Shown here: positions 1 through 64,000 of the stretch, one piece after another
How positions within the stretch are numbered: the stretch's first letter is position 1
Layout of the letters: each line of letters begins with the position of its first letter
Position numbers and translations under genes: made by a program
Notes under the pieces: model-generated
Database searches by the model: none
What the model saw: only the letters and a program-made list of their open reading frames with translations
What the model was told of the DNA's origin: nothing
Assembly (NCBI GenBank): GCA_041666045.1
Contig: JBAYHR010000004.1
Location: 4,996-68,995, forward strand
DNA length: 64,000 bases
DNA from: Minisyncoccota bacterium
Lineage (GTDB): Bacteria > Patescibacteriota > Minisyncoccia > Phycocordibacterales > UBA9973
Direction: 5' to 3'

Positions 1-107
1 AAACACTATTTTCATTTTTCATACCATTTATTATACAAAATAATTCATAAAAAATACAATATAAATAATATATTGCCTTTTGAGCTATTATATGCAATAA
101 TAGCCAA

Positions 108-350
108 ATGCAATTAGTCGCAAAAATACTGCCTTATGTGCAGATAATCCTTTCAATAGTATTAGTATTAGCAATCTTACTCCAGCAAACTGGCGCAGGT
201 GTTGGTGGCGCATTAGGAGGAGGAAGTGATGGATCTTTCCATCATACACGTAGAGGTTTTGAAAAATTTCTTTTTTACTTATCAATAGTTTGTGGAATTC
301 TTTTTGCCTTGTCTGCTTTTATCGTTATAATAATAAAAGCTAATAGCTAA
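108..350 (+). CDS. secG: SecG-like preprotein translocase subunit (small membrane protein)
   Basis: 80 aa; two hydrophobic helices flank a Gly-rich loop (LLQQTGAGVGGALGGG), as in SecG. Confidence 0.55.
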   Translation: MQLVAKILPYVQIILSIVLVLAILLQQTGAGVGGALGGGSDGSFHHTRRGFEKFLFYLSIVCGILFALSAFIVIIIKANS

Positions 351-389
351 ATTCTACTGTAACTTACATTTAAGTACTTTTTTCTTTTT

Positions 390-2147
390 ATGGAAAATCC
401 ATACAAAAATATACGCAATTTAAAATTGCCATCAAAAAACGAAGTTAGATCGGCTATTTTTTCGTTTTCAAAAAAAGAATGGTTTATATTTTTAGGACTT
501 GCTGTCGTTTTATTTGTAAGCACACTAATAATACTTGAAAGTATTAATAAATCTTTTATGACGGGCGTTCCCATGCGTGGAGGTTCTATTTCTGAAGGAA
601 TCATAGGAACACCACGCTTTATTAATCCAATACTTGCTCTATCTGATGCTGATCAAGATTTGGTATCACTCGTTTATTCAGGTCTTATGAGAAAAAACAC
701 AGATGGCACTTTAATTCCGGATTTAGCCGAAAAATATGAAATGTCAAAAGATGGATTATCTTATACTTTCACTTTAAAAAACAAAATATATTTTCAAAAC
801 AGTAAACCTGTAACAATTGAAGATATTTTATTCACTATAAATGAAGTTAAAGATCCAATAATTAAAAGCCCATATAAAGCAAACTGGGAAGGTGTAAATG
901 TTGAAAAAATTGACGATAAAACTATAAAATTTAATTTGAAACAACCATATGCATCATTTTTAGAAAATACAACGTTTGGCATAATGCCAGCACACATATG
1001 GAATGGTTCCCCTATTGAACTTAATGATGCTAACACAAATCCAATTGGATCCGGACCATTTCAAGTTGCAAATGTAAACAAACAATCATCAGGACTTATT
1101 AATTATTATGATTTAAAATCATTTAAAAAATTTATATTAGGCTACCCTTATCTTAAACAAATAACTTTGCGTTTTTATCCTAATGAAAATGATCTTATTT
1201 CTGCGCTTGAAAAAGGAGAAGTAGACCAAATAAGTTCTATGACTCCAGCTAATACAAAAATTTTAAAAGAAAAAAAATATCGTATAGAATCTTCAGTTCT
1301 ACCGAGGGTATTTGGACTTTTCTTTAATCAAAATCAAGCTCAAATATTTACAGATAAACATATTATAGAAGCTATTGATCAAGCAATAGATAAAGATAAA
1401 ATCGTAAATGAGGTTTTAGAAGGATATGGAGTTGCGATTGATGAACCAATACCACCAAATATGATTGAATACCAAAAACTAAGTACAGAAAATAATTCTT
1501 CACACGAAGAAAAATTAAAAAAAGCACAAGAGATATTAACAAAAGATGGATGGAAGAAAAACTCTGATGGATTTTTAGAAAAAACAATAAGTGATAAAAA
1601 AAAGAAAACTAAATCAACAACAAATATAGAATTTTCTATTTCAACAGGAAATGCTCCAGAACTTTCAAAATCTGCAGAATTGATAAAACAAGATTTAGAA
1701 AGCATAGGAATGAAAGTTGATATAAAAACTTTTGAAATTGGAAACTTAAACCAAGGAGTTATACGACCACGCAAATATGACGCGCTATTATTTGGACAAA
1801 TAATAAATCACGAATCTGATCTATTTGCATTTTGGCATTCATCACAGAGAAATGATCCCGGATTAAATGTTGCTATGTATACAAATTCAAAAGTAGATAA
1901 AATCTTAGAAGATGCATTTACGATAATAGATGAGAAATCTAGAATTAAAAAATATGCTCAATTTGAAGATGAAATTAAAAAAGATATGCCAGCAGTTTTT
2001 TTGTATAGTCCTAATTTTTTATATATAGTATCAAAAAATCTTGGAGGACTTTCTATAAATCATATTACATCTCCTTCAGATAGATTTTTAAATTCATATT
2101 TATGGTATACTCAAAAAGATAATGTTTGGAAAATATTTTCTAAATAA
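390..2147 (+). CDS. ABC transporter substrate-binding protein, family 5 (peptide/nickel type), membrane anchored
   Basis: 585 aa; N-terminal TM anchor; overall similarity to SBP_bac_5 oligopeptide-binding proteins. Confidence 0.6.
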   Translation: MENPYKNIRNLKLPSKNEVRSAIFSFSKKEWFIFLGLAVVLFVSTLIILESINKSFMTGVPMRGGSISEGIIGTPRFINPILALSDADQDLVSLVYSGLMRKNTDGTLIPDLAEKYEMSKDGLSYTFTLKNKIYFQNSKPVTIEDILFTINEVKDPIIKSPYKANWEGVNVEKIDDKTIKFNLKQPYASFLENTTFGIMPAHIWNGSPIELNDANTNPIGSGPFQVANVNKQSSGLINYYDLKSFKKFILGYPYLKQITLRFYPNENDLISALEKGEVDQISSMTPANTKILKEKKYRIESSVLPRVFGLFFNQNQAQIFTDKHIIEAIDQAIDKDKIVNEVLEGYGVAIDEPIPPNMIEYQKLSTENNSSHEEKLKKAQEILTKDGWKKNSDGFLEKTISDKKKKTKSTTNIEFSISTGNAPELSKSAELIKQDLESIGMKVDIKTFEIGNLNQGVIRPRKYDALLFGQIINHESDLFAFWHSSQRNDPGLNVAMYTNSKVDKILEDAFTIIDEKSRIKKYAQFEDEIKKDMPAVFLYSPNFLYIVSKNLGGLSINHITSPSDRFLNSYLWYTQKDNVWKIFSK

Positions 2148-2185
2148 ATTACTCTATTAAAAATAACTAAACTAATTAAAAAAAA

Positions 2186-4111
2186 ATGATAAGAAAAAAA
2201 ACTAGACTATCTTTCAGCTCAGTCAGTATTGAAAATAAAAAAGAAAATAAAACACCTACTAAACCATACAACTCTGGCTATTCTGGTATAGAACATAAAA
2301 GCCAAGAAAAGAAAAAACTTATAAAAAGTTCCACTTACCAGTATTCCAAATTTGGGAAAGGACAAAATAGAAGAGGAAGCCGTCCTTTTAATTCAAATAA
2401 TCAAAATGAAAATAAAATTTCAAATATAGAAGAAGGAAAAATACGTATCATTCCATTAGGTGGAGTAGAAGAAGTTGGAAAAAATATGACAGCCATAGAG
2501 ATTGGCAATGATATTATTGTGATAGATGCTGGTATGCATTTCTCCAACGAAGAAACACCTGGAGTAGATTATGTAATACCAAATACTACTTATCTTGAAG
2601 AACATAAAGATAAGATACGCGGTTTATTTATAACACACGGACACTTAGACCATATCGGCGGTGTACCTGTTGTTTTATCTCGTATTGGAAATCCACCAGT
2701 ATATTCTCGTAATATTTCTGTACTTTTAATGAAAAAACGTCAAGCTGAATTTCCTCATTTACCAGCAATGAAAGCAATAGTTGTAGAAAAAGATGAAACA
2801 ATAACGTGCGGAAAAATAAAAGTTAGATTTTTTGGTGTCACACATACAATACCAGACTCAATGGGTATAATTATAGAAACTAATAACGGATGGATAGTTA
2901 CCCCTGGAGATTATAAATTGGATCAAGTGGACGGCATAGTGTCACAAGAAGAGGAAAAGGAATATTCAATTTTTGACAAAGCAAAAGTTCTTCTTTTAAT
3001 GACTGATTCTACAAATGTTGAAAATGAAGGATTTTCATTGCCTGAAATAAAAGTTCATCAAGGACTTGAAAATTTAATAAAAAAAGTAAATGGTAGAATT
3101 ATAATTGCGGCATTTTCTTCATCTATTACTCGCTTAACTCACATCATTAAAGTTGCAGAAGCATTAGGTAAAAAAATAGCTATAGACGGACGCTCAATGA
3201 AAACAAATATAGACGTAGCAATTGAAGCAAATTATTTTAAACCTAAAAAAGATACGATAATTCCAATTGAAGAAGCAAATAATTACCCTCCAAATAAAAT
3301 GGTAATTCTTATGACTGGGGCTCAAGGTGAAGAATTTGCTGCACTTTCACGCGCTGCAAATAAATCTCACAAAAAATTCGCTATAAAAAAAGGAGATACT
3401 ATAATCCTTTCCGCATCTATCGTTCCAGGAAATGAAAGAGCTGTGCAAAAAATAAAAGATAATTTATCAAGACAAGGTGTAAAAATTATAAGTTTTCGAA
3501 CTCCTGGAGAAGATTTCGTGCACGCAACAGGACACGGAAACAAAGAAGATATTAAGTGGCTACACAGAAAAACTCACCCAAAATTTTTTATCCCAATACA
3601 CGGAAACCATTTTATGCTAGAACTTCATAAAGAACTTGCTATGGATTTAGGAATGTCTGAAGAAAATGTAATTGTTCCTGACAATGGTTCAATTATTGAA
3701 ATATCTCAAGATGGACAAAAAATAATAATGCGTAAGGAAAAAGCGCCTTCAGCCCCAATGATGGTGGATGGACTTGCTGTGAGCGATATCCAAGATGTTG
3801 TTATAAGAGATAGACAAATGCTTGCGCAAGATGGAATGTTCGTGATAATAACATTAGTGGATCAAAATACTGGAAAATTAAAAAAATCTCCAGATCTTAT
3901 TTCACGTGGATTTATATATCTAAAAGAAAATCAAGAACTCTTGCGCCAAGTTAGAATAATTATAAAAAAAGGAGTTGAAGACGCAACCATTAAAATGAAT
4001 CCTATTGATTTTGATTATATAAAAAATAGTTTAGGTGAAACTGTTTCAAAATTTCTATATCAAAAAACTGCAAAAAGGCCTTTAGTTATACCAGTAGTAT
4101 TAAGTGTTTAA
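2186..4111 (+). CDS. rnj: Ribonuclease J (metallo-beta-lactamase/beta-CASP) with K/N-rich N-terminal extension
   Basis: HxHxDH motif (ITHGHLDHIGG); beta-CASP and C-terminal domain layout typical of RNase J; 641 aa. Confidence 0.85.
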   Translation: MIRKKTRLSFSSVSIENKKENKTPTKPYNSGYSGIEHKSQEKKKLIKSSTYQYSKFGKGQNRRGSRPFNSNNQNENKISNIEEGKIRIIPLGGVEEVGKNMTAIEIGNDIIVIDAGMHFSNEETPGVDYVIPNTTYLEEHKDKIRGLFITHGHLDHIGGVPVVLSRIGNPPVYSRNISVLLMKKRQAEFPHLPAMKAIVVEKDETITCGKIKVRFFGVTHTIPDSMGIIIETNNGWIVTPGDYKLDQVDGIVSQEEEKEYSIFDKAKVLLLMTDSTNVENEGFSLPEIKVHQGLENLIKKVNGRIIIAAFSSSITRLTHIIKVAEALGKKIAIDGRSMKTNIDVAIEANYFKPKKDTIIPIEEANNYPPNKMVILMTGAQGEEFAALSRAANKSHKKFAIKKGDTIILSASIVPGNERAVQKIKDNLSRQGVKIISFRTPGEDFVHATGHGNKEDIKWLHRKTHPKFFIPIHGNHFMLELHKELAMDLGMSEENVIVPDNGSIIEISQDGQKIIMRKEKAPSAPMMVDGLAVSDIQDVVIRDRQMLAQDGMFVIITLVDQNTGKLKKSPDLISRGFIYLKENQELLRQVRIIIKKGVEDATIKMNPIDFDYIKNSLGETVSKFLYQKTAKRPLVIPVVLSV

Positions 4112-4129
4112 AATATATATAATATAAAG

Positions 4130-5284
4130 ATGCTAAATCCCAAGAAAACTTTGCGTATACTATATGCGACAACGTTTCTTTTTTCTATTCATATGGCCTT
4201 AACAAGCTATATTAATTCCAGTTTTTTGGGGACTTTTATTAATCCAAAATTTGTTGGCCTAATATATACAATAACTTCTTTAATAGCCATCTTAGCTCTT
4301 CTTGAAATGCCTAAAATACTAAAAAGATTTGGCAACTACCACACTATTTCTTTTTTTTTATTTATCAATATTATTTCTCTTTTTCTTCTTTCAACATTAA
4401 ATAATAAAACATTTATTATTCTAATTTTTATAATTTATTTAAGCACCATTAATCTAATAATAGCTTCTATTGATATTTTTGTTGAAGATTTTTCAGCTAA
4501 AAAAGCCACAGGCAATATTAGAGGAATATTTTTAACAGTTCTTAATTCAGCTTGGGTAATAGCCCAGCTTGCTATGGGATTCTTTGCCAGTAAAATTTCT
4601 TACAATGGATTGTATGCTATCTCTTTCTTTTTTGTTATAGCTGTTTTACTTATTATTCGTTTTAAACTTAAAAAATTTGAAGATCCTATTTATAAAAAAA
4701 TTCCTGTTAAAGAAACTATCTTAAAAATTCTGCAAAATAAACACATAAGCAAAATATATGCTTCAAATTTTCTTTTACAATTTTTTTATGTTTGGATGGT
4801 GATTTATACACCGATTTATCTTAATCAAAATATGGGTTTCGGGTGGAGTAAAATTGGTATTATTTTTACGATAATGCTTTTGCCTTTTGTTATTTTACAA
4901 TTACCACTCGGTAGACTTTCTGATAAAATTGGTGAAAAAAAATTATTAAAATTAGGTTTTATCATAATAATTATTGCTACTGTATCTTTAGCATTTATAA
5001 ATAGTAAAAGCATACTCATTTGGGGAATAATACTTTTTGCAACAAGAGTAGGAGCATCTATTATTGAAGTAATGAACGAAAGTTATTTTTTCAAACAAAT
5101 TACCGCTCGTGACGCTGATATTATAAGCTTTTTCCGTAATGCATCCCCTACTGCCTATATCATAGCTCCACTTATTGCCACACCTTTTTTAATTTTCTTT
5201 CCTTTTAATTCTATATTTATTTTTCTTGGATTAATAATGACATTGGGTTTATATTCAAGCTTCACTCTCAAAGATACAAAATAA
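4130..5284 (+). CDS. MFS family transporter
   Basis: 384 aa with ~12 predicted TM helices and an MFS-like loop (GRLSDKIG). Confidence 0.6.
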   Translation: MLNPKKTLRILYATTFLFSIHMALTSYINSSFLGTFINPKFVGLIYTITSLIAILALLEMPKILKRFGNYHTISFFLFINIISLFLLSTLNNKTFIILIFIIYLSTINLIIASIDIFVEDFSAKKATGNIRGIFLTVLNSAWVIAQLAMGFFASKISYNGLYAISFFFVIAVLLIIRFKLKKFEDPIYKKIPVKETILKILQNKHISKIYASNFLLQFFYVWMVIYTPIYLNQNMGFGWSKIGIIFTIMLLPFVILQLPLGRLSDKIGEKKLLKLGFIIIIIATVSLAFINSKSILIWGIILFATRVGASIIEVMNESYFFKQITARDADIISFFRNASPTAYIIAPLIATPFLIFFPFNSIFIFLGLIMTLGLYSSFTLKDTK

Positions 5285-5287
5285 AAA

Positions 5288-5316
5288 AATCCTTACGTCA
5301 GTAAGGATTTTTTTAT
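5288..5316. terminator. Rho-independent terminator between convergent genes
   Basis: Perfect 9-bp stem aatccttac/gtaaggatt with 4-nt loop, flanked by an A-run and a T-run. Confidence 0.7.
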
Positions 5317-5329
5317 TTTAGATATATAT

Positions 5330-5824
5330 TTATCTAGTAACAGAAATAGTTGCCAAAAGCTCAGCATCAGGAGCAGCTACTGTGATTCTATCATTAGCTG
5401 TTTTTAAAATTGTATATCCAACACCAATATCACCAACAGCCCAAGAAGGATCTTTTGGAATAGCAGTTATATATTTTTCCAAATCAGTTAATACAGAAAG
5501 ATTAGTAAAGGAATTTGCTACACAAGTAGCATCTGCTGTTGCGGGAGTCCAACAAATTTCTCCTACGGCAACACCAATTGCTGGAAGTTCTGTTGGAAGA
5601 ACACCACCATTATCTATGGTATATTGATAAACTGCATTCAAGATAGTATTAACATCACTTCTTCTTTGAGCATTTCTTGATTCAGCTAATTGCTTTGCAG
5701 GATTGATAGCGATAATAACTATTGCTGCTAAAATGGCTATCATTGCAATAACTAACAAAACTTCTAGAAGAGTAAAACCTTTTTGTTGCTTAAACTTATT
5801 TTTGAACAAATTAAACATTTTCAT
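5330..5824 (-). CDS. pilA: Type IV pilin (major pilin candidate), prepilin-type N-terminal cleavage/methylation domain
   Basis: Class III signal KG|FTLLEVLLVIAMIAILAAI with Glu at +5 after the predicted cleavage site; 164 aa. Confidence 0.65.
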   Translation of the reverse strand: MKMFNLFKNKFKQQKGFTLLEVLLVIAMIAILAAIVIIAINPAKQLAESRNAQRRSDVNTILNAVYQYTIDNGGVLPTELPAIGVAVGEICWTPATADATCVANSFTNLSVLTDLEKYITAIPKDPSWAVGDIGVGYTILKTANDRITVAAPDAELLATISVTR

Positions 5825-5942
5825 ATATTTTTTTTTATTAAAAAACTAATAATAAATTATAGACCTTATAATAATATAATGATAACAATCAGATTATCAA
5901 TCTACAAATTTTTTATGGGGATAAAGTGGATAACTCTAATTT

Positions 5943-6350
5943 TTACAAAACTTCTTGCCAAGAAGTTATATTAATTGATGGATTTATTTGATCAATAGTA
6001 ATTAAAATTTTTCGTACAACTGTTCCTACAACACCATCTACATTAATTGTTCTATTTTCTACTCCATTATCAACAACTGTATAAGTGCAAGAATTTGATC
6101 CAACACTAATTGTATTAGTGCCAACAAATGATGTTAAATTTCTGATTTCTTGTAAAGATGCTTCTGCACATAAATTTGCCAATGATTTTGCTTTTGCAGA
6201 TTCCTCAATAACAAAACCTGTTTTTGAAGCGCCAAGACCTAGTAATAAAACGGAACTGGCAATAGCTAAAGCAACTGTGCCAAAAATAAGCACACTAAAC
6301 ATTGTTACAAATCCTTTCTTCTTATTAAAAAATTTTTTATTTTGATTCAT
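5943..6350 (-). CDS. Pilin-like/pseudopilin protein (atypical prepilin N-terminus)
   Basis: KKKGFVTMFSVLIFGTVALAIA hydrophobic N-terminus; probable start at internal Met; located in the pilin gene array. Confidence 0.45.
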   Translation of the reverse strand: MNQNKKFFNKKKGFVTMFSVLIFGTVALAIASSVLLLGLGASKTGFVIEESAKAKSLANLCAEASLQEIRNLTSFVGTNTISVGSNSCTYTVVDNGVENRTINVDGVVGTVVRKILITIDQINPSINITSWQEVL

Positions 6351-6354
6351 AAAA

Positions 6355-6873
6355 TTAATGTCGCAAGCTTGCGCTTCCATAAAAAGTTCGTGAATAATTA
6401 TATTCATTCCTACCGCTTGGATTTATGTGTGACAATGTAAATGAAATGCCAATTGTATTTGGTGTTAGGTTACGTGATAAGTTCTCAAACAAAAGTCCAG
6501 AAGCAATAACTCGCAAATTATTGGTTAAAGACACTGCTGGATTAAGACCTTCTGCAATATTTATCTCATTACCTAATAAAGCAAAAACTGTTGGATCCAA
6601 TGCTGGATTAATAACGCTAAGAGATAACGAAGTATCATTTGTTCCAAATATTGGAAAATTAACACTATTTGCATTACGTATAGTTTGAGTAATTATTTGC
6701 ATTACTTGCATACCCTCTTGATCCACTTCTAATATAGTTTGATTTTTAATTCTGGAATCAAAAAAAGTAGAAAGAGCTATCGATATTACAAGAAGCATTC
6801 CAACAGCCAAACTAATATATAACATAAGCTCTATTAAGGTATACCCATTATTATTTTTAAAGTTTTTTTTCAT
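6355..6873 (-). CDS. Minor pilin / prepilin-type N-terminal domain protein
   Basis: NGYTLIELMLYISLAVGMLLV prepilin peptidase motif (G|YTLIE). Confidence 0.6.
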   Translation of the reverse strand: MKKNFKNNNGYTLIELMLYISLAVGMLLVISIALSTFFDSRIKNQTILEVDQEGMQVMQIITQTIRNANSVNFPIFGTNDTSLSLSVINPALDPTVFALLGNEINIAEGLNPAVSLTNNLRVIASGLLFENLSRNLTPNTIGISFTLSHINPSGRNEYNYSRTFYGSASLRH

Positions 6874-6876
6874 AAA

Positions 6877-7317
6877 TTAAAATGGTTTCCAATTAGTTAA
6901 ATAAGTAGTTAAAACAACGTTGCCATTTCTTTGTAAATTTTGTTGCCATAGAACTGTGGATATTATTAATTTAGTATTCGCATCAACAGTTGAAATATTT
7001 ATAGTTCTGGTAAAAATATCAGTAACATCAGGCAATGCGGAAAAATCCCACTGATTCCCTGCTTTCACAAGACCATAAGGTCCATCTACTAAATTAGTAA
7101 AATTTTCGTCTCTTATGTTTCTAAGTGCTTCAAGCCCTTCTTCGGCAAGAAATACTGCCTGAGTGCGTTTTCCACCTAAACTTGAAGATTCTTCTCCAAT
7201 ACTTAAAACTCCAAGTAATGCGACTATAAACATAGAAAAAATAGCTACAGTAAGCAATACTTCAATTAAACTAAAACCAGAAATTCTTTTATTAATATGT
7301 AAGTATACCTTTTTCAT
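6877..7317 (-). CDS. Minor pilin / prepilin-type N-terminal domain protein
   Basis: SGFSLIEVLLTVAIFSMFIVALL prepilin motif. Confidence 0.6.
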   Translation of the reverse strand: MKKVYLHINKRISGFSLIEVLLTVAIFSMFIVALLGVLSIGEESSSLGGKRTQAVFLAEEGLEALRNIRDENFTNLVDGPYGLVKAGNQWDFSALPDVTDIFTRTINISTVDANTKLIISTVLWQQNLQRNGNVVLTTYLTNWKPF

Positions 7318-7732
7318 TTATTGTTATTGTGCGAGTATTACTAGAAGCTGATAAATTAATAACACCTGTAGTATTTGGTAAACCGTTTAATTTTGAAAAA
7401 ACAATTTCATCTAAACCAGAAGGAGAAATTATTGATAATATATCTGACACTTCATCAAAAGCAGTATCACGAGTGGCAAAGTTTATTCCTTTAAATAAAG
7501 TTATTTGATTATTTAAAATAATAACTCCCCAATTAGAATCTCCATCAACAGCCATGGACAACACTTGCGCTCTTCTTAAATTTTCAACAATTGTATTAAC
7601 TCCCGTATCCATACCATTGCGAATCTGATAATCCTGATAAACCGGCGCAGCTATGCCAAAAATTAAAACAACAATTGCCATTGATAAAACAACTTCAATT
7701 AACGTAAAGCCATTTAAAAATTTTTTATTCAT
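7292..7732 (-). CDS. Minor pilin / prepilin-type N-terminal domain protein
   Basis: NGFTLIEVVLSMAIVVLIFGIAA prepilin motif. Confidence 0.6.
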   Translation of the reverse strand: MNKKFLNGFTLIEVVLSMAIVVLIFGIAAPVYQDYQIRNGMDTGVNTIVENLRRAQVLSMAVDGDSNWGVIILNNQITLFKGINFATRDTAFDEVSDILSIISPSGLDEIVFSKLNGLPNTTGVINLSASSNTRTITINEKGILTY

Positions 7733-7744
7733 AATTTTTTATTT

Positions 7745-8860
7745 TCACCTAATTTGATTATTCATTCCTCCGATTAAACCATAGATTGGCAAAATAACAG
7801 ATAAAGCAACAGATAAAACTCCAAACCATACGAAAATCAAAAGAATTGGCTCAAGCGCAACTGTTAAATTCTTAACTGTGTTATCAGATTTCTTTTCAAA
7901 AACTTCTCCAATATTTTTTAAAACTCCCGACAAATTGCCAGATTGCTCACCTACTATAATCATTTGAGTAATTGCAGATGGAATTAATTTATTTGTATTT
8001 TTAAAAAGCGCAAAAGATTTTTGAAACGAATATCCTTCTTCAATATTATTTTTTAAATTCTCGTATAATTTTTTGTAATTTAAAAGTCTAGTAGAATCAG
8101 AGAGTGCTGAAAGCGAATCGTGAAGCGGTATGCCAGAACTCAAAAGATTCCCTAAAATATAACCAAATCTTGAAATTTCAACTTCTCTAATTAATTTTTT
8201 AACACCTGGAATAGAAAATAAAAATGCCTGACCGATAAATTTTGTCTTTGAATAATAAAAAATAAAAAAAATAATTAAAAATAAAAAAAACAAAAGAATT
8301 GGAACAAAAATCAAACCATAATTTACTAAAAAACTGCTAAGGCTAATAAAAATTTTAGTTATAAGAGGTAATTTAACATTGAGTTGAGTAAAAATAGGCA
8401 CTAATTTAGGTATTACAAACCAAAAAATTCCAACTGCAATTATAAGTGTAATTGATAACACTAAAACAGGATACGCCATTGCACTTTGCAATCTGGACAA
8501 AGATATTTTATCTTTTTGCTGTTGTATTGCTATTGCAGACAAATTAGACCCAAGTTGCCCCGATTGTTCTCCTATTTTTATTAGAGATATTATTGAAGCA
8601 TTAAAAAATTTTGTATTTTTTAATGCTTGCCAAAGTGGCATTCCTTCTTCTACTTCTTCCTTTATATTTAAAATAATATTTTTTGTTTTTCTTGAACGAA
8701 GACCACTAGCTATAATTTCTAAAGATTCACCTATGCCAACACCAGCATTAATAAGCATTGCTAAATTTTCAACAATATAACTTTTTTCTTCACTAGCCGA
8801 GATATTTGGCAAAAAATCAAAATTGATTTTTTTACGATTTATTTTTTTATTTTTTATCAT
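7745..8860 (-). CDS. pilC: Type IV pilus assembly platform protein PilC (GspF family)
   Basis: Two T2SSF-like repeats with polytopic membrane architecture; likely start at internal Met overlapping the pilB stop. Confidence 0.8.
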   Translation of the reverse strand: MIKNKKINRKKINFDFLPNISASEEKSYIVENLAMLINAGVGIGESLEIIASGLRSRKTKNIILNIKEEVEEGMPLWQALKNTKFFNASIISLIKIGEQSGQLGSNLSAIAIQQQKDKISLSRLQSAMAYPVLVLSITLIIAVGIFWFVIPKLVPIFTQLNVKLPLITKIFISLSSFLVNYGLIFVPILLFFLFLIIFFIFYYSKTKFIGQAFLFSIPGVKKLIREVEISRFGYILGNLLSSGIPLHDSLSALSDSTRLLNYKKLYENLKNNIEEGYSFQKSFALFKNTNKLIPSAITQMIIVGEQSGNLSGVLKNIGEVFEKKSDNTVKNLTVALEPILLIFVWFGVLSVALSVILPIYGLIGGMNNQIR

Positions 8861-10661
8861 AAATATTTTGAGTATGAATAGGAGATGCAACTCTTAATAA
8901 TTCTTCAAGCGTGGTTATGCCGGCTTTTACTTTTTCTAAACCATCTTGAAATAAATTTTTTGCGCCTTGTGTTTTTGCCAAATCCCAAATTTGCTTTGCT
9001 GAAGGATTTTTTAAAATAAGATCGTGAACTTCTGGTGTTATATGCAAAAATTCAAAAAGCGCTGTTCTACCTTTATATCCTGTATTATTACAAGACTTAC
9101 AACCTGCACCTTTATATAAAACCATTTCCTTTTCTAAATATTCATCTGTAAAAAATTTATTTATATTATAATTTTTTAATTCATCTTCAACTTTACAATT
9201 ATCACAAATCTTTTGAACTAAACGTTGTGAAATAATCAATTCAAGGGTAGAAGCTAGAAGAAATGGACTAATACCCATATCTATAAACCTTGGTATGGCT
9301 GTCGCAGCATCATTGGAATGAAATGTTGAAAGAAGTAAGTGTCCTGTTAAAGCAGCTCCTATTGCAATTTGAGCAGTATCTTCATCACGTATTTCCCCAA
9401 CTAATATAATATTTGGGTCTTGTCTTACTATAGACTGCAAACCTTTAGCAAAAGTAAGGTTAGTTTGTGGGTTAACTTGAACTTGATTTATACCTGGAAT
9501 TTTATATTCAACTGGATCTTCTATTGTTGTAATATTTACTCCAGAATTATTCAAAACTTTTAATATAGAATAAGCTGTAGTCGTCTTACCAGAACCTGTA
9601 GGCCCTGTTACAACAATCATTCCAAATGGTTTTTTTGACGCCTCTCCAATAATTGCTTGATGATCTTGAGAAAGTCCAATGTCACTAAGTGAAAAACTTC
9701 TAATATTTTCTGAAAGTATACGGACAGCTATTTTTTCACCATCAAGTGTTGGCAATATTGAAACTCTCATATTAATCGTCACATTATTTTTAACATATCG
9801 TATCGCTCCGTCTTGAGCGGAAAAATGCTCATCTGTGCGCAGATATGCTTGTACTTTAATTCTATTTAAAACATTTTCATAATATTTTTTTGCAAAACGT
9901 CCAACTTCTTGCAAAATACCATCAATTCTAAAACGTACAATAACTTCATTCTCTTGCGGTTCAAAATGAATATCAGAACTTAAATATTGCAAAGCATCAT
10001 TAAATATTTCTTCAATTATTTCTGGTGCAATTCCTCTACCAGAATTTATTATTTCAATAAAACGAGCCTTCAGTGATCTATTATAATTTTTAAATGATTT
10101 ATCAATATCTTCTGAAAGAGAATAATATAATTTAATAACTTTTTTAGTTTCAAAAAATTTTTCTAAAACAGATATATGATTTTTCAAATCTTTTGGCACA
10201 TCAGTGGTTATAAAAATATTTTTATTATCTTCTTTTAAAAATACAGCTCTGTATTTCTTGGCAATTTCTTCTGGGATTCTTAATACTTGTTCAGCTGTTG
10301 CTGGATTTGAACTAAGATCAAAATAAGAAACACCGAACCATTCTGCAATAGCTTCTCCTAAAATATTATTGTTGATTAAACCTTTAATTAATAAACATTC
10401 AATGATAGATATATTATTAGCACTAGAAAACTTTTCAGCCTGTTTAATATCTTCTGGAGTAACATATTTTTTACGTAATAAAATATCTTCAACGACAATC
10501 TCGCCTGCTAAATATTCTTTAATTATCTTTTTTTCTATTAGATAATCTAAAATTGATATATTTTTAGATTTTGCCAACTTTTCTGCTTTTTTTAGATCTT
10601 CACTAGTAATATATCTTCTTTGAACTAAAATATTTTTTACGTTTTGATTAGTTGTATCCAT
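8847..10661 (-). CDS. pilB: Type IV pilus assembly ATPase PilB (GspE family)
   Basis: Walker A VVTGPTGSGKTTT, Asp/His boxes, C-terminal CxxC tetracysteine motif, N-terminal GSPII_E-N repeats. Confidence 0.9.
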   Translation of the reverse strand: MDTTNQNVKNILVQRRYITSEDLKKAEKLAKSKNISILDYLIEKKIIKEYLAGEIVVEDILLRKKYVTPEDIKQAEKFSSANNISIIECLLIKGLINNNILGEAIAEWFGVSYFDLSSNPATAEQVLRIPEEIAKKYRAVFLKEDNKNIFITTDVPKDLKNHISVLEKFFETKKVIKLYYSLSEDIDKSFKNYNRSLKARFIEIINSGRGIAPEIIEEIFNDALQYLSSDIHFEPQENEVIVRFRIDGILQEVGRFAKKYYENVLNRIKVQAYLRTDEHFSAQDGAIRYVKNNVTINMRVSILPTLDGEKIAVRILSENIRSFSLSDIGLSQDHQAIIGEASKKPFGMIVVTGPTGSGKTTTAYSILKVLNNSGVNITTIEDPVEYKIPGINQVQVNPQTNLTFAKGLQSIVRQDPNIILVGEIRDEDTAQIAIGAALTGHLLLSTFHSNDAATAIPRFIDMGISPFLLASTLELIISQRLVQKICDNCKVEDELKNYNINKFFTDEYLEKEMVLYKGAGCKSCNNTGYKGRTALFEFLHITPEVHDLILKNPSAKQIWDLAKTQGAKNLFQDGLEKVKAGITTLEELLRVASPIHTQNIYDKK

Positions 10662-10800
10662 ATAAAATAGTGATATTTATAAATGCACCTTATATTTAAG
10701 AGTATCACAAAAAACTCTTACATAATATACATTTATGTGGATATCTTAATATTAAAAATAAAATGCTATAATAAACCTAAACATTCTTAAAAAACTAAAT

Positions 10801-11019
10801 ATGGCAATAGAAAAATCAACTGGTTTAATCGGCACAATTGTTGATAAATCAAAAGCGACTAAATGTCTTAATCAAGTAGTTCCCGCTTATTCGAAAGATT
10901 CATATATGATGAGATTTAGATATGGATATTTAAATAAAAACAGAACAAAAAATAAAAGATATAGAAAAAAATTCAAAAGCAGAATTCGTGATTTTTTTAA
11001 AAAATGGTTTAATTTTTAA
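10801..11019 (+). CDS. Hypothetical small basic (K/R-rich) protein
   Basis: ORF only; 72 aa, highly basic C-terminus. Confidence 0.3.
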   Translation: MAIEKSTGLIGTIVDKSKATKCLNQVVPAYSKDSYMMRFRYGYLNKNRTKNKRYRKKFKSRIRDFFKKWFNF

Positions 11020-11038
11020 TAATTAAAAATCATTAAAT

Positions 11039-11224
11039 ATGGAAACATTAATTAATAAAACCAAACTAACATTTGAAGCCATAAGTGAAACTGAAACAAA
11101 AGCTATAGTTGTACGTGAAGGAAAAACATACACAACAAGAGTATCTCACGCTTCTTCTAACGATATAGCAGAATTTAAAACATGGAAAGAAAAATATCTT
11201 TCAGAAAATAAATTTTTTGTTTAA
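11039..11224 (+). CDS. Hypothetical protein
   Basis: ORF only; followed by a hairpin terminator at 11303-11340. Confidence 0.3.
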   Translation: METLINKTKLTFEAISETETKAIVVREGKTYTTRVSHASSNDIAEFKTWKEKYLSENKFFV

Positions 11225-11340
11225 GTTACCACTATCACAAACATTAAAGCTATATTTTCATATAGCTTTTTTATTTCCTAAAATTTAAAATTACAAAATA
11301 AAAAAGCAGTATTTTTTTAATAAATACTGCTTTTAAAAAA

Positions 11341-11751
11341 TTAAATACTTTGATATTTTTTACTTAACTTAACAAGCCAATCATACACTTCACTCCAAGT
11401 TCTAATATTAGAATTTTCAAATTCTTTTTTCCATATAGAAAAAGTAGAATCAGCTTTTCCTTTTACATGGGAAAAAATAATTTCAGAATTTTCTTTCAAA
11501 TTAAAAAGTCCGCTTGATCCAAGAAGCTGACCTTCTTTAATATATGTCAAAAATCCTCTGTGGCTTCTAGGTACATTAATATTAATCAAATGTCCAAAGG
11601 AGGGATTAAAATTACTAATGTTTAACGCATACATTCCGGGTATTTTGTTAAAACAATCTACCCATTTTTTAATATCCTGTTTTCTTTGTTCAGATGAATC
11701 ATATTCAGATTCATTTTTAATTTCTGGAAGATTCTGCTTTTTATTTTTCAT
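11341..11751 (-). CDS. Hypothetical protein
   Basis: 136-aa ORF with an intrinsic terminator downstream. Confidence 0.4.
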   Translation of the reverse strand: MKNKKQNLPEIKNESEYDSSEQRKQDIKKWVDCFNKIPGMYALNISNFNPSFGHLININVPRSHRGFLTYIKEGQLLGSSGLFNLKENSEIIFSHVKGKADSTFSIWKKEFENSNIRTWSEVYDWLVKLSKKYQSI

Positions 11752-11922
11752 GTTTTTAAAATTTTAAAGAATTATTACTATACACCTTTCTAATTATAGA
11801 CTAACTGAAAATCTTTGACTTGTCAATTGTTTTATACTAAGATTATATTGGATATGTTTGGGGTATTCTCCATTAAACATTAAATTGTAAATCAATTGTT
11901 TAATCTTTAAAAACTAAATATT

Positions 11923-12135
11923 ATGACAGAAGAAAAAAAAGTAAAACTTCAAGAAGATTTCGATAAAAACTATGAGGCTTTAAAGAAATCAATTAATGAA
12001 CCTCAGTCAAAATCAGCCAAAAAACAAAAAAAGGTTTTTGATTTTATTGAGTTCAGTAATACTTTAAATAAATTACCTGAACCACCAACTTCAATAGAAG
12101 ACATCAAGTTCCGCGGTTTTCATTACGAAAGTTAA
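11923..12135 (+). CDS. Hypothetical protein
   Basis: 70-aa ORF followed by a strong terminator. Confidence 0.35.
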   Translation: MTEEKKVKLQEDFDKNYEALKKSINEPQSKSAKKQKKVFDFIEFSNTLNKLPEPPTSIEDIKFRGFHYES

Positions 12136-12156
12136 TCTATTAAATAAAATCTTTTA

Positions 12157-12187
12157 AAAGCTCTTGCAGAACGCAAGAGCTTTTTTA
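12157..12187 (+). terminator. Rho-independent terminator
   Basis: gctcttgc / gcaagagc 8-bp stem followed by T6. Confidence 0.7.
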
Positions 12188-12271
12188 TTTTACTATTTTT
12201 ATCCACATCAAAATTTGACAGACATTTTAGAAAGAATAAAATAAAGAAGTTCGTTTAACAATTTTAAAAAA

Positions 12272-12466
12272 GTGATTGAGGAAACTGGTTAAATTCCAGT
12301 ACAGTGCCGCTACGGTAAGCCCACGACGTTATGTCGGGGACAAGTCCGATTATCAATCATTTTAGCTTGTCCCGTACTGAGCTTTGCTCTAGTACTGGGA
12401 TTAGTCCCGAGCAGGATATTCCTATATTTTTAGGAACTTAAATTCTGCCCAAAGCAGGATTTTTTT
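12272..12466 (+). promoter_or_regulatory. Candidate cobalamin (B12) riboswitch
   Basis: GC-rich structured leader; GGTTAAATTCC...ACAGTGCCGCTACGGTAAGCC resembles the cobalamin riboswitch core (GGTGAAATTCC...GCCACTGTAA); B12-box-like AGTCCCGAGCAGGA; short hairpin plus U-run immediately before the ATG; a DUF4430 gene lies downstream. Confidence 0.5.
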
Positions 12467-12467
12467 T

Positions 12468-12893
12468 ATGACAAGAAGAGAAAAAACAAAAAAACTAATA
12501 TTGATAATATTTTTACTAATAATTTGTTTAGTATTAATTTATATATATAGAACTCCTCAAAAGGAAAGTAAAAAAATAAATGAAATAAGCCCAACTGAAA
12601 CACAAGCAAAAACAATTACCCTTTTAATAAATGACACAAAATACGAAACAGATATAACTGAAAATAGCACAGTCTATAATCTTATGGATAAAATTAAAAC
12701 AGAAAGCAAAATAGATTTTAAAGAAAAAAATTATTCTGGAATGGGAAAATTTATTGAAGAAATAAACGGAGTAAAAAATGATGAAAAATATTGGATTTAT
12801 TATGTGAATGGAGAAAAAGCTACTATTGGTGTTTCAAAATATCAAATCAATTCTGGGGATGTCGTGTCCTGGAAATATGAGAACAGTTATTAA
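12468..12893 (+). CDS. DUF4430 domain protein (transcobalamin-like, B12-associated), membrane anchored
   Basis: C-terminal YWIYYVNGEKATIGVSKYQINSGDVVSWKY is the DUF4430 signature; N-terminal TM anchor. Confidence 0.7.
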   Translation: MTRREKTKKLILIIFLLIICLVLIYIYRTPQKESKKINEISPTETQAKTITLLINDTKYETDITENSTVYNLMDKIKTESKIDFKEKNYSGMGKFIEEINGVKNDEKYWIYYVNGEKATIGVSKYQINSGDVVSWKYENSY

Positions 12894-12922
12894 TAGTTAG
12901 TTAATAGTTATTAAAAAAATAT

Positions 12923-14716
12923 ATGAAAAATATAAAAGAAATTTTATTTATAACAGTTTTATTATTTGCTTCAATTACTTCAACAGCTTTTGCTGATACA
13001 ACAATTATTCTTGATATAGAAACAGATACTGGTTCTATTTATAATCAAAGCATAGACGTAGCTCCATGTGATAGTGATAATGATTCTATAACTCCAGATA
13101 CAACAAGTGCTTACTGTACATTAGTTCAATCAGGAATTGCAAGTGATTGGTCTGGATTATGGATAAATTCTATTAACAATGTTTTAAATAATGATGGTGG
13201 TAATGGTATTTATTGGATGTGGCTTGCAAATTTAAACATAGATAATCCCTATTCTGATTTTACTTGTCACCAAGATGCTCCATCTGGATGTTCAGCTAAA
13301 GAATACATTTTAAATTCTAATGACAAAATATTATTTTACTACAACACAAACCCATTAAATATTTTAATAGATAATTTAAATCCAACGGTTGGAGATACTA
13401 TAACAATAAGTATAAAAGAATTAGGGTTAGATGGATGGACTTCAGTTTGGAATCCTGCAGTTGGAGGAAAAGTAATTATTAATTCAAATACCTATGATCT
13501 TGATTCTAACGGAGCATATTCTTTTTTAATTTCTGATACTACTCCACTTGAAATAAAAGGACGAAAAGATGGTTTTATTGATACATCACTAATAAACATA
13601 ACCCCATCTCCCAAACCAGAACCTCCTCCAGAACCAGAACACCATAGTTCAAGTGGAAGTTATATTTCTCCAACTATTGTTAATATTCCCATAAAACCAA
13701 CTTTTGATATTAAAAAAGCTTTTGATTTTATTATATCACAGCAAAATGAAAACGGATCTTTTGGTGAAGATATTTATACAGATTGGACTGCACTTGCTCT
13801 TGCAACTGACACATTACATCAAGATCAAAAAAACAAAATTATAAAATATCTTTCAGAAAATAAATTAAACGGAGAAAATTTGACTGATTATGAAAGACAT
13901 TCTATGGCACTTATGGCTTTAGGATTAAATCCATATAGTCTAAACGGAGAAAATTATATTGAAAAAATTATTAAAAATTTTGATGGCATACAATTTGGTG
14001 ATTTAAATCAAGATAATGATGATATTTTTGCTTTGATAGTTCTACAAAATGCTGGATATACACGAGATGAAAAAATTATTACAGATACAATAAATTTTAT
14101 TATTTCTAAACAAAAAGAAAATGGGTCTTGGGATGAAAGTATAGATATGACTGGTGCAGGCATAGAAGCATTAGCGAATTTTAAAGAAAATGAACAAGTT
14201 AAAAATGCATTAACAAAAGCTAAAGAATATCTTAAACAAAACCAAAAAGAAAATGGCGGATGGACTAATGTTTCATCTACTGCATGGGCAATACAAGGAA
14301 TTTTAGCTCTTAGTGAAAAAATTGAAGATAAAACTTTAGAATATCTAGCTTTAAATCAAGACATAGATGGTGGAATCAAAAACGAAAATATGCAAAATAA
14401 AATCTGGCAAACAAGTTATGCTTTGACTTCCCTATCTGGAAAAACATGGAATCAAATAATGCAAAAATTTGATAAATTAGAAATTGAAGCTCCAAAAATA
14501 ATTCCAGAAAGAAATCTTGCTTCAAACATAAATTCTTCACACAAAACAGAATTTATTAAAAAAATATCCAAGTTCCAAAAACAAAAAATAAGTGAAAAAA
14601 ACATAGAAGAAACTGTAAAAATTGATGAAAATCAAACAAAAGAAATTGCACCAGAAATACCCAAAAAAGATAATTGGTTCAAAAGATTAATTAAAAAAAT
14701 TTTTAGTATTTTTTAG
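12923..14716 (+). CDS. Secreted protein with prenyltransferase/squalene-hopene-cyclase-like (alpha-alpha toroid) repeats
   Basis: Signal peptide; repeated QxxENGSW/GGW motifs (QQNENGSFGE, KQKENGSWDE, QKENGGWTN); commonly partnered with DUF4430. Confidence 0.55.
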   Translation: MKNIKEILFITVLLFASITSTAFADTTIILDIETDTGSIYNQSIDVAPCDSDNDSITPDTTSAYCTLVQSGIASDWSGLWINSINNVLNNDGGNGIYWMWLANLNIDNPYSDFTCHQDAPSGCSAKEYILNSNDKILFYYNTNPLNILIDNLNPTVGDTITISIKELGLDGWTSVWNPAVGGKVIINSNTYDLDSNGAYSFLISDTTPLEIKGRKDGFIDTSLINITPSPKPEPPPEPEHHSSSGSYISPTIVNIPIKPTFDIKKAFDFIISQQNENGSFGEDIYTDWTALALATDTLHQDQKNKIIKYLSENKLNGENLTDYERHSMALMALGLNPYSLNGENYIEKIIKNFDGIQFGDLNQDNDDIFALIVLQNAGYTRDEKIITDTINFIISKQKENGSWDESIDMTGAGIEALANFKENEQVKNALTKAKEYLKQNQKENGGWTNVSSTAWAIQGILALSEKIEDKTLEYLALNQDIDGGIKNENMQNKIWQTSYALTSLSGKTWNQIMQKFDKLEIEAPKIIPERNLASNINSSHKTEFIKKISKFQKQKISEKNIEETVKIDENQTKEIAPEIPKKDNWFKRLIKKIFSIF

Positions 14717-15327
14717 TTAATATAAAAAAATCCTAATATAACTGCAGTAAGATTAAGGGCTGCATGAGACCACGAAACTAAGAGTAAATTAGGATATTTT
14801 AAGTAGAGCCAAGCAAAGAAAATCCCTGACACAAAAGCAATTGGCAATCCTATCCCTAGGTTTGGATAAATTACATGAATTAATGTAAACAAAAGAGCAT
14901 TTACTAAAATAATAACGTAACTACTTGTAAAAATTTGTTTTAATTTTGGTATTAAAAAAGAACGAAAAGCAAATTCTTGAAAAAAAGAAACCGGCAAGAA
15001 AAATACGAAGGTTTTAATAAAAAAGATTTTTGTATCTATGTCTGGCATATTTATTTTATGATCAAGTAAAAAAAGAAATCCTATTCCAAGGATAGTAAAA
15101 AATAAATAAAAAAGAAAAGCTTTTTTAAAATTATCATGACGCAAACCCATTTCTTCGTGTGTCCAATGCTCATGACGAATAATCCCATAAATAAAAAGAG
15201 AGCTTATTGCAAGCAAAACCATACGCCAATTAGGAGATAATATATTAAAATAAAGCACCAAAACAGGTAAAACAAAAATTAAAAAAATCTGCGTTATTAT
15301 TAATCTTTTTGAAGGTTTATTTTCCAT
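14713..15327 (-). CDS. CPBP family intramembrane metalloprotease (CAAX protease-like)
   Basis: Polytopic; EExxxR-like (HEEMGLRH), FQEFAFRSF and HAALN motifs. Confidence 0.65.
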   Translation of the reverse strand: MENKPSKRLIITQIFLIFVLPVLVLYFNILSPNWRMVLLAISSLFIYGIIRHEHWTHEEMGLRHDNFKKAFLFYLFFTILGIGFLFLLDHKINMPDIDTKIFFIKTFVFFLPVSFFQEFAFRSFLIPKLKQIFTSSYVIILVNALLFTLIHVIYPNLGIGLPIAFVSGIFFAWLYLKYPNLLLVSWSHAALNLTAVILGFFYIN

Positions 15328-15344
15328 TGTTATTTATTTTAACA

Positions 15345-15380
15345 CAAAAACCCCGTCACTTGTAAGTGACGGGGTTTTTA
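15345..15380. terminator. Bidirectional rho-independent terminator
   Basis: ccccgtcact / agtgacgggg 10-bp GC-rich stem flanked by A- and T-runs. Confidence 0.8.
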
Positions 15381-15384
15381 AAAA

Positions 15385-15513
15385 TTATTCTTCTTTTGTT
15401 TTATGTGATTCATGATCACAACTTTCTCCTTCACATTTATGACCTTCATCTTTTTTACAGCAATCCTTTTCATCCTTTCCAGATCCACAATCACACTTTT
15501 TTTCTTCTTCCAT
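15385..15513 (-). CDS. Small Cys/His-rich acidic protein, possible metal-binding peptide (not in ORF track, below 60 aa)
   Basis: Manual translation gives MEEEKKCDCGSGKDEKDCCKKDEGHKCEGESCDHESHKTKEE (42 aa; 8 Cys, 3 His); ATG start and TAA stop; its own terminator immediately downstream. Confidence 0.45.
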   Translation of the reverse strand: MEEEKKCDCGSGKDEKDCCKKDEGHKCEGESCDHESHKTKEE

Positions 15514-15575
15514 AATTTAAATTCATAGATTAATTAATAATATATCTACGACTATTGCACCAATATTGTAGCATA

Positions 15576-16193
15576 TTATTTCTTTTTCCGCCATTCAACA
15601 TTTTTCCCAATATCACGCTCTATTTTATCAGCCAAACGCAATTTTTTAAAAACCTTTTTGGACGCAATATCATAATGTTTTATTTTATCCAACTCTTCAT
15701 CTATTCCCCACAAATCTTTTTCCTCAACTTCCCATCCTTTTTTAAAAATATTTAAATCAAGCGGTTTAGAATATTTACGTAAAGTCTTTACTCCATTATC
15801 CAAAAAATATTCATGAAAATATGACATCACAAGCTCACGTATATTTTTATAAACAGGCTCGCGATAACGCAAAACTCCATGATTTGTTTTAGATAAAGCC
15901 CCCCATAAACCATCTTCCTTAAATAAGTTGATTATGTGATCAAAGTCATGTTTAGTCGTCTTTAAATGCAAAATCAAAGGTTTATGACCATGTAATGAAA
16001 GGATATATGCTCCCAAAAGTGCCCCTTCCATACAATGTGCATTTTTATCTCTCAAAACCCTGATTGGTGACTTTAAAGTCCCAATTCCATCTTCCTCAAA
16101 ATTAAACTTCAAAGTATTCAAAAAATCCTGCACCTTCACTGGTGTATTTAATTTTTTCATTAAAGCTATTTCTTTTTTTGTGAAAGATAACAT
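15576..16193 (-). CDS. Hypothetical protein, possible transglutaminase-like/papain-fold cysteine peptidase
   Basis: NAHCMEGALLGAYIL ... H ... D arrangement suggests a Cys-His-Asp triad; weak. Confidence 0.35.
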   Translation of the reverse strand: MLSFTKKEIALMKKLNTPVKVQDFLNTLKFNFEEDGIGTLKSPIRVLRDKNAHCMEGALLGAYILSLHGHKPLILHLKTTKHDFDHIINLFKEDGLWGALSKTNHGVLRYREPVYKNIRELVMSYFHEYFLDNGVKTLRKYSKPLDLNIFKKGWEVEEKDLWGIDEELDKIKHYDIASKKVFKKLRLADKIERDIGKNVEWRKKK

Positions 16194-16199
16194 TAAAAA

Positions 16200-16661
16200 C
16201 TAATTTTCAAAACATTTATTCTCGCCACCAAATTTTAGACAATTTTTTAAAATTTTCATATTTGCTTCTTGATTAATAACCTTTTCATATAACATTATCT
16301 CATTATTGTCTTTTTCAAGACTAGACCTAATTAAATCTAAATATGAAAGAGCAACAGTAGCTAACATCACTAAAAAGACTATAAAACCTAAATAAACTAG
16401 ATTTTCTGTTTTTTCAATTCTTTTGACAGCCGTTTTAGTGTTTTCTTCAAGTGTAATAAAACTTTGAACTAGATTGTTTTTCTCTACCTCATCAGCAGAA
16501 GAAACAGGCCTAGAGACGCTTGTATCAATATTACCTGTGTTAGTATTAGTGGTAATACTAGCATTAGAAATATAAATAGATTGATCTAATGTATCAAATC
16601 TTTTTTTATAAAAGAAAACAACAGACAAAAACCAATTTTTAAATTTTTTCAACCAAGACAT
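16200..16661 (-). CDS. Hypothetical membrane protein
   Basis: One TM segment; ORF only. Confidence 0.35.
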   Translation of the reverse strand: MSWLKKFKNWFLSVVFFYKKRFDTLDQSIYISNASITTNTNTGNIDTSVSRPVSSADEVEKNNLVQSFITLEENTKTAVKRIEKTENLVYLGFIVFLVMLATVALSYLDLIRSSLEKDNNEIMLYEKVINQEANMKILKNCLKFGGENKCFEN

Positions 16662-17034
16662 AGTGTTTTTCTGAATCAGTTATTGATTCACCATCTACAG
16701 AAACTTTAATCCAATATTTACCAAATACTGGGAAAAGAATATTAATAAAACTACCAACAAAATTAGCTATACCTGTTTCTTTAAATTCTAATTTCTTTTC
16801 AACAAATGCAATCATTTTATTATTATCACTTAAATTAATAATTTCTATTTTTTGTATACAAGAGGTATTTGGAGAACCTATTGTACTTACAGCAACAGAA
16901 AACTGACTATGAACTGCTGGTGTACTTGTAGCTTGTATTTTTTCAAATACACCAATAAATGAACCTTTACCTTTTTGATCTATAAGTACCTGATCACAAA
17001 CTAACATATAATTTAATTTAATATCATTTCCCAT
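16639..17034 (-). CDS. Hypothetical protein
   Basis: ORF only. Confidence 0.35.
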   Translation of the reverse strand: MGNDIKLNYMLVCDQVLIDQKGKGSFIGVFEKIQATSTPAVHSQFSVAVSTIGSPNTSCIQKIEIINLSDNNKMIAFVEKKLEFKETGIANFVGSFINILFPVFGKYWIKVSVDGESITDSEKHYVLVEKI

Positions 17035-17038
17035 ATTT

Positions 17039-17320
17039 TTATTTTTTATCTCCTAAATCTTTTAAATCAGCCATTTGGATTGGGCTTTGTATTTGCGGTG
17101 GTGTCATGTCAATCACCCCAAATTGTTTTTCATAATTTTCTATTTGCTTATTCATCCAAATTGCTATACTTTTCATTGTTTGTGGTGTTGTTGCAAAAGA
17201 ATCCAAATTATTGCCAGAAGTTAAAGCAAAAGAAAAAAGTTCTTTGCCAAAAGCGCCAATTGCTCCATCGCAAAACTTCTTTGGTAATTGATTCATATCT
17301 ACTTTTGTTGGATCTATCAT
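17039..17320 (-). CDS. Hypothetical protein
   Basis: ORF only. Confidence 0.3.
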   Translation of the reverse strand: MIDPTKVDMNQLPKKFCDGAIGAFGKELFSFALTSGNNLDSFATTPQTMKSIAIWMNKQIENYEKQFGVIDMTPPQIQSPIQMADLKDLGDKK

Positions 17321-17448
17321 AGTTTTATATTATTTAAATTTATAATCTTATCGAGCCATTATAGCACACTTTTAGTAATTTTCAAAATCAAAAAACTCTT
17401 ATTTCTTATAAAAACTATCCTTGTAAATTATTTAAAATATATTTTATA

Positions 17449-18141
17449 CTATTCAATCTTGTCTGATTTTTGTAAATTATGTTTCATACAAAGTAATTTA
17501 ACATTACTTGAAGACAAGCTTGTTCCACCTTTTGAAAAAGGTAAATCATGATCAAAATGAAGATTTTTTGAATCACCACACAAAACACACTTTCCTTGAT
17601 CTCTTTTCCAAACTTCTCTTTTAACTTCTGAAGGTATTAATCTAGTATGTTCAAGTTTTATATTTTCTACGCCAGAATTTTCTTCTCGATTAGATAATTT
17701 TAAAATATACCTAAATACATTTCGTTTTCCATCATTAACAACTTTATAATCTATTAAATCAAAATATCCTTTTAACGACCAAGTTCCGGGTAATATTTTT
17801 TCGTAAACTTTAACTAACTCTGGTTTGTTATCTTTTTTATATTTATTAACAGCTTCAATAAAATATCCATTTTGTGTTAGTTTTCCACTTGGTAACTTTT
17901 CTGGTTGATCTTGTTCTTTAGAGTTTTCAGAATAATTTATTGCTAAATCATGACCTTCATATTCAATAGTTATTCTATCACTATGAATTTTATCAGAATA
18001 TGGAGCATTTGATTTTTGAGACATTAAAACAACAGAGTACAAAGGATTCATACGAAAATTCATTCCACGTTGCATAACCTCCTGATTTTCAGCCTCACAC
18101 ATTTCTCTATAGCTTAATATGTCATCTAAAATTTTTCTCAC
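17449..18141 (-). CDS. HNH endonuclease with N-terminal PUA/SRA-like domain (candidate modification-dependent restriction enzyme)
   Basis: C-terminal CVLCG...HFDHDLPFSKGG...N...C..HN HNH motif; N-terminal YSVVLMS...ITIEYEGHD resembles SRA/YDG-type modified-base readers. Confidence 0.6.
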   Translation of the reverse strand: MRKILDDILSYREMCEAENQEVMQRGMNFRMNPLYSVVLMSQKSNAPYSDKIHSDRITIEYEGHDLAINYSENSKEQDQPEKLPSGKLTQNGYFIEAVNKYKKDNKPELVKVYEKILPGTWSLKGYFDLIDYKVVNDGKRNVFRYILKLSNREENSGVENIKLEHTRLIPSEVKREVWKRDQGKCVLCGDSKNLHFDHDLPFSKGGTSLSSSNVKLLCMKHNLQKSDKIE

Positions 18142-18194
18142 AGCTGCAGCATATCATAATCTATAAATTATTGCAGCGAAAATATTCCCAAAGC

Positions 18195-18224
18195 AAAAAA
18201 GAACCTCTTGTGAGGTTCTTTTTT
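18195..18224 (-). terminator. Rho-independent terminator
   Basis: aagaacctc / gaggttctt 9-bp stem with T-run. Confidence 0.7.
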
Positions 18225-18235
18225 GAAAACATTTT

Positions 18236-18418
18236 TTATTTCATTGCTTCTGCGTCTACTTTTGACATAAACTTAAACATATTTCCTCCACAAACAGAAC
18301 ATTGTCCTTTTGCAGAATATCTTCCATTTTTTTCTTCTACTTTTGGATCCTTCATCACTTGCATGGTTGGCTTATTTTCTGCACTTCTACACTTCATACA
18401 CAATGCTTTTAATTCCAT
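18236..18418 (-). CDS. Small zinc-ribbon protein (CxxC...CxxC)
   Basis: 60 aa with CMKC and CSVCGG pairs. Confidence 0.5.
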   Translation of the reverse strand: MELKALCMKCRSAENKPTMQVMKDPKVEEKNGRYSAKGQCSVCGGNMFKFMSKVDAEAMK

Positions 18419-18463
18419 ATATTTTTTTATTTTATTATTAATAATAATTAACTTATAAATAAA

Positions 18464-18859
18464 TTATTCTGTTGTCTTACCGTCAAAATGCTCAGCTTCA
18501 TCTGCCTCTGCGTCAGCTTTAGTATTATGAACAACTCCATCACGATGATTCGCTGGAGCATAAACTGTGTAAAGTTTCATTTTTGTTGCTCCTGTATTTA
18601 TAATATTGTGTTCTGTCCCAGCTGGAACCAAAATAGCAAAACCATCTGAAATATCATGAGACACTCCATCAAGCACTGCTTTACCTTCCCCACTTTCAAC
18701 TCTCAAAAATTGATCAAGATGATGCACTTCAGCACCGATCTCTTCACCAACATTTAAACTCATTAAAACCAATTGGCAATTTTTCGCAGTATAAAGAACT
18801 TTTCTAAAAAGCTCATTATCTAAACTCAACTTCTCAATATTTTCTACAAATCCTTTCAT
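18464..18859 (-). CDS. Cupin domain protein
   Basis: Cupin_2-like core (GAEVHHLDQFLRVESGEG ... AILVPAGTEHNI). Confidence 0.65.
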   Translation of the reverse strand: MKGFVENIEKLSLDNELFRKVLYTAKNCQLVLMSLNVGEEIGAEVHHLDQFLRVESGEGKAVLDGVSHDISDGFAILVPAGTEHNIINTGATKMKLYTVYAPANHRDGVVHNTKADAEADEAEHFDGKTTE

Positions 18860-18908
18860 AATTTTTTAAAGTTAGTTAATAATACTTACTAAGTATAGTA
18901 TACATCAT

Positions 18909-19244
18909 TTAAACTTCTTTTACTTTAATCTCTTTCGGAAAACTATTTAAAGCTTTTGTAGTGGCGCGGATAGAAAATATCACAAATGGTAAAAAGAAAA
19001 AAGAAGGTATCATAATAAGCCAAAATAGAAATTTAACTATTCCATAAGGCCCTGCGATAAGTGATGTATAACCAAAAATAAAAGTTATTATAAGCAATAA
19101 AAGGTTTATAATAAATATAGTTATAGCTGAACCTCTAACCTCTTTAATAAGAAATTTACTACCAAAACTTTTTGGGTCACGAGAAGCTTCTTTTGCGTCT
19201 TTTATTAAAGACGGTATCATAAAAATTTTAAAGATAAGCATCAA
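18909..19244 (-). CDS. Hypothetical membrane protein
   Basis: Three TM helices; ORF only. Confidence 0.4.
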   Translation of the reverse strand: MMLIFKIFMIPSLIKDAKEASRDPKSFGSKFLIKEVRGSAITIFIINLLLLIITFIFGYTSLIAGPYGIVKFLFWLIMIPSFFFLPFVIFSIRATTKALNSFPKEIKVKEV

Positions 19245-19818
19245 GTTGTTTTTGTTTTTTATAAAACCTAGCTACAACTAAAATAGTCATAAGAGCAATA
19301 AAAGTAATAAGAGATAACATAGGAAAAGAAATATATCCGCCAAATTCATCTACAAGTCTCTGCACACAAGACACTCCTGATGGATCACAAGATTCTGTGT
19401 TAGCTTGAAAGTAATAAATAAAATTCTGATAAATGGCAACAAAAAAACCAGTAATTAAAAGCGGAAAAGAATAATGCGCTACTTTCCTATCTTTTTTAAT
19501 ATATGCCATTCCAAAAAGAACTACTTGAGAAAATAAAAATATTCTTTGGAACCAACATAATTTGCAAGGCAAAAATCCTATAATTTCAGAATAAATTAAA
19601 GAAAATGCCATCGCAAAAAAAGAAATTATAAAACCAATAATTAAAAAATGCTCTTTAATGAAAGAAAGAAATTTATTTTCTTTAGGACCAAAAAATAAAA
19701 AGATAATAGCAAGCACAGATAAAAACTGTAAAATTATTGAGAAAATTCCAAGTGTAAAATTTAAATAACTTATATAAGTAGGCATAATTATTGTGGTATT
19801 TCTGGTGGTAAAACACAA
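19228..19818 (-). CDS. dsbB: Disulfide bond formation protein B (DsbB/BdbC family)
   Basis: Four TM helices; LPCKLCWFQR CxxC in the first periplasmic loop; second Cys pair CDPSGVSC. Confidence 0.6.
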   Translation of the reverse strand: MCFTTRNTTIIMPTYISYLNFTLGIFSIILQFLSVLAIIFLFFGPKENKFLSFIKEHFLIIGFIISFFAMAFSLIYSEIIGFLPCKLCWFQRIFLFSQVVLFGMAYIKKDRKVAHYSFPLLITGFFVAIYQNFIYYFQANTESCDPSGVSCVQRLVDEFGGYISFPMLSLITFIALMTILVVARFYKKQKQLDAYL

Positions 19819-20180
19819 CCAGTTTTTTCTGCAAGCGTGACTAAAGGAATTTCTCCACTTAAGCGCGTATCATCAGCAAATATCCAAGTTGGATAACCTT
19901 TTATATCTTTTTCTTTGCAAATTTGTGTTTGTTCTTGCGCATCTGGAGTTGAACATTCAACATAAGAAAGTAATTTTTCCGATGAACCGAAAAGCTCTTT
20001 TTGCGCTTTGCAATGTGTACACCAAAAAGCGCCATAAAAAACAGCTCCTTTATCTTTTAAACAAATTGCAAAACTGTCATATTTACTAGATGTTTTTGGT
20101 GCAGAATTTTTAGAAACAATAGTTATAATTGAACCTAAAACCAAAATAATAATTATACTAAAAAAGATTTTTATTTTCAT
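19788..20180 (-). CDS. Thioredoxin-fold thiol-disulfide oxidoreductase (DsbA/BdbD-like), membrane anchored
   Basis: N-terminal TM; FWCTHCKAQ CxxC active site. Confidence 0.6.
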   Translation of the reverse strand: MKIKIFFSIIIILVLGSIITIVSKNSAPKTSSKYDSFAICLKDKGAVFYGAFWCTHCKAQKELFGSSEKLLSYVECSTPDAQEQTQICKEKDIKGYPTWIFADDTRLSGEIPLVTLAEKTGCVLPPEIPQ

Positions 20181-20215
20181 ATACTAAATATAACATAAAT
20201 ATTATTAATAATAAA

Positions 20216-20641
20216 TTATATAAATTCTATCTCAAAAGGATACATACCCATTCCACAAGTGCCCTCAAATGTGCCTACTTTTTGTATTCCTATATCAATA
20301 TCTGTTGTACCAGACATTGGTAAATTTTTAGTTAAATTCATACTAGGAATTCTAAGAATAGAAGAACAATCAAAAGTACCATTGGTGTTAACTCTTAATA
20401 TTGTAGGAATACCAGCTTTCGCAGTACTTTTTATTGGGAAAAATCCACCCTTAGCTTTAACTTCAACAATTTGTTTACCATCTACAATAAAAACATTATT
20501 CACATTCTGCTCTTCTATCACCTTTTTTCCTTTAGGAGAAGAAGATGAAAAGTAAATTGCTCCGCCAACAATTAACCCTGCAACTATAATAGAAATTATT
20601 ATTGACGTATTTGAATTATTTATTTGTTTTGTTTTACTCAT
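20216..20641 (-). CDS. Hypothetical exported/membrane-anchored protein, possibly metal-binding
   Basis: N-terminal TM; Cys/Met-containing C-terminus (TCGMGMYP); located in the copper cluster; start probably at the second Met because the first 10 codons are encoded by a repeat copy. Confidence 0.35.
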   Translation of the reverse strand: MSKTKQINNSNTSIIISIIVAGLIVGGAIYFSSSSPKGKKVIEEQNVNNVFIVDGKQIVEVKAKGGFFPIKSTAKAGIPTILRVNTNGTFDCSSILRIPSMNLTKNLPMSGTTDIDIGIQKVGTFEGTCGMGMYPFEIEFI

Positions 20642-20674
20642 TGATTTTACGAAATCACGTCGCGCAACCATCAG
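20641..20674. repeat. GC-rich repeat, family A copy 3 (GATTTTACGAAATCACGTCGCGCAACCATC)
   Basis: About 85% identical to the copies at 43276-43310 and 43347-43381. Confidence 0.6.
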
Positions 20675-20689
20675 ATTAGCGAAACGCGG

Positions 20690-21745
20690 TTAAAAATTAA
20701 AAATTGGAGGTAAAATATTTATTACAACCAATGCATTAATAAGATTAAAAATTGCAAATAATATTACGACTAATCCGGCTGTCTTAAAGAAAATTCCAGA
20801 CTTTGAACTTTTTTGAATACTGAATGAACTGAAAGAAAGAAGCGCAAGTACTGGGAATGTTCCTAATGCAAATGATAACATAGTGAATGCTCCTTGTGAA
20901 AAATTACCAGTGGAAAGTGTAAAGATCTGCATTGATTGAGTAAAACCACAAGGTAAGAAAAAAGTGGCAACACCCACTAACGCTGGAGTAAGCGTATGAT
21001 TTAGTTTTGAAACACCCATAGCATGCTTGGAAATAAATTTTGGCATTCCAGGTTGAAGTTTTTTTGCCCAATGAAAAATATCAAGCAAATTAATTCCTAA
21101 AATTAACATCACTATCGCAATAATAAAACCTAATATAAATGTCCCAATTGAGCCAAGTTGAAAAGCAGATCCAATAGCGCCAATCACTCCTCCTAAAATA
21201 AAGAAAGAAACTAGTCTACTAATATGGAACATCGCATGTGGTTTTATTTTGCCTGCCCCGTAGGAAGTACTCTTTCCTTCGGGGTCTCCTTCGCGCGCAA
21301 ATGTCGCAGACATAGAAAGCACAAGTCCTCCTACTACAGCCATACAAGAAGAAAGCGATGCAATAATTCCTATAATAAAAGCCGTACCATAAGAAATATT
21401 ATCTGTCGCAATTAAATTTACTAATCCAATTTTTTGTAAAAAAACATAAAACACTACAAAAAAAATCGTTATAGGTATAGCAATTTTAAATTCACTCCAT
21501 TTCACTTCTTTTTTATGTTTATCTACTGCAAGAGTATAACCGTGTTTTACTAAAACTGTATTTAATTCTGTGGCAATATCTTCTGGTAATCTATCTCCGA
21601 AATCTCCAACTACTTCAACTAAATTAGAATTTAAGCTTGCTTTAACTTTTGAAATAAAAGGAAATTCTTTTAATTCACTTTCCGTCATTAATTCACATGA
21701 TTTACAATGCATTCCTTTAATATGAAATTTGTATGTTTTTTCCAT
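20690..21745 (-). CDS. HMA-domain fused to CcdA/DsbD-like polytopic membrane protein
   Basis: N-terminal GMHCKSC heavy-metal-associated motif; conserved Cys residues in separate TM helices (LSSCMAV, FLPCGF). Confidence 0.55.
   Translation of the reverse strand: MEKTYKFHIKGMHCKSCELMTESELKEFPFISKVKASLNSNLVEVVGDFGDRLPEDIATELNTVLVKHGYTLAVDKHKKEVKWSEFKIAIPITIFFVVFYVFLQKIGLVNLIATDNISYGTAFIIGIIASLSSCMAVVGGLVLSMSATFAREGDPEGKSTSYGAGKIKPHAMFHISRLVSFFILGGVIGAIGSAFQLGSIGTFILGFIIAIVMLILGINLLDIFHWAKKLQPGMPKFISKHAMGVSKLNHTLTPALVGVATFFLPCGFTQSMQIFTLSTGNFSQGAFTMLSFALGTFPVLALLSFSSFSIQKSSKSGIFFKTAGLVVILFAIFNLINALVVINILPPIFNF
21256..21284. repeat. GC-rich palindromic element, family B (CCCCGTAGGAAG...CTTCCTTCGGGG), in frame inside a CDS
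   Basis: Imperfect 11-bp inverted arms; near-identical copy at 57307-57335; encodes the loop peptide DPEGKSTSYGAG in the CcdA-like protein. Confidence 0.55.
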
Positions 21746-21750
21746 AAATT

Positions 21751-24084
21751 TTATAATTTCTTTGCCTTAATTCTTAATGAATTTGAAACGACCGATACAC
21801 TAGATAATGCCATGGCCATCCCTGCAAAAATTGGATTAAGTAGCCAACCAAATATTGGATAAAAAATCCCTGTTGCAAGTGGAATACCTATAACGTTGTA
21901 GAAAAATGCCCAAAAAAGATTCTGTCTTATTCCACGCATAGTAATTTTAGACAATTTTATAGCTTTAGCAAGTTTTGAAATGTCTCCGTATAAAAGCGTA
22001 ATTCCTGCAGATTCTATCGCTACATCTGTGCCTGTGCCCATTGCTATACCTACATCAGCTTGTGCAAGCGCTGGAGCATCATTTACGCCATCTCCAGCCA
22101 TAGCGACAATCTTACCTTCTGCTTGTAAAGACTTAATAGTATCTAATTTATCTTCTGGCATTACCTCGGCTAATACTTCATCAATGCCAACTTGTTTTGC
22201 AATATATTCTGCTGTTTGTTTATTATCTCCTGTAAGCATTATAATTTTAACTCCAAGCTTGTGAAGTTCAGCAACTGCCTGCATTGATTCTTTTTTTATA
22301 GAATCTGCAATCATAATAAAACCAAGAACTTTTTCCTTCGTCATTAAAACAACTGGCGTCTTTCCTTCCAATGTAAATTTATCTAATTGCGCTGTATCAA
22401 AAGAAATTTTTAAATCATTTATCAATCCAACACTACCAATAAAATATTCTGTATTATTTATTAATCCTTTTAACCCTCTTCCTTTTATGCTTTCAAAATT
22501 GGAAACTTCTTTTAGTTGAATTTTCTTTTCTTTAGAATAATTTAATATTGCATGAGCAATCGGATGTTCTGATTTATTTTCCAAAGACGCAAGAATAGAA
22601 ATCTGATCTACATCTAAATTTTGTATATCAATAAGTTCTGGTTTACCTTTTGTTATTGTTCCTGTTTTATCTACTACTACAACATTTACCTTATGAAGTT
22701 TTTCCAATGTTGCAGCGTCTTTTATTAAAATTCCTTCTTTTGCTCCTTTACCAACTCCCACAATAATAGCAGTTGGTGTAGCAAGTCCAAGCGCACAAGG
22801 ACAAGCTATCACAAGAACACTAACAAACGAAACAAGACCTAAAGACAAAGCGCTAGATAAGCCAAGCGTGCTTGAACCAAGAAATATCCACAAACCTAAT
22901 GACAAAAATGAAATAACTAAAACAATCGGTACAAAAATTCCTGAAATTTTATCCGCTAATGCTTGAATCGGTGCTTTACTACCTTGCGCTTCTTCAACCA
23001 TTTTTATTATATGTGCAAGCAAAGTCTCAAATCCTACTTTCGTAGCTTTAAAATTAAATGACCCGCTAGTATTTATCGTCCCTGCGGAAACTGTATCATT
23101 TATTTCTTTATGAACTGGCATAGGCTCTCCAGTTATCATTGATTCATCTATATACGAACTCCCTTCCACTACTACTCCATCGACAGCTATCTTAGACCCT
23201 GGTTTAACGACAATAATATCTCCGTGTACAACTTCATTTACAGAAATTTCAACTTCTTGTCCACCTCTTACAACCAAAGCTGTCTTTGCTTGCAAATTTG
23301 AAAGTTGTTCTATAGCATCTCCTGTTTTTAATTTTGATTTAGCTTCTAAATATTTTCCTAAAGTTATAAAAGCAATGACGATAATAGTAATATCAAAATA
23401 AGTTTGATCTACATTTAAAAAATCCTGAAGTTGCGTAGAAAAAAAGGTAATTATCATACTGTATAAGTATGCGACTGAAGTTCCTATTCCTATCAACGTA
23501 TCCATATTTGCTCTACCATAACGCAAAAATCTATACACCCCTAAAAGATATGGCTTACCTACAAAGAACAACATATATGTAGCCATAACTGGCAACATAT
23601 AAACAAAAAGTTTTTTAATTAAAATAGATGGCTCAGATACTAATTCATATTTCATTAAAATATCCCAAACCATTACAAAAAGACTAATTATTGCAAGTGG
23701 TATTGCAGACATTACTTTTAATTTCATACTATTTATTTCAGCAAGTTTATCTTTTTTATTTTGACCTATTCCTGTATGCGCCTTATGTTCATCTTCACTC
23801 ATCCCCATCCCGTTAGAGGCAGAGGGTCGCTGCGAGCCCTCGCGGCCTCTAACGGGACCCATACTCTCTGCAGTCTCAGTAATTAAAGAATACCCTAAGT
23901 GTTCTATGTTTTTAGAAAGATTCTCCACATTAATTTTATTTTCATCAAAAGATAATTTTGCAGATTCATTCCCATAATTCACTTCAGCCGAAATTACTCC
24001 ATCTATTTTCTTAAATGTCTTTTCTATTATTCCTGCGCATGAAGCACAATGCATTCCTTTTATTTTGTAAATATTTTTTATCAT
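21751..24084 (-). CDS. copA: Copper-translocating P1B-type ATPase CopA
   Basis: N-terminal HMA GMHCASCAG; CPC motif; DKTGT; GDGVNDAP; 777 aa. Confidence 0.9.
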   Translation of the reverse strand: MIKNIYKIKGMHCASCAGIIEKTFKKIDGVISAEVNYGNESAKLSFDENKINVENLSKNIEHLGYSLITETAESMGPVRGREGSQRPSASNGMGMSEDEHKAHTGIGQNKKDKLAEINSMKLKVMSAIPLAIISLFVMVWDILMKYELVSEPSILIKKLFVYMLPVMATYMLFFVGKPYLLGVYRFLRYGRANMDTLIGIGTSVAYLYSMIITFFSTQLQDFLNVDQTYFDITIIVIAFITLGKYLEAKSKLKTGDAIEQLSNLQAKTALVVRGGQEVEISVNEVVHGDIIVVKPGSKIAVDGVVVEGSSYIDESMITGEPMPVHKEINDTVSAGTINTSGSFNFKATKVGFETLLAHIIKMVEEAQGSKAPIQALADKISGIFVPIVLVISFLSLGLWIFLGSSTLGLSSALSLGLVSFVSVLVIACPCALGLATPTAIIVGVGKGAKEGILIKDAATLEKLHKVNVVVVDKTGTITKGKPELIDIQNLDVDQISILASLENKSEHPIAHAILNYSKEKKIQLKEVSNFESIKGRGLKGLINNTEYFIGSVGLINDLKISFDTAQLDKFTLEGKTPVVLMTKEKVLGFIMIADSIKKESMQAVAELHKLGVKIIMLTGDNKQTAEYIAKQVGIDEVLAEVMPEDKLDTIKSLQAEGKIVAMAGDGVNDAPALAQADVGIAMGTGTDVAIESAGITLLYGDISKLAKAIKLSKITMRGIRQNLFWAFFYNVIGIPLATGIFYPIFGWLLNPIFAGMAMALSSVSVVSNSLRIKAKKL
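23809..23856. mobile_element. 48-bp GC-rich palindromic mini-element inserted in frame in copA (CCCGTTAGAGGC...GCCTCTAACGGG)
   Basis: About 70% GC in a 30% GC gene; 12-bp terminal inverted repeat related to the MITE family TIR; flanked by CCCCAT/ACCCAT (ATGGGK on the coding strand); encodes PVRGREGSQRPSASNG in the HMA-TM1 linker. Confidence 0.6.
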
Positions 24085-24085
24085 T

Positions 24086-24349
24086 TTATTTTCTCTTAAG
24101 CTGATAAACTTTTAATATTTCTTTTGTGGCTTTAGCTGTTTGCCCTTTTTTAATTTGATTAATTAAACAATGCCCCAAATGTCCTTCCATAAGCATATCT
24201 TCAATATTTGAAAGACCTTGCTTAACAGCAGAAGTTTGAGTAATAACATCTATGCAATATTTGTCATTTTCTATCATATTCAAAAGACCTCTCACCTGCC
24301 CTTCTATTATTTTTAATCTATGCGCAATTTTTTGTTTATTATTTTGCAT
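24086..24349 (-). CDS. csoR: CsoR family copper-sensing transcriptional repressor
   Basis: 87 aa; RLKIIEGQVRGL, YCIDVITQ and HLGHC (Cys-His-Cys ligands) of CsoR/RcnR. Confidence 0.8.
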   Translation of the reverse strand: MQNNKQKIAHRLKIIEGQVRGLLNMIENDKYCIDVITQTSAVKQGLSNIEDMLMEGHLGHCLINQIKKGQTAKATKEILKVYQLKRK

Positions 24350-24358
24350 ACGACAAGT

Positions 24359-24437
24359 ATATACCCCCTAGGGGGTATATGTCAAGCATTTTGTGGAAAA
24401 CTATTATATTAAGTATACGGAGGGTAGCCCTCCATAT
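24359..24437 (-). promoter_or_regulatory. CsoR-type operators upstream of csoR-copA
   Basis: Perfect 22-bp palindrome ATATACCCCCTAGGGGGTATAT (24359-24380) and second imperfect palindrome ATACGGAGGGTAGCCCTCCATAT (24415-24437); both are ATACCC-N-GGGTAT type as in known CsoR boxes. Confidence 0.6.
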
Positions 24438-24449
24438 CAAATGACTATA

Positions 24450-24483
24450 AAAAAAATCCTGAGATAAGTCTCAGGATTTTTTA
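24450..24483 (-). terminator. Rho-independent terminator
   Basis: atcctgaga / tctcaggat 9-bp stem flanked by A6 and T5. Confidence 0.7.
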
Positions 24484-25047
24484 TTAAATTTTTTCCAATT
24501 TAGTAAAAATACTTTTACCATTATTTTTTTGAATAACTAAATCAAATCTACTCAATAATAAAGGAAAAAATATTGCTACCAATAACAACACATAACCAAC
24601 ATTGTTATTGTTTACCAAAAAACAAAAACCAATTCCAGTAATTATTGCCGTTGTTAATATGAATAAAAATGTCTTCCAAAATGATAAACTATGATTATAA
24701 ACAACAGTAGTTGCAACTATACACATAAATACAACTGTAGCTAAAACTGTAACTATAACTGCAATAATAAAATAACTAGAAATAATAATACAAATACTAA
24801 CATAAGCAGCTATAATAAACGCGACAATAGTAGCAGTAATAAATGTAAAATAATCATCATCATAATCAATTACAGCAATAACAAAAGAAATAACAGAAAA
24901 AACAACAGCAATGGCAATAATAATGGCAACGGTGGCAACTTTTGAATCATTTGTGATATTAAAAGTTATCACATAGATACACATAAGCACCAATAATACC
25001 ACAACCATACTTAAGGCTAATTTAAAAATCTTTAAATTTAGTTTCAT
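24484..25047 (-). CDS. Hypothetical polytopic membrane protein
   Basis: Five to six TM helices; ORF only. Confidence 0.4.
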   Translation of the reverse strand: MKLNLKIFKLALSMVVVLLVLMCIYVITFNITNDSKVATVAIIIAIAVVFSVISFVIAVIDYDDDYFTFITATIVAFIIAAYVSICIIISSYFIIAVIVTVLATVVFMCIVATTVVYNHSLSFWKTFLFILTTAIITGIGFCFLVNNNNVGYVLLLVAIFFPLLLSRFDLVIQKNNGKSIFTKLEKI

Positions 25048-25233
25048 TTTAAAATCTCCTATATATTAAGTTAAACAATTATTTCAAAAAACTTTATCTA
25101 ACAAAGAATATCACACTACACTATATTTGTCAATACAACATAAAGTGAATTCAACATTGAAGTGCAACACTTAAGAGTTCAATATAAAAACATATAATCT
25201 AGCTTACTAGGCAAGACCTAGTAAGTCTATAAA

Positions 25234-25767
25234 CTATTTTTTCCCTACCATTATAAAAAATGGGGGTAAATTTCTTGGTTCAAAAAATAATTCTGTTTTA
25301 GAAAAATACTTTCTTAAAACTCTAAGCATCATGGGAGTCGTTTGATAAACAATAAAAAGCCCGTCTTTATTGAGCATATTTGCTGTTTGCTCTACAATCT
25401 TTTCTGTATTTTTTTTACTAATATGAGTGAAAGGAATACCTGAAACAACAATATCTGCTTTTTCTATTGTCTTAATAACATCCAACACGTCCCCTCCCGC
25501 TACCACAAGACGCTCATCTTTAATATTACGAAGATCTTCTAAAAAGTTTTTATTGATTTCAATTGCTGTTATTTTCCCATTCTCTGGCAAATATTTTAAA
25601 ATTCTTTTTGTAACTACCCCATCACCAGCTCCATATTCTACGACTTGCAAATGCTCTTTTTTGAATTGTTTTAATATTTTATCTACAACATATTTTGAAG
25701 ATGGCATTATCATAGCTACTCTCCAGAAATCTGTTAACATTGTTTTTAAAAATTTTAAATTTGGCAT
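25234..25767 (-). CDS. Class I SAM-dependent methyltransferase
   Basis: Motif I VVEYGAGDGVVTKRIL; motif II-like VVAGGDVLD. Confidence 0.6.
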   Translation of the reverse strand: MPNLKFLKTMLTDFWRVAMIMPSSKYVVDKILKQFKKEHLQVVEYGAGDGVVTKRILKYLPENGKITAIEINKNFLEDLRNIKDERLVVAGGDVLDVIKTIEKADIVVSGIPFTHISKKNTEKIVEQTANMLNKDGLFIVYQTTPMMLRVLRKYFSKTELFFEPRNLPPFFIMVGKK

Positions 25768-25793
25768 AATATTTTTAAATTATTAATAAAAAA

Positions 25794-26924
25794 TTATTGA
25801 TATTGAATATAAACCGGTTTTGGATTTAATTCCAAAACATCAGCTGGTTGCATTAATACAGTTCCTGCAGTCTTTATATCATTTTTATAAAATAACTTAA
25901 AACCAGTAAACTGCACAGGCTCTTTTACTATGAATTGATTATAAGTATTTTTCTTTTTAGCTTCTCCTCCCCATCCATCCATATGCATAACTATCTGAAC
26001 TTCTGGTAATGGCTTTATATTTTTATAATTTGTAATCATTTTTTGTGTGTAACGATGCACTACAAGAATTTTAGGAGTTAAATTATTTTCTTTTACAAGT
26101 TTAGTTAAATAATTCGTAGCGTAATTTATATCTTGCGCATCAAAAGTACCCACAACAGTCCCTGGTCTTTTTCCTGTCTTCATTGAAAACTCAGCATCTA
26201 TTCCTAAATGCACTTGTGGCATTTTTAAATATTTTTCAAATATAGGTAGTTCAGCTTGTAAATTACTTAAACCAACTTGAATATCAAGAAAAACAATCGC
26301 ATTTATTTTTTCTGCCATTGCAAGAACTTTATCTATTTCTTTATCTGGCATACGGAATCTATACATTCCACTTTCTCCGGGACTTCCTTGCGCTGTAACA
26401 GCAATATAATGAAGCGCTGGAATTGCAGGAATCGTAGGATCAGCGAGAGTCCATTTTTTTACTTCTCCTTGAAGTTTATTAAGCATTTGAGTTTCTGGAT
26501 ATTCTCCAAGAGCTCCCATTTTTGTAGAATATAAATTCCCATAATAAGCGATAATACGATTGAATGGCAAAATCGCTCCAGCGTTTGGATAGACAGTCTT
26601 CACTGGCCATAAATTTGGTTTGGGTTGTGGTGGAGGAATTACTTGCCCTGTTTTCTCGTCTATTTTAGGTTCAACTATTGGTGGAATAGGATTATTAGCT
26701 AATTTTTCTAAAAGAGAATCATATAAAACTGTATCTAATGGAGGAAGAGTTTCTACTATTGGTTCTTCTATTTCTATATTTTTTTCATAAGCTATTTTTT
26801 CTCCAAAAATAAAACCTACATCAAAAAAAGAAACAATAAACAATAAAACCAATACACAACAAGTTGGTATAAAATAACGATGTTTAACTATTTCCTTAGT
26901 TTTGTCTACAATTTTCTTTTTCAT
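25794..26924 (-). CDS. Hypothetical exported protein (N-terminal TM anchor)
   Basis: 376-aa ORF with a Pro-rich linker; no confident family. Confidence 0.4.
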   Translation of the reverse strand: MKKKIVDKTKEIVKHRYFIPTCCVLVLLFIVSFFDVGFIFGEKIAYEKNIEIEEPIVETLPPLDTVLYDSLLEKLANNPIPPIVEPKIDEKTGQVIPPPQPKPNLWPVKTVYPNAGAILPFNRIIAYYGNLYSTKMGALGEYPETQMLNKLQGEVKKWTLADPTIPAIPALHYIAVTAQGSPGESGMYRFRMPDKEIDKVLAMAEKINAIVFLDIQVGLSNLQAELPIFEKYLKMPQVHLGIDAEFSMKTGKRPGTVVGTFDAQDINYATNYLTKLVKENNLTPKILVVHRYTQKMITNYKNIKPLPEVQIVMHMDGWGGEAKKKNTYNQFIVKEPVQFTGFKLFYKNDIKTAGTVLMQPADVLELNPKPVYIQYQ

Positions 26925-26950
26925 TAATATGAAGTATAACAGAAAAATAA

Positions 26951-26980
26951 AAATTTGATAAATTTGATAAATTTGATAAA
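26951..26980. repeat. Tandem repeat (AATTTGATA) x3.3
   Basis: Direct reading; lies just upstream of tRNA-Gln. Confidence 0.7.
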
Positions 26981-27009
26981 CATCAAATTTTATATTATTG
27001 TATCTATAT

Positions 27010-27083
27010 TGGGAGATCGTCTAATGGTAGGACAATGGTTTCTGGAACCATTTATCTAGGTTCGAATCCTAGTCTCCCAGCCA
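27010..27083 (+). tRNA. tRNA-Gln (anticodon CTG), CCA encoded
   Basis: Manual fold: acceptor TGGGAGA/TCTCCCA, D-stem GTCT/GGAC, anticodon stem ATGGT/ACCAT with loop TTCTGGA, T-arm CTAGG-TTCGAAT-CCTAG, discriminator G, then CCA. Confidence 0.8.
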
Positions 27084-27094
27084 AAAAATAGAAT
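27077..27094 (+). repeat. 18-bp direct repeat CCAGCCAAAAAATAGAAT (copy 1, overlaps tRNA-Gln 3' end)
   Basis: Exact second copy at 30405-30422. Confidence 0.6.
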
Positions 27095-27230
27095 CGCCGT
27101 TTTCGCCAAAATTCGGAGCGTCGCAAAGCGACGCGACTGGGGTTGACTTTTTGACTTCAATATGTTATACTTTATATCAATAAAAGTTATCTGAAAACAC
27201 TAAATATAAACCTTTTAAATCTATAAAACC

Positions 27231-27842
27231 ATGGCAATTAAAGAAACATCCATCGGTGAAACTTTTACCGATGACCAAAAGAGACTGATCGCTCTTTACG
27301 AAAAACAAATCGACGATCAACTATTAAATTATTATGTTGAAGGTAAAAAATTAGATGTTAAACCTGAACCTTACCCAAACTTTCACAAAGTTGGCAAAAA
27401 TCTCGGATATGGTTGCGACGAAAGAGTAGTGAGTGAAATTCTAAGAAAATACAGAGAGGCTGGGTGGTTAATCGAATGGGTATTTAACGAATTCCAAAGG
27501 AGCGGAGATTGGGTTTTTAGGTTAAAGAAGATCGACAGCTTTGCTGACTTTAAGGGAAAAAACTTAAAAATTTCTTTTACCTGCAAAAACCCTAAAATCG
27601 TGGTTACGGAACATGAATTGATTATTCCTATATTAGGAGCATGTAAAACCAAAGTTGTTTCTGAAACTAAGGAAGATCTAGATCTAATTGAGTACGTGAA
27701 CTTTTGTATACCATCTAATTTATATATAACAGATGTTAATATAATAAAATACGTAAGGTATTACAACAAGGATAACCATTGGATGGTCTGTCTTCAAGAC
27801 GAAACCTTTGTTTTAGAAAATTTGAAGGTTGAGATAATTTAA
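27231..27842 (+). CDS. Hypothetical protein (GC ~40%, higher than surroundings)
   Basis: 203-aa ORF; composition differs from flanks. Confidence 0.4.
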   Translation: MAIKETSIGETFTDDQKRLIALYEKQIDDQLLNYYVEGKKLDVKPEPYPNFHKVGKNLGYGCDERVVSEILRKYREAGWLIEWVFNEFQRSGDWVFRLKKIDSFADFKGKNLKISFTCKNPKIVVTEHELIIPILGACKTKVVSETKEDLDLIEYVNFCIPSNLYITDVNIIKYVRYYNKDNHWMVCLQDETFVLENLKVEII

Positions 27843-27966
27843 AAATTTCAACAAATAAAGCACATTGATATATTTTATATTGATGTGCTTTTTATTTATT
27901 AAATAATTACTTGTTTATACTTTCTAAATGTTTTTCAATATTAATAAAAAAACATTCATTTATAAT

Positions 27967-28497
27967 TCACTTATTAAAAGTTTCTGATGCTTCATTAAGC
28001 AAATCGTCTAAAGAATAAGTAATTTTAATATTTTTATTTTTCAAACCAACTTGTATTTCTACATCTCGCTTCCTTGAATAATTTGGATCTACTCCAACTA
28101 AAACAGATGCATTCCTTTCTAGAGCCGAGCCTAACTCAAATAGTACGATAGGATTTTCAGAACCAGGAGAAAACCAAAATAATAAAACTTGGGCTTCTCT
28201 AAGTCTAGAATATTCCCAAGTTATTTGTTCTTTTTCTGCATTTGGATCTTCCCTTGGATAATTTTTTCTTCGTGGATTAAAAACAGTAATATCCAAACCC
28301 TCGGAATCCATTTTTTTTACCATCTCGCTCTGCCAATCAGGACAATTTGTAATTCCCCCAGCAAGGAACAAAGATGGTTTTTCAGCCTTTTCTATACTTG
28401 GTGATTCTATGTATTGAATTGATTTAAAAACTTCCTTGGATAAATCCCCTTCTATTACCTTATTCTTTTTTTTGTCACCCGAAGTTATATTTTCCAT
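27967..28497 (-). CDS. Nucleoside 2-deoxyribosyltransferase-like (Rcl/DNPH1-fold) protein
   Basis: PSLFLAGGITNCPDWQ ... LFELGSA motifs; TTTACA-N17-TATAAT promoter just upstream of the second Met, so start set there. Confidence 0.5.
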   Translation of the reverse strand: MENITSGDKKKNKVIEGDLSKEVFKSIQYIESPSIEKAEKPSLFLAGGITNCPDWQSEMVKKMDSEGLDITVFNPRRKNYPREDPNAEKEQITWEYSRLREAQVLLFWFSPGSENPIVLFELGSALERNASVLVGVDPNYSRKRDVEIQVGLKNKNIKITYSLDDLLNEASETFNK

Positions 28498-28645
28498 TTT
28501 ATAATTATATTCCATTACCAGCTACTTGTAAACTACCCCAAACTTGCTTCACTCATAGGGTTACAGCCGAGGGGAACGATGTTTGAATTAGTATTTTAGG
28601 AAAATAAAAAAGAGAAAATAATTAGAATTATTCTCTCTTTAAATA

Positions 28646-28879
28646 TTATTTTGGTGTTGCAGGTCTTAGACGAAAATTTTCAAACATTTTTTCAATGTCT
28701 TTACGTCTAACTTTTTTACTTTGTCTGATAATCCATCTTTGTATGTATAATCTCTTTAAGGCTTCAGTGAATTCTCCTTTTTTATCAAGTTCATCAATGG
28801 ACTTTTCTTGTACTGGCTCTTCGATTTTAAAAATCAATTTACCTTTAACGATTTTAGTTCTTAACTTACATACTTTCAT
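28646..28879 (-). CDS. Hypothetical small basic protein
   Basis: ORF only. Confidence 0.3.
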   Translation of the reverse strand: MKVCKLRTKIVKGKLIFKIEEPVQEKSIDELDKKGEFTEALKRLYIQRWIIRQSKKVRRKDIEKMFENFRLRPATPK

Positions 28880-28902
28880 ATTATTGATTTTAATTGTGAA
28901 TA

Positions 28903-29445
28903 CTAAATAAATCCTTCTCCATAAATTAAATTCGCTAAATAAATCTGTTTTTCAATTAATAAACTAAACATTGATGAAATTCTAATTGATGGAAAGTTAA
29001 TCCATAGAAAAGCTACAAAAATAATACTCAAAAATAAAAGTAGACTAAAAAACAATGTTACAAAAATTGAAGTAAGTAACACCCCAGCGAGAAGAGCTAA
29101 AAAAGCTATTAAACAAATAAAAAATCCTGGATATTCATTATCCCCTGAAAATAACCAAATTAATGTAAATACAAGTATGCATAAAGTTTGACTTAAAAAA
29201 TATAGAGTAAAAGGATTAATCTCTTTTATTCTATTTTCAATTGAATTTAATAATTTTTTTACTCTTTTATTCTTTAAAATAAGATTTTTTAAAAAAGTAA
29301 TTGACATTAAAAACAACAAGATAGCTGTTCCAGCAATTAGTGGAATAATACTTGGTTGATTTAATAAACGACTTGGAAAATCTAAAGGGAACACTATAGT
29401 AATTGAAATTAAAACAATTACTAAAAAAACAATTATTTTTTTCAT
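28903..29445 (-). CDS. Hypothetical polytopic membrane protein
   Basis: Start moved to the internal Met (MKKIIVFLVIV) because the upstream part of the ORF overlaps a terminator and a repeat. Confidence 0.4.
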   Translation of the reverse strand: MKKIIVFLVIVLISITIVFPLDFPSRLLNQPSIIPLIAGTAILLFLMSITFLKNLILKNKRVKKLLNSIENRIKEINPFTLYFLSQTLCILVFTLIWLFSGDNEYPGFFICLIAFLALLAGVLLTSIFVTLFFSLLLFLSIIFVAFLWINFPSIRISSMFSLLIEKQIYLANLIYGEGFI

Positions 29446-29616
29446 ATTATTAGGTATTAAGTTATTTCGAAAAACTGTTATTTTATAAACAATAACATAA
29501 CTAAGTAAAAAATCAAGAACTTCGAATTTGGAAAGATGTTCGAATAAGTATTTTGGGGAAATAAAAAAACAGCTGGATAAAACCATGCTGTTTTAAAAAA
29601 AAATACCAATAATTCA

Positions 29617-30120
29617 TTAATCAAAATTGTATTTGCTCTTTATTTCTTTTACTTTAGCAGAAAGAAGTTCGTCTTTTTTTTCAACTGCACTAAATTCAGA
29701 ACAAAGTTTATTTGCTAAATCTCTTTCCTGAATTAACCAATCTTTAAACTTTTGGGAAGTTTGATTATCAGTGTACTTTAAGTCAAGAGAATACAGGAAT
29801 GTACTCGAGCTTGCATATAAATATTGCTCCAATAAAATCCATTGACATCTATCTAATGTATCAAGTCTATGTTTAATTTCGGCTTTTACCTGAAAAACAG
29901 ATTTACCCAACAATTTGAATTTGAAATTTTCTTTGCAAATGGAATCAAAATTATTGACTAAATTAGTGTAATAGTTGTACACAAATTTATAATTACGCAA
30001 AGCAACTTCACATTGTTTTTTCCTTATCAACATTGAATCAATAAATTGCTGCTCGGTCATTTGTGCTGAGCAAAAGAAAGATAGTGTCATAAGAGACACA
30101 AGAAACATTAATTTTTTCAT
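29617..30120 (-). CDS. Hypothetical secreted protein
   Basis: Signal peptide MKKLMFLVSLMTLSFFCSAQ. Confidence 0.4.
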   Translation of the reverse strand: MKKLMFLVSLMTLSFFCSAQMTEQQFIDSMLIRKKQCEVALRNYKFVYNYYTNLVNNFDSICKENFKFKLLGKSVFQVKAEIKHRLDTLDRCQWILLEQYLYASSSTFLYSLDLKYTDNQTSQKFKDWLIQERDLANKLCSEFSAVEKKDELLSAKVKEIKSKYNFD

Positions 30121-30404
30121 AATTATTAAATTTAAGGTGAATTTATTCTGTGAATTATCTTAATCCCCATTAAGAAACTAGGATAATCCACCGAACAAAT
30201 ACCAACCCAAACCAATTTCAAAGAATCATATTTGGTTATATGATATAATATTTATAGTTATTTGTCAACAATGCTCCGAACTTTGGATAAAGTTCGAATT
30301 TTTGTCACTTTTACCACTTTTTTAAAGTGCACGAGACGCGTCGAAATAATATTATAAAAATAACCTTACAGGGTAAAGCACTGAAAAGTTCTAACTCGAG
30401 AACG

Positions 30405-30422
30405 CCAGCCAAAAAATAGAAT
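30405..30422 (+). repeat. 18-bp direct repeat CCAGCCAAAAAATAGAAT (copy 2)
   Basis: Exact match to the tRNA-Gln 3' end and flank. Confidence 0.6.
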
Positions 30423-30461
30423 TTGTTCGAATTCATAATTATTTTGTGATATAATTATCCT

Positions 30462-30884
30462 ATGAATGAAAACATGAACACAGGTTCAAATTCAGAAGAA
30501 ATAAAAGGACAACAAGAAAAAGAAAATTCTGAATTTTTAGCGAATTATCTTTTAAGACACCCCGAGCCAGTAATTTCTCCGGAAAGTTTAAGAGAAGCTG
30601 GGACAGAAATTATGGAATTAGAAGAAATGTTTATTTCATTTGAATTAAAACATTCTTTAGAAGAATTAAGTTCAATTATTGACCTTACTCCGGCAGATGC
30701 ACCAAATCATCCCGTACGAGAACCAGCAAAAGTTGCACTTATACCCATTGTTGCATTACTCAACACTTTAAAAAAAGAAACAAATATTTCTACTGAAAAA
30801 CACGAAGAATTAAAAGCAAAATATAAAAGACTATCAAGAGCTGTTGGAATGATAAATAATAATAAGGTTGACCACAATAGGTAA
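30462..30884 (+). CDS. Hypothetical protein
   Basis: ORF only. Confidence 0.35.
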   Translation: MNENMNTGSNSEEIKGQQEKENSEFLANYLLRHPEPVISPESLREAGTEIMELEEMFISFELKHSLEELSSIIDLTPADAPNHPVREPAKVALIPIVALLNTLKKETNISTEKHEELKAKYKRLSRAVGMINNNKVDHNR

Positions 30885-30885
30885 T

Positions 30886-31359
30886 TTAAACTTTATTTTT
30901 TAATGCATCACTAATTTTTGTAAAAATCTCTTTATTATTTTTATCTTCAATTATTTGATTAAAGAAATCACTTTGATCTTTTTCACTCATTTTACCATCT
31001 AAATATTCTTTAATACCTTTTAAAAAATTGAACTCCGCATATGCTTTCGATAAATCTGAATTTGTCTTGTTTATTTCTTCAATCCCCGTAAATTTAGATA
31101 AAACCAAAGCTGATTTAGCAGAAAACAACGCTTCTTTCATTTCTTTAGGATATTTCCCCACAAATTCAAGAAGTTTCTGTATTTCTCTTTTTGTTAAGGA
31201 AAAAATGTTTAACACACCATCTGCACTCTGACGAAGACGCTCTTCATCACTTTTTGTTATTTCAGTATTTTTTGCCTCAAGTTCTCTGCGACGCTCTTCA
31301 TATGGACGATCTTTTTCTTTTTTTATTTTTTCATAATTCCTAAATGTCTCAGTCCACAA
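30886..31359 (-). CDS. Hypothetical protein
   Basis: ORF only. Confidence 0.35.
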   Translation of the reverse strand: MWTETFRNYEKIKKEKDRPYEERRRELEAKNTEITKSDEERLRQSADGVLNIFSLTKREIQKLLEFVGKYPKEMKEALFSAKSALVLSKFTGIEEINKTNSDLSKAYAEFNFLKGIKEYLDGKMSEKDQSDFFNQIIEDKNNKEIFTKISDALKNKV

Positions 31360-31712
31360 GAATAATTTTCTGCAAGTTTTCCAGCATAATGTCTTTCAAT
31401 ATAATCTTTCATTTTAAAATTTTTCTCCATTTCACTCTCTATTTGCTTTTTTTGTTCATCTTTTGCATTTTTATTAATATAAATAAGATATTTTTCAATA
31501 ATATCTGCCAATTGTTTTACTTCTTCTTTTTCTTCTTGATTAGCATTTTGTAAAAAAACAAGTAATTCTTTTTCTGTATTAGAGAAAAATTCTCCAGAAT
31601 GTCGTTGCGCATATAAAAACCAAGCCATTCTTTCATAAAACTCATTTTTATCTTCAAAATTTTCATAACTTTCAAATCTATTCATGCATATATTATAACA
31701 GAAATAAGACAA
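31323..31712 (-). CDS. Hypothetical protein
   Basis: ORF only. Confidence 0.35.
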   Translation of the reverse strand: MSYFCYNICMNRFESYENFEDKNEFYERMAWFLYAQRHSGEFFSNTEKELLVFLQNANQEEKEEVKQLADIIEKYLIYINKNAKDEQKKQIESEMEKNFKMKDYIERHYAGKLAENYSCGLRHLGIMKK

Positions 31713-31724
31713 AACTAAAAAACA

Positions 31725-31756
31725 CTCCTCTTGGAGTGTTTTTTAGTTTTTAATCT
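31725..31756 (-). terminator. Rho-independent terminator downstream of cspA
   Basis: acactcc / ggagtgt stem with T-run. Confidence 0.7.
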
Positions 31757-31763
31757 TTAAAGA

Positions 31764-31967
31764 TTATGCACGTTGTACGTTTACTGCATTTAAACCTTTT
31801 GGAGATTCTTCTGTATCAAATGAGACAGCATCACCTTCTCGCAATTCTTCAAAAGAAACGCCTACGAGAGCATTAGTATGAAAAAATAAATCTTTTTCCA
31901 TACCTTCTGCTGAGATGAAACCAAAACCTTTATCTGATACCATTTTTTTTATTGTACCTGTAGCCAT
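31764..31967 (-). CDS. cspA: Cold-shock protein (CspA family)
   Basis: 67 aa; RNP1-like KGFGFI and FFH motifs. Confidence 0.9.
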   Translation of the reverse strand: MATGTIKKMVSDKGFGFISAEGMEKDLFFHTNALVGVSFEELREGDAVSFDTEESPKGLNAVNVQRA

Positions 31968-32098
31968 GATTTTTTAATTAGTTAATAATAGACAAAATAG
32001 AAAGATAGAAAATCGACTTATTTTTTTAATACTATTTGTTTTTTACACAACCATATTTGCACCAATGTGTCACAATACAGTATTCGATTGATAATAAT

Positions 32099-32350
32099 TT
32101 ACAAAACTTCAGCGTTTTGTGGAAGCCAGTCAATAACTTTCTTTCTGTGTTGATCTAGTGACCATTTATTCTTTCCTTTGAAAAAAGAAGCATGGCTTTC
32201 TTTAAATTTTATAAGTTGCGCTTCTGTCACTTTGGGAAAACTGGAAGGCATATTTTTATTAAAAGACACGAGAAACTCTGCGAGAGTTATATGTATTTCA
32301 TTTTCCTTAGGTCCTAGTGGTCGTTTTTTCAATAGCTTTAATGACTTCAT
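32099..32350 (-). CDS. Hypothetical protein
   Basis: ORF only. Confidence 0.3.
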   Translation of the reverse strand: MKSLKLLKKRPLGPKENEIHITLAEFLVSFNKNMPSSFPKVTEAQLIKFKESHASFFKGKNKWSLDQHRKKVIDWLPQNAEVL

Positions 32351-32403
32351 ACTTGCATGATATCACAATTTCATAAAAAAAGCAACGTTCTGTTAAAATT
32401 CCT

Positions 32404-32667
32404 TTAATCAAACTGCAAGACAATAATCCCTTTTTTTAAGATATCTTCTTTTTGACCAAAAAGATCTAAATCAAATTTCAAAACATAGTTAATATATTTT
32501 TCCATTTTTCTTCCTGTATATTCATTTTTACTTGCATCAAATTCTTCCAATATCAAAAGATCCCCTTCTTTTGCGTCAAATTCAGCTAAACGCAATTCAA
32601 ATTTCTTCTTACCTGACTTGATAAGTTCAAAATATTCTGGAGGAATTTTTTTTGTTATTATTGCCAT
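32404..32667 (-). CDS. DUF3850 / ASCH-like domain protein
   Basis: PEYFELIKSGKKKFELR ... EYTGR pattern typical of DUF3850. Confidence 0.45.
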   Translation of the reverse strand: MAIITKKIPPEYFELIKSGKKKFELRLAEFDAKEGDLLILEEFDASKNEYTGRKMEKYINYVLKFDLDLFGQKEDILKKGIIVLQFD

Positions 32668-32783
32668 CCCAGTACTAAAATTTTAAATTTTTATTAATAA
32701 TTTTCATTTCTTTTTTCTTTCTAATTATACTTATCATAATAACATTTACTTAAAAATTTAGTACGGGACAAGTCTTATAATTA

Positions 32784-34439
32784 TTACTTTTTCTTTTTAC
32801 CAACGCAAGCTTTTATAAAAGCTGAAAATAATGGATGTGGAGAAAGTGGACGAGCTAAAAATTCTGGATGAAATTGACTACCTACAAAAAATGGATGTTT
32901 ATTTTTTGGCAATTCAGCTATTTCCATTAAATGCCCTTCTGGTGAACGTCCTGAAAATACAAATCCTTTTGCTTCAAGCTCTCCAATAAATGCTGGATTA
33001 ACTTCGTAACGATGACGATGACGCTCTATTATTTCTTTTTTACCATAAGCATTGCGAGCTATCGTTCCATCACGAAGAATTGCCTTATAAGCACCAAGAC
33101 GCATGCTTCCTCCGTAAGAATTATTTTTTAAATGCTCTTTCTGAGATTCCATAATATCAATAACTATATTTTTTGAATCTGGATTTACTTCCCTAGTATT
33201 TGCATCCTTAAGATGCAAAACATTTCGCGCATATTCTATAACCATCATTTGCATTCCATAACACAAACCAAAATAAGGAATTTTATTTTCACGCGCAAAC
33301 TTTACAGATGAAATTATTCCTTCAACTCCACGAGAACCGAAACCTCCCGGCACAACTATGCCATCATATTTTTTAAGCTCCTTTAATTTGCTAGAATTTT
33401 TTTCAAAATCAACTGAATTTACCCAAGAAATTAACGGTTTTTTGTTTTGCATATAAGCAGAAAATTTTATCGCTTCAATCACTGAAAGATACGAATCGGA
33501 CAAAATAAAATCTCCTGTCTCAAAATATTTGCCAATCATTGCTATCTTTAAAGTATCCTTGCAATCGTGAGTTTTCTTTGCAAAATTTTTCCACTTACCC
33601 CAAGCTTTTTCATCTGCTTTTCGGCAAACAACTCCAAGTATTTCACAAAGTTTATTTGAAAGTTTTTCTTTTTCAAAATTAAGAGGTATATCATAAATAC
33701 TTTTCACATCAGGAGCTGAAATAATTCTATCAGGAATAAAATTACAAAGAAAAGAAAGTTTCTCTTTTCTTTTATCATCAAGACTAGTTGCCCCTCTTGC
33801 AATTAAAAAATCTGGCTGAATACCTGATGCATTAAGAGTTCTTACCGCATTTTGAGTAGGTTTTGTTTTCATCTCACCAATAGTATATGGTGTTGGCAAA
33901 TAAGAAACCATTACAAAAATAACATCTTTGGGAAATTCTATCTTCATCATTCTGGCAGCTTCTAAAAAGAGCATATTTTGATATTCACCGACAGTTCCAC
34001 CAATTTCAATTATAACAACATCAGCTTTGCTATTTTTTTGCGCAGTTTTAATTCTACGAATAACTTCAAGCGGAATATCTGGAACAACTTCCACATTCTT
34101 GCCTTTATATTCAAGATTTCTTTCTTTTTCTATAACAGTCTGATAAACCAAACCAGTAGTCATATAATTTATGCGAGTCAAATCAATATCTAAAAATCTT
34201 TCATAATTACCCATATCTTGATCTGTTTCATTTCCATCTTTCAAAACAAAAACTTCCCCATGTTCTGTTGGGTTCATAGTTCCAGCATCAACATTTATAT
34301 ATGGATCAATCTTTATTGAAGTTACTGAAAGACCGCGATTTTTTAAAATTAAACCAATAGAAGATGAAGTAATACCCTTTCCTACTCCAGAAATAACTCC
34401 CCCAACTACAAATATGTATTTGCAATTATCTTTTTTCAT
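32784..34439 (-). CDS. pyrG: CTP synthase
   Basis: GVISGVGKGITSSSIG; glutamine amidotransferase GLCYGMQ; 551 aa. Confidence 0.95.
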   Translation of the reverse strand: MKKDNCKYIFVVGGVISGVGKGITSSSIGLILKNRGLSVTSIKIDPYINVDAGTMNPTEHGEVFVLKDGNETDQDMGNYERFLDIDLTRINYMTTGLVYQTVIEKERNLEYKGKNVEVVPDIPLEVIRRIKTAQKNSKADVVIIEIGGTVGEYQNMLFLEAARMMKIEFPKDVIFVMVSYLPTPYTIGEMKTKPTQNAVRTLNASGIQPDFLIARGATSLDDKRKEKLSFLCNFIPDRIISAPDVKSIYDIPLNFEKEKLSNKLCEILGVVCRKADEKAWGKWKNFAKKTHDCKDTLKIAMIGKYFETGDFILSDSYLSVIEAIKFSAYMQNKKPLISWVNSVDFEKNSSKLKELKKYDGIVVPGGFGSRGVEGIISSVKFARENKIPYFGLCYGMQMMVIEYARNVLHLKDANTREVNPDSKNIVIDIMESQKEHLKNNSYGGSMRLGAYKAILRDGTIARNAYGKKEIIERHRHRYEVNPAFIGELEAKGFVFSGRSPEGHLMEIAELPKNKHPFFVGSQFHPEFLARPLSPHPLFSAFIKACVGKKKK

Positions 34440-34453
34440 AAAAATCTATGATC

Positions 34454-35413
34454 TTATTTATTTAAATATCTTCTAACTGCAAGGAAAGAAGAAAGCATTC
34501 CTAACATAACTCCTGATAATAAAACTATTCCCGAGATTTGAAAAAAATTTGAAAGATAATAATCGTATAAGTTAAGACCTAGAAAATCTGTCATATTATT
34601 GCCAAGCCAAATTGTTACAGGCAAATATAAAATTAATGTTATCGCTGTGGCAATAAAACCATAAATTGCGCCTTCAATGACAAAAGGTCCGCGAACTTGC
34701 ATTTTACTTGCGCCAACAAGACGCATTATGCCTATCTCTTCTCTAGAAATAAAAATGGCAAGACGAATAGTATTGAAAGTAATAACTAAAGAAATAATTA
34801 TTAAAATAAAAGTAATAATAAATCCTAATTTTTGAGAACCAGCAATAATTGAATTTAATCTATCTATAACTAATTTATTTTGATGATAATTTACTTTATC
34901 TATTATAGATGCAGAACCAAGCACAAGCGCATTATCAGACTTCATAAAATTTGCAATAGTCTCATATTGAGAAACTTCTTTTGCTTTTACATTAAGATAT
35001 CCTCCTAAAGGATTGTCTTTTATTTCATCAAGAGCTTGAATCGTAGGATAATCATTTGAGTGACGTTCACGGAAAAGTTTAAGCGCTTCTTCATCCGAAG
35101 TATAAGAAACTTGAGCTACTTCTGGTAATTTTTCAAGAGATGCTTTTAAAGCTAAAATTTTATCTTCTGAAGAACCAACATTAAAATAAATTGTCACATC
35201 AACTTTATTTTTAATCTGATCTAAAGAAGAATACAATACCGCGTGTAAAAATATTATTGTTGCTATAACAGATAAAGTGATAGTTGTGACCAAAACAGCC
35301 GCCCATGAAATAATCCCATTTCTTTTAAAATTCACAAAACCTGATTTTATAATTCTTCTTAATCCAGTCATCCCATTAAAAATTTTAATTAATAAGCTTA
35401 ATCTTCTAACCAA
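34454..35413 (-). CDS. ftsX: Cell division permease FtsX
   Basis: FtsX topology with four TM helices; adjacent to ftsE. Confidence 0.8.
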   Translation of the reverse strand: MVRRLSLLIKIFNGMTGLRRIIKSGFVNFKRNGIISWAAVLVTTITLSVIATIIFLHAVLYSSLDQIKNKVDVTIYFNVGSSEDKILALKASLEKLPEVAQVSYTSDEEALKLFRERHSNDYPTIQALDEIKDNPLGGYLNVKAKEVSQYETIANFMKSDNALVLGSASIIDKVNYHQNKLVIDRLNSIIAGSQKLGFIITFILIIISLVITFNTIRLAIFISREEIGIMRLVGASKMQVRGPFVIEGAIYGFIATAITLILYLPVTIWLGNNMTDFLGLNLYDYYLSNFFQISGIVLLSGVMLGMLSSFLAVRRYLNK

Positions 35414-35447
35414 GTCCCATGAATTTTTAACGGGACAAGTATGTTAA

Positions 35448-36128
35448 TTATATAATATATTTACCATCTTTGTCATCACGAATAATTTTTCCTTTTTCCA
35501 TAGTAACAACCCTTTTACCAATTGAATCAATAACACCACGATTATGCGTAGTTAAAATAATCGTCGTGCCTAAATCATTTATTTTCTTTAAAATTTGAAT
35601 AACTTCATAAGTATTGACTGGGTCTAAATTGCCAGTTGGTTCATCGGCAATAATAAGCTCCGGTTGATTAATAATAGCACGCGCTATAGCAAGCCTTTGT
35701 TGTTCACCTCCAGACATTTGATGGGGAAAATGAGAAATTCTGTTCCCCAAATCAACAAGTTCTAAAACATGAGGCACATCTGTTGCTATTTCTTCTCTAG
35801 TTTTTCCTACAGCCTCCATTGCAAAAGCAATATTTTCATACGCTGTCTTATTAGAAAGTAATTTAAAATCTTGAAATACTGCGCCAATACGACGACGAAG
35901 CTTTGTTAAATCCTTACTTTTTAACTTATGCACATTAACAGATTCAAAAAAAACGCTTCCATTGCTTGGACGCTCATCTGCCATAATCATTTTAACAAGA
36001 GTTGTCTTGCCTGCGCCAGAATGCCCAACAATAGATACGAATTCACCAGCAGTTACCGTCAAGCTAACATCGTCCATCGCTATTGAATCTCTATTATAAA
36101 TTTTTGAAACATTATTAAAATAAATCAC
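35448..36128 (-). CDS. ftsE: Cell division ATP-binding protein FtsE
   Basis: Walker A GHSGAGKTTL, ABC signature LSGGEQQR, Walker B IIADEPT; GTG start after an AAGGA RBS. Confidence 0.9.
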   Translation of the reverse strand: MIYFNNVSKIYNRDSIAMDDVSLTVTAGEFVSIVGHSGAGKTTLVKMIMADERPSNGSVFFESVNVHKLKSKDLTKLRRRIGAVFQDFKLLSNKTAYENIAFAMEAVGKTREEIATDVPHVLELVDLGNRISHFPHQMSGGEQQRLAIARAIINQPELIIADEPTGNLDPVNTYEVIQILKKINDLGTTIILTTHNRGVIDSIGKRVVTMEKGKIIRDDKDGKYII

Positions 36129-36140
36129 ATCCTTAGTTTA

Positions 36141-36169
36141 TCACAAATTCCTTTCTGCTTCAATAAACA
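36141..36169 (-). repeat. 29-bp direct repeat TCACAAATTCCTTTCTGCTTCAATAAACA (copy at RT 3' end)
   Basis: Identical to 39904-39932 at the prfB 3' end; encodes FIEAERNL plus TGA on the minus strand. Confidence 0.85.
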
Positions 36170-37163
36170 TACTAAGTTTATACCCATTCCCATGCCCCAG
36201 CATCCCCAAATACGAAGCAATGGTATTAGGTTTTTGATTATTCTTTAAATTCCTAAACATCCTTTTCTTTGTGCTATTTCGTAATACTCTGTGTTTAGGA
36301 AAATGTACCCAGCCTAAGAAATCCACACCTGAATAAATAGTTTTAATAAAAACTTTATCTGGATGCATAGTTAATTTTAATTCATTTTCTAAAAACTCTT
36401 TCATTTGTTCTAAAATATTTTCCAAATAATTTTTGTCTTGCGATAATATAACAAAATCATCAGCGTATCTTATATAATATTTCACTTTCAATTTATGTTT
36501 TACAAATTGATCAAATTCATTCATATAGATATTTACAAGGAGTTGAGAAGTTAAATTACCCAAAGGCAAACCTTTTGAAAGTGACACAAACTCTGCCATG
36601 GCAGAGTTTGTGTCACTTGTATAAAAACTATCTATAATATTATCTAAAAGCCAAATGATATCTTTATCTTTTATAAATTTTACTAAAATACTTTTTAAAA
36701 TATTATGATCAATACTCGCAAAGAATTTTTTAATATCACATTTTAAAACCCAACAGGTTTTTGAATTATTTTTACTAACTTTGCGAAAATAATCCCTAAA
36801 CTTATTCATTCCCTTATGAGTACCTTTCCATTTACGGCAAGAATATGAATCACTGATAAATTTTGAATCAAAGAAAAAATACATTTTTTGATAAAGAGCG
36901 TGATGCAATATCCTGTCACAAACAATGGCTTTATGTATATCACGAGGTTTTGGATCAGAAATTTTAAAAGCATAATATCCTGAATGTTTATAATTTTTTG
37001 TTTTTAAATCATTGTGAAGTTTTAATAAATTTTCCATTAAATTTCTTTGCCAAATTTGAACATCTTTTTTATTTGATTTTTCGCTCCTAAAATTTTTCCA
37101 CGCCAAAAGTAAATTTTCCAAAGATATGATATCATTGTAACTATGAATAAAAGTTTTTATCAT
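36141..37163 (-). CDS. Diversity-generating retroelement reverse transcriptase
   Basis: RT motifs including YIRYADDFVIL (YxDD) and the DGR-specific LGxxxSQ (LPLGNLTSQ); 340 aa; the last 8 codons are shared with prfB. Confidence 0.85.
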   Translation of the reverse strand: MIKTFIHSYNDIISLENLLLAWKNFRSEKSNKKDVQIWQRNLMENLLKLHNDLKTKNYKHSGYYAFKISDPKPRDIHKAIVCDRILHHALYQKMYFFFDSKFISDSYSCRKWKGTHKGMNKFRDYFRKVSKNNSKTCWVLKCDIKKFFASIDHNILKSILVKFIKDKDIIWLLDNIIDSFYTSDTNSAMAEFVSLSKGLPLGNLTSQLLVNIYMNEFDQFVKHKLKVKYYIRYADDFVILSQDKNYLENILEQMKEFLENELKLTMHPDKVFIKTIYSGVDFLGWVHFPKHRVLRNSTKKRMFRNLKNNQKPNTIASYLGMLGHGNGYKLSMFIEAERNL

Positions 37164-37176
37164 TCTTCTGATATTA

Positions 37177-37187
37177 CCCCCCCCCCC
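37177..37187. repeat. C11 homopolymer in the 31-bp divergent RT/avd intergenic region
   Basis: Direct reading; striking in a ~30% GC genome. Confidence 0.8.
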
Positions 37188-37194
37188 GACGATT

Positions 37195-37545
37195 TTGCCA
37201 GTTATGCAAAGGGTAAAAACTGTGTATATCCTATGGTTTGAATATTATAAAAAATTAGAAAAAACACACAAATACACGCTTGGTCAAAAAATTGATAATT
37301 TATTTATAGAAATAATAGAAGCCGTATCAATTGCCACATTTTTAGATAAAACAGAAAAACAACCCTGGATAAGACTTGCAATACGGAAATTAGATACAAT
37401 AAAAATACTTTTAATGATACTTTGGGAAACAAAATCTCTTGATAATAAAAAATATATAAACATTTCCAAACCAATAGATGAAATAGGCAGAATGCTCGGT
37501 GGTTGGAATGGACAGCTTACAAAACAAAACTCTCCCAATAAATAG
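37195..37545 (+). CDS. avd: DGR accessory variability determinant (Avd, four-helix-bundle protein)
   Basis: 116 aa basic protein; C-terminal IDEIGRMLGGWNGQL matches the Avd/TIGR02436 EVGRILGSWI region; helical pattern. Confidence 0.7.
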   Translation: MPVMQRVKTVYILWFEYYKKLEKTHKYTLGQKIDNLFIEIIEAVSIATFLDKTEKQPWIRLAIRKLDTIKILLMILWETKSLDNKKYINISKPIDEIGRMLGGWNGQLTKQNSPNK

Positions 37546-37563
37546 GGAGAGAAATGAAAAGAG

Positions 37564-37696
37564 TTGCGAGAGAGAAAAACAAAGCGATTGTTGCCACTCC
37601 ACTTGTTGTCTAAATTCCCATTATTGTTGTTAAGCCACAACCCATCGTTATTGCATTCCACATTGAAAATCCTAGGATTGCCATCGCGATCAGTAT
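37564..37696 (-). repeat. DGR template repeat (TR)
   Basis: 133-bp direct repeat of the VR; differs from the VR only at positions that are A on the sense (minus) strand. Confidence 0.85.
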
Positions 37697-38005
37697 ATAT
37701 AAACTATCATCTATGCCACCACCCTTAGAATGCTCTCCGGGTTGAATTTTATTTAGTATCTAAAATACTTCAATAGTTTATACCAAGTAATTTCATTTTT
37801 TAATGAAGTGTCTGCACACATTACACTATTTTTAATCTTAATTAAAAATATTCTGAATGCATGGATACTGGATTCGGTAGTGAAAAACCTTAATCTTTCA
37901 CATATTCACCTACTACCATTTTTATTTTATCATACTTTTTTTAAAAAAATTCAAAGTTCAAAAATCAAAGAGTCAAAAGAATTCTAAATTGCAAAATCCT
38001 AAGTT

Positions 38006-39859
38006 CTAATTCTTGCGAGAGAGAAAAACAAAGCGATAGTTGCCACTCCACCTGTCGCCTAAATTCCCATCATAGCTGTCAAGCCACAACCCATCGCCAT
38101 AGCATTCCACACCGAAAATCCTAGGACCGCCATCGCGATCAGCAATAGAATCCATCGCAATTCTTAACCATTCTCCCATAAGTTGATCTTTATAATTAAG
38201 TCTAAGCTCTGGACCAACTTGTGGTGGACATAATTCTAAACCAAGTTTTTTTGCTTTATTGTATATTTCTTTTAAAGTAGCTCCATTTGGAAAACCGAGT
38301 TGTTCTATTGAAAATGAAACTAGATTAATTTTTTCTTTTTGTTTTAATGGCTCTATTTTATTTAACATATCTTGAGCATAAGAATATATTTTCATTCCTT
38401 GTACTTTTATTTCTTTTGTATATTCTTCTGATGTTTTAGTTGTAAGTTCTATATTTTTTCTAAATATTTTCTTTTCAGGAAATGATTCATATAAATATTC
38501 AATATTTTTTGGAATCTTTTTTGCAATTTCCGGATTCCATTCTCCTATATATGCTTTAGTATTTTCGTTTATTTCATCTTTATTATATGCAATCTGTTCT
38601 GAATTGCATTCAAAAATAATTGATGCATCTTCTTTGATATTTCTTTGTTTTCTTAATTCTAAAATTCGTGGATCTTTTTCATAACCAAAACTTGAAATAG
38701 AATCATTCATCTCATATAGAAAAACTAAATCTTGTTTGGTAAATTGTTCATTCTTTTCTTGTTTTTTAACAAGCTCAGTCACTTTTTTCATATCATTTGA
38801 TTTTTTATCAAATTTTTCTCCACCCGGCAAAGAATGATATTTTTCTTGTGCAGTATCTATCAAAACAGGTTCTAATTCTTGTCGGTGATTCACTCCACGC
38901 ACTTCTGCTATTTCATCTCCTTGCATTCTAATTGCAATTCTGGGCTCAGAATAATTACCAGCTGTTCCTTTAGTGTAATAAACATAAAAATCACCACCTT
39001 GCAGATGACTTGGCGCGCTTCCTTCGGCTGTACACCAGCCTGTGCCTTTGCCACGAAGTGCATTTTCTAAAATATGATAATCAGAACCTTGATCATATTT
39101 TACCCATTCACCTTTTAATGATTCACGATTTAATGTTCCAGCTGTTTCTATTTGAGCAAAAGTGTAAAGTTTTACAAAATCTTTCTTTTCTATCATCTTT
39201 TCTAAATCAGCTCTTTTTTGTTTTTGATCTTCCCCTGTGAATTCTTGGCTACCGATACCAGTAGTTAGCATTCTGTAAACAAAACCAAGCGCTTCGGAAT
39301 TTATTTCTGGAAATGGAGCAATTGTATAATCTGTGCGTTTACTATACTCTCCTTTTTCTTTATTAAGAGTTCCCATTTTAGACAAATTGCGAACAATAAA
39401 ATACCGAAACCAAGTCGGATATTCTGCATCGTTTTGTTTTAAGTAATCAAGCCAGCCATTTAATGATTTTACTTGAATTTCTCTTTTTTCTTTAGCAAGA
39501 TTTTCATAACCTTTTATTAGCTCATCATTATCTTCCAACTTCATTATTTCATTGCTTCTGCCTTGTTCTATTGCAATTCTTTTTTCTGATTCATAAAGAC
39601 CAACAGCGATTTTTGTAAGTGTATCTTCATCTTTAGTGTCTATGGCTAAATCTTTTATTATTTTATTTTTTAGTAATTCCCAACCTCGCTCGTCTTCCAC
39701 TATTTTATCAAGACGATCTAAATACGCTTCTATTCTTTCATCACGAGAATGCGGAGCAAATTTTCTTTCTGGATCTTTTTTAGCTTTTTCTACTGCTCGA
39801 ACAACCGGTTTTGAACCCGGTAAATCTGAATATTTTTGTTCAAGAAAATTCTTTTTCAT
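38006..39859 (-). CDS. DGR target protein with C-terminal variable (CLec/FGE-like) region
   Basis: 617 aa, no signal peptide; C-terminus ...GVECYGDGLWLDSYDGNLGDRWSGNYRFVFLSRKN is encoded by the VR. Confidence 0.8.
   Translation of the reverse strand: MKKNFLEQKYSDLPGSKPVVRAVEKAKKDPERKFAPHSRDERIEAYLDRLDKIVEDERGWELLKNKIIKDLAIDTKDEDTLTKIAVGLYESEKRIAIEQGRSNEIMKLEDNDELIKGYENLAKEKREIQVKSLNGWLDYLKQNDAEYPTWFRYFIVRNLSKMGTLNKEKGEYSKRTDYTIAPFPEINSEALGFVYRMLTTGIGSQEFTGEDQKQKRADLEKMIEKKDFVKLYTFAQIETAGTLNRESLKGEWVKYDQGSDYHILENALRGKGTGWCTAEGSAPSHLQGGDFYVYYTKGTAGNYSEPRIAIRMQGDEIAEVRGVNHRQELEPVLIDTAQEKYHSLPGGEKFDKKSNDMKKVTELVKKQEKNEQFTKQDLVFLYEMNDSISSFGYEKDPRILELRKQRNIKEDASIIFECNSEQIAYNKDEINENTKAYIGEWNPEIAKKIPKNIEYLYESFPEKKIFRKNIELTTKTSEEYTKEIKVQGMKIYSYAQDMLNKIEPLKQKEKINLVSFSIEQLGFPNGATLKEIYNKAKKLGLELCPPQVGPELRLNYKDQLMGEWLRIAMDSIADRDGGPRIFGVECYGDGLWLDSYDGNLGDRWSGNYRFVFLSRKN
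38013..38145 (-). repeat. DGR variable repeat (VR) at the 3' end of the target gene
   Basis: About 17 substitutions relative to the TR, all at TR adenines (13 A->G, 4 A->T in coding sense); the 3'-terminal ~30 nt are identical (IMH-like). Confidence 0.85.
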
Positions 39860-39903
39860 ATTTTTATATTACCATATAATTTATAAAAATCCAGCGTTTA
39901 AAA

Positions 39904-39932
39904 TCACAAATTCCTTTCTGCTTCAATAAACA
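39904..39932 (-). repeat. 29-bp direct repeat (copy at prfB 3' end)
   Basis: Identical to 36141-36169. Confidence 0.85.
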
Positions 39933-40791
39933 AATCCAAATCTCCTTCTAAAACTTCATCAACATTTGAAGTTTCAACTAGAGTCCTATGATCCTTAACC
40001 ATTTTATATGGATGAAGCACATAAGAACGAATTTGACTTCCCCATTCTATTTCTGTGCCTTTGGAAATCTTCATACTTTCTTCTATGCTCTTTTTTTCTT
40101 CTTGCGCCTTTTTAAAAATCTTTGCCCGGAGAATATTCATGGCTTGCTCACGATTTTGTTCCTGAGAACGTTCTCCTGAAGCGTGAACAGAAATATTTGT
40201 AGGAATATGTACTATGCGTACTGCTGTTTCCCTTTTATTTACATTTTGTCCGCCTGGTCCTCCAGCACGAGCAAATTCTATTTTTAAATCAGCTGGAGGT
40301 ATTATAAAATCTTTCTCTTCTAATTTTGAAAATTTTGGCAAAACTTCAATTAAAGAAAAAGAAGTATGCCTTAACTTTTTTGCATTAAAAGGAGAAATCC
40401 TAACCAAACGATGCACCCCACTTTCATTTTTCAAATTCCCATAAACCCCCTTACCATCTATTTCAAAAGAAACATTTCTATATCCGCCATGATCATTTTT
40501 GTGTTCGTGTATAAAAGAAATGTTCCAACCTTTTTTATCAGCATACTTCATATACATATCCAAAAGCATTTTAGAAAAATCTTCCGCGTCATCTCCTCCT
40601 GCGCCAGAAATTATAGTCAAAATAGCATTACCTTTATCATATTTACCAAAACCTTGTTTCTTATTTTTTAAATCTTCTAATTCTTTTAGAGTTGTCTGCG
40701 CTTTATTTTTATCAGCCCAAAAGTTAGGACTTAACATTTCTTCCTCCAATTCTTTTATTTTTTGTTCTATTTTATTTTTTTCTTCATCCAT
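39904..40791 (-). CDS. prfB: Peptide chain release factor 2 (short N-terminus, no programmed frameshift detected)
   Basis: SPF tripeptide, GGQ ([15 protein letters not shown]), [11 protein letters not shown]; 295 aa; a terminator lies directly upstream, so no frame-0 leader exon. Confidence 0.8.
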
Positions 40792-40827
40792 ATATAGATT
40801 ATAACTAATTTTAATAGATATAAAAAC

Positions 40828-40860
40828 AACTCAGAAAAGACAAAGCTTCTCTGAGTTATT
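40828..40860 (-). terminator. Rho-independent terminator
   Basis: aactcagaaaag / cttctctgagtt stem (1 mismatch) with T-rich tail on the minus strand. Confidence 0.55.
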
Positions 40861-40900
40861 AAATTCTACTTATGAATTAGTGACACAGTTAGAGTTGGTT

Positions 40901-41617
40901 TTAAATAAAAGAAACACACGGATAATTTTTTGCAAAAAAATTATCACTAAGTTCTAGTAATCTTTTTTTTCTGCTTAAATACCCTTCGCCAAGGGTAGTA
41001 AACATTAAAGGAATTGACGAATGCAGGTTAAAGTGTTTATCGGCAATTCGCTGTTGGTAAATAAGATTTTTATTTTTTATTCCTTTCAGTTGGAGTGGCA
41101 TTATGCCACTATTCCACTCTACCTGAAAATCAATACCAATATGATCATACTGATAATCGCATGTTAAATTTTTAAAACTAACACAAGATTTATTATTTGA
41201 CTTAAAAAGTGGCAAAAATTTCATATAATCATATTCTATTTCTATGCCAAAATATGCATTCTTTATTGAATTTATTAATAAATCTTTTAAATGATTTTTA
41301 GAAACAGAAGGTAAAATAATTCTGTTAAAATCATTTATATAAATCCCAAGAAATTTATTTTTTAATGAAAATCTAAAAAATAATTTCAAGTATTTTGTTT
41401 CAGCGAAAAAGATTTTATATAAGATAATAAATTCATTATCATGTATAGGCTTGCATTTTTTTACAAAAAAAATCATTTTATCATGATATAATTCTTTAAA
41501 AATTTCTGAAATTGGCAACATTTGCACATTTTCTACACTCTTTTTTATAAGAGGAAATTTGTGTTCCTTTAAGATTATCATTAAAGGTGGAACATAAAAA
41601 TCTTTATTTTTTTTCAT
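40901..41617 (-). CDS. Hypothetical protein
   Basis: 238-aa ORF. Confidence 0.35.
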   Translation of the reverse strand: MKKNKDFYVPPLMIILKEHKFPLIKKSVENVQMLPISEIFKELYHDKMIFFVKKCKPIHDNEFIILYKIFFAETKYLKLFFRFSLKNKFLGIYINDFNRIILPSVSKNHLKDLLINSIKNAYFGIEIEYDYMKFLPLFKSNNKSCVSFKNLTCDYQYDHIGIDFQVEWNSGIMPLQLKGIKNKNLIYQQRIADKHFNLHSSIPLMFTTLGEGYLSRKKRLLELSDNFFAKNYPCVSFI

Positions 41618-41779
41618 ATATTATAGTTTTTTAAATTTACAGGTTTATTAGACTATAACAATTTTATAAGTTTCTGTCAAATTTTTAACGCCACTATTTT
41701 TTTATATCTTCTGCAAGTCTAATATTATAACTAATTTTAGTATAAAAAAATAAAGCCGTTTGTTATAAAACATTCGACT

Positions 41780-42037
41780 TTATTTAAAGCAAAACAAATA
41801 TTCTCTCTTACCTTCTTTTTCTAGGGTATGCCATTCTCCTGAAAAATTTAAGATAGGATACTTTTTTTTAAGTTCATCTCCCATTTCCCAAATAACATCT
41901 GTATCAATATAAATTCCCTTATCAATTATTGGGATGCGAACACATTTATTTTCTTTATCTAAAAAACTTTTTTCTATATCCCAACGCTCTTCTTTAAATG
42001 TTTCTTTTTTTATTTGATTTAATTTTCCTTCTTTCAT
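41780..42037 (-). CDS. Hypothetical protein
   Basis: 85-aa ORF. Confidence 0.3.
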   Translation of the reverse strand: MKEGKLNQIKKETFKEERWDIEKSFLDKENKCVRIPIIDKGIYIDTDVIWEMGDELKKKYPILNFSGEWHTLEKEGKREYLFCFK

Positions 42038-42119
42038 AATAAGAAATTTAAATTATTTAACAACTATATTATCTATTTTTATACTATCATTATAAATAAA
42101 AAAATCAAAAAATACTTTG

Positions 42120-42192
42120 AGCCATCCCCGAGGATCGAACTCGGGACCCCGTCTTTACGAAAGACGTGCTCTACCAACTGAGCTAGGATGGC
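42120..42192 (-). tRNA. tRNA-Thr (anticodon CGT)
   Basis: Manual fold of the reverse complement: acceptor GCCATCC/GGATGGC, anticodon stem CGTCT/AGACG with loop TTCGTAA, T-arm CCGAG-TTCGATC-CTCGG; no encoded CCA. Confidence 0.8.
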
Positions 42193-42367
42193 AAAACTGA
42201 GTGGTTTTATGATTCCGCTAGAACCTACTTTACCAAAAATCCAATAGAAACGCCAAATCTAAAATTTGAGCTATATTTTTGTCGTCGGGCATAAATTAAT
42301 TATATCAGAAATTAAAATATATCTGATATCTTTTTTATTCTACAAAGAAAATGATATACTAAATCAT

Positions 42368-43237
42368 ATGTGGCAAAAACTTTCTAACATATTAAAATCT
42401 TCTTTCAGTGTAATCTCAATTATTATTGTGCTAGTTGTTTGGTCTACCGTTTCATATTTAGGAATATCTTTTGGTAAAGAATTTTTTTCTAATGCTGACA
42501 CTTCTAGTGTTGAGGAATCATCTGAAAATGAAGATTGTAATGTTTATGGAATAAATATTCATGGTGATGTTGTCACATACCATAGTAATGACGCTTATAA
42601 TGATCAAGATAAATTAATCCTTGACCAAACTTCTGCTGATGAAGTGGAGTGGGCTATAGACAAAGCCGAAAATACAGACACAGTAAAAGCTATTCTTATA
42701 GAAATAGATTCAAGTGGTGGCTATGGTGAAGCAGGAGAAGAAATGATGCGAGTTTTCAAAGAATCTCAAAAACCAGTAGTAGCCTTTATTCGCGGTCAGG
42801 GTTTGTCGGCAGCCTATTTAGCGGCAACGGGAGCAGAAACTATTTTTGCATCTAAATTCTCTGATGTTGGAAGTATTGGTATCACTATGTCCTATTTACA
42901 AAATACAGAAAAGAATAAAAAGGACGGGTTGACTTATATAGATCTAAGTTCAGGAATATATAAAGATTCCGGTAGTCCAAATCGTCCAATAACTGATGCT
43001 GAAAAACAAATTTTTATGCGAGATGTTAAAATAGCTCACGAATATTTTGTAAATCTTGTAGCACAAAATCGTAATTTAGATATTGAAAAAGTAAAAGCCT
43101 TAGCCGATGGCTCTAGTGTGATGGGTGAACAAGCTCTCAAAAATGGTCTGATAGATAAAATTGGATTATTCCCAGATGTAGAAAATTTCCTCACAGAAAA
43201 AATAGGTGCTCCGATTACAGTTTGTTGGCAGAATTAG
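42368..43237 (+). CDS. sppA: Signal peptide peptidase SppA (S49 family), membrane anchored
   Basis: N-terminal TM; ClpP/crotonase-like core with Ser-Lys dyad region (GLSAAYLAATGAETIFAS...SIGI). Confidence 0.7.
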   Translation: MWQKLSNILKSSFSVISIIIVLVVWSTVSYLGISFGKEFFSNADTSSVEESSENEDCNVYGINIHGDVVTYHSNDAYNDQDKLILDQTSADEVEWAIDKAENTDTVKAILIEIDSSGGYGEAGEEMMRVFKESQKPVVAFIRGQGLSAAYLAATGAETIFASKFSDVGSIGITMSYLQNTEKNKKDGLTYIDLSSGIYKDSGSPNRPITDAEKQIFMRDVKIAHEYFVNLVAQNRNLDIEKVKALADGSSVMGEQALKNGLIDKIGLFPDVENFLTEKIGAPITVCWQN

Positions 43238-43275
43238 AAAGTGATTTTTATAACTCTTGCCAAAGTTTGATTTAG

Positions 43276-43310
43276 CGAAATCATGTCGCGCAACCGTCCT
43301 TATAGCGCGA
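43276..43310. repeat. GC-rich repeat, family A copy 1 (TTTGATTTAGCGAAATCATGTCGCGCAACCGTCC)
   Basis: Near-identical copy 71 bp downstream and a third copy at 20641. Confidence 0.6.
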
Positions 43311-43346
43311 CCTGTTCGTCAACATCTAGTCCAGTTGTCTGATTTT

Positions 43347-43381
43347 GCGAAATCATGCCGCGCAATCGTCCATCAAAGCGT
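43347..43381. repeat. GC-rich repeat, family A copy 2
   Basis: About 90% identical to copy 1. Confidence 0.6.
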
Positions 43382-43397
43382 GGCCCTTGCTAAGCAA

Positions 43398-43426
43398 GGA
43401 CGGTCCTTGCTATCCAAATGATTTTT
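43398..43426. repeat. 29-bp direct repeat TGCTAAGCAAGGACGGTCCTTGCTATCCA (candidate att, copy 1)
   Basis: Exact second copy at 48410-48438; contains the 19-bp palindrome AGCAAGGACGGTCCTTGCT. Confidence 0.7.
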
Positions 43427-43545
43427 TATCCACAGCCCAATTTATAATCATTGCACTTTTACTATTAAAAAACATAAAAATATATCATCAAAATAATTTT
43501 AAAGACGCTATTAAGATGCATAACTCTTTTTAAAAACCTAGACTT

Positions 43546-44019
43546 ATGCTATATTGTAAACTACCTAAAAGTATGACTATAGAAGATATAAAACCAGACG
43601 AAGAACCAACATCTCCACAAGAAACAGGAGAAGTAAAATCCCCCGAAGGTAAAGCCCCTTGGTCTTCTTTAAACTCAATAATTCAAGAGCAAGATATAAA
43701 AAGTGTAAAAGATTTTAAATTAGTTAGTAAAATGTTGCTTGGAGAAATTAATCGTTTAATAAAAGAGGTTGGGCAGTTAAACTCTCTTACAGAAGATTAT
43801 AACAAAAAAAATACTGAATTAGCAGTCTTAAAAGAACGACTAGGGGCTTTCAATGTTAGATCATTTTTATTTTCCATAGGAGGTTTATTGGGTGGTGTCG
43901 CTTTTATACCAAATTTATCAACTAGTCAAGAAATTGGAGTAGTTTTGTTGTGTGTTATATGTTTTATGATAGCTATGTTAAACCCCGATTGGTTAAATAA
44001 TTTGTTTGGTAAAAAATAA
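43546..44019 (+). CDS. Hypothetical protein with C-terminal TM segment
   Basis: ORF only. Confidence 0.35.
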   Translation: MLYCKLPKSMTIEDIKPDEEPTSPQETGEVKSPEGKAPWSSLNSIIQEQDIKSVKDFKLVSKMLLGEINRLIKEVGQLNSLTEDYNKKNTELAVLKERLGAFNVRSFLFSIGGLLGGVAFIPNLSTSQEIGVVLLCVICFMIAMLNPDWLNNLFGKK

Positions 44020-44386
44020 TTTTATGAAATTAAAAATAACAAGAATTATAGATGTTGGAAATAAAGAAAAGGAACGAATTGTCCTTAAGGCTTTAGATGA
44101 TGTTAATGTTGGTAGCTATGTAATTTTTAAATCTAAAAAAATTGGAGAAACAATGGTATCTAATATAATCCCTTACACTTTTTGGTTTAAAGACCAACAG
44201 GTTAAAAAGAATGATTTGGTTGTAGTTTATACAAAAACAGGAATACCTAAATCTATTTTGAATGCTACTGGAAATACTTCACACTTTTTTTATTGGAATC
44301 AAAATAATTTTATATTAAATAACGATAATGATGCTATTGTTTTATTGAATGTTAATGAATGGAATTTAAAATTCGTAAAAGAATAA
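44006..44386 (+). CDS. Hypothetical protein
   Basis: ORF only. Confidence 0.35.
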   Translation: MVKNNFMKLKITRIIDVGNKEKERIVLKALDDVNVGSYVIFKSKKIGETMVSNIIPYTFWFKDQQVKKNDLVVVYTKTGIPKSILNATGNTSHFFYWNQNNFILNNDNDAIVLLNVNEWNLKFVKE

Positions 44387-44475
44387 TAATACCTAGTAAC
44401 AATTTTTAAAGTAAAAAAATGAACTACTTTGATGAAATGTAATTATAGTTATGACACTTAAAAGAGAAAAAGACC

Positions 44476-47400
44476 TTAAATTTCAAGTTTAATGTTACCA
44501 ACAATTTTTTCTTTACCTTCGTCGTCTTCTATCCATTCTGAATATCCAATCCTGAAAAAATTCCACCCTGCGCTTTCTAAAACTTGCTGTCTTTGTATAT
44601 CACTTTCCACATAAATACCATAAGCTTCGTCTATATTATCTTTAAAATGAGTAGGACCATCACATTCAATTGCTAGCTGATTACCATTCTTTAAATTTGT
44701 AATAACAAAGTCAATTTTAAAACCACAACTTTCTACTTGATTTTGAATTGTATACCCCCTACCAAGTTTCTTTTTTAATAAATAATAAAATTCTTCTTCA
44801 AAGAAACTATCAAATTTTTTAAGGGCTAATTTAGAAGCTGAAACCTCTCCGTTATCTCTAACATATTCCAAGTATTTCTTTATCCATATACCATTAGGAA
44901 TTTTCTCAATAGGTAAACTTAAAATACAATGAACTTGTAATCTTGCTCGTGAAAATGCAACGTTCACTCTACCAGCATTTATGTCAGCTTTTATATCTCC
45001 AGTTTCCCCAGTTAATGGAATATACTGCCTTTTTTGAGAAGGGTCTCTAATTACAAAAGAGTAGATTATAATATCTTTTTCGTCTCCCTGTATACCTTCA
45101 ATCACCGCAATTTTTAGCTTTTCGCTTTCTTTAATCCTATTATCTTCAAAAACCTTTCTAATTAGTTCTGCTTGGTCATTAAAAAAAGTTAATACCGCAA
45201 ATGTTTTTCCCTCGTATTTCGGATCATCAACCATTTCTTGATATAGTTCAAAAGCTTTTATAGCTTCAGCTCTATTAGTATTATCACTTATTTCTCCTAC
45301 ACCATTATTTTGAATGTTATGAAGAACCATTATTCGGTTTGTATCTTGGTAGGTTAGATATTTATTATTTAAAGCTATCAAACGTTTACCTTTTGGTTCA
45401 TAAAAGTATTTATTACTAAAACCTATCAACTCCATTGGAGAACGATAATGATATTGGAGTATTTTAGGTATACCAAATCTTGTTTTTGCAATATCTAAAA
45501 CTGATTGAACGGCTGTTCCAGTTGGTTTTATTTGTAAACTTTCAGGAACTTTGAAACGACTAGCAAGTTGGTCAAAGGCATTGTTTGATTTAAACATTAC
45601 GGTGCTATCCCTCATTTGTTCAGGGTCACCTACAAATATAGATTTCTTGGCTCTATACATTGAAGGAATTGTGTAAGCGATATTACATTGAGAAGCTTCG
45701 TCAAACACTACATAATCAAATAAATTTGCCACCAAAGGAATAAGCCGACTAGCGTCGTCTAAATCCATAATCCAAACAGGAACTACATTTAATATGGTCT
45801 CAAAGTTATTTGGGTCGCTCTTTAGTTTATCAAAAGTTTTAAATGCTTTTTTTGATTTTTTAAATGCTTTTTGTAATTCTTGAAGTTTTCTGTATATCTT
45901 AACCTGTGAGACATTTCTCTTGATATTATCTTCTATAATTGCCGACAAATACTGTGAAATAATTTCTTTTCTTGTAATATAATTTTTGCTGGTTACTTCC
46001 TTTTTGAGTTTAGTAATTTCATCAACTAAATTTTTTTGGTCGTGATTTAGCGTAATACGGTCTGATAATTTTACTACTAGTTCAGTAGCTGTTATAGATT
46101 TTTCTTTCAAGAATTTAAATAATTCGGAAAGGTTCTCCCTTGATAAATCTAAATTATCTTCTATTTCTTTAAGAGAAATTTCTAGCTTTTCGTTTTCAAT
46201 GGTTGCTTCCCAATAACTACAAAATCGAAGTAGCTGTTCTAGTTCTTGTGTAGCAATATGGCGAGATATGTCTTTCCCAAGAATAGAATTTATTTCTTCA
46301 TAGATTTCTTTTGGTAATTTGGTTAAATGTGATTTAAGTCGGATCTTTCGGCTCAAATTATTTATGTATCTTCCTAGATTAAATGACCTATCAAAGCCAG
46401 TTTTTTTAACGTCAAGAAGAACGGTTTTAACCAAATCTGAAAAAGCAAAATCAGAAAATAAACCTCTATCAAGATTGTATTTTCTTGAAATCGCTTCCAA
46501 GCTCTCAATTAAGGTATTGTTTTCTGATATTCTTTTTTGTGTTTTTATATATGAACTATGTAATTCTTCAGTAAGGTTTGTTAAAATCTTTTCTTCATTC
46601 AATTCAGGAAGTTCTTGCAAAAAATCATACTCACACTTTTTTTCTTCAAGTTCATACACATTTCTTTCAAGTGCGATAGACCTGTCTCTTTTACTTAAAC
46701 TTTCGTCGGTGGTTTGAGTAAATTCTCCTAAATTTGAATTGTCTTTTATGTTATTTTTTTGAGCGCCGTAAGTATCCAAAGAAGCTAATTGAGACGATAT
46801 TGTGTCACTTTCTTCGTCATTTAATTGCTGAAATTTTACGCTAGGTATGTAGCCAAAAAGTAAAGGCACTTCCAGCGTTTTCAATTTGTCTTTTACAACA
46901 CGCAGGGCTTGTGGCTTTTGACTTACAAATAATACTTTATTCTTATTAACTGCTAAATGTGAAATTATATTGGAAATAGTTTCCGATTTTCCTGTTCCGG
47001 GCGGTCCTTGAATTATGGAAGCTTTATTGCCCAAAAGAGAGGTTGTTGCTCTTTGGAATTTATCGTATGGGAATGGAAAATATAAAGCTTTTTCTTCGCA
47101 AACATCAGAATTGATATTTAAACCTTCTTCTGAAAACCAGCCAGATAGAGAAGTATTTTCTAAAAGTTCTTCTTTTTCTCTTGAAAGTTTTGTTAGGTCT
47201 TCAACTAAAAAGAAATTTGCTCTTGGTGCTAATGTTAATCTCAATTCTTCAAGTGTGAAAGATTTTTCATTGAAAGTTGCTTCGGTTAGTTTCAGCTTTG
47301 CTTTTAAAATATGCCATAAATCTAAAAAAGCTTTTTCGGAAGTAATGGGAATAGAGAACGCTTCCTCGCTTTCCATTTTTACATAATCATTTAAAAATTC

Positions 47401-48009
47401 GTAAACTAAATCTTCTTTTTTATATGTTCTAAAGATTTCATAGAGTGGGGGTAAATTTAAACGAACTTCAAAATCAACTGGTGTAATTGAGTATCTGTCT
47501 GTATTATTTTTATCCTTTTCTTTATCAACCCTCACTGGTAGTGAAAATAAATAAAATTGTTTTAACACTAATTTTGCTTCAGCATTTTCAATAAGCTTTA
47601 GTTGTATATTTTCTTCAACTTCTTCCTCGTTTTCTATTATTGGTTCTTCTAAAACTTCAAAGTCAAACTTACCGAAGCGAAGAATTGTTTCTTTCGTGAA
47701 GGAGTCATTTTTTGCCTTATTGTATATTTCGTCTATCTGCAATGCGAGAGCTTTTTCTGCTTTATACTGCTCTGCAATTTCTTCAGTAATATCCTTTGGG
47801 TCGGTATTATAATAACAATCCAAGTTAACAATTTCACTCAAATTGCCGTCAGTATCTCCATTGATAAGATTTGTTAAAGAAAAGTATTTTTGCGGTAATT
47901 TAATGTCTAGTGATGTCCCCCTATTAAAACCTGTCGGCCTAGTTAAACTTAAATATCCCAAACAGTATTTAATATAAGAATTTAAGGAAAATTCCATAAG
48001 TAAACTCAA
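44476..48009 (-). CDS. Large SF1 helicase (AAA_11/AAA_12, Upf1/DNA2-like) fused to a C-terminal DUF559/Vsr-like endonuclease domain
   Basis: Walker A IIQGPPGTGKSETI, Walker B VVFDEASQ, C-terminal ...FKIDFVITNLKNGNQLAIECDGPTHF restriction-endonuclease-like domain; 1177 aa. Confidence 0.7.
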   Translation of the reverse strand: MSLLMEFSLNSYIKYCLGYLSLTRPTGFNRGTSLDIKLPQKYFSLTNLINGDTDGNLSEIVNLDCYYNTDPKDITEEIAEQYKAEKALALQIDEIYNKAKNDSFTKETILRFGKFDFEVLEEPIIENEEEVEENIQLKLIENAEAKLVLKQFYLFSLPVRVDKEKDKNNTDRYSITPVDFEVRLNLPPLYEIFRTYKKEDLVYEFLNDYVKMESEEAFSIPITSEKAFLDLWHILKAKLKLTEATFNEKSFTLEELRLTLAPRANFFLVEDLTKLSREKEELLENTSLSGWFSEEGLNINSDVCEEKALYFPFPYDKFQRATTSLLGNKASIIQGPPGTGKSETISNIISHLAVNKNKVLFVSQKPQALRVVKDKLKTLEVPLLFGYIPSVKFQQLNDEESDTISSQLASLDTYGAQKNNIKDNSNLGEFTQTTDESLSKRDRSIALERNVYELEEKKCEYDFLQELPELNEEKILTNLTEELHSSYIKTQKRISENNTLIESLEAISRKYNLDRGLFSDFAFSDLVKTVLLDVKKTGFDRSFNLGRYINNLSRKIRLKSHLTKLPKEIYEEINSILGKDISRHIATQELEQLLRFCSYWEATIENEKLEISLKEIEDNLDLSRENLSELFKFLKEKSITATELVVKLSDRITLNHDQKNLVDEITKLKKEVTSKNYITRKEIISQYLSAIIEDNIKRNVSQVKIYRKLQELQKAFKKSKKAFKTFDKLKSDPNNFETILNVVPVWIMDLDDASRLIPLVANLFDYVVFDEASQCNIAYTIPSMYRAKKSIFVGDPEQMRDSTVMFKSNNAFDQLASRFKVPESLQIKPTGTAVQSVLDIAKTRFGIPKILQYHYRSPMELIGFSNKYFYEPKGKRLIALNNKYLTYQDTNRIMVLHNIQNNGVGEISDNTNRAEAIKAFELYQEMVDDPKYEGKTFAVLTFFNDQAELIRKVFEDNRIKESEKLKIAVIEGIQGDEKDIIIYSFVIRDPSQKRQYIPLTGETGDIKADINAGRVNVAFSRARLQVHCILSLPIEKIPNGIWIKKYLEYVRDNGEVSASKLALKKFDSFFEEEFYYLLKKKLGRGYTIQNQVESCGFKIDFVITNLKNGNQLAIECDGPTHFKDNIDEAYGIYVESDIQRQQVLESAGWNFFRIGYSEWIEDDEGKEKIVGNIKLEI

Positions 48010-48054
48010 TTATAGCAAAATAAATGAATAAATAATAGTGTTGTGTAATTACAA

Positions 48055-48387
48055 TTATGCAACATTAAACTTCTCAAAAACCTGAAATACGTCCACTGTT
48101 TTCTTCCTAATATCAATCTCGTCGTCATATACGATAAGCATTTCAAGCGAAGAATGTCGGCTAAACTTTCTTACGTCTCTGACATCAAGTTTTTTGAGCA
48201 AGGCAGTAATGAAGAAGTGGCGAAATCCGTGAACTCCTTTTTCAATCCCAACTTCTTTACACAAAGAACCTAGCTGGCGTTTTATTGTCATTGTGGTTAT
48301 CCTTTCACTTTTTCTATTTCCCATACTTTTAAACAAAGCTCCACTTCCGACTTTATTAGTTTTTATGTATTCTCTCAAAACATTCAC
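48055..48387 (-). pseudogene. Truncated tyrosine recombinase/integrase (C-terminal catalytic fragment only)
   Basis: HGFRHFFITALL (box II HxxR) and SRHSSLEMLIVY (catalytic Tyr region); the usual N-terminal ~250 aa are absent. Confidence 0.6.
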
Positions 48388-48409
48388 AGTTTGCGGTGCT
48401 AAATAAATA

Positions 48410-48438
48410 TGCTAAGCAAGGACGGTCCTTGCTATCCA
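48410..48438. repeat. 29-bp direct repeat (candidate att, copy 2)
   Basis: Exact match to 43398-43426. Confidence 0.7.
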
Positions 48439-48512
48439 GAGATTGAACCGGAGACCTCGTTTCCGCCAGAGGCGGACAAGCTTACCAAGAAATGCGGCAT
48501 TTATCCCGTAAG
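48439..48512 (-). other. Partial duplicate of the tRNA-Thr(GGT) 3' half (anticodon loop to T-arm) with a 19-nt insertion after the anticodon loop
   Basis: TTCTTGGTAAG[CTTGTCCGCCTCTGGCGGA]AACGAGGTC matches the tRNA segment TTCTTGGTAAGAACGAGGTC; there is not enough 5' sequence for a complete tRNA. Confidence 0.5.
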
Positions 48513-48585
48513 AGCCGACAATCAGATTTGCACTGATGACCTCGTTCTTACCAAGAACGTGCTCTACTACCTGAGCTATGTCGGC
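48513..48585 (-). tRNA. tRNA-Thr (anticodon GGT) with atypical T-loop (TGCAAAT)
   Basis: Manual fold: acceptor GCCGACA/TGTCGGC, D-arm GCTC-AGGTAGT-AGAGC, anticodon stem CGTTC/GAACG with loop TTGGTAA, T-stem ATCAG/CTGAT; positions 55 and 57 are non-canonical. Confidence 0.7.
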
Positions 48586-48659
48586 TCTTATGGGACCAAC
48601 TATTCTTACAAAATCATATTAGTTTATTTCTGATAATTTTGCAAAAATATTAAAAAATA

Positions 48660-48733
48660 CAGTTAGAAAATTTTCGAGCTGGTCTGGCCCCAAACCGAGG
48701 ACCCGAGAAAATTTTGCTAACTGTATTTTTTTT
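48660..48733. terminator. Long inverted repeat (~18-bp stem, GC-rich 25-nt loop) with T-runs on both sides; bidirectional terminator or small structured RNA
   Basis: cagttagaaaattttcgag ... ccgagaaaattttgctaactg. Confidence 0.45.
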
Positions 48734-48740
48734 GTTTAAA

Positions 48741-49019
48741 TTACATACTTTTTTGTTTAAAACATTTATTCCAAAAATATGCCATAAACCAGCCAAAAAT
48801 ATAACCTACAACAAAAGTCATAATAATTAGTTCTAATGCTTTCATTAAATTAAAAGGCATTATAACTATTGGCATAGTAATCATATGAAGGTTAAGAACA
48901 AAATTCATAAACATTTGCGCAATACCTAAAGCTACTAAAACACTCCATAATAAATGCATAAAAGCTATTAAAAAACCAAATGTTAAAGCTGTCTTACTTT
49001 TACTTATACTCATATCCAT
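48741..49019 (-). CDS. Hypothetical small membrane protein
   Basis: 92 aa with three TM helices. Confidence 0.35.
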   Translation of the reverse strand: MDMSISKSKTALTFGFLIAFMHLLWSVLVALGIAQMFMNFVLNLHMITMPIVIMPFNLMKALELIIMTFVVGYIFGWFMAYFWNKCFKQKSM

Positions 49020-49160
49020 AAAAATATTTTTAAAATTTCAATAATAATGATAATGATATAAGGACAAGACCTTCCTTATATATCTATATTTAGATTATAC
49101 ACTCTTAAAAACTTCTGTCGTTAAATATGGGGATAAATCATAAACACCAACATTACAAAA

Positions 49161-49757
49161 CTATAAATTATAAATTTTTTTGAATTTATTATTTATGATT
49201 TGCCAATTTAAATTCTGAAAAAACGCTTCAATATATGATTTTTTATCAGAGTTGAAATCAATAAAATACGCATGCTCATACATATCCAAAACCAAAATTG
49301 GTGCAACGCCCCAAACAGCATACAAGTTGTGAGCATCCAGTAAAAAGTTTTTTAATTTTCCATCATTAAAATCATAACCCAAAACTACCCAACCCCGACT
49401 ACATAAACCTAAAGCCTTAAATTCTTCCAGCCATTTTTCAAAAGAATCAAAATTTTTTTCAATGGCTTTAATAATCTCACCCGTTATTTCTCCTTTTCCG
49501 CCAAGAATATCAAAATAGGCTTCATGCAAAATGATAGCATTAGCTATAAAACTTTCTTCTACTTTTAATTCTCTTAAATCAGAAAAAGATGCATTCGCCA
49601 AAGACTTATCAGCTTTCTTTAATTTTTCTTGTATTTCCTGCCACTTTTTAACATAACCATCGTAAAGTTTATCATGATGAATAGTGATAGTCTTTTCAGA
49701 AATTCCAACTAATAGATTTTGAAAAGACAACTTTTTTGTTTCTGTATAATTTTTCAT
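49161..49757 (-). CDS. sodA: Fe/Mn superoxide dismutase
   Basis: C-terminal LDMYEHAYFIDF motif (DVWEHAYY-like); 198 aa. Confidence 0.8.
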   Translation of the reverse strand: MKNYTETKKLSFQNLLVGISEKTITIHHDKLYDGYVKKWQEIQEKLKKADKSLANASFSDLRELKVEESFIANAIILHEAYFDILGGKGEITGEIIKAIEKNFDSFEKWLEEFKALGLCSRGWVVLGYDFNDGKLKNFLLDAHNLYAVWGVAPILVLDMYEHAYFIDFNSDKKSYIEAFFQNLNWQIINNKFKKIYNL

Positions 49758-49797
49758 ATATTAATTATAACATATTGTAAAATATGCCTAATCTTGC

Positions 49798-49871
49798 GCG
49801 ACCGACCGGATTTGAACCGGCAACCTCCCGCGTGACAGGCGGGTGCTCTAACCAGTTGAGCTACGATCGCA
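49798..49871 (-). tRNA. tRNA-Asp (anticodon GTC)
   Basis: Manual fold: acceptor GCGATCG/CGGTCGC, anticodon stem CCCGC/GCGGG with loop CTGTCAC, T-arm GCCGG-TTCAAAT-CCGGT. Confidence 0.8.
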
Positions 49872-50063
49872 TTATTAATACATAAACAGATATTTTATTT
49901 TACCACACAATCGTTCCGCCTAGGCGGGTGCTCGCTATAGTCTGGTCTGAGTTGAGCTACGATCGCATTATTAATACATAAACAGATATTTTATTTTACC
50001 ACACAATCGTTCCGCCTAGGCGGGTGCTCGCTATAGTCTGGTCTGAGTTGAGCTACGATCGCA
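49872..50063 (-). repeat. Tandem duplication, 2 x 96 bp, each unit carrying a tRNA-Asp 5'-fragment (acceptor plus D-arm) fused to unrelated sequence
   Basis: Units 49872-49967 and 49968-50063 are identical; each ends with GCGATCGTAGCTCAAC (the tRNA-Asp 5' end) but lacks a foldable 3' half. Confidence 0.8.
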
Positions 50064-50110
50064 GATATTTATTAAATTAACATAAAACAGAAAAAATATC
50101 TATTTTACTG

Positions 50111-50184
50111 TGTCGACGGGTGGAGTTGAACCACCGACCTTGGCTTTATGAGTGCCATGCTCTAACCACCTGAGCTACGTCGAC
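50111..50184 (-). tRNA. tRNA-Met or tRNA-Ile2 (anticodon CAT), elongator type
   Basis: G1-C72 paired; anticodon loop CTCATAA; T-arm GGTGG-TTCAACT-CCACC. Confidence 0.7.
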
Positions 50185-50279
50185 ATAGTTGTCAGAATAT
50201 CATATTTTAATATTTTTTCAAATTCCTTTGCAAAAAATCTTATTTTGTAATACAATGCAAAATACGTTGTGTTTTATAT

Positions 50280-50350
50280 AGCGGGGTAGAGAAGAGGCAT
50301 CTCGTAAGGCTCATAACCTTAAGACCCACGTTCGATTCGTGGCCCCGCAA
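50280..50350 (+). tRNA. tRNA-Met (anticodon CAT) with 1:72 mismatch (A:A) and A73, possible initiator
   Basis: U8, A14, G18G19; anticodon stem TAAGG/CCTTA with loop CTCATAA; T-arm CCACG-TTCGATT-CGTGG. Confidence 0.65.
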
Positions 50351-50360
50351 CAATAATAAA

Positions 50361-50993
50361 TTAAATAAATCCAAATTCACGGAAAACTTGCTCATATAAA
50401 GCAACTACCCTTTTTGCTTCCCTACTTGTAAGTTCAAATTGTAAACCTTCATGCGCTATTCTGTTTCTTACAATATGGGCTTCCCAAGCATCATCAACAC
50501 TGCGAAACCTATCTCTATCAATCATTTTTAATTTTTCTCCCAGATTCTCTCCCTTATATCCAAGTTGATCCAGCAACGCTTCAAGCATAGAATCTGCTTC
50601 TATTATTGCAACTTTCCAATCAGCTGAATTTTCTGAAAAAAGATGATCTAATACTCCTTCCCATCTTTTATTTTTTTGTCCTTCTCCTTTATTCATCAAT
50701 GCCTTTTCTTTTTCAGCTTGCTTTTGTGCGTATAATGCAATTTGTTGATGTAAAAATTCTTTTTCTTTTTTTCTTATTTCAAATATGCGAATAGCGCAAT
50801 AAATAATTATAATAAGAAAAAATAATGCAAGAAAAAAAAGTATAAATTTTAAAATACCTACAAATTCAGCATTAAAAAGATTACGAAAAAAATTAAGAAT
50901 TTGATTGAATAAATATTCCAAATTCAAAAAAGTTGGATCAAAAAGTTTATTTTGAGTAGCTGTATTTAAATTTAATGATTGTGATAAATCCAT
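50361..50993 (-). CDS. Membrane-anchored HEPN-like (DUF4145-type) protein
   Basis: N-terminal TM; C-terminal helical domain with RNRIAHE (Rx4H HEPN motif). Confidence 0.45.
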   Translation of the reverse strand: MDLSQSLNLNTATQNKLFDPTFLNLEYLFNQILNFFRNLFNAEFVGILKFILFFLALFFLIIIIYCAIRIFEIRKKEKEFLHQQIALYAQKQAEKEKALMNKGEGQKNKRWEGVLDHLFSENSADWKVAIIEADSMLEALLDQLGYKGENLGEKLKMIDRDRFRSVDDAWEAHIVRNRIAHEGLQFELTSREAKRVVALYEQVFREFGFI

Positions 50994-51111
50994 CCCGTTA
51001 GAAATAGGAAATCTTTAGATTTCCGTAGTTAATTTATTAATAATAATTTCTATGCACTTCATAATTTATATATCCCACGAAACACAACTTAACTTTTTGA
51101 TTTCTAACGGG
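50994..51111. mobile_element. MITE-like element, copy 1 (118 bp; TIR CCCGTTAGAAAT; TSD ATCCAT)
   Basis: Terminal inverted repeats, internal palindrome GGAAATCTTTAGATTTCC, flanked by a 6-bp direct repeat; sits between the gatA stop and the downstream gene start. Confidence 0.75.
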
Positions 51112-51118
51112 ATCCATA

Positions 51119-52516
51119 TTATATATTTTCTCTTAAATCCTTTTCAATAGCAAATAATGACTCATCAGAAAATGCTGGACCAGTAAATTGTATCCCAAAT
51201 GGCAAACCATTTTCTGAAAAACCAGAAGGTATTGAAATTGAAGGAATCCCAGCAATATTTGCTGGTACAGTAAAAATATCAGATAAATACATTTGCAAAG
51301 GATCTTTCTTTTCTCCAAATTTAAAAGCTGATGTAGGAGTGGTAGGTGTAACAACAAAATCAACTTCTTTAAAAATATTTTTAAATTCTTCTTCTATGGC
51401 ATAACGAACTTTCCAAGCTTTATTATAATAAGCATCATAATATCCATGAGATAAAACGTAAGTTCCCAAGATTATTCTTCTTCTAGTTTCCGCTCCAAAG
51501 CCAACTGACCTGCTTTTTTTATATGTTTCAAATAAAGTATCTCCATCTTTTCGCAATCCATATCGCACTCCATCTAATCTGGATAAATTGGTAGAAACTT
51601 CTGCAGGCATAATAATATAATATACTGCCAAAGAATATTTTGAATATGGCAAATCTATATCAATTATTTCATAACCTTTATCTTTTAATTTTTGAATTGA
51701 TTCTTCAAAATTTTGTAAAACTTCTTTATCTACTCCTTCTTTTAACCAATCACGCGGAATGCCAATTTTTTTGCCTCTTGATTTAGAAATCAAACCAATA
51801 CTAGTAGAATCCATTTCATCTTTTCCAGAGATAACATTAAAAATTATTTGCGAATCTTCTGAATTCTTTGCAAATGGACCTATTTGATCTAAAGAAGAAG
51901 CCATAGCCATAACTCCAGAACGCGAAACAATGCCATAAGTAGGTTTCATTCCAACTATTCCGCAAAAACTTGCTGGTTGACGTATAGAACCTCCTGTATC
52001 AGATCCTAAAGCGCCAAGAGCCATACCAGATGCCACAGCAACAGCAGAACCGCCAGAAGACCCGCCGGGTACGCGTGAAATATCAAATGGATTTTTAACA
52101 GAACCAAAAGCAGAATTTTCAGTTGAACTTCCCATTGCAAATTCATCCATATTCGTCCTACCTATTAAAACTGCGCCAGATTCTTTTAATTTTTTAATTA
52201 CAAAAGCGTCATAGCTCGCAGTATAATTTTCTAACATTTTAGAACCTGCGCTTACTTTTTTTCCAGTTATTAAAATATTATCTTTGATTGCAATTGGTAT
52301 ACCTGTTAAATTGGTTCCCTTGCCAGATTTTATAATTTCATCCGCTTTTTTTGCTTGATCTAAAGCATCAGAAAAAACTTCAAGAAATGCATTTAATTCT
52401 TTATTTTTTTCTTCTATATTTTTTAAACAAGCTGAGACTAATTCTACAGAAGTTAATTCTCCAGAATTCATCATTTCCCCTGCTTTTTTAATAGTTAAAT
52501 TTTTTACATCAAGCAT
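51119..52516 (-). CDS. gatA: Glutamyl/aspartyl-tRNA amidotransferase subunit A
   Basis: Amidase signature GGSSGGSAVAVASG; 465 aa. Confidence 0.95.
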   Translation of the reverse strand: MLDVKNLTIKKAGEMMNSGELTSVELVSACLKNIEEKNKELNAFLEVFSDALDQAKKADEIIKSGKGTNLTGIPIAIKDNILITGKKVSAGSKMLENYTASYDAFVIKKLKESGAVLIGRTNMDEFAMGSSTENSAFGSVKNPFDISRVPGGSSGGSAVAVASGMALGALGSDTGGSIRQPASFCGIVGMKPTYGIVSRSGVMAMASSLDQIGPFAKNSEDSQIIFNVISGKDEMDSTSIGLISKSRGKKIGIPRDWLKEGVDKEVLQNFEESIQKLKDKGYEIIDIDLPYSKYSLAVYYIIMPAEVSTNLSRLDGVRYGLRKDGDTLFETYKKSRSVGFGAETRRRIILGTYVLSHGYYDAYYNKAWKVRYAIEEEFKNIFKEVDFVVTPTTPTSAFKFGEKKDPLQMYLSDIFTVPANIAGIPSISIPSGFSENGLPFGIQFTGPAFSDESLFAIEKDLRENI

Positions 52517-52526
52517 ATAAATAAAA

Positions 52527-52799
52527 TTACATAATCTTTTTTACTTTAATAAAACCATCCTGCGAATCTGGAAATTGATTAATTATTAATTCACTAGAAA
52601 AAACCGAAGAAATCGGCACATCTTCTCGCCAAACATTTTTATTTTCATATTCTATATTTACATCTTTTACCTCAATAGATTCTATTTGCTTCACATAACC
52701 TAAAATACCATCTAAATCTTTTAATAAAGTTTCCTTTTCTGTATCTGAAATCTCTATTTTAGCAAGCTCTGCAAGCTTTTCTACATCTTTAATTTCCAT
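52527..52799 (-). CDS. gatC: Glutamyl/aspartyl-tRNA amidotransferase subunit C
   Basis: 90 aa; position directly upstream of gatA. Confidence 0.75.
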   Translation of the reverse strand: MEIKDVEKLAELAKIEISDTEKETLLKDLDGILGYVKQIESIEVKDVNIEYENKNVWREDVPISSVFSSELIINQFPDSQDGFIKVKKIM

Positions 52800-52916
52800 C
52801 CCGTTTAGAAACAGGTCGCGGTCTATTTCAAAAAATAAACTACTCCTGTCTTACTTATTTAAATAATAATACAACACAATACCCCCTTAAAAACTGCGAC
52901 CGCGGTTTCTAACGGG
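52800..52916. mobile_element. MITE-like element, copy 2 (117 bp; same TIR; TSD TCCAT)
   Basis: CCCGTTTAGAAAC...GTTTCTAACGGG with extended GC-rich inverted arms AGGTCGCGGT/ACCGCGACC; lies between the htpX stop and the gatC start. Confidence 0.75.
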
Positions 52917-52943
52917 ATCCATTATTAGATTATAGCAAAAATT

Positions 52944-53822
52944 CTATCTTCCTAAAAGAGCCTTTACTCTAGCTTCCATTGGTGGATGAGTTGAAAATAA
53001 ATTAGATATTTTTTTAACTCCAAAAGGATTAGAAATAAACAAATGCGCTGTCGCTGTATTTGCACTTGCCATAGGTCGAGAATAATTTGAAATTTTTGTA
53101 AGAGCATTCGCTAAACCTTCTGGATAACGAGTAAGTAGTGCGCCTGATGCATCTGCTAAAAATTCTCTTTTGCGAGAAATTGCCAATTGAATAAGTACAG
53201 CAAAAATCGGCGCAAGAATAGACAAAACTATACCTACAACTAACATTAATCCGCCACCTCTATCATTATCTCTATTTCCACCACCAAAAAACATTGAACG
53301 CAAAAACATATCTGCAACAATAGAAATAAAACCAACTAAAACCACCACAACTGTCGAAAGTAAAATATCTCTATTTCCTATGTGAGAAAGTTCGTGGGAA
53401 ATAACTCCTTCTAATTCATTTTTGTTTAATATCTGCAAAAGCCCCGTGGTCACAGCCACAACTGCATGCTCTTTATTTCTTCCAGTTGCAAAAGCATTTG
53501 GAGAAACATCATTTATGATACAAAGTTTTGGCATAGGCAAACCTGCTGTGATAGAAAGATTTTCAACAATATTCCATAATTCTGGATTTTCTTCTTTTTT
53601 TATTTGTCGTGCCTTATTAAGTTTTAATGCAATTTTATCAGAATACCAATAACTCATCACATTCATCCCAATACTAAAAATTACAAAGAAATATAAAATA
53701 TTTGGATTTCTATAATATTGAGAAAAGAAAAATCCAATACTAATAACTATCACAAAAAACGCGCTCATCAAAAGCCAAGTCTTTGTAACATTTCTTGATT
53801 GATGTGTATATAACGTCGCCAT
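52944..53822 (-). CDS. htpX: Zinc metalloprotease HtpX (M48)
   Basis: HELSHI zinc motif; four TM helices. Confidence 0.85.
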   Translation of the reverse strand: MATLYTHQSRNVTKTWLLMSAFFVIVISIGFFFSQYYRNPNILYFFVIFSIGMNVMSYWYSDKIALKLNKARQIKKEENPELWNIVENLSITAGLPMPKLCIINDVSPNAFATGRNKEHAVVAVTTGLLQILNKNELEGVISHELSHIGNRDILLSTVVVVLVGFISIVADMFLRSMFFGGGNRDNDRGGGLMLVVGIVLSILAPIFAVLIQLAISRKREFLADASGALLTRYPEGLANALTKISNYSRPMASANTATAHLFISNPFGVKKISNLFSTHPPMEARVKALLGR

Positions 53823-53826
53823 TTAT

Positions 53827-54393
53827 TTATTGTATAACAACAGGAATCAAGATAGATTTATCATTTTCAGGAAGACCTGAAGCATTATCGTTATGTAATT
53901 CAATATAACCAGGACCAGCAACTAAACCAGTGAAATCTAAAGTTGTATTAAATGTCACAGGATCTATCGTCATCCAAGCGCTTGTAGCTGTACCATAAGT
54001 AGTTCTTAACACACTTTTACTAGAATCAAGAATTCTCACAATAATATTTCCTTCAAAAAAGTATCCTCCTCTTACTGAACCATTAGCTTGCACTACTCCA
54101 GTAACGATTGAACCTACTGGTATTGAAAAAGAAACTAAATCACTTTTATTTCCCAAAACACTTACATTTGCAATAGGTTTAGTAGAAGTACTTGGTTTAT
54201 TAGGAGTATTAGTATTTACAGTGTCTTGATTAATATTTACACTATCATCTGTAATAATTACATTATCTTCTGCTGTAGGAATTGAAACATCATTTACTAC
54301 TGGTTCTGTAGTTTTTTTATTTAAAAAATAAACAGTTCCTCCTAATGCCACCACTACCACTATCACTAACAATAATTTTCCAAAATTTGTCAT
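53827..54393 (-). CDS. Hypothetical membrane-anchored extracellular protein
   Basis: N-terminal TM; Thr/Asn-rich linker. Confidence 0.35.
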   Translation of the reverse strand: MTNFGKLLLVIVVVVALGGTVYFLNKKTTEPVVNDVSIPTAEDNVIITDDSVNINQDTVNTNTPNKPSTSTKPIANVSVLGNKSDLVSFSIPVGSIVTGVVQANGSVRGGYFFEGNIIVRILDSSKSVLRTTYGTATSAWMTIDPVTFNTTLDFTGLVAGPGYIELHNDNASGLPENDKSILIPVVIQ

Positions 54394-54416
54394 AATATTT
54401 TTTAAGTTATTAATAA

Positions 54417-54968
54417 TTAAAATTTAACTTCAACTGGATTTTGAGCAACATCATTATCTGGCAGATCAAAGAATTCCATTTTAGAAAACTTAAATGTATT
54501 AGCTATCACATTTGATGGGAAACTTTGGATACTAATATTTAGATCACGAACATTTGTATTATAAAATCTTCGCGCAGCTTGAATCTTATTTTCTGTATCA
54601 GAAAGTTCTGATTGTAAACCTAAAAAGTTTTGATTTGCCTTTAAATCTGGATAAGCTTCTGCTATAGCAAAAATTGATTTCAAAGCGCCTGTAAGCATAT
54701 TTTCAGCTTCTGCGTGACCTTTTGTAGGCCCTTGCGCTCCCATAGCCATAGATCTTGCTTTAGTAACATTCTCAAATGCAGAAGATTCATGAGTCGCATA
54801 ACCCTTCACAGCATTTACTAAATTAGGAATCAAATCATATCTTCTTTTTAATTGAACTTCAATGTCAGCCCAAGCTTCTTGTGCTCTATTTCTAAGAGAA
54901 ATAAAACGATTAAACGCATAAACCACCCATAAAATCACTACCCCTAAAATTATCCAAAGATACATCAT
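54417..54968 (-). CDS. lemA: LemA family protein
   Basis: N-terminal TM; LemA-like RRYDLIPNLV motif. Confidence 0.75.
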   Translation of the reverse strand: MMYLWIILGVVILWVVYAFNRFISLRNRAQEAWADIEVQLKRRYDLIPNLVNAVKGYATHESSAFENVTKARSMAMGAQGPTKGHAEAENMLTGALKSIFAIAEAYPDLKANQNFLGLQSELSDTENKIQAARRFYNTNVRDLNISIQSFPSNVIANTFKFSKMEFFDLPDNDVAQNPVEVKF

Positions 54969-55013
54969 ATATTTATTAAAATTAAGTTAATAATAACTAT
55001 TAAAAAATTGAAA

Positions 55014-55910
55014 TTATTTTTTCTTTGCTTGCCACTCTTCCATTAAAACTAAAAGAGGCGAAGCCAAGAAGATAGATGAATATGTTCCAAAGAACATTCC
55101 AGCTGTAAGCATCAAAGCAAAATATTTTGTAGATGTAGGACCAAAGAAAACGAGAGATAACAATACTAATATAACAGTTAAAGATGTACAGATAGATCGC
55201 ACGTATGATTGTTCTAAACTTTTACCAACTGTTTCATTAAAAGTAGTTTCAACTCTGTTTTTTAAATTTTCTCTTATTCTGTCAAAAATAACAATAGTAT
55301 CAGAAACTGAAAGTCCTAAGATAGTAAGTACCGCCACAACAAACAAAGTATCTAACTCTGCTCCATAGTAATGTGAAAGCATTGAAAAAAGTCCAACAGG
55401 AATAATAACATCATGCAATAGAGATATAACAGCCATGAAACCATATTTCCAAGAAGAAACAGGCTTAGAAACTTTTCTGAAAGCATAAGCGATGAAAAAT
55501 ATAATAGCGAGTGATACTAATATGATAGCTATGATAGCTTTCTTTGTAAGTTCACGTCCAACTGAAGGTCCGATAGAATTAAAACTCTTTTCTTCTAAAG
55601 CGCTCTTCCCATCTTGAGAAAGTGTCTTCAAAATTAATCCATGTTCAGCTTCATTTAAATCACGAGACTTTACAATATAACCCATATCTCCTGTAGGTTG
55701 TAATAAAATGGAACCAAAATTTAAAGCTTCTAGTGAAGCGCTTAAGTCAGTTTGTAATGGTCTTGCATCCTTATAAACTACTTCAGTCAAAGCTCCTCCT
55801 TTAAAATCAATACCAACTTTTAATCCAAATACAGAAATTGAAACAATTGAAAGTATGACTAGTACAATTGAGATTCCGATAAATATTTTTTTGTTTTTTA
55901 TTATAAACAT
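55014..55910 (-). CDS. secF: Protein translocase subunit SecF
   Basis: Six-TM SecF fold; position downstream of secD. Confidence 0.85.
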   Translation of the reverse strand: MFIIKNKKIFIGISIVLVILSIVSISVFGLKVGIDFKGGALTEVVYKDARPLQTDLSASLEALNFGSILLQPTGDMGYIVKSRDLNEAEHGLILKTLSQDGKSALEEKSFNSIGPSVGRELTKKAIIAIILVSLAIIFFIAYAFRKVSKPVSSWKYGFMAVISLLHDVIIPVGLFSMLSHYYGAELDTLFVVAVLTILGLSVSDTIVIFDRIRENLKNRVETTFNETVGKSLEQSYVRSICTSLTVILVLLSLVFFGPTSTKYFALMLTAGMFFGTYSSIFLASPLLVLMEEWQAKKK

Positions 55911-55927
55911 TGATTTTATTTTACTTA

Positions 55928-57289
55928 TTATTTTGATAAGCCTGAACTAAATAAAAATCTTGCTAACTTACTTTCTCCAATAAAACTAATTGCTGAAAGG
56001 AAAATTCTTGTGATAGTAATAGCAGAAAGCATTGATACCAATACACCCATACCAAGAGTCAAAGCAAAACCTTTAATCAGTGATGTACCAAACCAGAAAA
56101 GGATAATAGCAGTTATGATACTTGAGGTATTTGAATCACGGATAGAAAACCAAGCGCGAGAGAATCCAGCAGAAACAGAATCTGCAATGGTTCTTCCAGA
56201 ACGTAATTCTTCTTTTACACGTTCAAAAATAAGAACGTTTGCATCCACTGCAATACCTATTGAAATAATAAAACCGGCAATGCCTGCAGCAGTCAGAGTA
56301 ACTGGTAAAAGTTTGAATAAAGTTAACATAATAACAATATAAATACATAAAGAAAGTACTGCTATTAATCCTGGTAATCTGTACCAAAGTATTAAAAACA
56401 ATGCTATAAATAAAAATCCAATTATTGCAGCTTTTACTCCAGAATTCATGGCATTATCTCCTAAACTTGCTCCGATAGTTTGTTTTGAAAGTAATGTTAT
56501 AGGTACAGGAAGAGCGCCAGAGTTTAACCTGCCAACTAATTGTTTTGCTTCTGTCGGTGTAAAATTTCCTGAAATTTGAGCAGTACCGCCTGTTATTTCT
56601 TCACGAACAACTGGAGTAGAAATTGGTGCCCCATCTAGATATATTGCAACAATTTTTCCAACATTATCTTTTGTTATTTGCGCAAACAATTCTGTTCCCT
56701 TATCATCAAATTGTAAACCTACTTTTGGTTCACGAGTATTTTGATCAAATTCTAAAGTTGCTTTCTTTAAATATCTACCAGTTAATTCTGTATCAACAAA
56801 TTGTTGACTTACATCTACAGTTGCTTTTCCATCTTTATCTACAGTTAATTGTTGAGGTTGATCTTTTGGTGCTTCAATTTTAAATTCCAAAAGTGGAGTC
56901 TGTCCGATCATAGCTGTAGCTTTTTCAACATCAGTAATACCTGGAAGATCAACAATAAGCTTCTCTTCCCCTCCTGAAACGAAACCTCCTTCTTGAATCT
57001 GCACTACTGGTTCAGAAACTCCAAAAAGATTAACTCTGCGTTCTATAACATCACGAAGAGCGTTCATTGAATTTGAAACTTCACCAGCTTTTATTGCTGA
57101 AACATCTGCTTTGTAAATCAAATGACTTCCCCCAGAAAGGTCTAATCCCAAACGAAATGGAGTCTTCTTAAAAAATGAACTTTGATTTTCAAAATTTGAA
57201 TTTAATTTAGGTTCAGATTTAAATACAAAAAAAGCAATACCAATTCCTAATAACAATATAATAATAGCTAATATCCTTTTTTTAATCAT
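55928..57289 (-). CDS. secD: Protein translocase subunit SecD
   Basis: SecD periplasmic and TM domains; start set at the internal Met (MIKKRILAII) because the upstream ORF extension is encoded by a family B repeat element. Confidence 0.85.
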   Translation of the reverse strand: MIKKRILAIIILLLGIGIAFFVFKSEPKLNSNFENQSSFFKKTPFRLGLDLSGGSHLIYKADVSAIKAGEVSNSMNALRDVIERRVNLFGVSEPVVQIQEGGFVSGGEEKLIVDLPGITDVEKATAMIGQTPLLEFKIEAPKDQPQQLTVDKDGKATVDVSQQFVDTELTGRYLKKATLEFDQNTREPKVGLQFDDKGTELFAQITKDNVGKIVAIYLDGAPISTPVVREEITGGTAQISGNFTPTEAKQLVGRLNSGALPVPITLLSKQTIGASLGDNAMNSGVKAAIIGFLFIALFLILWYRLPGLIAVLSLCIYIVIMLTLFKLLPVTLTAAGIAGFIISIGIAVDANVLIFERVKEELRSGRTIADSVSAGFSRAWFSIRDSNTSSIITAIILFWFGTSLIKGFALTLGMGVLVSMLSAITITRIFLSAISFIGESKLARFLFSSGLSK

Positions 57290-57306
57290 ATTAATTCTTT
57301 TCCATG

Positions 57307-57335
57307 CCCCGTAGGAAGCTATGCTTTCCTTCGGG
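57307..57335. repeat. GC-rich palindromic element, family B copy 2 (CCCCGTAGGAAGCTATGCTTTCCTTCGGG) in the secD leader
   Basis: About 85% identical to 21256-21284. Confidence 0.55.
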
Positions 57336-57468
57336 ATTCCACATAAATATGAGACTATTCTATACGTTTTCAAAAAAATATGCAATAGTTGCATAAATAT
57401 CGTTCTATATGAATAAATATTATAATTTATATGAATTAAAAAAGCCCCAAATAAAATTATTCAGAGCT

Positions 57469-58089
57469 TTAGTAGTTTGTTAAATTTTGCAAAATAATCC
57501 ATTTTAGATCATCTGAGGTTTCAATATCAATATTAATAGGAATTTTAAAAGTGAGAACTTCAACACTTTTTGGAACATATCGTCTTATTCCACGAAAATT
57601 TATTTCATTAATAAATTTACTTAAAGATGTTTCTATTACACCATTCTCCTTATTAGCAGCATGAATAACAGTTTTATTTTCTGTTGCAATCCCAACATGA
57701 CCAACTCCATCCACAGGATTACTAATATAATAATCGATATAACCAGAAATAAAAACTAAATCACCAGCCATAATTTCTTTAATATCAACAATCTCACCCA
57801 GTTCACGTTGTTGAATAGATCTTCTTGGCAACCAAATACCACGTTGAGCATATAAATATTTCATAAAACTAGAACAGTCTAAAACTGCTGGAGCTTCAAA
57901 AATTCTTACACCACGTCTATATTGTGATTTACCAACACACTGTTTAGCTAATTCAAGAATATCTACTTCAATTTTTTCAAAACCTTTTCTATTTAATATT
58001 TCTAAGGCTTCCTTATGCGAAATAGGTAAATTAAATGAATCAAACATAACAGCACAACGACTTTCTGTAGCTTTATATTCAAATTCCAT
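57469..58089 (-). CDS. NlpC/P60 family peptidase-like protein (no signal peptide)
   Basis: DCSSFMKYLYAQRGIWLPR (catalytic Cys context) ... GHVGIA (His). Confidence 0.6.
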   Translation of the reverse strand: MEFEYKATESRCAVMFDSFNLPISHKEALEILNRKGFEKIEVDILELAKQCVGKSQYRRGVRIFEAPAVLDCSSFMKYLYAQRGIWLPRRSIQQRELGEIVDIKEIMAGDLVFISGYIDYYISNPVDGVGHVGIATENKTVIHAANKENGVIETSLSKFINEINFRGIRRYVPKSVEVLTFKIPINIDIETSDDLKWIILQNLTNY

Positions 58090-58492
58090 TTTTCCTTCTT
58101 TTAATTGTTATTGAACCTTGTAAAAGACAACACAGAGTGGAATTCAAAAAATCTTTTGGAAAATTATCCCCTCTATGCAAAGAAAGCGTTGGAAAAACAT
58201 AAACTTCTTTTATTGGATCATTTGTAATTTGGCTTAAAAAATACATCATTTGTTGGTCATTCGTTTCTCCTACTAATGGAGTAAAAAATTTTCTTATTGC
58301 TGTTAATTCATCTACTGAAAAAAACAAACAAGCATCTACTATGGTAGCGTGTTTATTTTTATTTTTTCTTTTTTCAATGCTTACAGATTTCTTAATTATG
58401 TGTTCAAGCATTTCTAAAAAAGAAATTTTTCCTGTAAATTCTTCAAATTCAATAAGCCTTGAAGAACCTTTTCCGTTTAATTTTAAAACCAT
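58079..58492 (-). CDS. Hypothetical protein
   Basis: ORF only. Confidence 0.3.
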   Translation of the reverse strand: MVLKLNGKGSSRLIEFEEFTGKISFLEMLEHIIKKSVSIEKRKNKNKHATIVDACLFFSVDELTAIRKFFTPLVGETNDQQMMYFLSQITNDPIKEVYVFPTLSLHRGDNFPKDFLNSTLCCLLQGSITIKRRKNGI

Positions 58493-58613
58493 ATTACCTC
58501 CTTTTTTAATGAACTTTTATATCTTTAAAATACCAAACTAAAATTATCTTGTCAAGATATATTAAAAAAATTAATGATTTGCCTTAATTTCATATTTTTA
58601 ATAGAATTAACAT

Positions 58614-59336
58614 ATGGAAAATAATAAAAGTTATGTAGTGTTTGGTTTTATTTTAGGTCTCTCTATTATTATAAGCGCAGGGTTAGGATCTTTTACTTTT
58701 TATAAACTCCGTTCAATGGATTATATTTCAACAACTGGTTCTGCAAAAAAAGCAGTGACTTCAGATAAAGTAAAGTGGACTTCAAGTATCACTCGTCCTG
58801 TAAAAGTTTCAACTATTAAAGATGGTTATGTAAAAATGGATGCAGATTTAAAAGAAGTAAAAACTTTCTTGGCTTCAAACGGAATTGCATTAGAATCAAT
58901 AGATATCTCCCCTGTCTTTATGAATGAAGTTTATGACAACAATCCTGGACAAGAGAAAAATTATAATTTAGTTCAAAACATTGAAGTTCAATCTGAAGAT
59001 GTCCAAAAAATTTCTGAATTATCAAAAAATACAAGTTCTCTAATCATAAGCAAGGGAGTTATCTTTTCTACAAACTCTGTTGAATATTATTATTCAAAAC
59101 TTCCACTTGTTCGCGTAGAACTTTTAGCAAATGCAGTCGGTGATGCAAAAGCTCGCGCAGAACAATTAGCTATTGCAGGAGGAAAGAAAATCGGTGTATT
59201 AAAATCTGCTTCAAGTGGAGTAGTGCAAGTAATGGCTCCTAACTCTGTAGAAGTTTCTGATTATGGAATGTATGACACTTCAAAAATAAATAAAGAAATA
59301 ATGGTCACGGTAAAAGCAAGTTTTGAAATAAATTAG
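58614..59336 (+). CDS. SIMPL/DUF541-like membrane-anchored protein
   Basis: N-terminal TM; overall SIMPL-like pattern (weak). Confidence 0.45.
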   Translation: MENNKSYVVFGFILGLSIIISAGLGSFTFYKLRSMDYISTTGSAKKAVTSDKVKWTSSITRPVKVSTIKDGYVKMDADLKEVKTFLASNGIALESIDISPVFMNEVYDNNPGQEKNYNLVQNIEVQSEDVQKISELSKNTSSLIISKGVIFSTNSVEYYYSKLPLVRVELLANAVGDAKARAEQLAIAGGKKIGVLKSASSGVVQVMAPNSVEVSDYGMYDTSKINKEIMVTVKASFEIN

Positions 59337-59406
59337 CAATTTAAAAACTCAGTAATAAAACTTTTCGCCTGCGGGCACTGGCTTCGTCTTGTCCGCCAGA
59401 AAAGAT

Positions 59407-59964
59407 TTATTGCTGAGTTTTTTGTTTATTTAACTTCTTATATAAAAATCTGACTAAATAAGCAGTTAAAATTCCCAAAATAAAACCTCCTAAAATATCA
59501 ATTGGGAAATGCACTCCTGCGACAATACGAGCTACTCCAATTAATAATGCAAAAAATATAAATAAATAACCAATTTTTTTGTGACTGAAAAATATAGCAA
59601 AAGCTAAAGCCATATAGAATGTCGCATGACCAGACGGAAAAGCAAAACCTGTTTCCGGAATAAGACTTGATACATTTTGAAATTCTACAAATGGTCTAGG
59701 TGTATGAATTAACAATTTTAAAACTTGTGAAATACACCAAGCAAAAATTCCAGAGAAAAAAACCAAAACAATTTCCTTCCATCTTTTTGCAAAAACTTTA
59801 AAAGGATTTTTTGAAAGTAAAACATCATGGTGAAAAAGTAAAAATATTCCCGCCAAAAAAATTACAATATAAGGAAAAGTATGTGCTATAAAAACAACAA
59901 ATTTATCGAAAAATTCTGATCTATGAGCTAAATTATAAAAAAAGAAAAAAATTGTATTATTCAT
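59407..59964 (-). CDS. PAP2 family phosphatase (undecaprenyl-diphosphatase-like)
   Basis: KxxxxxxRP-like, PSGH (FPSGHATF), and SRxxxxxHxxxD-like (RIVAGVHFPID) motifs. Confidence 0.75.
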   Translation of the reverse strand: MNNTIFFFFYNLAHRSEFFDKFVVFIAHTFPYIVIFLAGIFLLFHHDVLLSKNPFKVFAKRWKEIVLVFFSGIFAWCISQVLKLLIHTPRPFVEFQNVSSLIPETGFAFPSGHATFYMALAFAIFFSHKKIGYLFIFFALLIGVARIVAGVHFPIDILGGFILGILTAYLVRFLYKKLNKQKTQQ

Positions 59965-60081
59965 CCCGTTAGAAATAGGAAATCTTTAGATTTCCGTAGT
60001 TAATTTATTAATAATGACTTCTATATACTTCATAATTGTTTATCTTACAAAACACAACTTAACTTTTTAATTTCTAACGGG
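59965..60081. mobile_element. MITE-like element, copy 3 (117 bp; TSD ATTCAT); supplies the last codons and stop of folD
   Basis: About 90% identical to copy 1; flanked by a 6-bp direct repeat; the folD reading frame ends NESR-TAG inside the element TIR. Confidence 0.75.
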
Positions 60082-60964
60082 ATTCATTGTATGTTTGTTT
60101 TAAATTATTTTTTGCTACATTTACTACATTTTTCAATAACATAGCTACAGCCACAGGCCCCACTCCCCCAGGCACAGGCGAAACAAAACTCGCAACATCT
60201 TTCACTGAATCCAAATCAACATCTCCAACGATAGCACCATTTTCTTCAGAAGTTCCAGCATCTATTATCACAACTCCGCTCTTGACCATATCACCTGTAA
60301 TATATTTTCCATTCCCCATTCCAGAAATTATTATATCAGCTTGTTTTATAAGATCTTCTTTATTCTCCCCGCCTGCATCGCTATGCGAAGCATTGCGGGC
60401 AGGTGTTTTGCGAGTAATCACTTTTGGATTCAACCCACGAAATTTAAGAAGTGCCGTAACGGGTTTTCCCACTAATTCACCTTGACCTAAAACAACTATT
60501 TTTTTACTTTTTAAATCTAAATTCAAAGAATCTAAAATCTCCATACAAGAAAGCGGAGCTGGCAGACCTAAATCTATTTTTCCACCATAAAATTCTTTAC
60601 TCCTCTCTTCTCCTAAACAATCAACATCAAGACTAGGATCAATCGCATCTAAAATCTTTTTTTTATCTAAAGATTCTGGAAGTGGAAGTTGAATAATTAT
60701 TCCACACATATTTGGCATTTTATTTAAAATTTTTATTTCTTCCACAAGCTCATTGGTAGATATAGTTGAAGGAAAAATAGCATCATGGAAACTAATGCCG
60801 ACAGATTCTGCTGTACGCTTTTTCATACGCACATATTGAGTTGAAGCTAAATCATCACCAATAAGCACATCGCAAAAAATAGGCTTAAACGATAAAGAAG
60901 CCACATCTTTTTTTAATTTAGATAAAATTTCATCGCGTATTTTTCTCCCGTTAATTATTTTCAT
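60074..60964 (-). CDS. folD: Bifunctional methylenetetrahydrofolate dehydrogenase/cyclohydrolase FolD (with 13-aa GC-rich insertion)
   Basis: FolD core motifs (YVRMKKR, GGVGP); 296 aa; insertion PARNASHSDAGGE relative to canonical FolD. Confidence 0.9.
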   Translation of the reverse strand: MKIINGRKIRDEILSKLKKDVASLSFKPIFCDVLIGDDLASTQYVRMKKRTAESVGISFHDAIFPSTISTNELVEEIKILNKMPNMCGIIIQLPLPESLDKKKILDAIDPSLDVDCLGEERSKEFYGGKIDLGLPAPLSCMEILDSLNLDLKSKKIVVLGQGELVGKPVTALLKFRGLNPKVITRKTPARNASHSDAGGENKEDLIKQADIIISGMGNGKYITGDMVKSGVVIIDAGTSEENGAIVGDVDLDSVKDVASFVSPVPGGVGPVAVAMLLKNVVNVAKNNLKQTYNESR

Positions 60965-62094
60965 ACTCCTAAAAATTCATTTTTTAAATCATCTCTATGC
61001 ACTGATCTTGCATAACTGCGCATACTCATTAAAATGCCTAATCCTGCAAATTCAGTCAAAAGATGCGAACCGCCATAACTCATAAAAGGTAAAGTTATTC
61101 CGGTCACAGGCATAAGTCCTAAATTCATTCCTATATTTATGAGTATATGACTCATTAAATAAATAGCAATGCCCATGCCAAAAAGCATTTCAAAATTAGA
61201 CGCGCCAATAGACGCAGTACTAAGCACTCTCCAAATCACAAGACCAAAAAGCAAAAAAATTAAAAGCGAACCTATAAAACCCCATTCTTCTGAAAAGGCC
61301 GCGAAAATAAAATCTGTTTGATTTTCTGGCAAAAATTTCAAACGTGACTGTGTACCAAAACCTAAACCCTTCCCTAAAACTTGCCCAGACCCAACAGCAA
61401 TAGTAGATTGAAGCGCATTATATCCAGAACCGTGAATATCAGCGAGTGGATTAAGAAAATTTACAATACGGGCCTTTTGATAAGGAGCGAAAGCAAAAAG
61501 CCAAAGTAAAGAAAACATTACAGCTCCAGATAAAAAAACTAAAAGTAAATGTGTTTTAGAAATTCCTGAGACAAGAACCATACCAAGCCATATAAGAAAA
61601 ATAATCATTGCTGATCCAAAGTCTGGTTGAAGTAAAACTAAAACAAAAGGAATTAATGCGTAAAGCCCGGAAATAAAAATGTGTTTTATGTTTTTGATTT
61701 CAACGTGCCTGCGAGAAAAATATTTTGCCAAAATAAGCACCAATACAAGCTTCATCATATCTGCTGGCTGAAAAGAAAATCCTCCAAAATCAAACCAGCT
61801 TTTTGCTCCGTGTGAAATATGCCCCAAAACAAAAAGAATCAAAAGCATTCCAGAAAATAATAATAAAAGAAAAATTAATACATCAGTACGCTTTAAAAAA
61901 CGAAAATCAATAAAAGAAAAAATTAAAAAAACAGCAAAAGACACAACTACCCAAATAATTTGTTTATTAAAAAAACTTGCATTACCTTCAATAGATGCAA
62001 ATGATTTCATTGTTACAAGTCCAAAAAAAATTATAGGAACAATAAAAAGAACCAAAAGCCAATCTATTCTTTTAAAAAAATCTCTTACTTCCAT
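60961..62094 (-). CDS. ftsW: SEDS family peptidoglycan glycosyltransferase (FtsW/RodA)
   Basis: Ten-TM SEDS architecture; conserved C-terminal region (PFMSYGGSHLL). Confidence 0.8.
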   Translation of the reverse strand: MEVRDFFKRIDWLLVLFIVPIIFFGLVTMKSFASIEGNASFFNKQIIWVVVSFAVFLIFSFIDFRFLKRTDVLIFLLLLFSGMLLILFVLGHISHGAKSWFDFGGFSFQPADMMKLVLVLILAKYFSRRHVEIKNIKHIFISGLYALIPFVLVLLQPDFGSAMIIFLIWLGMVLVSGISKTHLLLVFLSGAVMFSLLWLFAFAPYQKARIVNFLNPLADIHGSGYNALQSTIAVGSGQVLGKGLGFGTQSRLKFLPENQTDFIFAAFSEEWGFIGSLLIFLLFGLVIWRVLSTASIGASNFEMLFGMGIAIYLMSHILINIGMNLGLMPVTGITLPFMSYGGSHLLTEFAGLGILMSMRSYARSVHRDDLKNEFLGV

Positions 62095-62098
62095 ATAT

Positions 62099-62881
62099 CT
62101 ATTTTAATTTTACAGAAAAAATATTATACATAGGAATTATTTCCTCAGAAATAATATTTTTAAAAAATGGTTCCGGCCAAGTAAATGTAATTTCTTTACT
62201 CTCTTCTCCAAATAAAGTATCTAAATACGTGCGACTTGAATTCACCACATTTCCTTCTTCATCATATAAAATAACAACGACATTTACTTCTGGAATCTGA
62301 AATAATGAACTATTTTTTAAAGTAGCAGAAAGTATAGGACTTGTGGTTTCATTATTTAATTTTATATTTGAAACCAAAACCTTAAGTTGATCTATTTTAT
62401 CTTGTGAAACTTGAATCCAAACAGGTATCTCTGTAAATTCAAAACTTGTATATACAGGAATAGAATTGCCAATATCTATCGCTGGTTCAAAAACAGCAAA
62501 TTTACCAGATGGTGGAACATAAGTTGTGCCTTCCCTTTTGCCTATATATACATTGTCTTTATCAGCAAAACGAAATCTATAACTTATTTTATTTATTGCA
62601 ATATTTTTATTGTGATTTTCCAAATATGCAACTGCATTATAACGTCCATCAACAACTTTAAAAATACGAGACCAAAGAATTGAAATTTGATCTACTTGAA
62701 AAATACAAGCTTTAGGACAAGATCCTCCGCAATCTATTCCTGTCTCATCTCCATTTTGTTTATTATCTACGCAAGTCGGCGCCTTATTTAAACGTGGATA
62801 AATTATTATAAATCCAAACACAAAAATAAAAACAATCAAAATTGCTAAATAAAAAAGCTGTCTCCTAAAAGCCCATGTCAT
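62099..62881 (-). CDS. Hypothetical membrane-anchored protein
   Basis: N-terminal TM; Cys-rich segment (CVDNKQNGDETGIDCGGSCPKAC). Confidence 0.35.
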   Translation of the reverse strand: MTWAFRRQLFYLAILIVFIFVFGFIIIYPRLNKAPTCVDNKQNGDETGIDCGGSCPKACIFQVDQISILWSRIFKVVDGRYNAVAYLENHNKNIAINKISYRFRFADKDNVYIGKREGTTYVPPSGKFAVFEPAIDIGNSIPVYTSFEFTEIPVWIQVSQDKIDQLKVLVSNIKLNNETTSPILSATLKNSSLFQIPEVNVVVILYDEEGNVVNSSRTYLDTLFGEESKEITFTWPEPFFKNIISEEIIPMYNIFSVKLK

Positions 62882-62943
62882 ATAAAAATATTATAACATA
62901 TTAATTTAATCTATTTAGTAAAACTGAATTCGGGAAATAATAT

Positions 62944-63357
62944 TTGACAAAAGATTGCTTATGCTTTATAATAGAAATAAATAACAGTTCTAAAACAAAT
63001 TTAAATAAAATAATTATGGAAAACAAAACTATCTTTATTATTGTTAATCAAAACAAAAATCTGATTGATAAATTACTTAAAATTGCACACGACAATGATT
63101 TCCAAATTTTAGGAAACACTGTAACTTTTGTAAAAGGAGCGACGCTTCAACAAAAAATTGATTCAACGTGTGATTATCTTCTAGGATACAGTTCAAAACT
63201 ATTAAAATTTGATAAAACAGAAGAAGACGAATATGAAATTGATTTTTTAAGATTTCTTCCAGAAAATTGGAGGAATAAAAAAATTTTAAATGGAAATAAA
63301 AAAAAAGAATTAGACCAAGCAATAACTTGGATAAAAGCAAAAAAATCGCCCCAATAG
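62944..63357 (+). CDS. Hypothetical protein
   Basis: 137-aa ORF followed by a terminator. Confidence 0.35.
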   Translation: MTKDCLCFIIEINNSSKTNLNKIIMENKTIFIIVNQNKNLIDKLLKIAHDNDFQILGNTVTFVKGATLQQKIDSTCDYLLGYSSKLLKFDKTEEDEYEIDFLRFLPENWRNKKILNGNKKKELDQAITWIKAKKSPQ

Positions 63358-63370
63358 GCGATTTTTTTTA
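63343..63370 (+). terminator. Rho-independent terminator
   Basis: atcgcc / ggcgat stem with T8. Confidence 0.7.
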
Positions 63371-63615
63371 ATTTATAAAAATTGCGGTGTTTGCTGGACA
63401 AAGTTCGAAACTATTTCGAGCTAAATCCAAATGATTAAAGTTAATGTGTACGCTCGACGATTTTCTTAATTTTAATATCTCCACTACGCTCGACTAACCT
63501 GTTCCGTACCAAGCTTGGCTTTGGTTCGGGATGTGCTAATTCAAAAGTGGACTTAAGAAAATGGAAACGAATTTTAAATGAAAAACATTATTACGAATTA
63601 TTTAATTTCTTCTAT

Positions 63616-63975
63616 TTAAATTTTTCTACTATCATAGGCCCAGTGCAGAACAGCCTGCCTTTGAGCAGGGCGACAAGACAAATCTTTCGCTCGGCAATTC
63701 TTTCTGATCTGTGATATGTGCCGGCTGATGGCTTTCCAGCGCTTGATCTGTCGTTCATCTTCGTTCGGAAGCCGTCTGCCCATGTAATAACGACAATACC
63801 ACTGAAACCAGCCACGAGGGTCGTGCTCTTCATTGATCCAGCCTTTCTTAATCCAGACTTTGAGTGGCTGGCTGGCATGTTTATGGAAAAAGTTGAGCGT
63901 GTCATCGTGATGTTCGGGCGAAAGCTTAGCTCGTATAAACCAACTTTTAGGAAACTCTTTCTTGCAGTCGGTCAT
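63616..63975 (-). CDS. Hypothetical protein in a compositionally foreign (~50% GC) segment
   Basis: Complete 119-aa ORF (MTDCKKEFPKSWF...); GC and codon usage are unlike the rest of the window. Confidence 0.4.
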   Translation of the reverse strand: MTDCKKEFPKSWFIRAKLSPEHHDDTLNFFHKHASQPLKVWIKKGWINEEHDPRGWFQWYCRYYMGRRLPNEDERQIKRWKAISRHISQIRKNCRAKDLSCRPAQRQAVLHWAYDSRKI

Positions 63976-64000
63976 ATACTTGCCACCAAAGACACCGAGC

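What the first reader, a model, noticed from the sequence alone, without database searches (positions are those of the whole stretch)
15385..15513. Unannotated 42-aa Cys/His-rich acidic ORF with its own strong terminator (possible metallothionein-like or metal-buffering peptide)
It is below the 60-aa ORF threshold but has a clean ATG...TAA frame encoding MEEEKKCDCGSGKDEKDCCKKDEGHKCEGESCDHESHKTKEE. There are 8 Cys in 42 residues arranged as CxC, CC, C..C pairs, plus His, in a Lys/Glu/Asp matrix. A perfect 10-bp GC-rich terminator follows immediately. Small proteins of this kind are systematically missed in annotation.
Basis: seen in the sequence. Interest (0 to 1): 0.5.

Follow-up and report, generated by a model that had tools for sequence, protein, structure and literature searches.

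The report
Stand-alone SecA-type metal-binding mini-protein gene
The 42-codon reading frame is a real, selected gene of a small group of Paceibacterota (CPR) bacteria, and it encodes a free-standing copy of the metal-binding knuckle known from the tail of SecA plus a second Cys/His site; this is a modest new variant of a known motif, not a classical metallothionein.

Summary
The ORF exists on the minus strand at 15385-15513. It has 6 Cys and 3 His, not 8 Cys. Public records already annotate it as a hypothetical protein of a Candidatus Paceibacterota MAG.

It is a genuine coding gene. Nine distinct orthologues sit at the same site, between a conserved 205-aa gene and a CPBP/Rce1-like protease gene. 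dN/dS is 0.05-0.07 for the closest pairs and below 1 in all 36 pairs. Synonymous divergence equals that of the flanking genes. No other frame is both open and constrained.

An extended -10 promoter (TGCTAnnnT) and a strong terminator hairpin (-24.9 kcal/mol, four covarying pairs) are conserved around it.

The invariant core C7-x-C9-G-S11-G-x3-K-x-C18-C19 is a SEC-C motif, the SecA-like metal-binding domain:
- Two orthologues pass Pfam's threshold for it.
- All eight PDB hits of the family profile are SEC-C proteins.

A second site, H25-x-C27-x4-C32-x-H34, becomes CxC-x4-CxC in four orthologues. This His-to-Cys swap is typical of metal ligands.

The gene is confined to one shallow clade and appears lost in two nested lineages. 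Metal binding is inferred, not shown, and the physiological role is unknown.

The parts
15385..15513 (-). Coding sequence of the 42-aa acidic Cys/His micro-protein (MEEEKKCDCGSGKDEKDCCKKDEGHKCEGESCDHESHKTKEE)
   Evidence: ORF and translation. Nine orthologues at the same site. dN/dS 0.05-0.07 for the closest pairs and below 1 in all 36 pairs. It is the only frame that is both open in all orthologues and constrained.
15457..15495 (-). Site 1: SEC-C-type motif C7-D-C9-G-S11-G-K-D-E-K-D-C18-C19 (CxC-x8-CC with the conserved Ser)
   Evidence: C7, C9, S11, C18 and C19 are invariant in 9 sequences. Identity to E. coli SecA 885-896 is 8/12. Orthologues P0125 and P0126 pass the Pfam SEC-C gathering score. 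All 8 PDB hits of the family profile are SEC-C proteins.
15412..15441 (-). Site 2: H25-K-C27-E-G-E-S-C32-D-H34 (Cys2His2 here, CxC-x4-CxC in four orthologues); H37 follows at 15403-15405
   Evidence: Alignment. H25 and H34 are replaced by Cys in P0124, P0126, P0127 and P0128. The whole site is absent in P0125.
15565..15573 (-). Candidate extended -10 promoter element TGCTACAAT, 2 nt after the stop codon of the upstream 205-aa gene and about 50 nt before the ATG
   Evidence: TGCTA...T is invariant in 8 orthologous upstream regions (sequences). This is a consensus match only; no transcript data exist.
15346..15379 (-). Intrinsic terminator hairpin (A5-CCCCGTCAC-loop-GTGACGGGG-T5), bidirectional in shape
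   Evidence: 16-nt arms, 100% complementary. Folding energy -24.9 kcal/mol, z = -6.07. 12 consensus pairs, 4 of them with compensatory changes; the one non-pairing cell (G-A at the innermost pair) is not clearly a real break in this alignment, 8 orthologues. Unique in the window.
15336..15344 (-). Extended -10-like element TGTTAAAAT of the downstream CPBP gene, 8 nt before its ATG (15327). It marks the downstream border of the small-gene unit.
   Evidence: Conserved as TGTTAnnAT after the terminator in the orthologues. In relatives without the peptide gene it lies directly after the 205-aa gene's stop codon.

Best explanation
Window 15385-15513 (minus strand) is a self-contained monocistronic gene: an extended -10 promoter, an untranslated leader of about 40 nt without a Shine-Dalgarno sequence (as for nearly all genes here), a 42-codon ORF and an intrinsic terminator.

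It encodes a cytoplasmic, very acidic micro-protein that is probably disordered until metal-bound, with two four-ligand metal sites.
- Site 1 (C7, C9, C18, C19, with S11) is a free-standing SEC-C / SecA-type metal-binding knuckle. By homology it should bind one Zn(II) or Fe(II).
- Site 2 (H25, C27, C32, H34; all-Cys in some orthologues) should bind a second ion.

I commit to this working model: the peptide folds around two divalent metal ions and acts as a small, dispensable holder or buffer of Zn/Fe, or as a metal-dependent interaction module. It is functionally metallothionein-like at most, and evolutionarily a SEC-C derivative.

Shown here: the gene is real, selected and vertically inherited; it has a SEC-C-like core; and the pattern of ligand conservation.

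Inferred: metal binding, stoichiometry, which metal, and the physiological role.

The gene arose once, between the 205-aa gene and the CPBP gene, at the base of a shallow Paceibacterota clade. It appears lost again in two nested lineages.
For: Coding:
- Nine distinct orthologues, all between the 205-aa gene and the CPBP gene.
- dN/dS is 0.07 (window vs L095) and 0.05 (window vs L090), and below 1 in all 36 pairs.
- 12 of 17 differences are at third codon positions (p = 0.002); synonymous excess p = 5e-6.
- The peptide's dS (0.85-1.10) matches the flanking genes' dS (0.77-1.80).
- Other frames are either interrupted by stops or have dN/dS of about 1-3.

SEC-C identity:
- C7, C9, S11, C18 and C19 are invariant.
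- P0125 and P0126 score 21.2 and 24.6 bits against the Pfam SEC-C cut-off of 20.4.
- The family profile against the PDB gives 8 hits, all SEC-C proteins: YchJ-C 9l6b (E = 0.0011), SecA metal-binding domains 1ozb, 1sx0, 1tm6, 3iqy and 1tf2, plus 2jq5 and 2i9w.
- All six NCBIfam matches are weak; the two with informative names are a YchJ family model and a SWIM/SEC-C model, and the window peptide matches the C-terminal end of PRK05590, the model that 8 of 9 members hit.
- Identity to E. coli SecA 885-896 is 8/12.
- The ligand roles of Cys885, Cys887, Cys896 and His897, and the role of Ser889, come from 10.1101/613315.

Ligand behaviour: H25 and H34 become Cys in four orthologues.

Expression signals: conserved TGCTAnnnT; terminator with 4 covarying pairs.

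Context: a metal/thiol gene cluster lies 3-9 kb upstream on the same strand, and is almost adjacent in relative L084.
Against: - There is no experimental evidence for transcription, translation or metal binding.
- The window peptide on its own hits neither Pfam SEC-C nor any PDB chain. The assignment rests on its orthologues and the family profile.
- The aromatic residue conserved in SecA-like domains (Tyr893) is Glu, Ala or Thr here. The peptide is acidic where SecA's domain is basic.
- The AlphaFold model is of low confidence (mean pLDDT 58).
- One orthologue lacks site 2 entirely (P0125).
- Two nested lineages lack the gene, so it is dispensable.
- No metal-sensing regulator is adjacent. 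The link to the metal gene cluster is proximity only, and a variable island lies in between.
Confidence: 0.7

Rival explanations
1. A true metallothionein. The 6-8 Cys (plus His) would form a shared metal-thiolate cluster that binds three or more Zn/Cd/Cu ions, and the peptide would serve in heavy-metal detoxification together with the nearby P-type ATPase cluster.
For: - The peptide is small, has no aromatic or hydrophobic residues, and carries CxC and CC motifs.
- All-Cys orthologues have 8 Cys in 46-48 aa.
- Ligand number and type evolve quickly.
- The gene is dispensable.
- A heavy-metal ATPase, HMA-DsbD_2 and cupredoxin cluster lies 3-9 kb away.
Against: - No match to the bacterial metallothionein Pfam model in any member.
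- Cys content is only 14-17%.
- The N-terminal four Cys are a SEC-C knuckle, which in SecA and YchJ binds a single ion.
- One orthologue keeps only that single site (P0125).
- No SmtB/ArsR-type regulator is nearby.
- A variable restriction-enzyme island separates it from the metal cluster.
Confidence: 0.15
2. A RiPP or bacteriocin-type precursor (for example SCIFF/ranthipeptide-like, 'six cysteines in forty-five residues') that is processed by, or whose producer is protected by, the adjacent CPBP intramembrane protease.
For: Six Cys in 42 residues, and immediate adjacency to a CPBP/Rce1-like gene. From established knowledge, that protein family is often linked to peptide processing or bacteriocin immunity.
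Against: - No hit to the SCIFF model or any RiPP family in NCBIfam.
- No radical-SAM or other maturase gene nearby.
- No leader/core organisation and no hydrophobic segment.
- The CPBP gene and the 205-aa gene are adjacent in many relatives that lack the peptide, so the protease is not dedicated to it.
- A terminator and a separate promoter lie between the two genes.
Confidence: 0.04
3. A leader peptide with a transcription attenuator (Cys- or metal-responsive) that controls the downstream CPBP gene.
For: The layout is a short ORF, then a terminator hairpin, then a gene. The stop codon lies only about 10 nt before the stem. Rfam gives weak sub-threshold similarity to leader models, driven by the hairpin.
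Against: - The CPBP gene has its own conserved TGTTAnnAT element downstream of the terminator. The same element serves it in relatives without the small ORF.
- No alternative antiterminator fold appears.
- The whole peptide is under purifying selection, not just a run of regulatory codons.
- All Rfam scores are far below the gathering thresholds.
Confidence: 0.03
4. Not a protein gene: a chance ORF in a purine-rich spacer or small-RNA gene, or the real product is the antisense 49-aa ORF (15366-15515, plus strand).
For: The sense strand is 71-74% purine, so several frames lack stops. The antisense frame is open in all 8 orthologues.
Against: - Sense-frame dN/dS is 0.05-0.2, with third-position bias.
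- The open antisense frame has dN/dS of 0.9-2.8.
- The other low-dN/dS antisense frame carries stop codons in several orthologues.
- The SEC-C motif is highly specific.
- No Rfam family reaches its threshold.
Confidence: 0.03

Closest known systems
SEC-C motif / SecA-like metal-binding domain (Pfam PF02810; C-terminal 22 residues of SecA, PDB 1sx0/1sx1, 1tm6, 1ozb)
   Same: It has the same ligand spacing, CxC-x8-C[C/H]. The same Gly-Ser-Gly follows the second Cys, including the Ser that tunes iron preference in SecA, and the same Lys sits two residues before the third ligand. Identity to E. coli SecA 885-896 is 8/12. Two orthologues pass Pfam's threshold, and the family profile finds only SEC-C chains in the PDB.
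   Different: It is free-standing (42-48 aa) rather than the tail of a large protein. It is acidic rather than basic, so SecB-type binding is unlikely. The conserved aromatic residue (Tyr893) is replaced by Glu, Ala or Thr. A second Cys/His site is appended. The window peptide itself is below Pfam's threshold.
YchJ (UPF0225) and YecA, E. coli/Salmonella proteins with SecA-like metal-binding domains
   Same: YchJ-C (9l6b) is the best PDB hit. All six NCBIfam matches are weak; the two with informative names are a YchJ family model and a SWIM/SEC-C model. These domains copurify with iron (10.1101/613315). In YchJ the N-terminal CxC...CC binds Zn, while the C-terminal Cys act as a redox switch (PMC13377102).
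   Different: Those proteins carry the motif on a folded domain of 150-220 aa with DNA-binding or chaperone roles. Here nothing but the motif and a second site is present.
Bacterial metallothioneins (SmtA/BmtA, Pfam PF02069; MymT)
   Same: Small size, Cys and His ligands, no aromatic residues, a plausible metal-holding role, and rapid change in ligand set.
   Different: There is no sequence similarity. Cys content is lower. The ligands are arranged as two separate four-ligand sites rather than a Zn4Cys9His2 cluster around a zinc-finger-like fold. No metal-responsive repressor gene is adjacent.
One-domain zinc-finger micro-proteins of prokaryotes (e.g. Haloferax volcanii C(P)XCG proteins, PMC11241148)
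   Same: Proteins under 70 aa that consist essentially of Cys-based metal knuckles and are encoded as independent genes.
   Different: The motif differs (two CPxCG pairs there, against CxC-x8-CC plus [H/C]xC-x4-Cx[H/C] here). The phylum differs, and there is no detectable homology.
Desulforedoxin / rubredoxin-type FeCys4 mini-proteins
   Same: From established knowledge, desulforedoxin (36 aa) binds Fe with four Cys that include an adjacent Cys-Cys pair. Site 1 here also ends in CC, and SEC-C domains bind iron in vivo.
   Different: The first pair is CxxC in desulforedoxin and CxC here. There is no sequence similarity, no hydrophobic core residues and no dimer-forming strands. This is an analogy only and was not tested.

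Membership tests
SEC-C motif / SecA-like metal-binding domain (PF02810) | Four metal ligands spaced CxC-x8-C[C/H] | tested here: met
   C7, C9, C18 and C19; invariant in 9 orthologues.
SEC-C motif / SecA-like metal-binding domain (PF02810) | Nearly invariant Ser two residues after the second Cys (SecA Ser889), within G-S-G | tested here: met
   S11 is invariant. The role of Ser889 comes from 10.1101/613315.
SEC-C motif / SecA-like metal-binding domain (PF02810) | Conserved aromatic residue four positions after the Ser (SecA Tyr893) | tested here: not met
   This position is E15 in the window peptide and Glu, Ala or Thr in the orthologues.
SEC-C motif / SecA-like metal-binding domain (PF02810) | Score at or above Pfam's gathering threshold (20.4 bits) | tested here: inconclusive
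   The window peptide has no hit even at E <= 10. Orthologues P0125 (21.2 bits) and P0126 (24.6 bits) pass. The family profile hits only SEC-C chains in the PDB (E = 0.001-0.085).
SEC-C motif / SecA-like metal-binding domain (PF02810) | Binds one Zn(II)/Fe(II) ion | not testable with these tools
   This needs the peptide and metal titration. The AlphaFold model is of low confidence (pLDDT 58).
SEC-C motif / SecA-like metal-binding domain (PF02810) | Basic surface used to bind SecB or ribosomes; located at a protein terminus | tested here: not met
   The peptide has 15 acidic residues against 9 Lys and is free-standing.
Bacterial metallothionein (SmtA/BmtA, PF02069) | Sequence match to the family model | tested here: not met
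   No hit for any of 8 members at E <= 10.
Metallothionein in the broad sense | Low molecular weight, high Cys content (about 15-30%), no aromatic residues, metal-thiolate clusters | tested here: inconclusive
   42 aa, 14% Cys (17% in the all-Cys orthologues), no aromatic residues. Cluster formation is not testable here.
SCIFF / ranthipeptide precursor (TIGR03973) | Match to the family model and an adjacent radical-SAM maturase gene | tested here: not met
   No NCBIfam hit. Neighbouring genes are a CPBP protease, the 205-aa protein, DUF6941 and an HNH protein, with no radical-SAM enzyme.
Leader-peptide transcription attenuator | Terminator placed between the promoter and the regulated gene, with an alternative antiterminator fold | tested here: not met
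   The conserved promoter-like element of the CPBP gene lies after the terminator, also in relatives without the ORF. Only one stable fold is predicted.

The most novel reading that the evidence does not exclude
A recently born, clade-restricted micro-protein made of nothing but two metal knuckles. The SEC-C unit would have been captured or re-created next to a duplicated promoter. The protein would work as a minimal iron (rubredoxin/desulforedoxin-like FeCys4) or zinc-thiolate redox module in an organism with a very reduced genome. Examples of such a role are a tiny electron or thiol-redox carrier, or a metal donor, for the neighbouring thiol/metal machinery or peptidases. It would be one of the smallest natural two-site metalloproteins and a traceable case of gene birth and loss in CPR bacteria.
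Probability: 0.12. Interest if true: 0.6.

Novelty: new variant of a known kind. Interest (0 to 1): 0.38.

Why it matters
The SEC-C motif is known almost only as an appendage of larger proteins such as SecA, YecA and YchJ. Here the motif, plus a second Cys/His site, is the whole protein. It is under purifying selection, has its own promoter and terminator, and is found in one shallow clade of ultra-small CPR bacteria.

This gives a natural minimal model of 42-48 residues for asking three questions: which metal SecA-like knuckles prefer, what the conserved Ser and the missing aromatic residue do, and how micro-proteins are gained and lost.

It also has a practical lesson. Single-sequence searches, including an exhaustive one, found nothing. 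The family and its identity emerged only by following the conserved neighbouring genes. The finding does not change any major concept.

Tried and rejected
- **Single-sequence homology searches.** The word-index search and the exhaustive phmmer search over 1.84 billion representatives returned only the peptide itself. Pfam, NCBIfam and PDB searches with the single peptide returned nothing useful.
- **Screen of 80 species-level relatives.** I looked for small Cys-rich ORFs near the 205-aa gene and found none. This first suggested an orphan insertion. It was revised when closer metagenomic relatives turned out to carry orthologues.
- **Viral contigs.** No relatives.
- **Second site alone against the PDB.** No hits.
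- **AlphaFold2 with a 7-sequence alignment.** Mean pLDDT was 58, so no fold search was run.
- **Rfam.** Only sub-threshold hits, all driven by the terminator hairpin.
- **Repeats or mobile-element ends around the unit.** None were found, and the hairpin is unique in the window.
- **PADLOC defence models.** No hits for the peptide or its immediate neighbours. Only the 230-aa HNH protein resembles a type II restriction enzyme.
- **Promoter/terminator tool scan.** It missed the hairpin because the stem runs into the A/T tracts.
- **Literature.** I found no description of free-standing SEC-C micro-proteins or of CPR metallothioneins.
- **Rejected readings.** Chance ORF, antisense ORF, leader-peptide attenuator, and SCIFF/RiPP precursor; the reasons are given under the rival explanations.

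Full report
**1. What is in the sequence**

The quoted peptide is encoded on the minus strand, ATG at 15513 to TAA at 15385-15387. It is 42 residues long.

- It has 10 Glu, 9 Lys, 5 Asp, 6 Cys (positions 7, 9, 18, 19, 27, 32) and 3 His (25, 34, 37).
- It has no hydrophobic or aromatic residue apart from Met1.
The third 'pair' is C-x4-C.

Ten nucleotides after the stop codon starts a perfect inverted repeat. It has 16-nt arms at 15346-15361 and 15364-15379. The core is ACCCCGTCAC/GTGACGGGGT, flanked by A5 and T5. It folds at -24.9 kcal/mol, with z = -6.07 against shuffles. The consensus scan missed it because the stem runs into the A/T tracts.

The window is 30% G+C. Its proteins are recorded in NCBI for a Candidatus Paceibacterota (CPR/Patescibacteria) MAG. 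The ORF is already annotated there as hypothetical protein WC264_02130, and three other pipelines also called it. It is therefore not 'unannotated'.

**2. Is the open frame meaningful?**

On its own it is not. The sense strand is 74% purine, so stop codons are rare in several frames. The antisense frame that contains the 49-aa plus-strand ORF (15366-15515) is stop-free in the window and in every full-length orthologue.

Single-sequence homology searches also gave nothing:
- The word-index search of 5.8 billion proteins found only the peptide itself.
- The exhaustive phmmer search of 1.84 billion representatives found only the peptide itself.
- Pfam, NCBIfam and PDB searches found nothing useful.

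**3. Finding relatives through the neighbours**

The gene upstream on the same strand (15576-16193, 205 aa) is very widespread in Paceibacteria, with 7095 hits.

In 80 species-level relatives it is often followed directly by the same CPBP/Rce1-like gene that follows the small ORF in the window (14713-15327). The gaps there are only 0-60 nt, and no small Cys-rich ORF is present. The same holds for two relatives that are among the closest by the 205-aa protein (L084: 89% identity, 20-nt gap; L087: 88%, 6-nt gap).

Other close relatives do carry an orthologue in exactly this position:
- P0122 in L090 (48 aa)
- L094/L096 = P0123 (42 aa)
- L095 (cut by the contig end)
- L098 = P0125 (45 aa)
- L099 = P0124 (47 aa)
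- P0126, P0127 and P0128, found with a profile search. P0126 and P0128 have the same flanking genes on their short contigs; P0127's 289-nt contig is too short to show its neighbours.

This makes nine distinct sequences.

**4. Coding evidence**

- In codon alignments, window vs L095 gives 7.5 synonymous and 4.5 non-synonymous differences (dN/dS 0.07).
- Window vs L090 gives 11 and 6 (dN/dS 0.05).
- All 36 pairs have dN/dS below 1.
- Differences concentrate at third codon positions: 12 of 17 (p = 0.002) and 9 of 12 (p = 0.004).
- The synonymous excess has p = 5e-6.

The always-open antisense frame has dN/dS of 0.9-2.8. The only other frame with low dN/dS is the one that shares wobble positions with the sense frame, and it carries stop codons in several orthologues.

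The peptide's synonymous divergence from the window (0.85-1.10) matches that of the two flanking genes in the same genome pairs (0.77-1.80). Its dN/dS is in the same range as theirs (0.07-0.24). The gene has therefore co-diverged with its neighbours and has not been moving horizontally.

A neighbour-joining tree of the two flanking proteins puts all peptide-bearing lineages in one clade. The two empty lineages, L084 and L087, are nested inside it (no bootstrap). The simplest reading is one gain and two losses. This is an inference.

**5. Expression signals**

This organism almost lacks Shine-Dalgarno sequences: 2 of 48 long ORFs have one. Many genes have a TGTTATAAT-like extended -10 element 6-10 nt before the ATG.

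Upstream of the peptide gene, TGCTAnnnT is invariant in eight orthologues. In the window it reads TGCTACAAT at 15565-15573, 2 nt after the stop codon of the 205-aa gene. A block AGTCG a few bases further on is also invariant.

The terminator is conserved as a structure, not as a sequence. Four of the 12 consensus pairs show compensatory changes, and only one cell (a G-A at the innermost pair) fails to pair.

Directly after the T-run lies TGTTAAAAT (15336-15344), 8 nt before the CPBP start codon. The same element follows the 205-aa gene's stop codon in relatives that lack the peptide gene.

The small gene is thus an independent unit slotted between the 205-aa gene and the CPBP promoter. This argues against a leader-peptide or attenuator role. 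Rfam gives only sub-threshold, hairpin-driven matches. The hairpin is unique in the window.

**6. What the protein is**

Across the nine sequences C7, C9, S11, C18 and C19 are invariant. The core reads C-x-C-[GS]-S-[GD]-x3-[KE]-[DN]-C-C. This is the SEC-C motif, the SecA-like metal-binding domain.

- Orthologues P0125 and P0126 score 21.2 and 24.6 bits against Pfam PF02810, whose cut-off is 20.4.
- A profile of the family finds eight chains in the PDB, every one a SEC-C protein: YchJ C-terminal peptide 9l6b (E = 0.0011); SecA metal-binding domains 1ozb, 1sx0/1sx1, 1tm6, 3iqy and 1tf2/1tf5; and 2jq5 and 2i9w.
- All six NCBIfam matches are weak; the two with informative names are a YchJ family model and a SWIM/SEC-C model, and the window peptide aligns to the C-terminal end of PRK05590, the model that 8 of 9 members hit.
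- The window peptide is 8/12 identical to E. coli SecA residues 885-896.

In SecA, Cys885, Cys887, Cys896 and His897 bind the metal. Ser889 is nearly invariant and shifts the preference towards iron. Tyr893 is a conserved aromatic residue (10.1101/613315).

Here all four ligand positions and the Ser are kept. The aromatic position is Glu, Ala or Thr, and the peptide is strongly acidic rather than basic.

**7. The second site**

Residues H25-x-C27-x4-C32-x-H34 are conserved in the window-like sequences. They read C-K-C-E-G-E-x-C-x-C in P0124, P0126, P0127 and P0128. Exchange of His for Cys at exactly two positions, with C27 and C32 kept in all eight sequences that have the site, is what is expected of metal ligands.

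P0125 lacks this half altogether, so site 1 is the indispensable part. Site 2 alone has no detectable relative in the PDB. AlphaFold2 gives a low-confidence model (mean pLDDT 58, highest around residues 11-20). This is compatible with a peptide that folds only around metal, but it proves nothing.

**8. Mechanism and rivals**

Best-supported reading: a cytoplasmic micro-protein that binds two divalent ions in two separate four-ligand sites. By homology these are Zn(II) or Fe(II), since SEC-C domains copurify with iron. Site 1 is SEC-C type.

Its physiological role is open. It could be a metal-dependent interaction module, as in SecA and YecA. It could also be a thiol/redox switch, as reported for YchJ (PMC13377102).

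The gene lies on the same strand as a metal/thiol cluster at 18464-24084. That cluster comprises a P-type ATPase with an HMA domain, HMA-DsbD_2, a cupredoxin, a thioredoxin, DsbB and a cupin. In relative L084 only two genes separate this cluster from the 205-aa gene, which precedes the site the peptide gene occupies in other lineages (L084 itself lacks the peptide gene). This is proximity only.

A true cluster-forming metallothionein is less likely. There is no family match, Cys content is low, the sites are discrete, one orthologue has a single site, and no metal-sensing regulator is nearby.

A RiPP precursor is unlikely. There is no maturase and no SCIFF match, and the CPBP gene is conserved without the peptide.

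The attenuator, chance-ORF and antisense-ORF readings are rejected for the reasons given above.

**9. Novelty**

The motif is well known. The free-standing, acidic, two-site form, restricted to one shallow CPR clade, has no Pfam or NCBIfam family of its own. I found no description of it in the searchable literature. No relatives occur on viral contigs.

I rate it a new variant of a known kind, of moderate interest. It is a clean example of a real, selected micro-protein gene that single-sequence searches cannot place, and a natural minimal model for SecA-type metal sites.

Noticed in passing
window 16200-18141 (minus strand); compare L084, L087, L094/L096, L099: The stretch between the DUF5679 gene (18236-18418) and the 205-aa gene is a variable island. 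The window has an HNH/type II restriction-enzyme-like 230-aa protein (PADLOC REase_II, E = 4e-6), a 93-aa protein, DUF6941 and a 153-aa protein. L087 has DpnI plus three small genes. L094/L096 have a NYN-domain protein, L099 a SWIB protein, and L084 nothing.
   Followed up: partly
whole window: Only 2 of 48 long ORFs have a Shine-Dalgarno-like motif. Many have a TGTTATAAT-like extended -10 element 6-10 nt before the ATG, which suggests that leaderless mRNAs are common in this organism.
   Followed up: partly
window 18464-24084 (minus strand): A metal/thiol gene cluster: a P-type ATPase with an HMA domain (777 aa), an HMA-DsbD_2 membrane protein, a cupredoxin-like protein, a thioredoxin-like protein, DsbB, a 111-aa protein and a cupin. 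The order is conserved in relatives L084 and L089.
   Followed up: partly
window 15576-16193 (minus strand): The conserved 205-aa neighbour has weak similarity to vasohibin (PF14822, 14.7 bits, below threshold; several homologues carry precomputed hits). Vasohibin is a transglutaminase-like Cys peptidase that trims acidic C-terminal tails. Seven of the eight complete peptide sequences end in -KEE (P0126 ends in -KAE). The protein occurs in thousands of genomes without the peptide, so this may be coincidence.
   Followed up: no
window 12468-14716 (plus strand): A DUF4430 protein and a 597-aa secreted protein lie convergent with the CPBP gene. The 597-aa protein has squalene-cyclase/TED/cobalamin-binding-like repeats. 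The 205-aa, CPBP and 597-aa genes form a trio that recurs in many Paceibacteria.
   Followed up: partly
window upstream of 50361-50993 and of 59407-59964 (minus strand): An identical 22-nt sequence (AAGATTTCCTATTTCTAACGGG) immediately precedes the start codons of two different ORFs. This suggests a duplicated gene start or a repeated regulatory element.
   Followed up: no
window just upstream of 37163 (minus strand ORF 36141-37163): A run of nine G directly precedes this ORF in a 30% G+C genome. It may be a slippage-prone tract.
   Followed up: no
window 44476-48009 (minus strand): A 1177-aa protein with AAA_11/AAA_12 helicase domains and a C-terminal REase_MTES_1575 endonuclease domain.
   Followed up: no
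window 15336-15344 and 15565-15573; L084 3128-3147: The peptide gene is bracketed by two similar extended -10-like elements (ATATGCTACAAT and GTGTTAAAAT). Lineages without the gene have a single element there (AATATGTTAAAAT). This is compatible with gain by promoter duplication and with loss by recombination between the two copies.
   Followed up: partly

Follow-up and report, generated by a model that had tools for sequence, protein, structure and literature searches.

A GC-rich hairpin repeat dispersed through Patescibacteria genomes, frequently in frame within genes

Short palindromic repeats have been described in several bacterial and mitochondrial genomes. The repetitive extragenic palindromes (REPs) are tagged by GTAG or CGTC. 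According to Di Nocera et al. (2013, PMC3733652) they are imperfect palindromes of 20-40 nt with a stem of 6-13 bp, a short loop and a terminal tag of four unpaired nt, and their subfamilies are set apart by complementary changes in the stem. The same text gives intragenic examples from Opitutus terrae and from Rickettsia conorii (RPE-4 and RPE-6), some of them in frame in uvrA, uvrD, ligase and other repair genes. Of the Rickettsia palindromic elements, RPE-1 is ~150 bp long and restricted to Rickettsia, with no transposase known (PMC10969869). Bacterial MITEs include Correia, RUP and ERIC (PMC10969869), yeast mitochondria carry palindromic GC clusters such as GC42 (Wu and Hao 2015, PMC4478555) and sponge mitochondria have repetitive hairpin elements (PMC2800124). 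The closest known relatives of the element described here are the REPs and the Rickettsia-type selfish repeats. A literature search, with most subscription journals outside its coverage, returned no account of such elements in CPR/Patescibacteria.

The stretch of DNA analyzed (the window) is 64 kb of a ~30% GC contig of Paceibacterota (Parcubacteria). It contains three copies of the element, listed with their scores against a covariance model built from the family.

21252-21284, (-) strand: copy 1, 33 nt, CCCCGAAGGAAAG-AGTA-CTTCCTACGGGG-CAGG; 57 bits
57303-57336, (-) strand: copy 2, 34 nt, 5-nt loop CAUAG, tail CAUG; 50.3 bits
63498-63531, (-) strand: copy 3, 34 nt, intergenic, UCCCGAACCAAAGCCAAGCUUGGUACGGAACAGG; 26.6 bits, E = 4e-5

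The preliminary description had noted two look-alike GC-rich palindromes at 21256-21284 and 57307-57335, and both exist as described. Copies 1 and 2 are interrupted hairpins of 10-12 bp that differ only in the loop (TACT versus CTATG) and a few edge bases. Within the 64 kb CCCCGTAGGAAG occurs only at 21256 and 57307, and CTTTCCTTCGGG only at 21272 and 57324, where shuffling leads to an expectation of 0.03 and 0.09 occurrences respectively. The predicted RNA folds have energies of -15.4 kcal/mol (z = -2.9) for copy 1 and -14.4 kcal/mol (z = -3.2) for copy 2. Copy 3 was found by the covariance model with filters off, the match spanning 63497-63532(-), and no long ORF runs across 63498-63531. It has a stem step flipped from GG/CC to CC/GG, a variant also present in L001, L033, L083 and L094.

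The sense strand of the element reads CCCCGAAGGAAAG-loop-CTTCCTACGGGG-CAGG, a GC-rich imperfect palindrome of 33-36 nt in a genome of ~30% GC. It has 12-14 pairs broken by one mismatch and one bulge, and a loop of 3-7 nt. The constant parts are the foot CCCCG/CGGGG, an A·A mismatch, a bulged A and an unpaired 4-nt tail; of these, the non-palindromic features (mismatch, bulge and tail) provide a search image for a mobilizing enzyme. The inner stem and loop are variable, and the inner stem covaries. The variants (GG/CC to CC/GG or CG/CG, plus longer inner stems) are compensatory, and the inner stem is swapped between them with foot, mismatch, bulge and tail unchanged. In the covariance-model alignment, which is itself fitted to the model, 96% of cells are paired and both-sided changes occur at 6 of 12 pairs, values matched by none of 500 shuffles. 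The tail is GCAGG in 74, GCAAG in 17 and GTAAA in 13 of 122 copies. In one subfamily the sense-strand loop is C(UUCG)G. A scan of the window against Rfam at gathering thresholds reported only five tRNAs and no family matching the element. A reading as a terminator was dropped, as the sense strand has no T-run 3' of the hairpin; the T-rich flank on the opposite strand mirrors an A-rich coding strand. Also dropped were the likeness of CCTACGGGGCAGG to the 16S 341F site, and that of the termini of another palindrome family to integron attC boxes, both of which we take to be chance partial matches.

An exact-pattern scan of other Patescibacteria MAGs, which favors conserved copies in the sample, returned >120 copies and 51 distinct gene sites. 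The carriers are Nomura-, Nealson-, Giovannoni- and Wolfebacteria and other Paceibacterota, and the sequences flanking the copies are unrelated beyond the limits of the element. The same kind of scan found no copies in IMG/VR viral contigs. Copy density is patchy, with three in the 64-kb window, 18 additional copies in 720 kb around seed copies, and none in 277 kb of unselected orthologous loci from related genomes. The family had been proposed to be dispersed and able to sit in genes in frame, and the search and coding tally bear this out, with 74 of 123 copies within coding sequence (long ORFs). It had further been suggested that this was a general phenomenon of the source genome. The in-frame insertions are indeed recurrent, but they are not specific to that genome, being spread patchily over many Parcubacteria lineages.

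The coding copies obey simple rules. At 49 of 51 sites the element is in the sense orientation, and at 37 of 51 it is read in frame 0 as [D/N]PEGKxxSYGAG. The 33- and 36-nt forms are found in coding sequence, and the 34-nt forms are intergenic in 20-21 cases out of 23. Persistence within genes is limited to lengths divisible by three and overwhelmingly to one orientation and frame, and these yield a Pro/Gly/Ser/Lys-rich peptide. The recurring peptide could have signified an ordinary conserved protein segment with the DNA likeness as a by-product, yet that idea merits almost no credence. Some copies are non-coding and others differ in frame or orientation, codons are identical where synonymous change would be expected, and orthologues lack the segment; the family is not a pair of copies with a peptide common to orthologues.

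The host proteins include UvrA, UvrC, PcrA, RuvB, LigA, CopA, Tgt, enolase and PNPase, with a bias toward repair (the first five of these). A repair-gene bias is common to REPs and to this element, which offers a second, unrelated phylum in which to test it. Many of the intergenic copies (~18) are in the sense orientation with a start codon 6-60 nt further downstream, and copies downstream of genes show no preference (~10 sense versus 8 antisense). We have considered whether the hairpin is a cis-acting RNA or DNA signal kept by host selection at each place, for example an mRNA 5' stabilizer, or a site for an RNase, an RNA-binding protein or a DNA-binding protein. The strong nucleotide conservation relative to the flanks, the conserved mismatch and bulge within a covarying stem, the sense orientation at 49 of the coding sites, the copies just upstream of start codons and the C(UUCG)G loop would all suit such a signal. 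However, each host gene has mostly element-free orthologues, and the 277 kb of related genomes contain no copies. No common pathway or rule of position unites the host genes, the downstream copies have no preferred orientation and no Rfam family matches. The link between length and coding or non-coding location is that expected of a translated passenger, and we regard a host-selected signal as unlikely.

Copy 1 is located in a gene for a membrane protein.

20690-21745, (-) strand: host gene of copy 1, an ORF of 351 aa encoding an HMA + DsbD_2 (CcdA/TauE-like) membrane protein

An identical protein (P0001) has the Pfam domains PF00403 and PF13386. The copy lies in frame as DPEGKSTSYGAG and encodes PEGKSTSYGAG. 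In an AlphaFold model, taken as secondary-structure context only at its pLDDT of 59, the insert falls between predicted helices at residues 119-152 and 169-194. Copy 1 is thus predicted to add 11 residues to an inter-helix loop, in agreement with the earlier placing of its peptide within a membrane-protein loop. The closest orthologue (L121, 89% identity) lacks exactly these 33 nt, GAAGGGGA being followed directly by CAAATT; this comparison sets the limits of the copy with a boundary ambiguity of 1 nt. The 11 residues are likewise missing from nearly all of the ~70 metagenomic orthologues readable at this site, and therefore the empty state is ancestral. The element offers a concrete mechanism for some of the many short lineage-specific insertions in Patescibacteria proteins. 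It is alike at 32 of 33 nt in genes that are 69% identical, and other alleles at this site have different interiors with matching foot and tail.

Copy 2 lies at the beginning of secD.

55928-57289, (-) strand: secD, 453 aa; Pfam SecD_1st, SecDF_P1_head and SecD_SecF_C
57282-57302, (-) strand: tract of ~21 nt, GAAAAGAATTAATATGATTAA, found only in element-bearing secD alleles and holding the present start codon
57291-57344, (-) strand: upstream ORF of 17 codons read from the sequence, MWNPEGKHSFLRGMEKN and a stop
57357-57385, (-) strand: promoter-like block TTGCAT-17 nt-TAGAAT upstream of the ancestral start, kept in 7 of 7 secD alleles compared

The present start ATG of secD is at 57289-57287, with copy 2 placed 13 nt upstream. 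The copy opens the secD frame back to 57394, giving 488 aa, and nearly all of the SecD homologues listed have about 450-469 aa, most exactly 453. The lengthening of the ORF is therefore artificial, as had been supposed, and the annotated secD ORF P0121 (488 aa) in one public assembly is 35 codons too long. The copy had also been placed in the secD leader. This holds for the present start, but in terms of the ancestral gene the copy interrupts the third codon. Alleles without the element (L208, L209 and L210) begin at the ATG of the upstream ORF (ATGTGGAAAAAAAGA, MWKKRIL), and the comparison of filled with empty alleles sets the limits of copy 2. Those with it are L212, L057 and L211, the last having a different interior that makes a hybrid hairpin. 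At 34 nt copy 2 is not divisible by three. It arrived together with the 21 nt that supply the new secD start. The 17-codon ORF runs from the ancestral secD start through the hairpin to a stop 1 nt before the new ATG, and is probably translated. The insertion would thus have split the start region into a hairpin-containing upstream ORF coupled to the new start. The block at 57357-57385 may be a promoter; a promoter consensus scan did not report it.

The flanks of both insertions are mosaic. In the CcdA-like gene, 9 of 12 consecutive informative sites by the element match a distant filled allele and not the close empty allele (permutation p = 0.003), and 3 of 8 downstream informative sites are of synonymous type by codon reading. 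In secD, identity to the close empty allele is 76% over the first 75 nt and 90% beyond them. In these comparisons the short tract beside the element evidently has a different ancestry in filled and empty alleles. With mosaic flanks at two loci, exchange by homologous recombination is indicated, and the element can serve as a natural marker of recombination between lineages. Recurrent insertion or precise excision at orthologous sites is less likely, given a mosaic flank at both loci tested. In the corresponding comparison for Tgt, the L001, L033 and L097 alleles are about equidistant.

Filled and empty pairs reveal clean insertions of 33 nt at three sites, in the CcdA-like gene and at two sites in CopA. 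All are after GA, and none has a duplication. In general insertion is preferred after RA, with no conserved tetranucleotide target. Flanking direct repeats exceed the 99th percentile of controls for 12 of 115 copies, where 1.2 are expected; these duplications of 9-29 nt affect ~10% of copies, and the duplicated flanks include 5' fragments of tRNA-Lys and tRNA-Glu.

We consider that the copies are probably members of a non-autonomous selfish hairpin repeat of Patescibacteria, which gains new sites by insertion and spreads by recombination. A copy would insert preferably after RA in A-rich sequence, mostly cleanly and sometimes duplicating 9-29 nt of target. Insertion would be the work of a putative trans-acting enzyme that recognizes the foot and tail in folded form; its substrate is probably single-stranded DNA, as in REP/RAYT or IS200/IS605. 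Selection would leave only harmless insertions, namely copies that fall in a surface loop, keep the reading frame or are compensated by a newly formed gene 5' end. Homologous recombination would then carry established insertions from one related genome to another, and interiors would be reshuffled among family members. If so, minimal, streamlined genomes tolerate and transmit parasitic GC-rich DNA, mainly inside essential genes. No recent transposition event has been observed directly. Moreover, recombination accounts for the patchiness at orthologous sites better than repeated insertion does, conservation far above the surroundings could mean a selected function rather than recent mobility, and the placing of sense copies shortly before start codons could point to a role in expression.

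A more detailed scheme is offered tentatively, as one we think possible but doubtful. An unrecognized enzyme would read the folded foot plus CAGG tail and could perform a staggered integration, the variable duplications would regenerate the 5' ends of genes and tRNAs, and DNA uptake and homologous recombination would then spread the copies across Parcubacteria with co-conversion of the flanks. The element, although it carries no gene, would thus have a homing-like lifestyle and would steadily supply new loops, upstream ORFs and start codons to some of the smallest bacterial genomes.

The variable duplications bracketing the hairpin might instead arise if copies were templated fillers, made by template switching during repair of breaks or stalled forks and not transposed. 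That would account for both the duplications and the swapped interiors, including the hybrid hairpin of L211 at the secD site and the differing interiors within a constant foot and tail at the CcdA-like site. Yet the element has the same exact ends at sites that are otherwise unrelated, targets after RA are preferred, and the conserved mismatch, bulge and tail point to recognition by a protein. We judge template switching very unlikely.

Alternatively, the element could be a true REP, and these genomes could encode at another locus the RAYT (REP-associated Y1/HUH tyrosine transposase) that moves it. It shares with the REPs of PMC3733652 the size and overall architecture, the complementary stem changes between subfamilies and the occurrence in repair genes seen for Opitutus and Rickettsia. 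Inverted pairs occur now and then, and the three clean insertions lack duplications. Against this, the place of the GTAG or CGTC tag is taken by CAGG (CCTG on the complementary strand), and the GTAG present within the element is paired inside the stem. The stem is longer, at 12-14 pairs, with its fixed A·A mismatch and bulge. Some 60% of copies are intragenic, compared with a small minority of REPs, and Patescibacteria do not figure among the hosts in the sections of PMC3733652 consulted. The long duplications flanking ~10% of copies are not produced by Y1 transposition. Of the 74 ORFs in the window, 71 were scanned with Pfam and no Y1/HUH transposase was found among them, and the ORF translations between the three copies on the 5.5-kb contig L004 include no RAYT-like gene. 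We therefore think a true REP quite unlikely. The only candidates from the Pfam scan, all without a link to the element, were a probable reverse transcriptase of the DGR type, a partial integrase and an HNH match below threshold. The L004 translations include two Dcm-type methylases and a Vsr-like product and read as a restriction-modification island.

Like the Rickettsia palindromic elements, this one belongs to a small AT-rich genome, lies in frame in numerous housekeeping genes that are not related to one another and adds a conserved peptide tolerated by the host proteins, but it is only 33-36 nt long, unrelated in sequence and present in many Parcubacteria lineages. The mitochondrial GC clusters and hairpins are similarly short, GC-rich and sporadic in very AT-rich genomes. 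They too are exchanged between lineages by homologous recombination, merge and shuffle into new variants, are constrained in sequence and have putative target duplications. However, they are organellar, mostly non-coding and unrelated in sequence, whereas most copies of the element are translated. MITEs are likewise small and non-autonomous, have inverted ends and can form in-frame fusions with host ORFs, but they exceed 100 bp, derive from IS elements and make target duplications of fixed length; here duplication is absent at the three clean sites and 9-29 nt elsewhere. In IS200/IS605-type (PATE-like) transposition an imperfect hairpin is recognized as ssDNA and inserted 3' of a short specific target with no duplication, in an orientation tied to the replication strand. 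The hairpin and the clean insertions after RA would fit, but there is no conserved tetranucleotide target and some copies have duplications, and any bias toward one replication strand is confounded with gene orientation.

A foot-and-tail regular expression combined with folding revealed two further candidates in the window.

12366-12399, (-) strand: possible diverged relative, CCCAGTACTAGAGCAAAGCTCAGTACGGGACAAG, intergenic; weak covariance-model match, E = 2.8
60367-60403, (+) strand: possible superfamily relative, CCCCGCCTGCATCGCTATGCGAAGCATTGCGGGCAGG, inside folD and antisense to the gene

The first (-14.9 kcal/mol) has the foot of the element, a CAAG tail and a different inner stem, and might be a diverged relative. 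A small hairpin with a similar type of tail adjoins it at 12320-12344(+). The second (-18.1 kcal/mol) may belong to a wider superfamily; alignment of FolD with PDB homologues reveals ~10 additional residues at this position.

Both GC-rich palindromic sites of the preliminary description are present in the window, and a covariance model based on 53 distinct copies of the element matches a third. The copies are described on the minus strand, taken as sense because all the genes involved are minus-strand genes.

21252-21284, minus: copy 1, within the HMA + DsbD_2 (CcdA-like) membrane-protein gene (20690-21745, minus)
57303-57336, minus: copy 2, in the leader of secD (55928-57289, minus)
63497-63532, minus: copy 3 (model match), intergenic, with CC/GG replacing the GG/CC step

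The GC content of the window is ~30% throughout, and each 12-mer arm occurs at just two places in 64 kb, against 0.03 and 0.09 expected from shuffling. The sense strand reads CCCCGAAGGAAAG-loop-CTTCCTACGGGG-CAGG, forming a hairpin of 12-14 pairs interrupted by a single A·A mismatch and a single bulged A. The RNA folding energies of copies 1 and 2 are −15.4 and −14.4 kcal/mol (z ~ −3). In diverged copies the inner stem is swapped for other complementary sequences, while foot ((A)CCCCGA...UACGGGG), mismatch, bulge and CAGG tail persist. When 47 distinct copies are aligned, 96% of the cells are paired and both sides have changed in 6 of 12 pairs, numbers that favor the covariance model because the alignment was fitted to it. 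These values were reached by none of 500 shuffles, and the signal was destroyed when partner columns were slid. The comparison points to constraint on the hairpin structure.

The 351-aa protein that hosts copy 1 has an identical counterpart in a "Candidatus Paceibacterota" MAG; related proteins are Parcubacteria-type (Zambryski-, Minisyncoccia). CcdA-like orthologs were aligned, as the preliminary description had proposed. The closest of 120 (P0002, 89% identity) lacks the 11 residues (REGD|KLKP), and the far more distant P0039 (70%) has DPEGKNTSYGAG at the site. The DNA of the empty allele, i.e. that without the element, is GAAGGGGA|CAAATTAAAA. Relative to it, exactly 33 bases are added in the window at this point, with a boundary ambiguity of 1 nt and no target duplication; copy 1 is a clean insertion. 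The P0039 and window genes are 69% identical overall, and match at 32 of 33 positions inside the element. The site is empty in nearly all of the ~70 metagenomic orthologs readable there, so the empty state is ancestral. Other orthologs have different inserts at this site, sharing a CC... start and a ...GG(G/A)CA(G/A)G end. A low-confidence AlphaFold model places the copy 1 insert in a coil between helices 119-152 and 169-194.

The element extends well beyond the window. An exact scan (CCCGTAGGAAG-N3-7-CTTTCCTTCGGG, one genome per species) gave at least 120 loci, those listed being labeled Nomura-, Nealson-, Giovannoni- and Wolfebacteria, Paceibacterota and Minisyncoccia. Loci titled "uncultured Candidatus Saccharibacteria" (TPA assemblies; many among L001-L120) are probably mislabeled and Parcubacteria-like, so the titles overstate the taxonomic breadth; the Tgt DNA of L001 shares 73% identity with a Nomurabacteria locus. 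Flank similarity stops sharply at the element edges in the listed copies, and the preceding base is A in 68% of those among the matches listed. The tails of 122 listed copies include GCAGG (74), GCAAG (17) and GTAAA (13). No copies were found in IMG/VR viral contigs. The covariance model detected 18 more diverged copies in 720 kb around seed copies, and none in 277 kb of orthologous loci fetched for another reason. Together with the three copies in the window, this makes abundance lineage-specific, as expected of a proliferating repeat and not of a universal signal. In L004 (QLUR01000061.1, 5.5 kb, 50% GC, labeled Bacillota) three copies flank a putative restriction-modification island, read from translations as two Dcm-like methylases, one Vsr-like endonuclease and a large ORF of unknown kind. 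The island may have been mis-binned or transferred.

Many copies lie within genes. Among the matches listed, 74 of 123 fall within long ORFs and represent 51 distinct host sites; the given strand is sense at 49 of these, and the frame giving [D/N]PEGKxxSYGAG is used at 37. The proposal of an in-frame palindromic family was right in kind. Gene-borne copies listed have 4- or 7-nt loops (33 or 36 nt), whereas the 34-nt form with a 5-nt loop is intergenic in 20-21 of 23, the exceptions being ORF-extension artifacts or flank-compensated. This distribution argues that the element is translated rather than spliced out, and that selection filters its length and encoded peptide. Listed copies downstream of genes have no orientation preference (~10 sense, ~8 antisense), which argues that the intragenic bias arises from peptide selection rather than from insertion. 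Identified hosts include Tgt, enolase, RuvB, UvrC, PNPase, PcrA/UvrD, UvrA and LigA, an excess of repair genes that resembles the bias reported for intragenic repetitive extragenic palindromes (REPs). Two different positions in CopA bear the element, and both give clean filled/empty pairs after GA, as at copy 1, and without duplication. The PcrA/UvrD (L060) and enolase (L058) hosts have several other short Gly/Ser/Arg/Pro-rich segments, e.g. LSQAGGPRVSAPRTRGDS and SLRQDSGQAR. These look like other translated GC-rich inserts, and multiple families may accumulate in the same genes.

Copy 2 had been placed immediately upstream of the probable secD start, extending the ORF artificially. The extension is indeed spurious: SecD homologs are ~450-469 aa, most being exactly 453 aa and starting MIKK or MWKK, and the public 488-aa call for P0121 (L212) is an annotation artifact since the element opens an upstream frame. 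Its placement holds for the present ATG only, as the ancestral ATG precedes the element. Leaders were compared for orthologs picked by protein similarity alone.

Filled and empty secD leaders
L212: 95% identity, filled
L208, L209, L210: 92, 89 and 88%, empty
L211: 87%, filled; flanks identical, hairpin interior different
L057: 75%, filled

The more distant SecD genes of L111 and L037 have short leaders without the element. In empty alleles the start is ATGTGGAAAAAAAGA, ~12 nt past a conserved TTGCAT-17-TAGAAT block, and no Shine-Dalgarno-like sequence precedes it in L208-L210 (cf. window 57344-57362); this suggests a leaderless or near-leaderless mRNA. Filled alleles retain the ancestral ATG (window 57344-57342), followed by 8 nt, the 34-nt element and ~21 nt (GAAAAGAATTAATATGATTAA) supplying the present start. 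From the old ATG a 17-codon ORF now runs through the hairpin and ends 1 nt short of the new ATG; in L057 the stop codon overlaps the start codon (ATGA). Translation of the two ORFs may be coupled.

At both loci the window is locally closer to a distant filled allele than to its nearest empty relative. In the CcdA-like gene, of 12 consecutive informative sites spanning 3 nt before to 48 nt after the element, 9 match the distant filled allele (permutation p 0.003; Fisher 7e-5). Downstream there are 8 such sites, 3 of them synonymous-type (codons read by eye). Identity of secD to the close empty L208 is 76% over the first 75 coding nt and 90% over nt 76-300, and to the filled L211 84% and 82%. 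Allele replacement by homologous recombination would leave such mosaic flanks; neither independent insertion nor precise excision would. The 42-nt GC cluster of yeast mitochondria undergoes allele exchange by homologous recombination, with merging and shuffling of elements (PMC4478555), which fits the swapped interiors at the secD and CcdA-like sites.

Near gene starts a frequent layout is 5' gene fragment, element, spacer, complete gene. It was seen by eye, from N-terminal motifs, at uvrA, rpmB, gap, a zinc-ribbon protein and secD, and also at tRNA-Lys (a perfect 16-nt repeat) and tRNA-Glu. Flanking direct repeats exceed the 99th percentile of inter-locus controls at 12 of 115 copies (1.2 expected) and the 95th at 22 (5.8 expected), the upstream repeat mostly ending exactly at the element edge. 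Insertion may sometimes duplicate its target. Alternatively only duplicated targets may survive where an essential 5' end is hit. Two in-frame examples needing no rescue (L090; L100 with L087) favor target duplication at insertion. The same layout occurs at window 49854-50045, where two identical tandem 96-nt units lie beside a tRNA (49797-49870, minus), each containing its first ~17 nt and a GC-rich hairpin (CCGCCTAGGCGG); a partial phage-integrase ORF (48058-48387) is nearby.

The element is probably a selfish hairpin repeat of Patescibacteria, similar to REPs, Rickettsia palindromic elements or GC clusters. It has the REP architecture set out by Di Nocera et al. (PMC3733652), i.e. an unpaired 4-nt tag, interrupted stem, short loop and compensatory subfamilies. 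However, its tag is neither GTAG nor CGTC, its location is not predominantly extragenic, and no REP-associated tyrosine transposase was found among 71 of the 74 window ORFs or in L004, so we do not file it as a REP. It most likely works like one. In the literature searched, of limited coverage, elements of this kind are not described for the candidate phyla radiation.

The window contains other repeats. A second family, with termini CCCGTTAGA...TCTAACGGG, includes an in-frame copA insert (23802-23866), two ~140-nt copies (50988-51129 and 59959-60099; 81-94% identical) and a partial copy (52882-52920). Since CTAACGGGG(CAGG) ends adjoin or lie within copies of the studied element in L054, L085, L023 and L211, the two families may be related. 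A third, of short repeats (TTGATTTTRCGAAATCAYGTCGCGCAACC...; 20641-20681, 43267-43307, 43339-43379), has GC-rich palindromic cores and is wholly intergenic. A probable diversity-generating retroelement comprises a reverse-transcriptase ORF (36144-37163, minus; RVT_1, E 1e-24) and a pair of 130-nt repeats (37564-37693 and 38013-38142, 88% identity), one at the 3' end of a 617-aa ORF without Pfam match (38006-39859, minus). Within the reverse-transcriptase ORF a perfect palindrome with 18-bp arms (36579-36618, AAGTGACACAAACTCTGCCATGGCAGAGTTTGTGTCACTT) is read through in frame. Finally, folD (60074-60964, minus) contains an antisense 37-nt GC-rich palindrome with a CAGG tail (60367-60403, plus), at a site where the protein, aligned to solved FolD structures, is longer by ~10 residues around the conserved (C)HS motif.

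What the first reader, a model, noticed from the sequence alone, without database searches (positions are those of the whole stretch)
23803..23862. In-frame insertion of a 48-bp GC-rich palindromic mini-element, related to the MITE TIR, inside copA
CCCGTTAGAGGCAGAGGGTCGCTGCGAGCCCTCGCGGCCTCTAACGGG is ~70% GC in a ~30% GC gene. Its 12-bp terminal inverted repeat shares CCCGTTAGA with the MITE family. It is flanked by ATGGGT/ATGGGG on the coding strand, again ATGR-type and here an internal Met-Gly. It adds PVRGREGSQRPSASNG (plus a duplicated MG) to the linker between the N-terminal metal-binding domain and TM1 without breaking the frame. This is the same phenomenon as Rickettsia palindromic elements inserted in frame into protein-coding genes.
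Basis: seen in the sequence. Interest (0 to 1): 0.75.

Follow-up and report, generated by a model that had tools for sequence, protein, structure and literature searches.

The report
Tiny hairpin transposon inserted in copA
A 50-bp GC-rich hairpin-shaped mobile DNA element has landed in frame inside a copper-pump gene of an ultra-small (CPR) bacterium, adding 18 harmless amino acids, and it belongs to a large family of such mini-elements, for which I found no description, spread across many bacterial phyla.

Summary
A 48-bp, 71% GC palindrome lies at 23809-23856, in frame inside a 777-aa CopA gene that is 32.5% GC without it.

The closest orthologues (about 95% identical) have an empty site. 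The window has exactly 54 extra bp at that point. This resolves into a 50-bp element, T-CCCG...CGGG-A, plus a 4-bp target duplication (TGGG).

The element belongs to a very large family, YCCCGTTAGA...TCTAACGGGR. Members are 26 to about 125 bp long and duplicate 4 bp of target with consensus TNNA. They occur in Patescibacteria, Omnitrophota, Planctomycetota, Nitrospirota and other phyla.

- 64% of copies have lengths divisible by 3.
- About a quarter sit in frame inside intact housekeeping genes.
- The same 48-bp subfamily occupies the same CopA Met-Gly site in six other, scattered CopA lineages. This points to recurrent insertion, not ancestry.
- The stem is kept by compensatory changes.
- The added peptide lies in a low-confidence linker of the predicted structure.

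No transposase was found. The 4-bp duplication and CC..GG ends fit the IS1380/piggyBac signature, but that link is untested.

One correction: the general target is TNNA, not ATG.

The related AT-rich MITE subfamily sits exactly at start codons in 49 of 49 complete public copies, matching the window's own MITEs.

The parts
23808..23857 (-). The mini-element itself: a 50-bp imperfect palindrome, T-CCCGTTAGAGGC...GCCTCTAACGGG-A. It has a 13-bp terminal stem, a GC-rich inner stem and 70.8% GC. On the coding strand it encodes PVRGREGSQRPSASNG.
   Evidence: The terminal pair T/A covaries with C/G in 20 of 20 copies. Across the family, base -1 is Y in 164 of 167 copies and base +1 is R in 167 of 167.
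23858..23861 (-). Upstream copy (in gene direction) of the 4-bp target-site duplication. It reads TGGG on the coding strand. It is preceded by A at 23862, giving the upstream Met-Gly codons ATG GGt.
   Evidence: Empty-site comparison with L003. Flank statistics: positions -5..-2 equal +2..+5 in 73-80% of 167 elements.
23804..23807 (-). Downstream copy of the 4-bp duplication (TGGG). The element's terminal A at 23808 plus TG regenerates the conserved Met of the CopA MGM motif.
   Evidence: M93-G94-M95 are at least 90% conserved in 71 CopA sequences.
21751..24084 (-). Host gene: copA (P1B-type heavy-metal ATPase, 777 aa). It is intact. The insert lies between the HMA domain (aa 6-65) and the first helix (from about aa 97).
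   Evidence: In the AlphaFold model, residues 70-108 have pLDDT below 50 and are coil.
24086..24349 (-). csoR-type metal-sensing repressor directly upstream of copA. This is operon context, not part of the element.
   Evidence: The same gene order appears in L001-L006.
50993..51112 (-). Related AT-rich MITE: 118-bp core with ends T-CCCGTTAGAAAT...ATTTCTAACGGG-A and duplication TGGA. It sits exactly at the start codon of ORF 50361-50993.
59964..60082 (-). Second copy of the same MITE: 117-bp core, duplication TGAA. It sits at the start codon of the PAP2 gene (59407-59964). The upstream folD-like ORF now ends at the TAG inside the terminal repeat.
52799..52917 (-). Third related element. Its left end has a 1-nt insertion (CCCGTTTAGA), and its subterminal GGTCGCGG/CCGCGACC resembles the GC-rich mini-elements. 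Duplication TGGA. It sits at the start codon of gatC (52527-52799).

Best explanation
The 50-bp GC-rich hairpin in copA is a copy of a non-autonomous, terminal-inverted-repeat mini-transposon (a very small MITE).

**How it got there.** The family has ends YCCCGTTAGA...TCTAACGGGR and is mobilised in trans. Insertion follows a 4-nt staggered cut of the target. Family-wide the preferred target is R|TNNA|Y. Here it was A|TGGG|G, which is the Met-Gly codons of the conserved MGM motif in the linker between the metal-binding domain and the first membrane helix. Repair of the stagger duplicated TGGG.

**Why the gene survives.**
- 50 + 4 = 54 bp were added, which is a multiple of 3.
- The reading frame entered (ATG GGT CCC GTT AGA...) is one of the two open frames of the terminal repeat.
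- The element's terminal A plus the duplicated TG rebuilds the Met codon.
- The result is 18 extra hydrophilic residues in a flexible linker.

**Shown here:** insertion relative to close orthologues, the duplication, family membership, the multi-copy and multi-host distribution, in-frame tolerance, and retention of the hairpin by compensatory change.

**Inferred:** cut-and-paste by a DDE-type transposase. The most likely class is IS1380/piggyBac-like, because that superfamily combines 4-bp duplications with CC..GG termini. Translation of the insert is also inferred rather than observed. I put about 0.85 on a mobile-element insertion and about 0.3 on this enzyme class.
For: **Insertion in copA**
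- Empty site in the ~95%-identical orthologue, and exactly +54 bp in the window.
- Seven CopA carriers each have nearest relatives (74-95% identical) without the insert.
- Insert DNA is 82% identical among carriers (76% at third codon positions). The adjacent 150 nt of copA is 58% identical (39% at third positions).
- The insert lies in residues 70-108, which have pLDDT below 50 and are coil.

**Family**
They hold 122 elements of 39-68 bp from many phyla.
- Among 167 elements with CCCGTTAGA/TCTAACGGG ends in the genome loci, the CopA loci and the window: the 4-bp duplication is identical in 73-80%, T is first in 130 and A is last in 126, and the outer bases are Y/R.
- The terminal pair covaries, C-G in 11 copies and T-A in 9, with no mismatches.
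- Eight stem pairs show double changes against 2.7 expected in shuffles (0 of 500 shuffles reach 8).
- 107 of 167 lengths are divisible by 3 (p = 6e-16).

**In-frame tolerance**
- 43 of 175 elements lie in frame inside long ORFs.
- The 48-bp subfamily interrupts Pfam-recognisable FolD, TsaD, FBP aldolase, YchF, ComEC, RluA-type, oxidoreductase and glycosyltransferase genes. It does so in both orientations and in two frames.

**Non-autonomy**
- No long copy or transposase was found in about 1.3 Mb of loci or in the 71-kb source contig.

**Enzyme class**
- IS1380 and piggyBac share 4-bp duplications and CC..GG termini (PMC10045372).

**Not already described**
- No Rfam family matches.
Against: - No cognate transposase or full-length parent was found, so the enzyme class rests only on end and duplication signatures.
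- The extra, covarying outer base (T...A or C...G) and the TNNA (not TTAA) target differ from canonical piggyBac.
- The copA target TGGG departs from the TNNA consensus.
- Seven hits at one site could also reflect homing-like site preference or repeated precise loss. I could not separate these from hot-spot insertion followed by selection.
- Translation of the insert is inferred from frame and length only. No proteomic or RNA data were available.
- Complementarity is kept beyond the ~10-bp conserved ends. An ordinary transposase binding site would not need that, which hints that a single-strand hairpin matters.
Confidence: 0.8

Rival explanations
1. REP/REPIN-like hairpin element moved as single-stranded DNA by an HUH (RAYT / IS200-IS605-type) enzyme, not by a DDE transposase.
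For: - The element is essentially one hairpin, and some members are only 26-28 bp.
- Stem complementarity is maintained by compensatory changes well beyond the conserved ends.
- There is no transposase in cis.
- Many small bacterial palindromic repeats have orphan or trans-acting enzymes (my own knowledge).
Against: - A regular 4-bp target duplication with a palindromic-consensus target is not produced by Y1 HUH transposases. Those insert 3' of a fixed tetra- or pentanucleotide without duplication (established knowledge of IS200/IS605 and REP/RAYT).
- No conserved GTAG-type head is present.
- No RAYT-like gene is flanked by the repeats in the loci I examined.
Confidence: 0.1
2. The segment is an ancestral CopA linker sequence, or was spread by recombination between copA genes. 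Under this view most lineages lost it, and it is not a transposon insertion.
For: - Six other CopA proteins (69-71% identical to the window's CopA) carry a near-identical peptide at exactly the same position.
Against: - Carriers are scattered, and every carrier's nearest relatives lack the insert.
- The insert DNA is far more conserved than neighbouring synonymous sites.
- Flanks next to the insert are not unusually similar between carriers (33% ungapped identity upstream).
- The same DNA occurs in at least 9 unrelated genes, in the opposite orientation where it encodes a different peptide, and in non-coding DNA.
- It has a target duplication.
Confidence: 0.04
3. The hairpin is not translated. 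Instead it is skipped or removed at the RNA or ribosome level. This would resemble the bypassed 'byp' GC-rich inserts of yeast mitochondria or the phage T4 gene 60 gap, with the duplicated AUGGG serving as matched take-off and landing codons.
For: - A very stable RNA hairpin (-37.4 kcal/mol) is bracketed by identical codons (AUG GG / AUG GG).
- It is a GC-rich palindrome in an AT-rich genome.
- The family also sits between duplicated AUG codons at gene starts.
- The analogy to byp elements and gene 60 comes from my own knowledge.
Against: - The insert has no stop codon and preserves the frame.
- Family-wide, 64% of lengths are multiples of 3, and every intragenic copy found is open in frame. 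That is the signature of selection on translated inserts. Bypassed inserts need neither property.
Confidence: 0.04
4. Assembly or sequencing artefact: a chimeric hairpin or adaptor-like sequence.
For: Palindromes can arise as fold-back artefacts.
Against: - The same contig occurs in independent records, NCBI/JGI and ENA.
- Related copies occur in hundreds of assemblies from different projects and assemblers, with diverse interiors, target duplications and intact reading frames.
Confidence: 0.01

Closest known systems
Rickettsia palindromic elements (RPEs)
   Same: Both are small palindromic repeats found many times inside unrelated housekeeping genes. Both are in frame, add a peptide segment without destroying the protein, and have no known transposase (PMC10969869; for this family).
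   Different: RPEs are about 100-150 bp and confined to Rickettsia. This family is 26 to about 125 bp (48 bp here). It has sharply defined 10-13-bp ends (YCCCGTTAGA) and a clear 4-bp TNNA duplication, and it spans several phyla. I did not compare the sequences to RPEs.
Prokaryotic MITEs in general (Correia/CREE, ERIC, RUP, QMITE, Nezha)
   Same: Short, non-coding, with terminal inverted repeats, a target-site duplication, many copies, able to fold into a hairpin, and occasionally intragenic.
   Different: - Much smaller, down to just the two repeats.
- Length strongly biased to multiples of 3.
- Two of the three frames through the repeat are open.
- One subfamily sits only at start codons and rebuilds the ATG.
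- Distribution crosses phyla.
IS1380 family / piggyBac superfamily
   Same: 4-bp (occasionally 5-bp) target duplication and 5'-CC...GG-3' termini (PMC10045372). From memory, the piggyBac end CCCTAGAAAG resembles CCCGTTAGAAAT, and its TTAA target is one case of TNNA.
   Different: - No transposase was found.
- An extra covarying outer base (Y...R) precedes CCC.
- The target is TNNA with free middle bases, not TTAA.
- The resemblance of the ends is recalled from memory, not tested.
GC clusters of yeast mitochondrial DNA (including the in-frame cluster in var1) and mitochondrial 'byp' elements
   Same: GC-rich palindromic mini-inserts in a very AT-rich genome. They are polymorphic between close relatives and sometimes lie inside protein-coding genes (my own knowledge).
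   Different: Different hosts and sequences. The byp elements are bypassed rather than translated, whereas these inserts are frame-preserving and stop-free.
REP/REPIN elements with RAYT transposases
   Same: Hairpin-forming, with compensatory evolution of the stem, and an enzyme that acts in trans.
   Different: REPs are extragenic, carry a GTAG-type head and make no target duplication. This family makes a 4-bp duplication and is often intragenic.

Membership tests
MITE (miniature inverted-repeat transposable element) | Short (tens to a few hundred bp) with no transposase gene | tested here: met
   The copA copy is 50 bp. Family members are 26 to about 125 bp and contain no ORF.
MITE (miniature inverted-repeat transposable element) | Terminal inverted repeats | tested here: met
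   A 13-bp perfect terminal stem in the copA copy. The ends YCCCGTTAGA/TCTAACGGGR are conserved across the family.
MITE (miniature inverted-repeat transposable element) | Target-site duplication, with an empty site in relatives | tested here: met
   The 4-bp duplication is identical in 73-80% of 167 copies. An empty copA site is present in L003 and in most orthologues.
MITE (miniature inverted-repeat transposable element) | Multiple copies at unrelated sites | tested here: met
   4 copies in the window. 51 matches (49 complete copies) of one subfamily in metagenomes.
MITE (miniature inverted-repeat transposable element) | A cognate autonomous IS with the same ends | tested here: inconclusive
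   None was found in about 1.3 Mb of loci or in the 71-kb contig. Public collections could not be searched for repeat pairs 1-3 kb apart.
Rickettsia palindromic elements | Palindromic repeat inserted in frame in many unrelated protein genes | tested here: met
   43 of 175 copies are intragenic and in frame. The 48-bp subfamily is in FolD, TsaD, FBP aldolase, YchF, ComEC and others.
Rickettsia palindromic elements | Belongs to the RPE sequence families of Rickettsia (~100-150 bp) | tested here: not met
   The host is Paceibacterota. The size is 48-50 bp. Ends and duplication are of a different type. No sequence comparison to RPEs was run. It works like an RPE but is not one.
IS1380/piggyBac-derived element | 4-bp target duplication | tested here: met
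   A few 5-bp cases appear.
IS1380/piggyBac-derived element | 5'-CC...GG-3' termini | tested here: inconclusive
   CCCG...CGGG is invariant, but it is preceded and followed by a covarying Y...R pair that behaves as part of the element.
IS1380/piggyBac-derived element | Mobilised by an IS1380- or piggyBac-type DDE/DDD transposase carrying the same ends | not tested
   No transposase profile search of the host genomes was possible with the remaining caps.
REP/REPIN-RAYT | No target duplication, a conserved GTAG-like head, extragenic location | tested here: not met
   A regular 4-bp duplication is present. There is no GTAG head. Copies are frequently intragenic.
Described RNA families (Rfam 15) | Match to a curated covariance model | tested here: not met
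   Only tRNAs matched in the window at gathering score. Nothing matched the elements in 8 loci at E <= 0.1.

The most novel reading that the evidence does not exclude
The YCCCGTTAGA family may be a cross-phylum lineage of mini-transposons that has evolved to be compatible with coding sequence.

**Features that fit this reading**
- Lengths are multiples of 3.
- The two reading frames through the terminal repeat that have no stop are the ones found in intragenic copies.
- Terminal bases rebuild ATG or GTG.

These features would let the elements colonise the gene-dense genomes of CPR bacteria, Omnitrophota and Planctomycetota by sitting inside proteins and exactly at start codons.

**Speculative extension.** The elements may be moved by a prokaryotic piggyBac/IS1380-like enzyme that excises seamlessly. 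In-frame inserts such as the one in CopA would then be reversible, recurrent and a steady source of new loops and linkers.

**The start-codon subfamily.** It was at a start codon in 49 of 49 complete public copies, with fixed orientation. It would then be a mobile 5'-end module for genes that lack a Shine-Dalgarno sequence or are leaderless.
Probability: 0.2. Interest if true: 0.85.

Novelty: new member of a known kind. Interest (0 to 1): 0.62.

Why it matters
In-frame palindromic inserts in proteins have been regarded as a peculiarity of Rickettsia and a few other lineages. This finding shows the same phenomenon, with a much smaller and better-defined element, in the streamlined genomes of CPR bacteria and in several other phyla that appear in the same kinds of metagenome assemblies.

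- **Annotation.** It explains some of the unexplained short insertions in CPR proteins.
- **Population genomics.** It gives a simple sequence tag (YCCCGTTAGA...TCTAACGGGR plus a 4-bp repeat) for finding recent insertions.
- **Hot spots.** It shows recurrent insertion at one conserved protein site, the CopA MGM motif.
- **Mechanism.** It offers a candidate system for asking how mobile DNA persists where almost no non-coding DNA is available.
- **Translation.** The start-codon-restoring subfamily bears on how translation starts in organisms that largely lack Shine-Dalgarno sequences.

Tried and rejected
**Autonomous parent.** I looked for pairs of family ends 130-6000 bp apart with matching flanks, allowing up to 2 mismatches. 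All proved to be separate small elements flanking ordinary genes (ackA, a ribosomal protein operon, gatCA) or chance matches. ORFs next to solitary ends are not transposase-like by inspection.

**Metagenome scan.** I scanned with the left 25 nt of the window's MITE, hoping to catch a full-length relative. All 49 complete copies are 74-123 bp.

**Source contig.** Pfam annotation of the whole 71-kb contig shows no transposase. It shows only a 110-aa integrase fragment and a DGR-type reverse transcriptase.

**Peptide search.** I searched the large protein database with the four peptides the element can encode. Only 61 candidates came back and 3 had E > 1.

**Other searches.**
- Viral contigs gave one hit only.
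- Rfam matched nothing.
- Literature searches by sequence string and by keywords found no description.

**Ideas rejected.**
- A 6-bp duplication: the outer positions match in only 43-44% of copies.
- ATG as the general target.
- A tyrosine-recombinase core-site reading of the flanking repeats. It remains possible in principle, but the overlap sequence varies from copy to copy.
- My test for frame-shifting (non-3n) intragenic copies was not decisive.
Full report
**1. The observation**

The sequence CCCGTTAGAGGCAGAGGGTCGCTGCGAGCCCTCGCGGCCTCTAACGGG is at window 23809-23856. It is 70.8% GC. The surrounding gene is 32.5% GC without it, and the window averages about 30% GC.

The element lies inside ORF 21751-24084 on the minus strand, which encodes 777 aa. 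Pfam finds HMA (aa 6-65), E1-E2_ATPase and HAD hydrolase domains, so this is a CopA-type P1B ATPase. A csoR-type repressor gene lies directly upstream.

The insert is in frame and reads ...ETAESMG-PVRGREGSQRPSASNG-MGMSEDEH....

The 9-mer CCCGTTAGA occurs seven times in the window against 0.11 expected. Besides the two ends of the copA element, it marks the ends of three elements of about 117 bp:
- 50994-51111
- 52800-52916, whose left end has a 1-nt insertion
- 59965-60081

The element folds into a long hairpin at -37.4 kcal/mol as RNA (z = -4.8) and -19.4 kcal/mol as DNA.

**2. It is an insertion, and its anatomy can be fixed to the base**

The window comes from a Candidatus Paceibacterota (Patescibacteria/CPR) MAG. 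An identical CopA is on record from NCBI and JGI.

The four closest full-length or near-full-length CopA orthologues (92-93% identity by BLASTP, about 95% over aligned columns) are 752-759 aa. Three are 759 aa, exactly 18 shorter than the window's 777, and they read ...ETAESMGMSEDEH....

At DNA level the empty site in L003 is GAGAGT ATGGGG ATGAGT. The window has GAGAGT ATGGGT [48 bp] ATGGGG ATGAGT, which is exactly 54 bp more.

The palindrome really extends one base further on each side (T...A). Statistics on 167 family members show three things:
- The base before CCCG is Y in 164 copies, and the base after CGGG is R in all 167.
- Positions -5..-2 equal +2..+5 in 73-80% of copies.
- The next positions outward match in only 43-44%.

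In the 48-bp subfamily the outer pair is C-G in 11 copies and T-A in 9, and it is never mismatched.

The element is therefore 50 bp (23808-23857), flanked by a 4-bp target-site duplication. The duplication reads TGGG on the coding strand and lies at 23858-23861 and 23804-23807. The element's terminal A plus the duplicated TG rebuilds the Met codon of the conserved MGM motif.

**3. It belongs to a very large family that crosses phyla**

I scanned one genome per species with CCCGTTAGAG-N(18-48)-CTCTAACGGG.

The hosts include many Patescibacteria classes, Omnitrophota, Planctomycetota, Nitrospirota, Cloacimonadota and Bdellovibrionales, plus one archaeal bin.

Interiors are very diverse. One large group has two internal hairpins closed by the terminal stem. 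Some members are only 26-28 bp, which is just the two repeats.

The duplicated 4 bp have consensus T-N-N-A: T is first in 130 of 167 copies and A is last in 126. The flanking target bases are weakly R and Y. The target is therefore not ATG in general.

The 48-bp GC-rich subfamily has the core CGCGAGGGCTCGCAGCG, the same as in copA. It recurs nearly unchanged in Saccharibacteria, Nomura-, Azam- and Giovannonibacteria and others, at unrelated sites. The host contigs range from 35 to 62% GC.

No Rfam family matches these elements. Full-text searches by sequence string and by keywords found no description.

**4. The family is tolerated inside genes**

Element length is divisible by 3 in 107 of 167 copies, which is 64% against an expected 33% (p = 6e-16).

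43 of 175 copies lie in frame inside ORFs that extend at least 50 codons on both sides.

Of the three frames through the terminal repeat, two are open and one has TAG:
- PVR...SNG, used 33 times
- PLE...LTG, used 9 times

The 48-bp subfamily interrupts otherwise recognisable genes for FolD, TsaD, class II FBP aldolase, YchF, ComEC, a pseudouridine synthase, a pyridine-nucleotide oxidoreductase, a glycosyltransferase and an O-antigen-ligase-like protein.

It occurs in both orientations and in two frames, so it gives at least three different peptides. What is conserved is therefore the DNA, not a peptide.

In the AlphaFold model of the window's CopA, residues 70-108 are coil with pLDDT below 50. 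They lie between the HMA domain and the first helix. This fits an insert in a flexible, exposed linker. Low confidence is consistent with disorder but does not prove it.

**5. The same CopA site is hit repeatedly**

Among the 120 best CopA hits, six further proteins (69-71% identical to the window's) carry a related insert at exactly the same MG|MS position.

Their DNA shows the same 48-bp palindrome preceded by T and followed by ATGGG.

The palindrome is kept by compensatory changes:
- AGAGGC/GCCTCT in the window, AGAGAT/ATCTCT in L001 and AGAGAC/GTCTCT in L005
- centre GAGGGC...CCCTC in the window and GAAGAC...GTCTTC in L004

Over 20 copies, 93% of cells are paired, and 8 pairs show double changes against 2.7 in shuffles (0 of 500 shuffles reach 8). 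Slid controls give 0-2.

Each carrier's nearest relatives (74-95% identical) lack the insert, and carriers are no closer to each other than to non-carriers.

The insert is 82% identical among carriers (76% at third codon positions). The next 150 nt of copA are 58% identical (39% at third positions).

The pattern nevertheless argues for at least seven independent gains, or for gains followed by precise losses, at a site that protein constraint keeps constant. M93-G94-M95 are at least 90% conserved.

I could not determine why this non-consensus site (TGGG) is a hot spot. Both a site preference of the T...A-ended variant for A|TG.. targets and survival only in a tolerant linker remain possible.

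**6. Mechanism**

*Shown:* terminal inverted repeats, a 4-bp duplication, an empty site in relatives, many copies, and no coding capacity. These are the defining features of a MITE, and all were tested and met.

*Not found:* a transposase. The searches that failed were these:
- Long pairs of ends turned out to be separate small elements around normal genes.
- Solitary ends have no transposase-like neighbours.
- All 49 complete copies retrieved with the window MITE's left end are 74-123 bp.
- The 71-kb source contig has no Pfam transposase.

*Inferred:* trans-mobilisation by a DDE-type enzyme that makes 4-nt staggered cuts. A 4-bp duplication combined with CC...GG termini is the stated signature of the IS1380/piggyBac superfamily (PMC10045372). 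From memory, the piggyBac end CCCTAGAAAG and its TTAA target also resemble CCCGTTAGAAAT and TNNA. This is a lead, not a test. I put about 0.3 on this enzyme class.

Complementarity is maintained beyond the conserved ends. This keeps open a single-strand hairpin substrate and an HUH-type rival. However, HUH Y1 enzymes do not make target duplications.

**7. Rivals**

- An ancestral linker or recombinational spread is contradicted by sections 4 and 5.
- Translational bypass or RNA-level removal is suggested by the strong hairpin between identical AUGGG codons. It is unnecessary here and is contradicted by the multiple-of-3, stop-free signature.
- An artefact is excluded by independent records and assemblies.

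**8. Comparison with what is known**

The element works like the Rickettsia palindromic elements, which are about 150 bp and frequently in frame in metabolic genes (PMC10969869). It is not a member of those families. It differs in host, size, ends and duplication.

It is a MITE by every structural criterion. I rate it a new member of a known kind.

The unusual aspects are:
- very small size
- distribution across phyla
- bias of length to multiples of 3
- recurrent same-site insertion
- the start-codon subfamily described below

**9. Seen in passing**

*Start-codon MITEs.* The AT-rich relatives in the window all sit exactly at start codons, with the arrangement ATGNNT[element]ATGNN. In public metagenomes, all 49 complete copies of that subfamily are immediately upstream of an ATG that opens an ORF of at least 50 codons or one cut off by the contig end. 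Their orientation relative to the gene is fixed.

The upstream ATG is often preceded by a TATAAT box 6-8 nt away, and it almost never has a Shine-Dalgarno-like motif (3 of 51). This suggests leaderless-type starts. In this organism Shine-Dalgarno-like motifs are rare anyway.

In the genome sample, T...A-ended elements adjoin TG/CA more often than C...G-ended ones: 16 of 37 against 20 of 115 (p = 0.003).

*Prepilin gene.* In L088 an element sits in frame in a prepilin leader and regenerates the G-FTLIEL cleavage motif.

**Verdict**

The finding is a real and apparently undescribed family of coding-compatible mini-transposons. The mobilising enzyme is unknown.

Noticed in passing
window 50993-51112, 52799-52917, 59964-60082; loci L129-L175: The AT-rich MITE subfamily (CCCGTTAGAAATAGGAAATC...) always sits exactly at a start codon, arranged as ATGNNT[element]ATGNN. 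This holds for all 3 elements in the window and for 49 of 49 complete metagenome copies. Orientation relative to the gene is fixed: the GGAAATCTTTAGATTTCC hairpin end is next to the gene in the 114-123-bp class. A short ORF that starts at the upstream ATG stops inside the element.
   Followed up: partly
loci L129-L175 (upstream of the elements); window genes overall: Genes carrying the start-codon MITE mostly have a TATAAT box 6-8 nt upstream of the upstream ATG, and only 3 of 51 have a Shine-Dalgarno-like motif. That is a leaderless-type arrangement. In the window as a whole, only 3-6 of 63 genes have a Shine-Dalgarno-like motif.
   Followed up: partly
window 60074-60964 (-): The folD-like gene upstream of the 59965 MITE originally overlapped the next gene's start (ATGAATAA). 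It now terminates at the TAG inside the element's terminal repeat, which gives it a slightly altered C-terminus.
   Followed up: partly
window ~36141-37600 (-), palindrome 36579-36618: A DGR-like pair is present: a bAvd accessory protein and a 340-aa reverse transcriptase (RVT_1). A perfect 40-bp palindrome (AAGTGACACAAACTCTGCCA|TGGCAGAGTTTGTGTCACTT) lies inside the RT ORF.
   Followed up: no
window ~48151-48516 and tRNA genes 49797-50350: A 110-aa Phage_integrase fragment lies beside a cluster of three tRNA genes. About 20 nt from its start there is a degenerate end-like sequence, CCCGTAAGAGCC (48505-48516).
   Followed up: no
L088 6777-6827 and 7893-7943: Identical 51-bp elements are inserted in frame in the leader of two tandem prepilin-type genes (KKSFT|PLE...SLTG|FTLIELL). 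The element supplies the Gly of the G-FTLIEL prepilin cleavage motif, so the insert would be removed with the leader peptide.
   Followed up: partly
L107 ~1694-1720, L117 ~5285-5311, L103 3440-3467: Minimal family members of only 26-28 bp consist of the two ~12-bp terminal repeats and a 3-6-nt loop.
   Followed up: no
L031 4799-7737; L046 4459-6287: Elements sit in several intergenic junctions of a ribosomal-protein operon (Omnitrophota) and on both sides of ackA (Planctomycetaceae). They can mimic a composite transposon.
   Followed up: partly
L014, L022, L034, L046, L063, L070, L092, L093 and others: A large subfamily has a 14-16-bp terminal stem (CCCGTTAGAGACAGG...) closing two internal hairpins whose stems differ between copies but stay paired. 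This is a three-way-junction shape with no Rfam match.
   Followed up: partly
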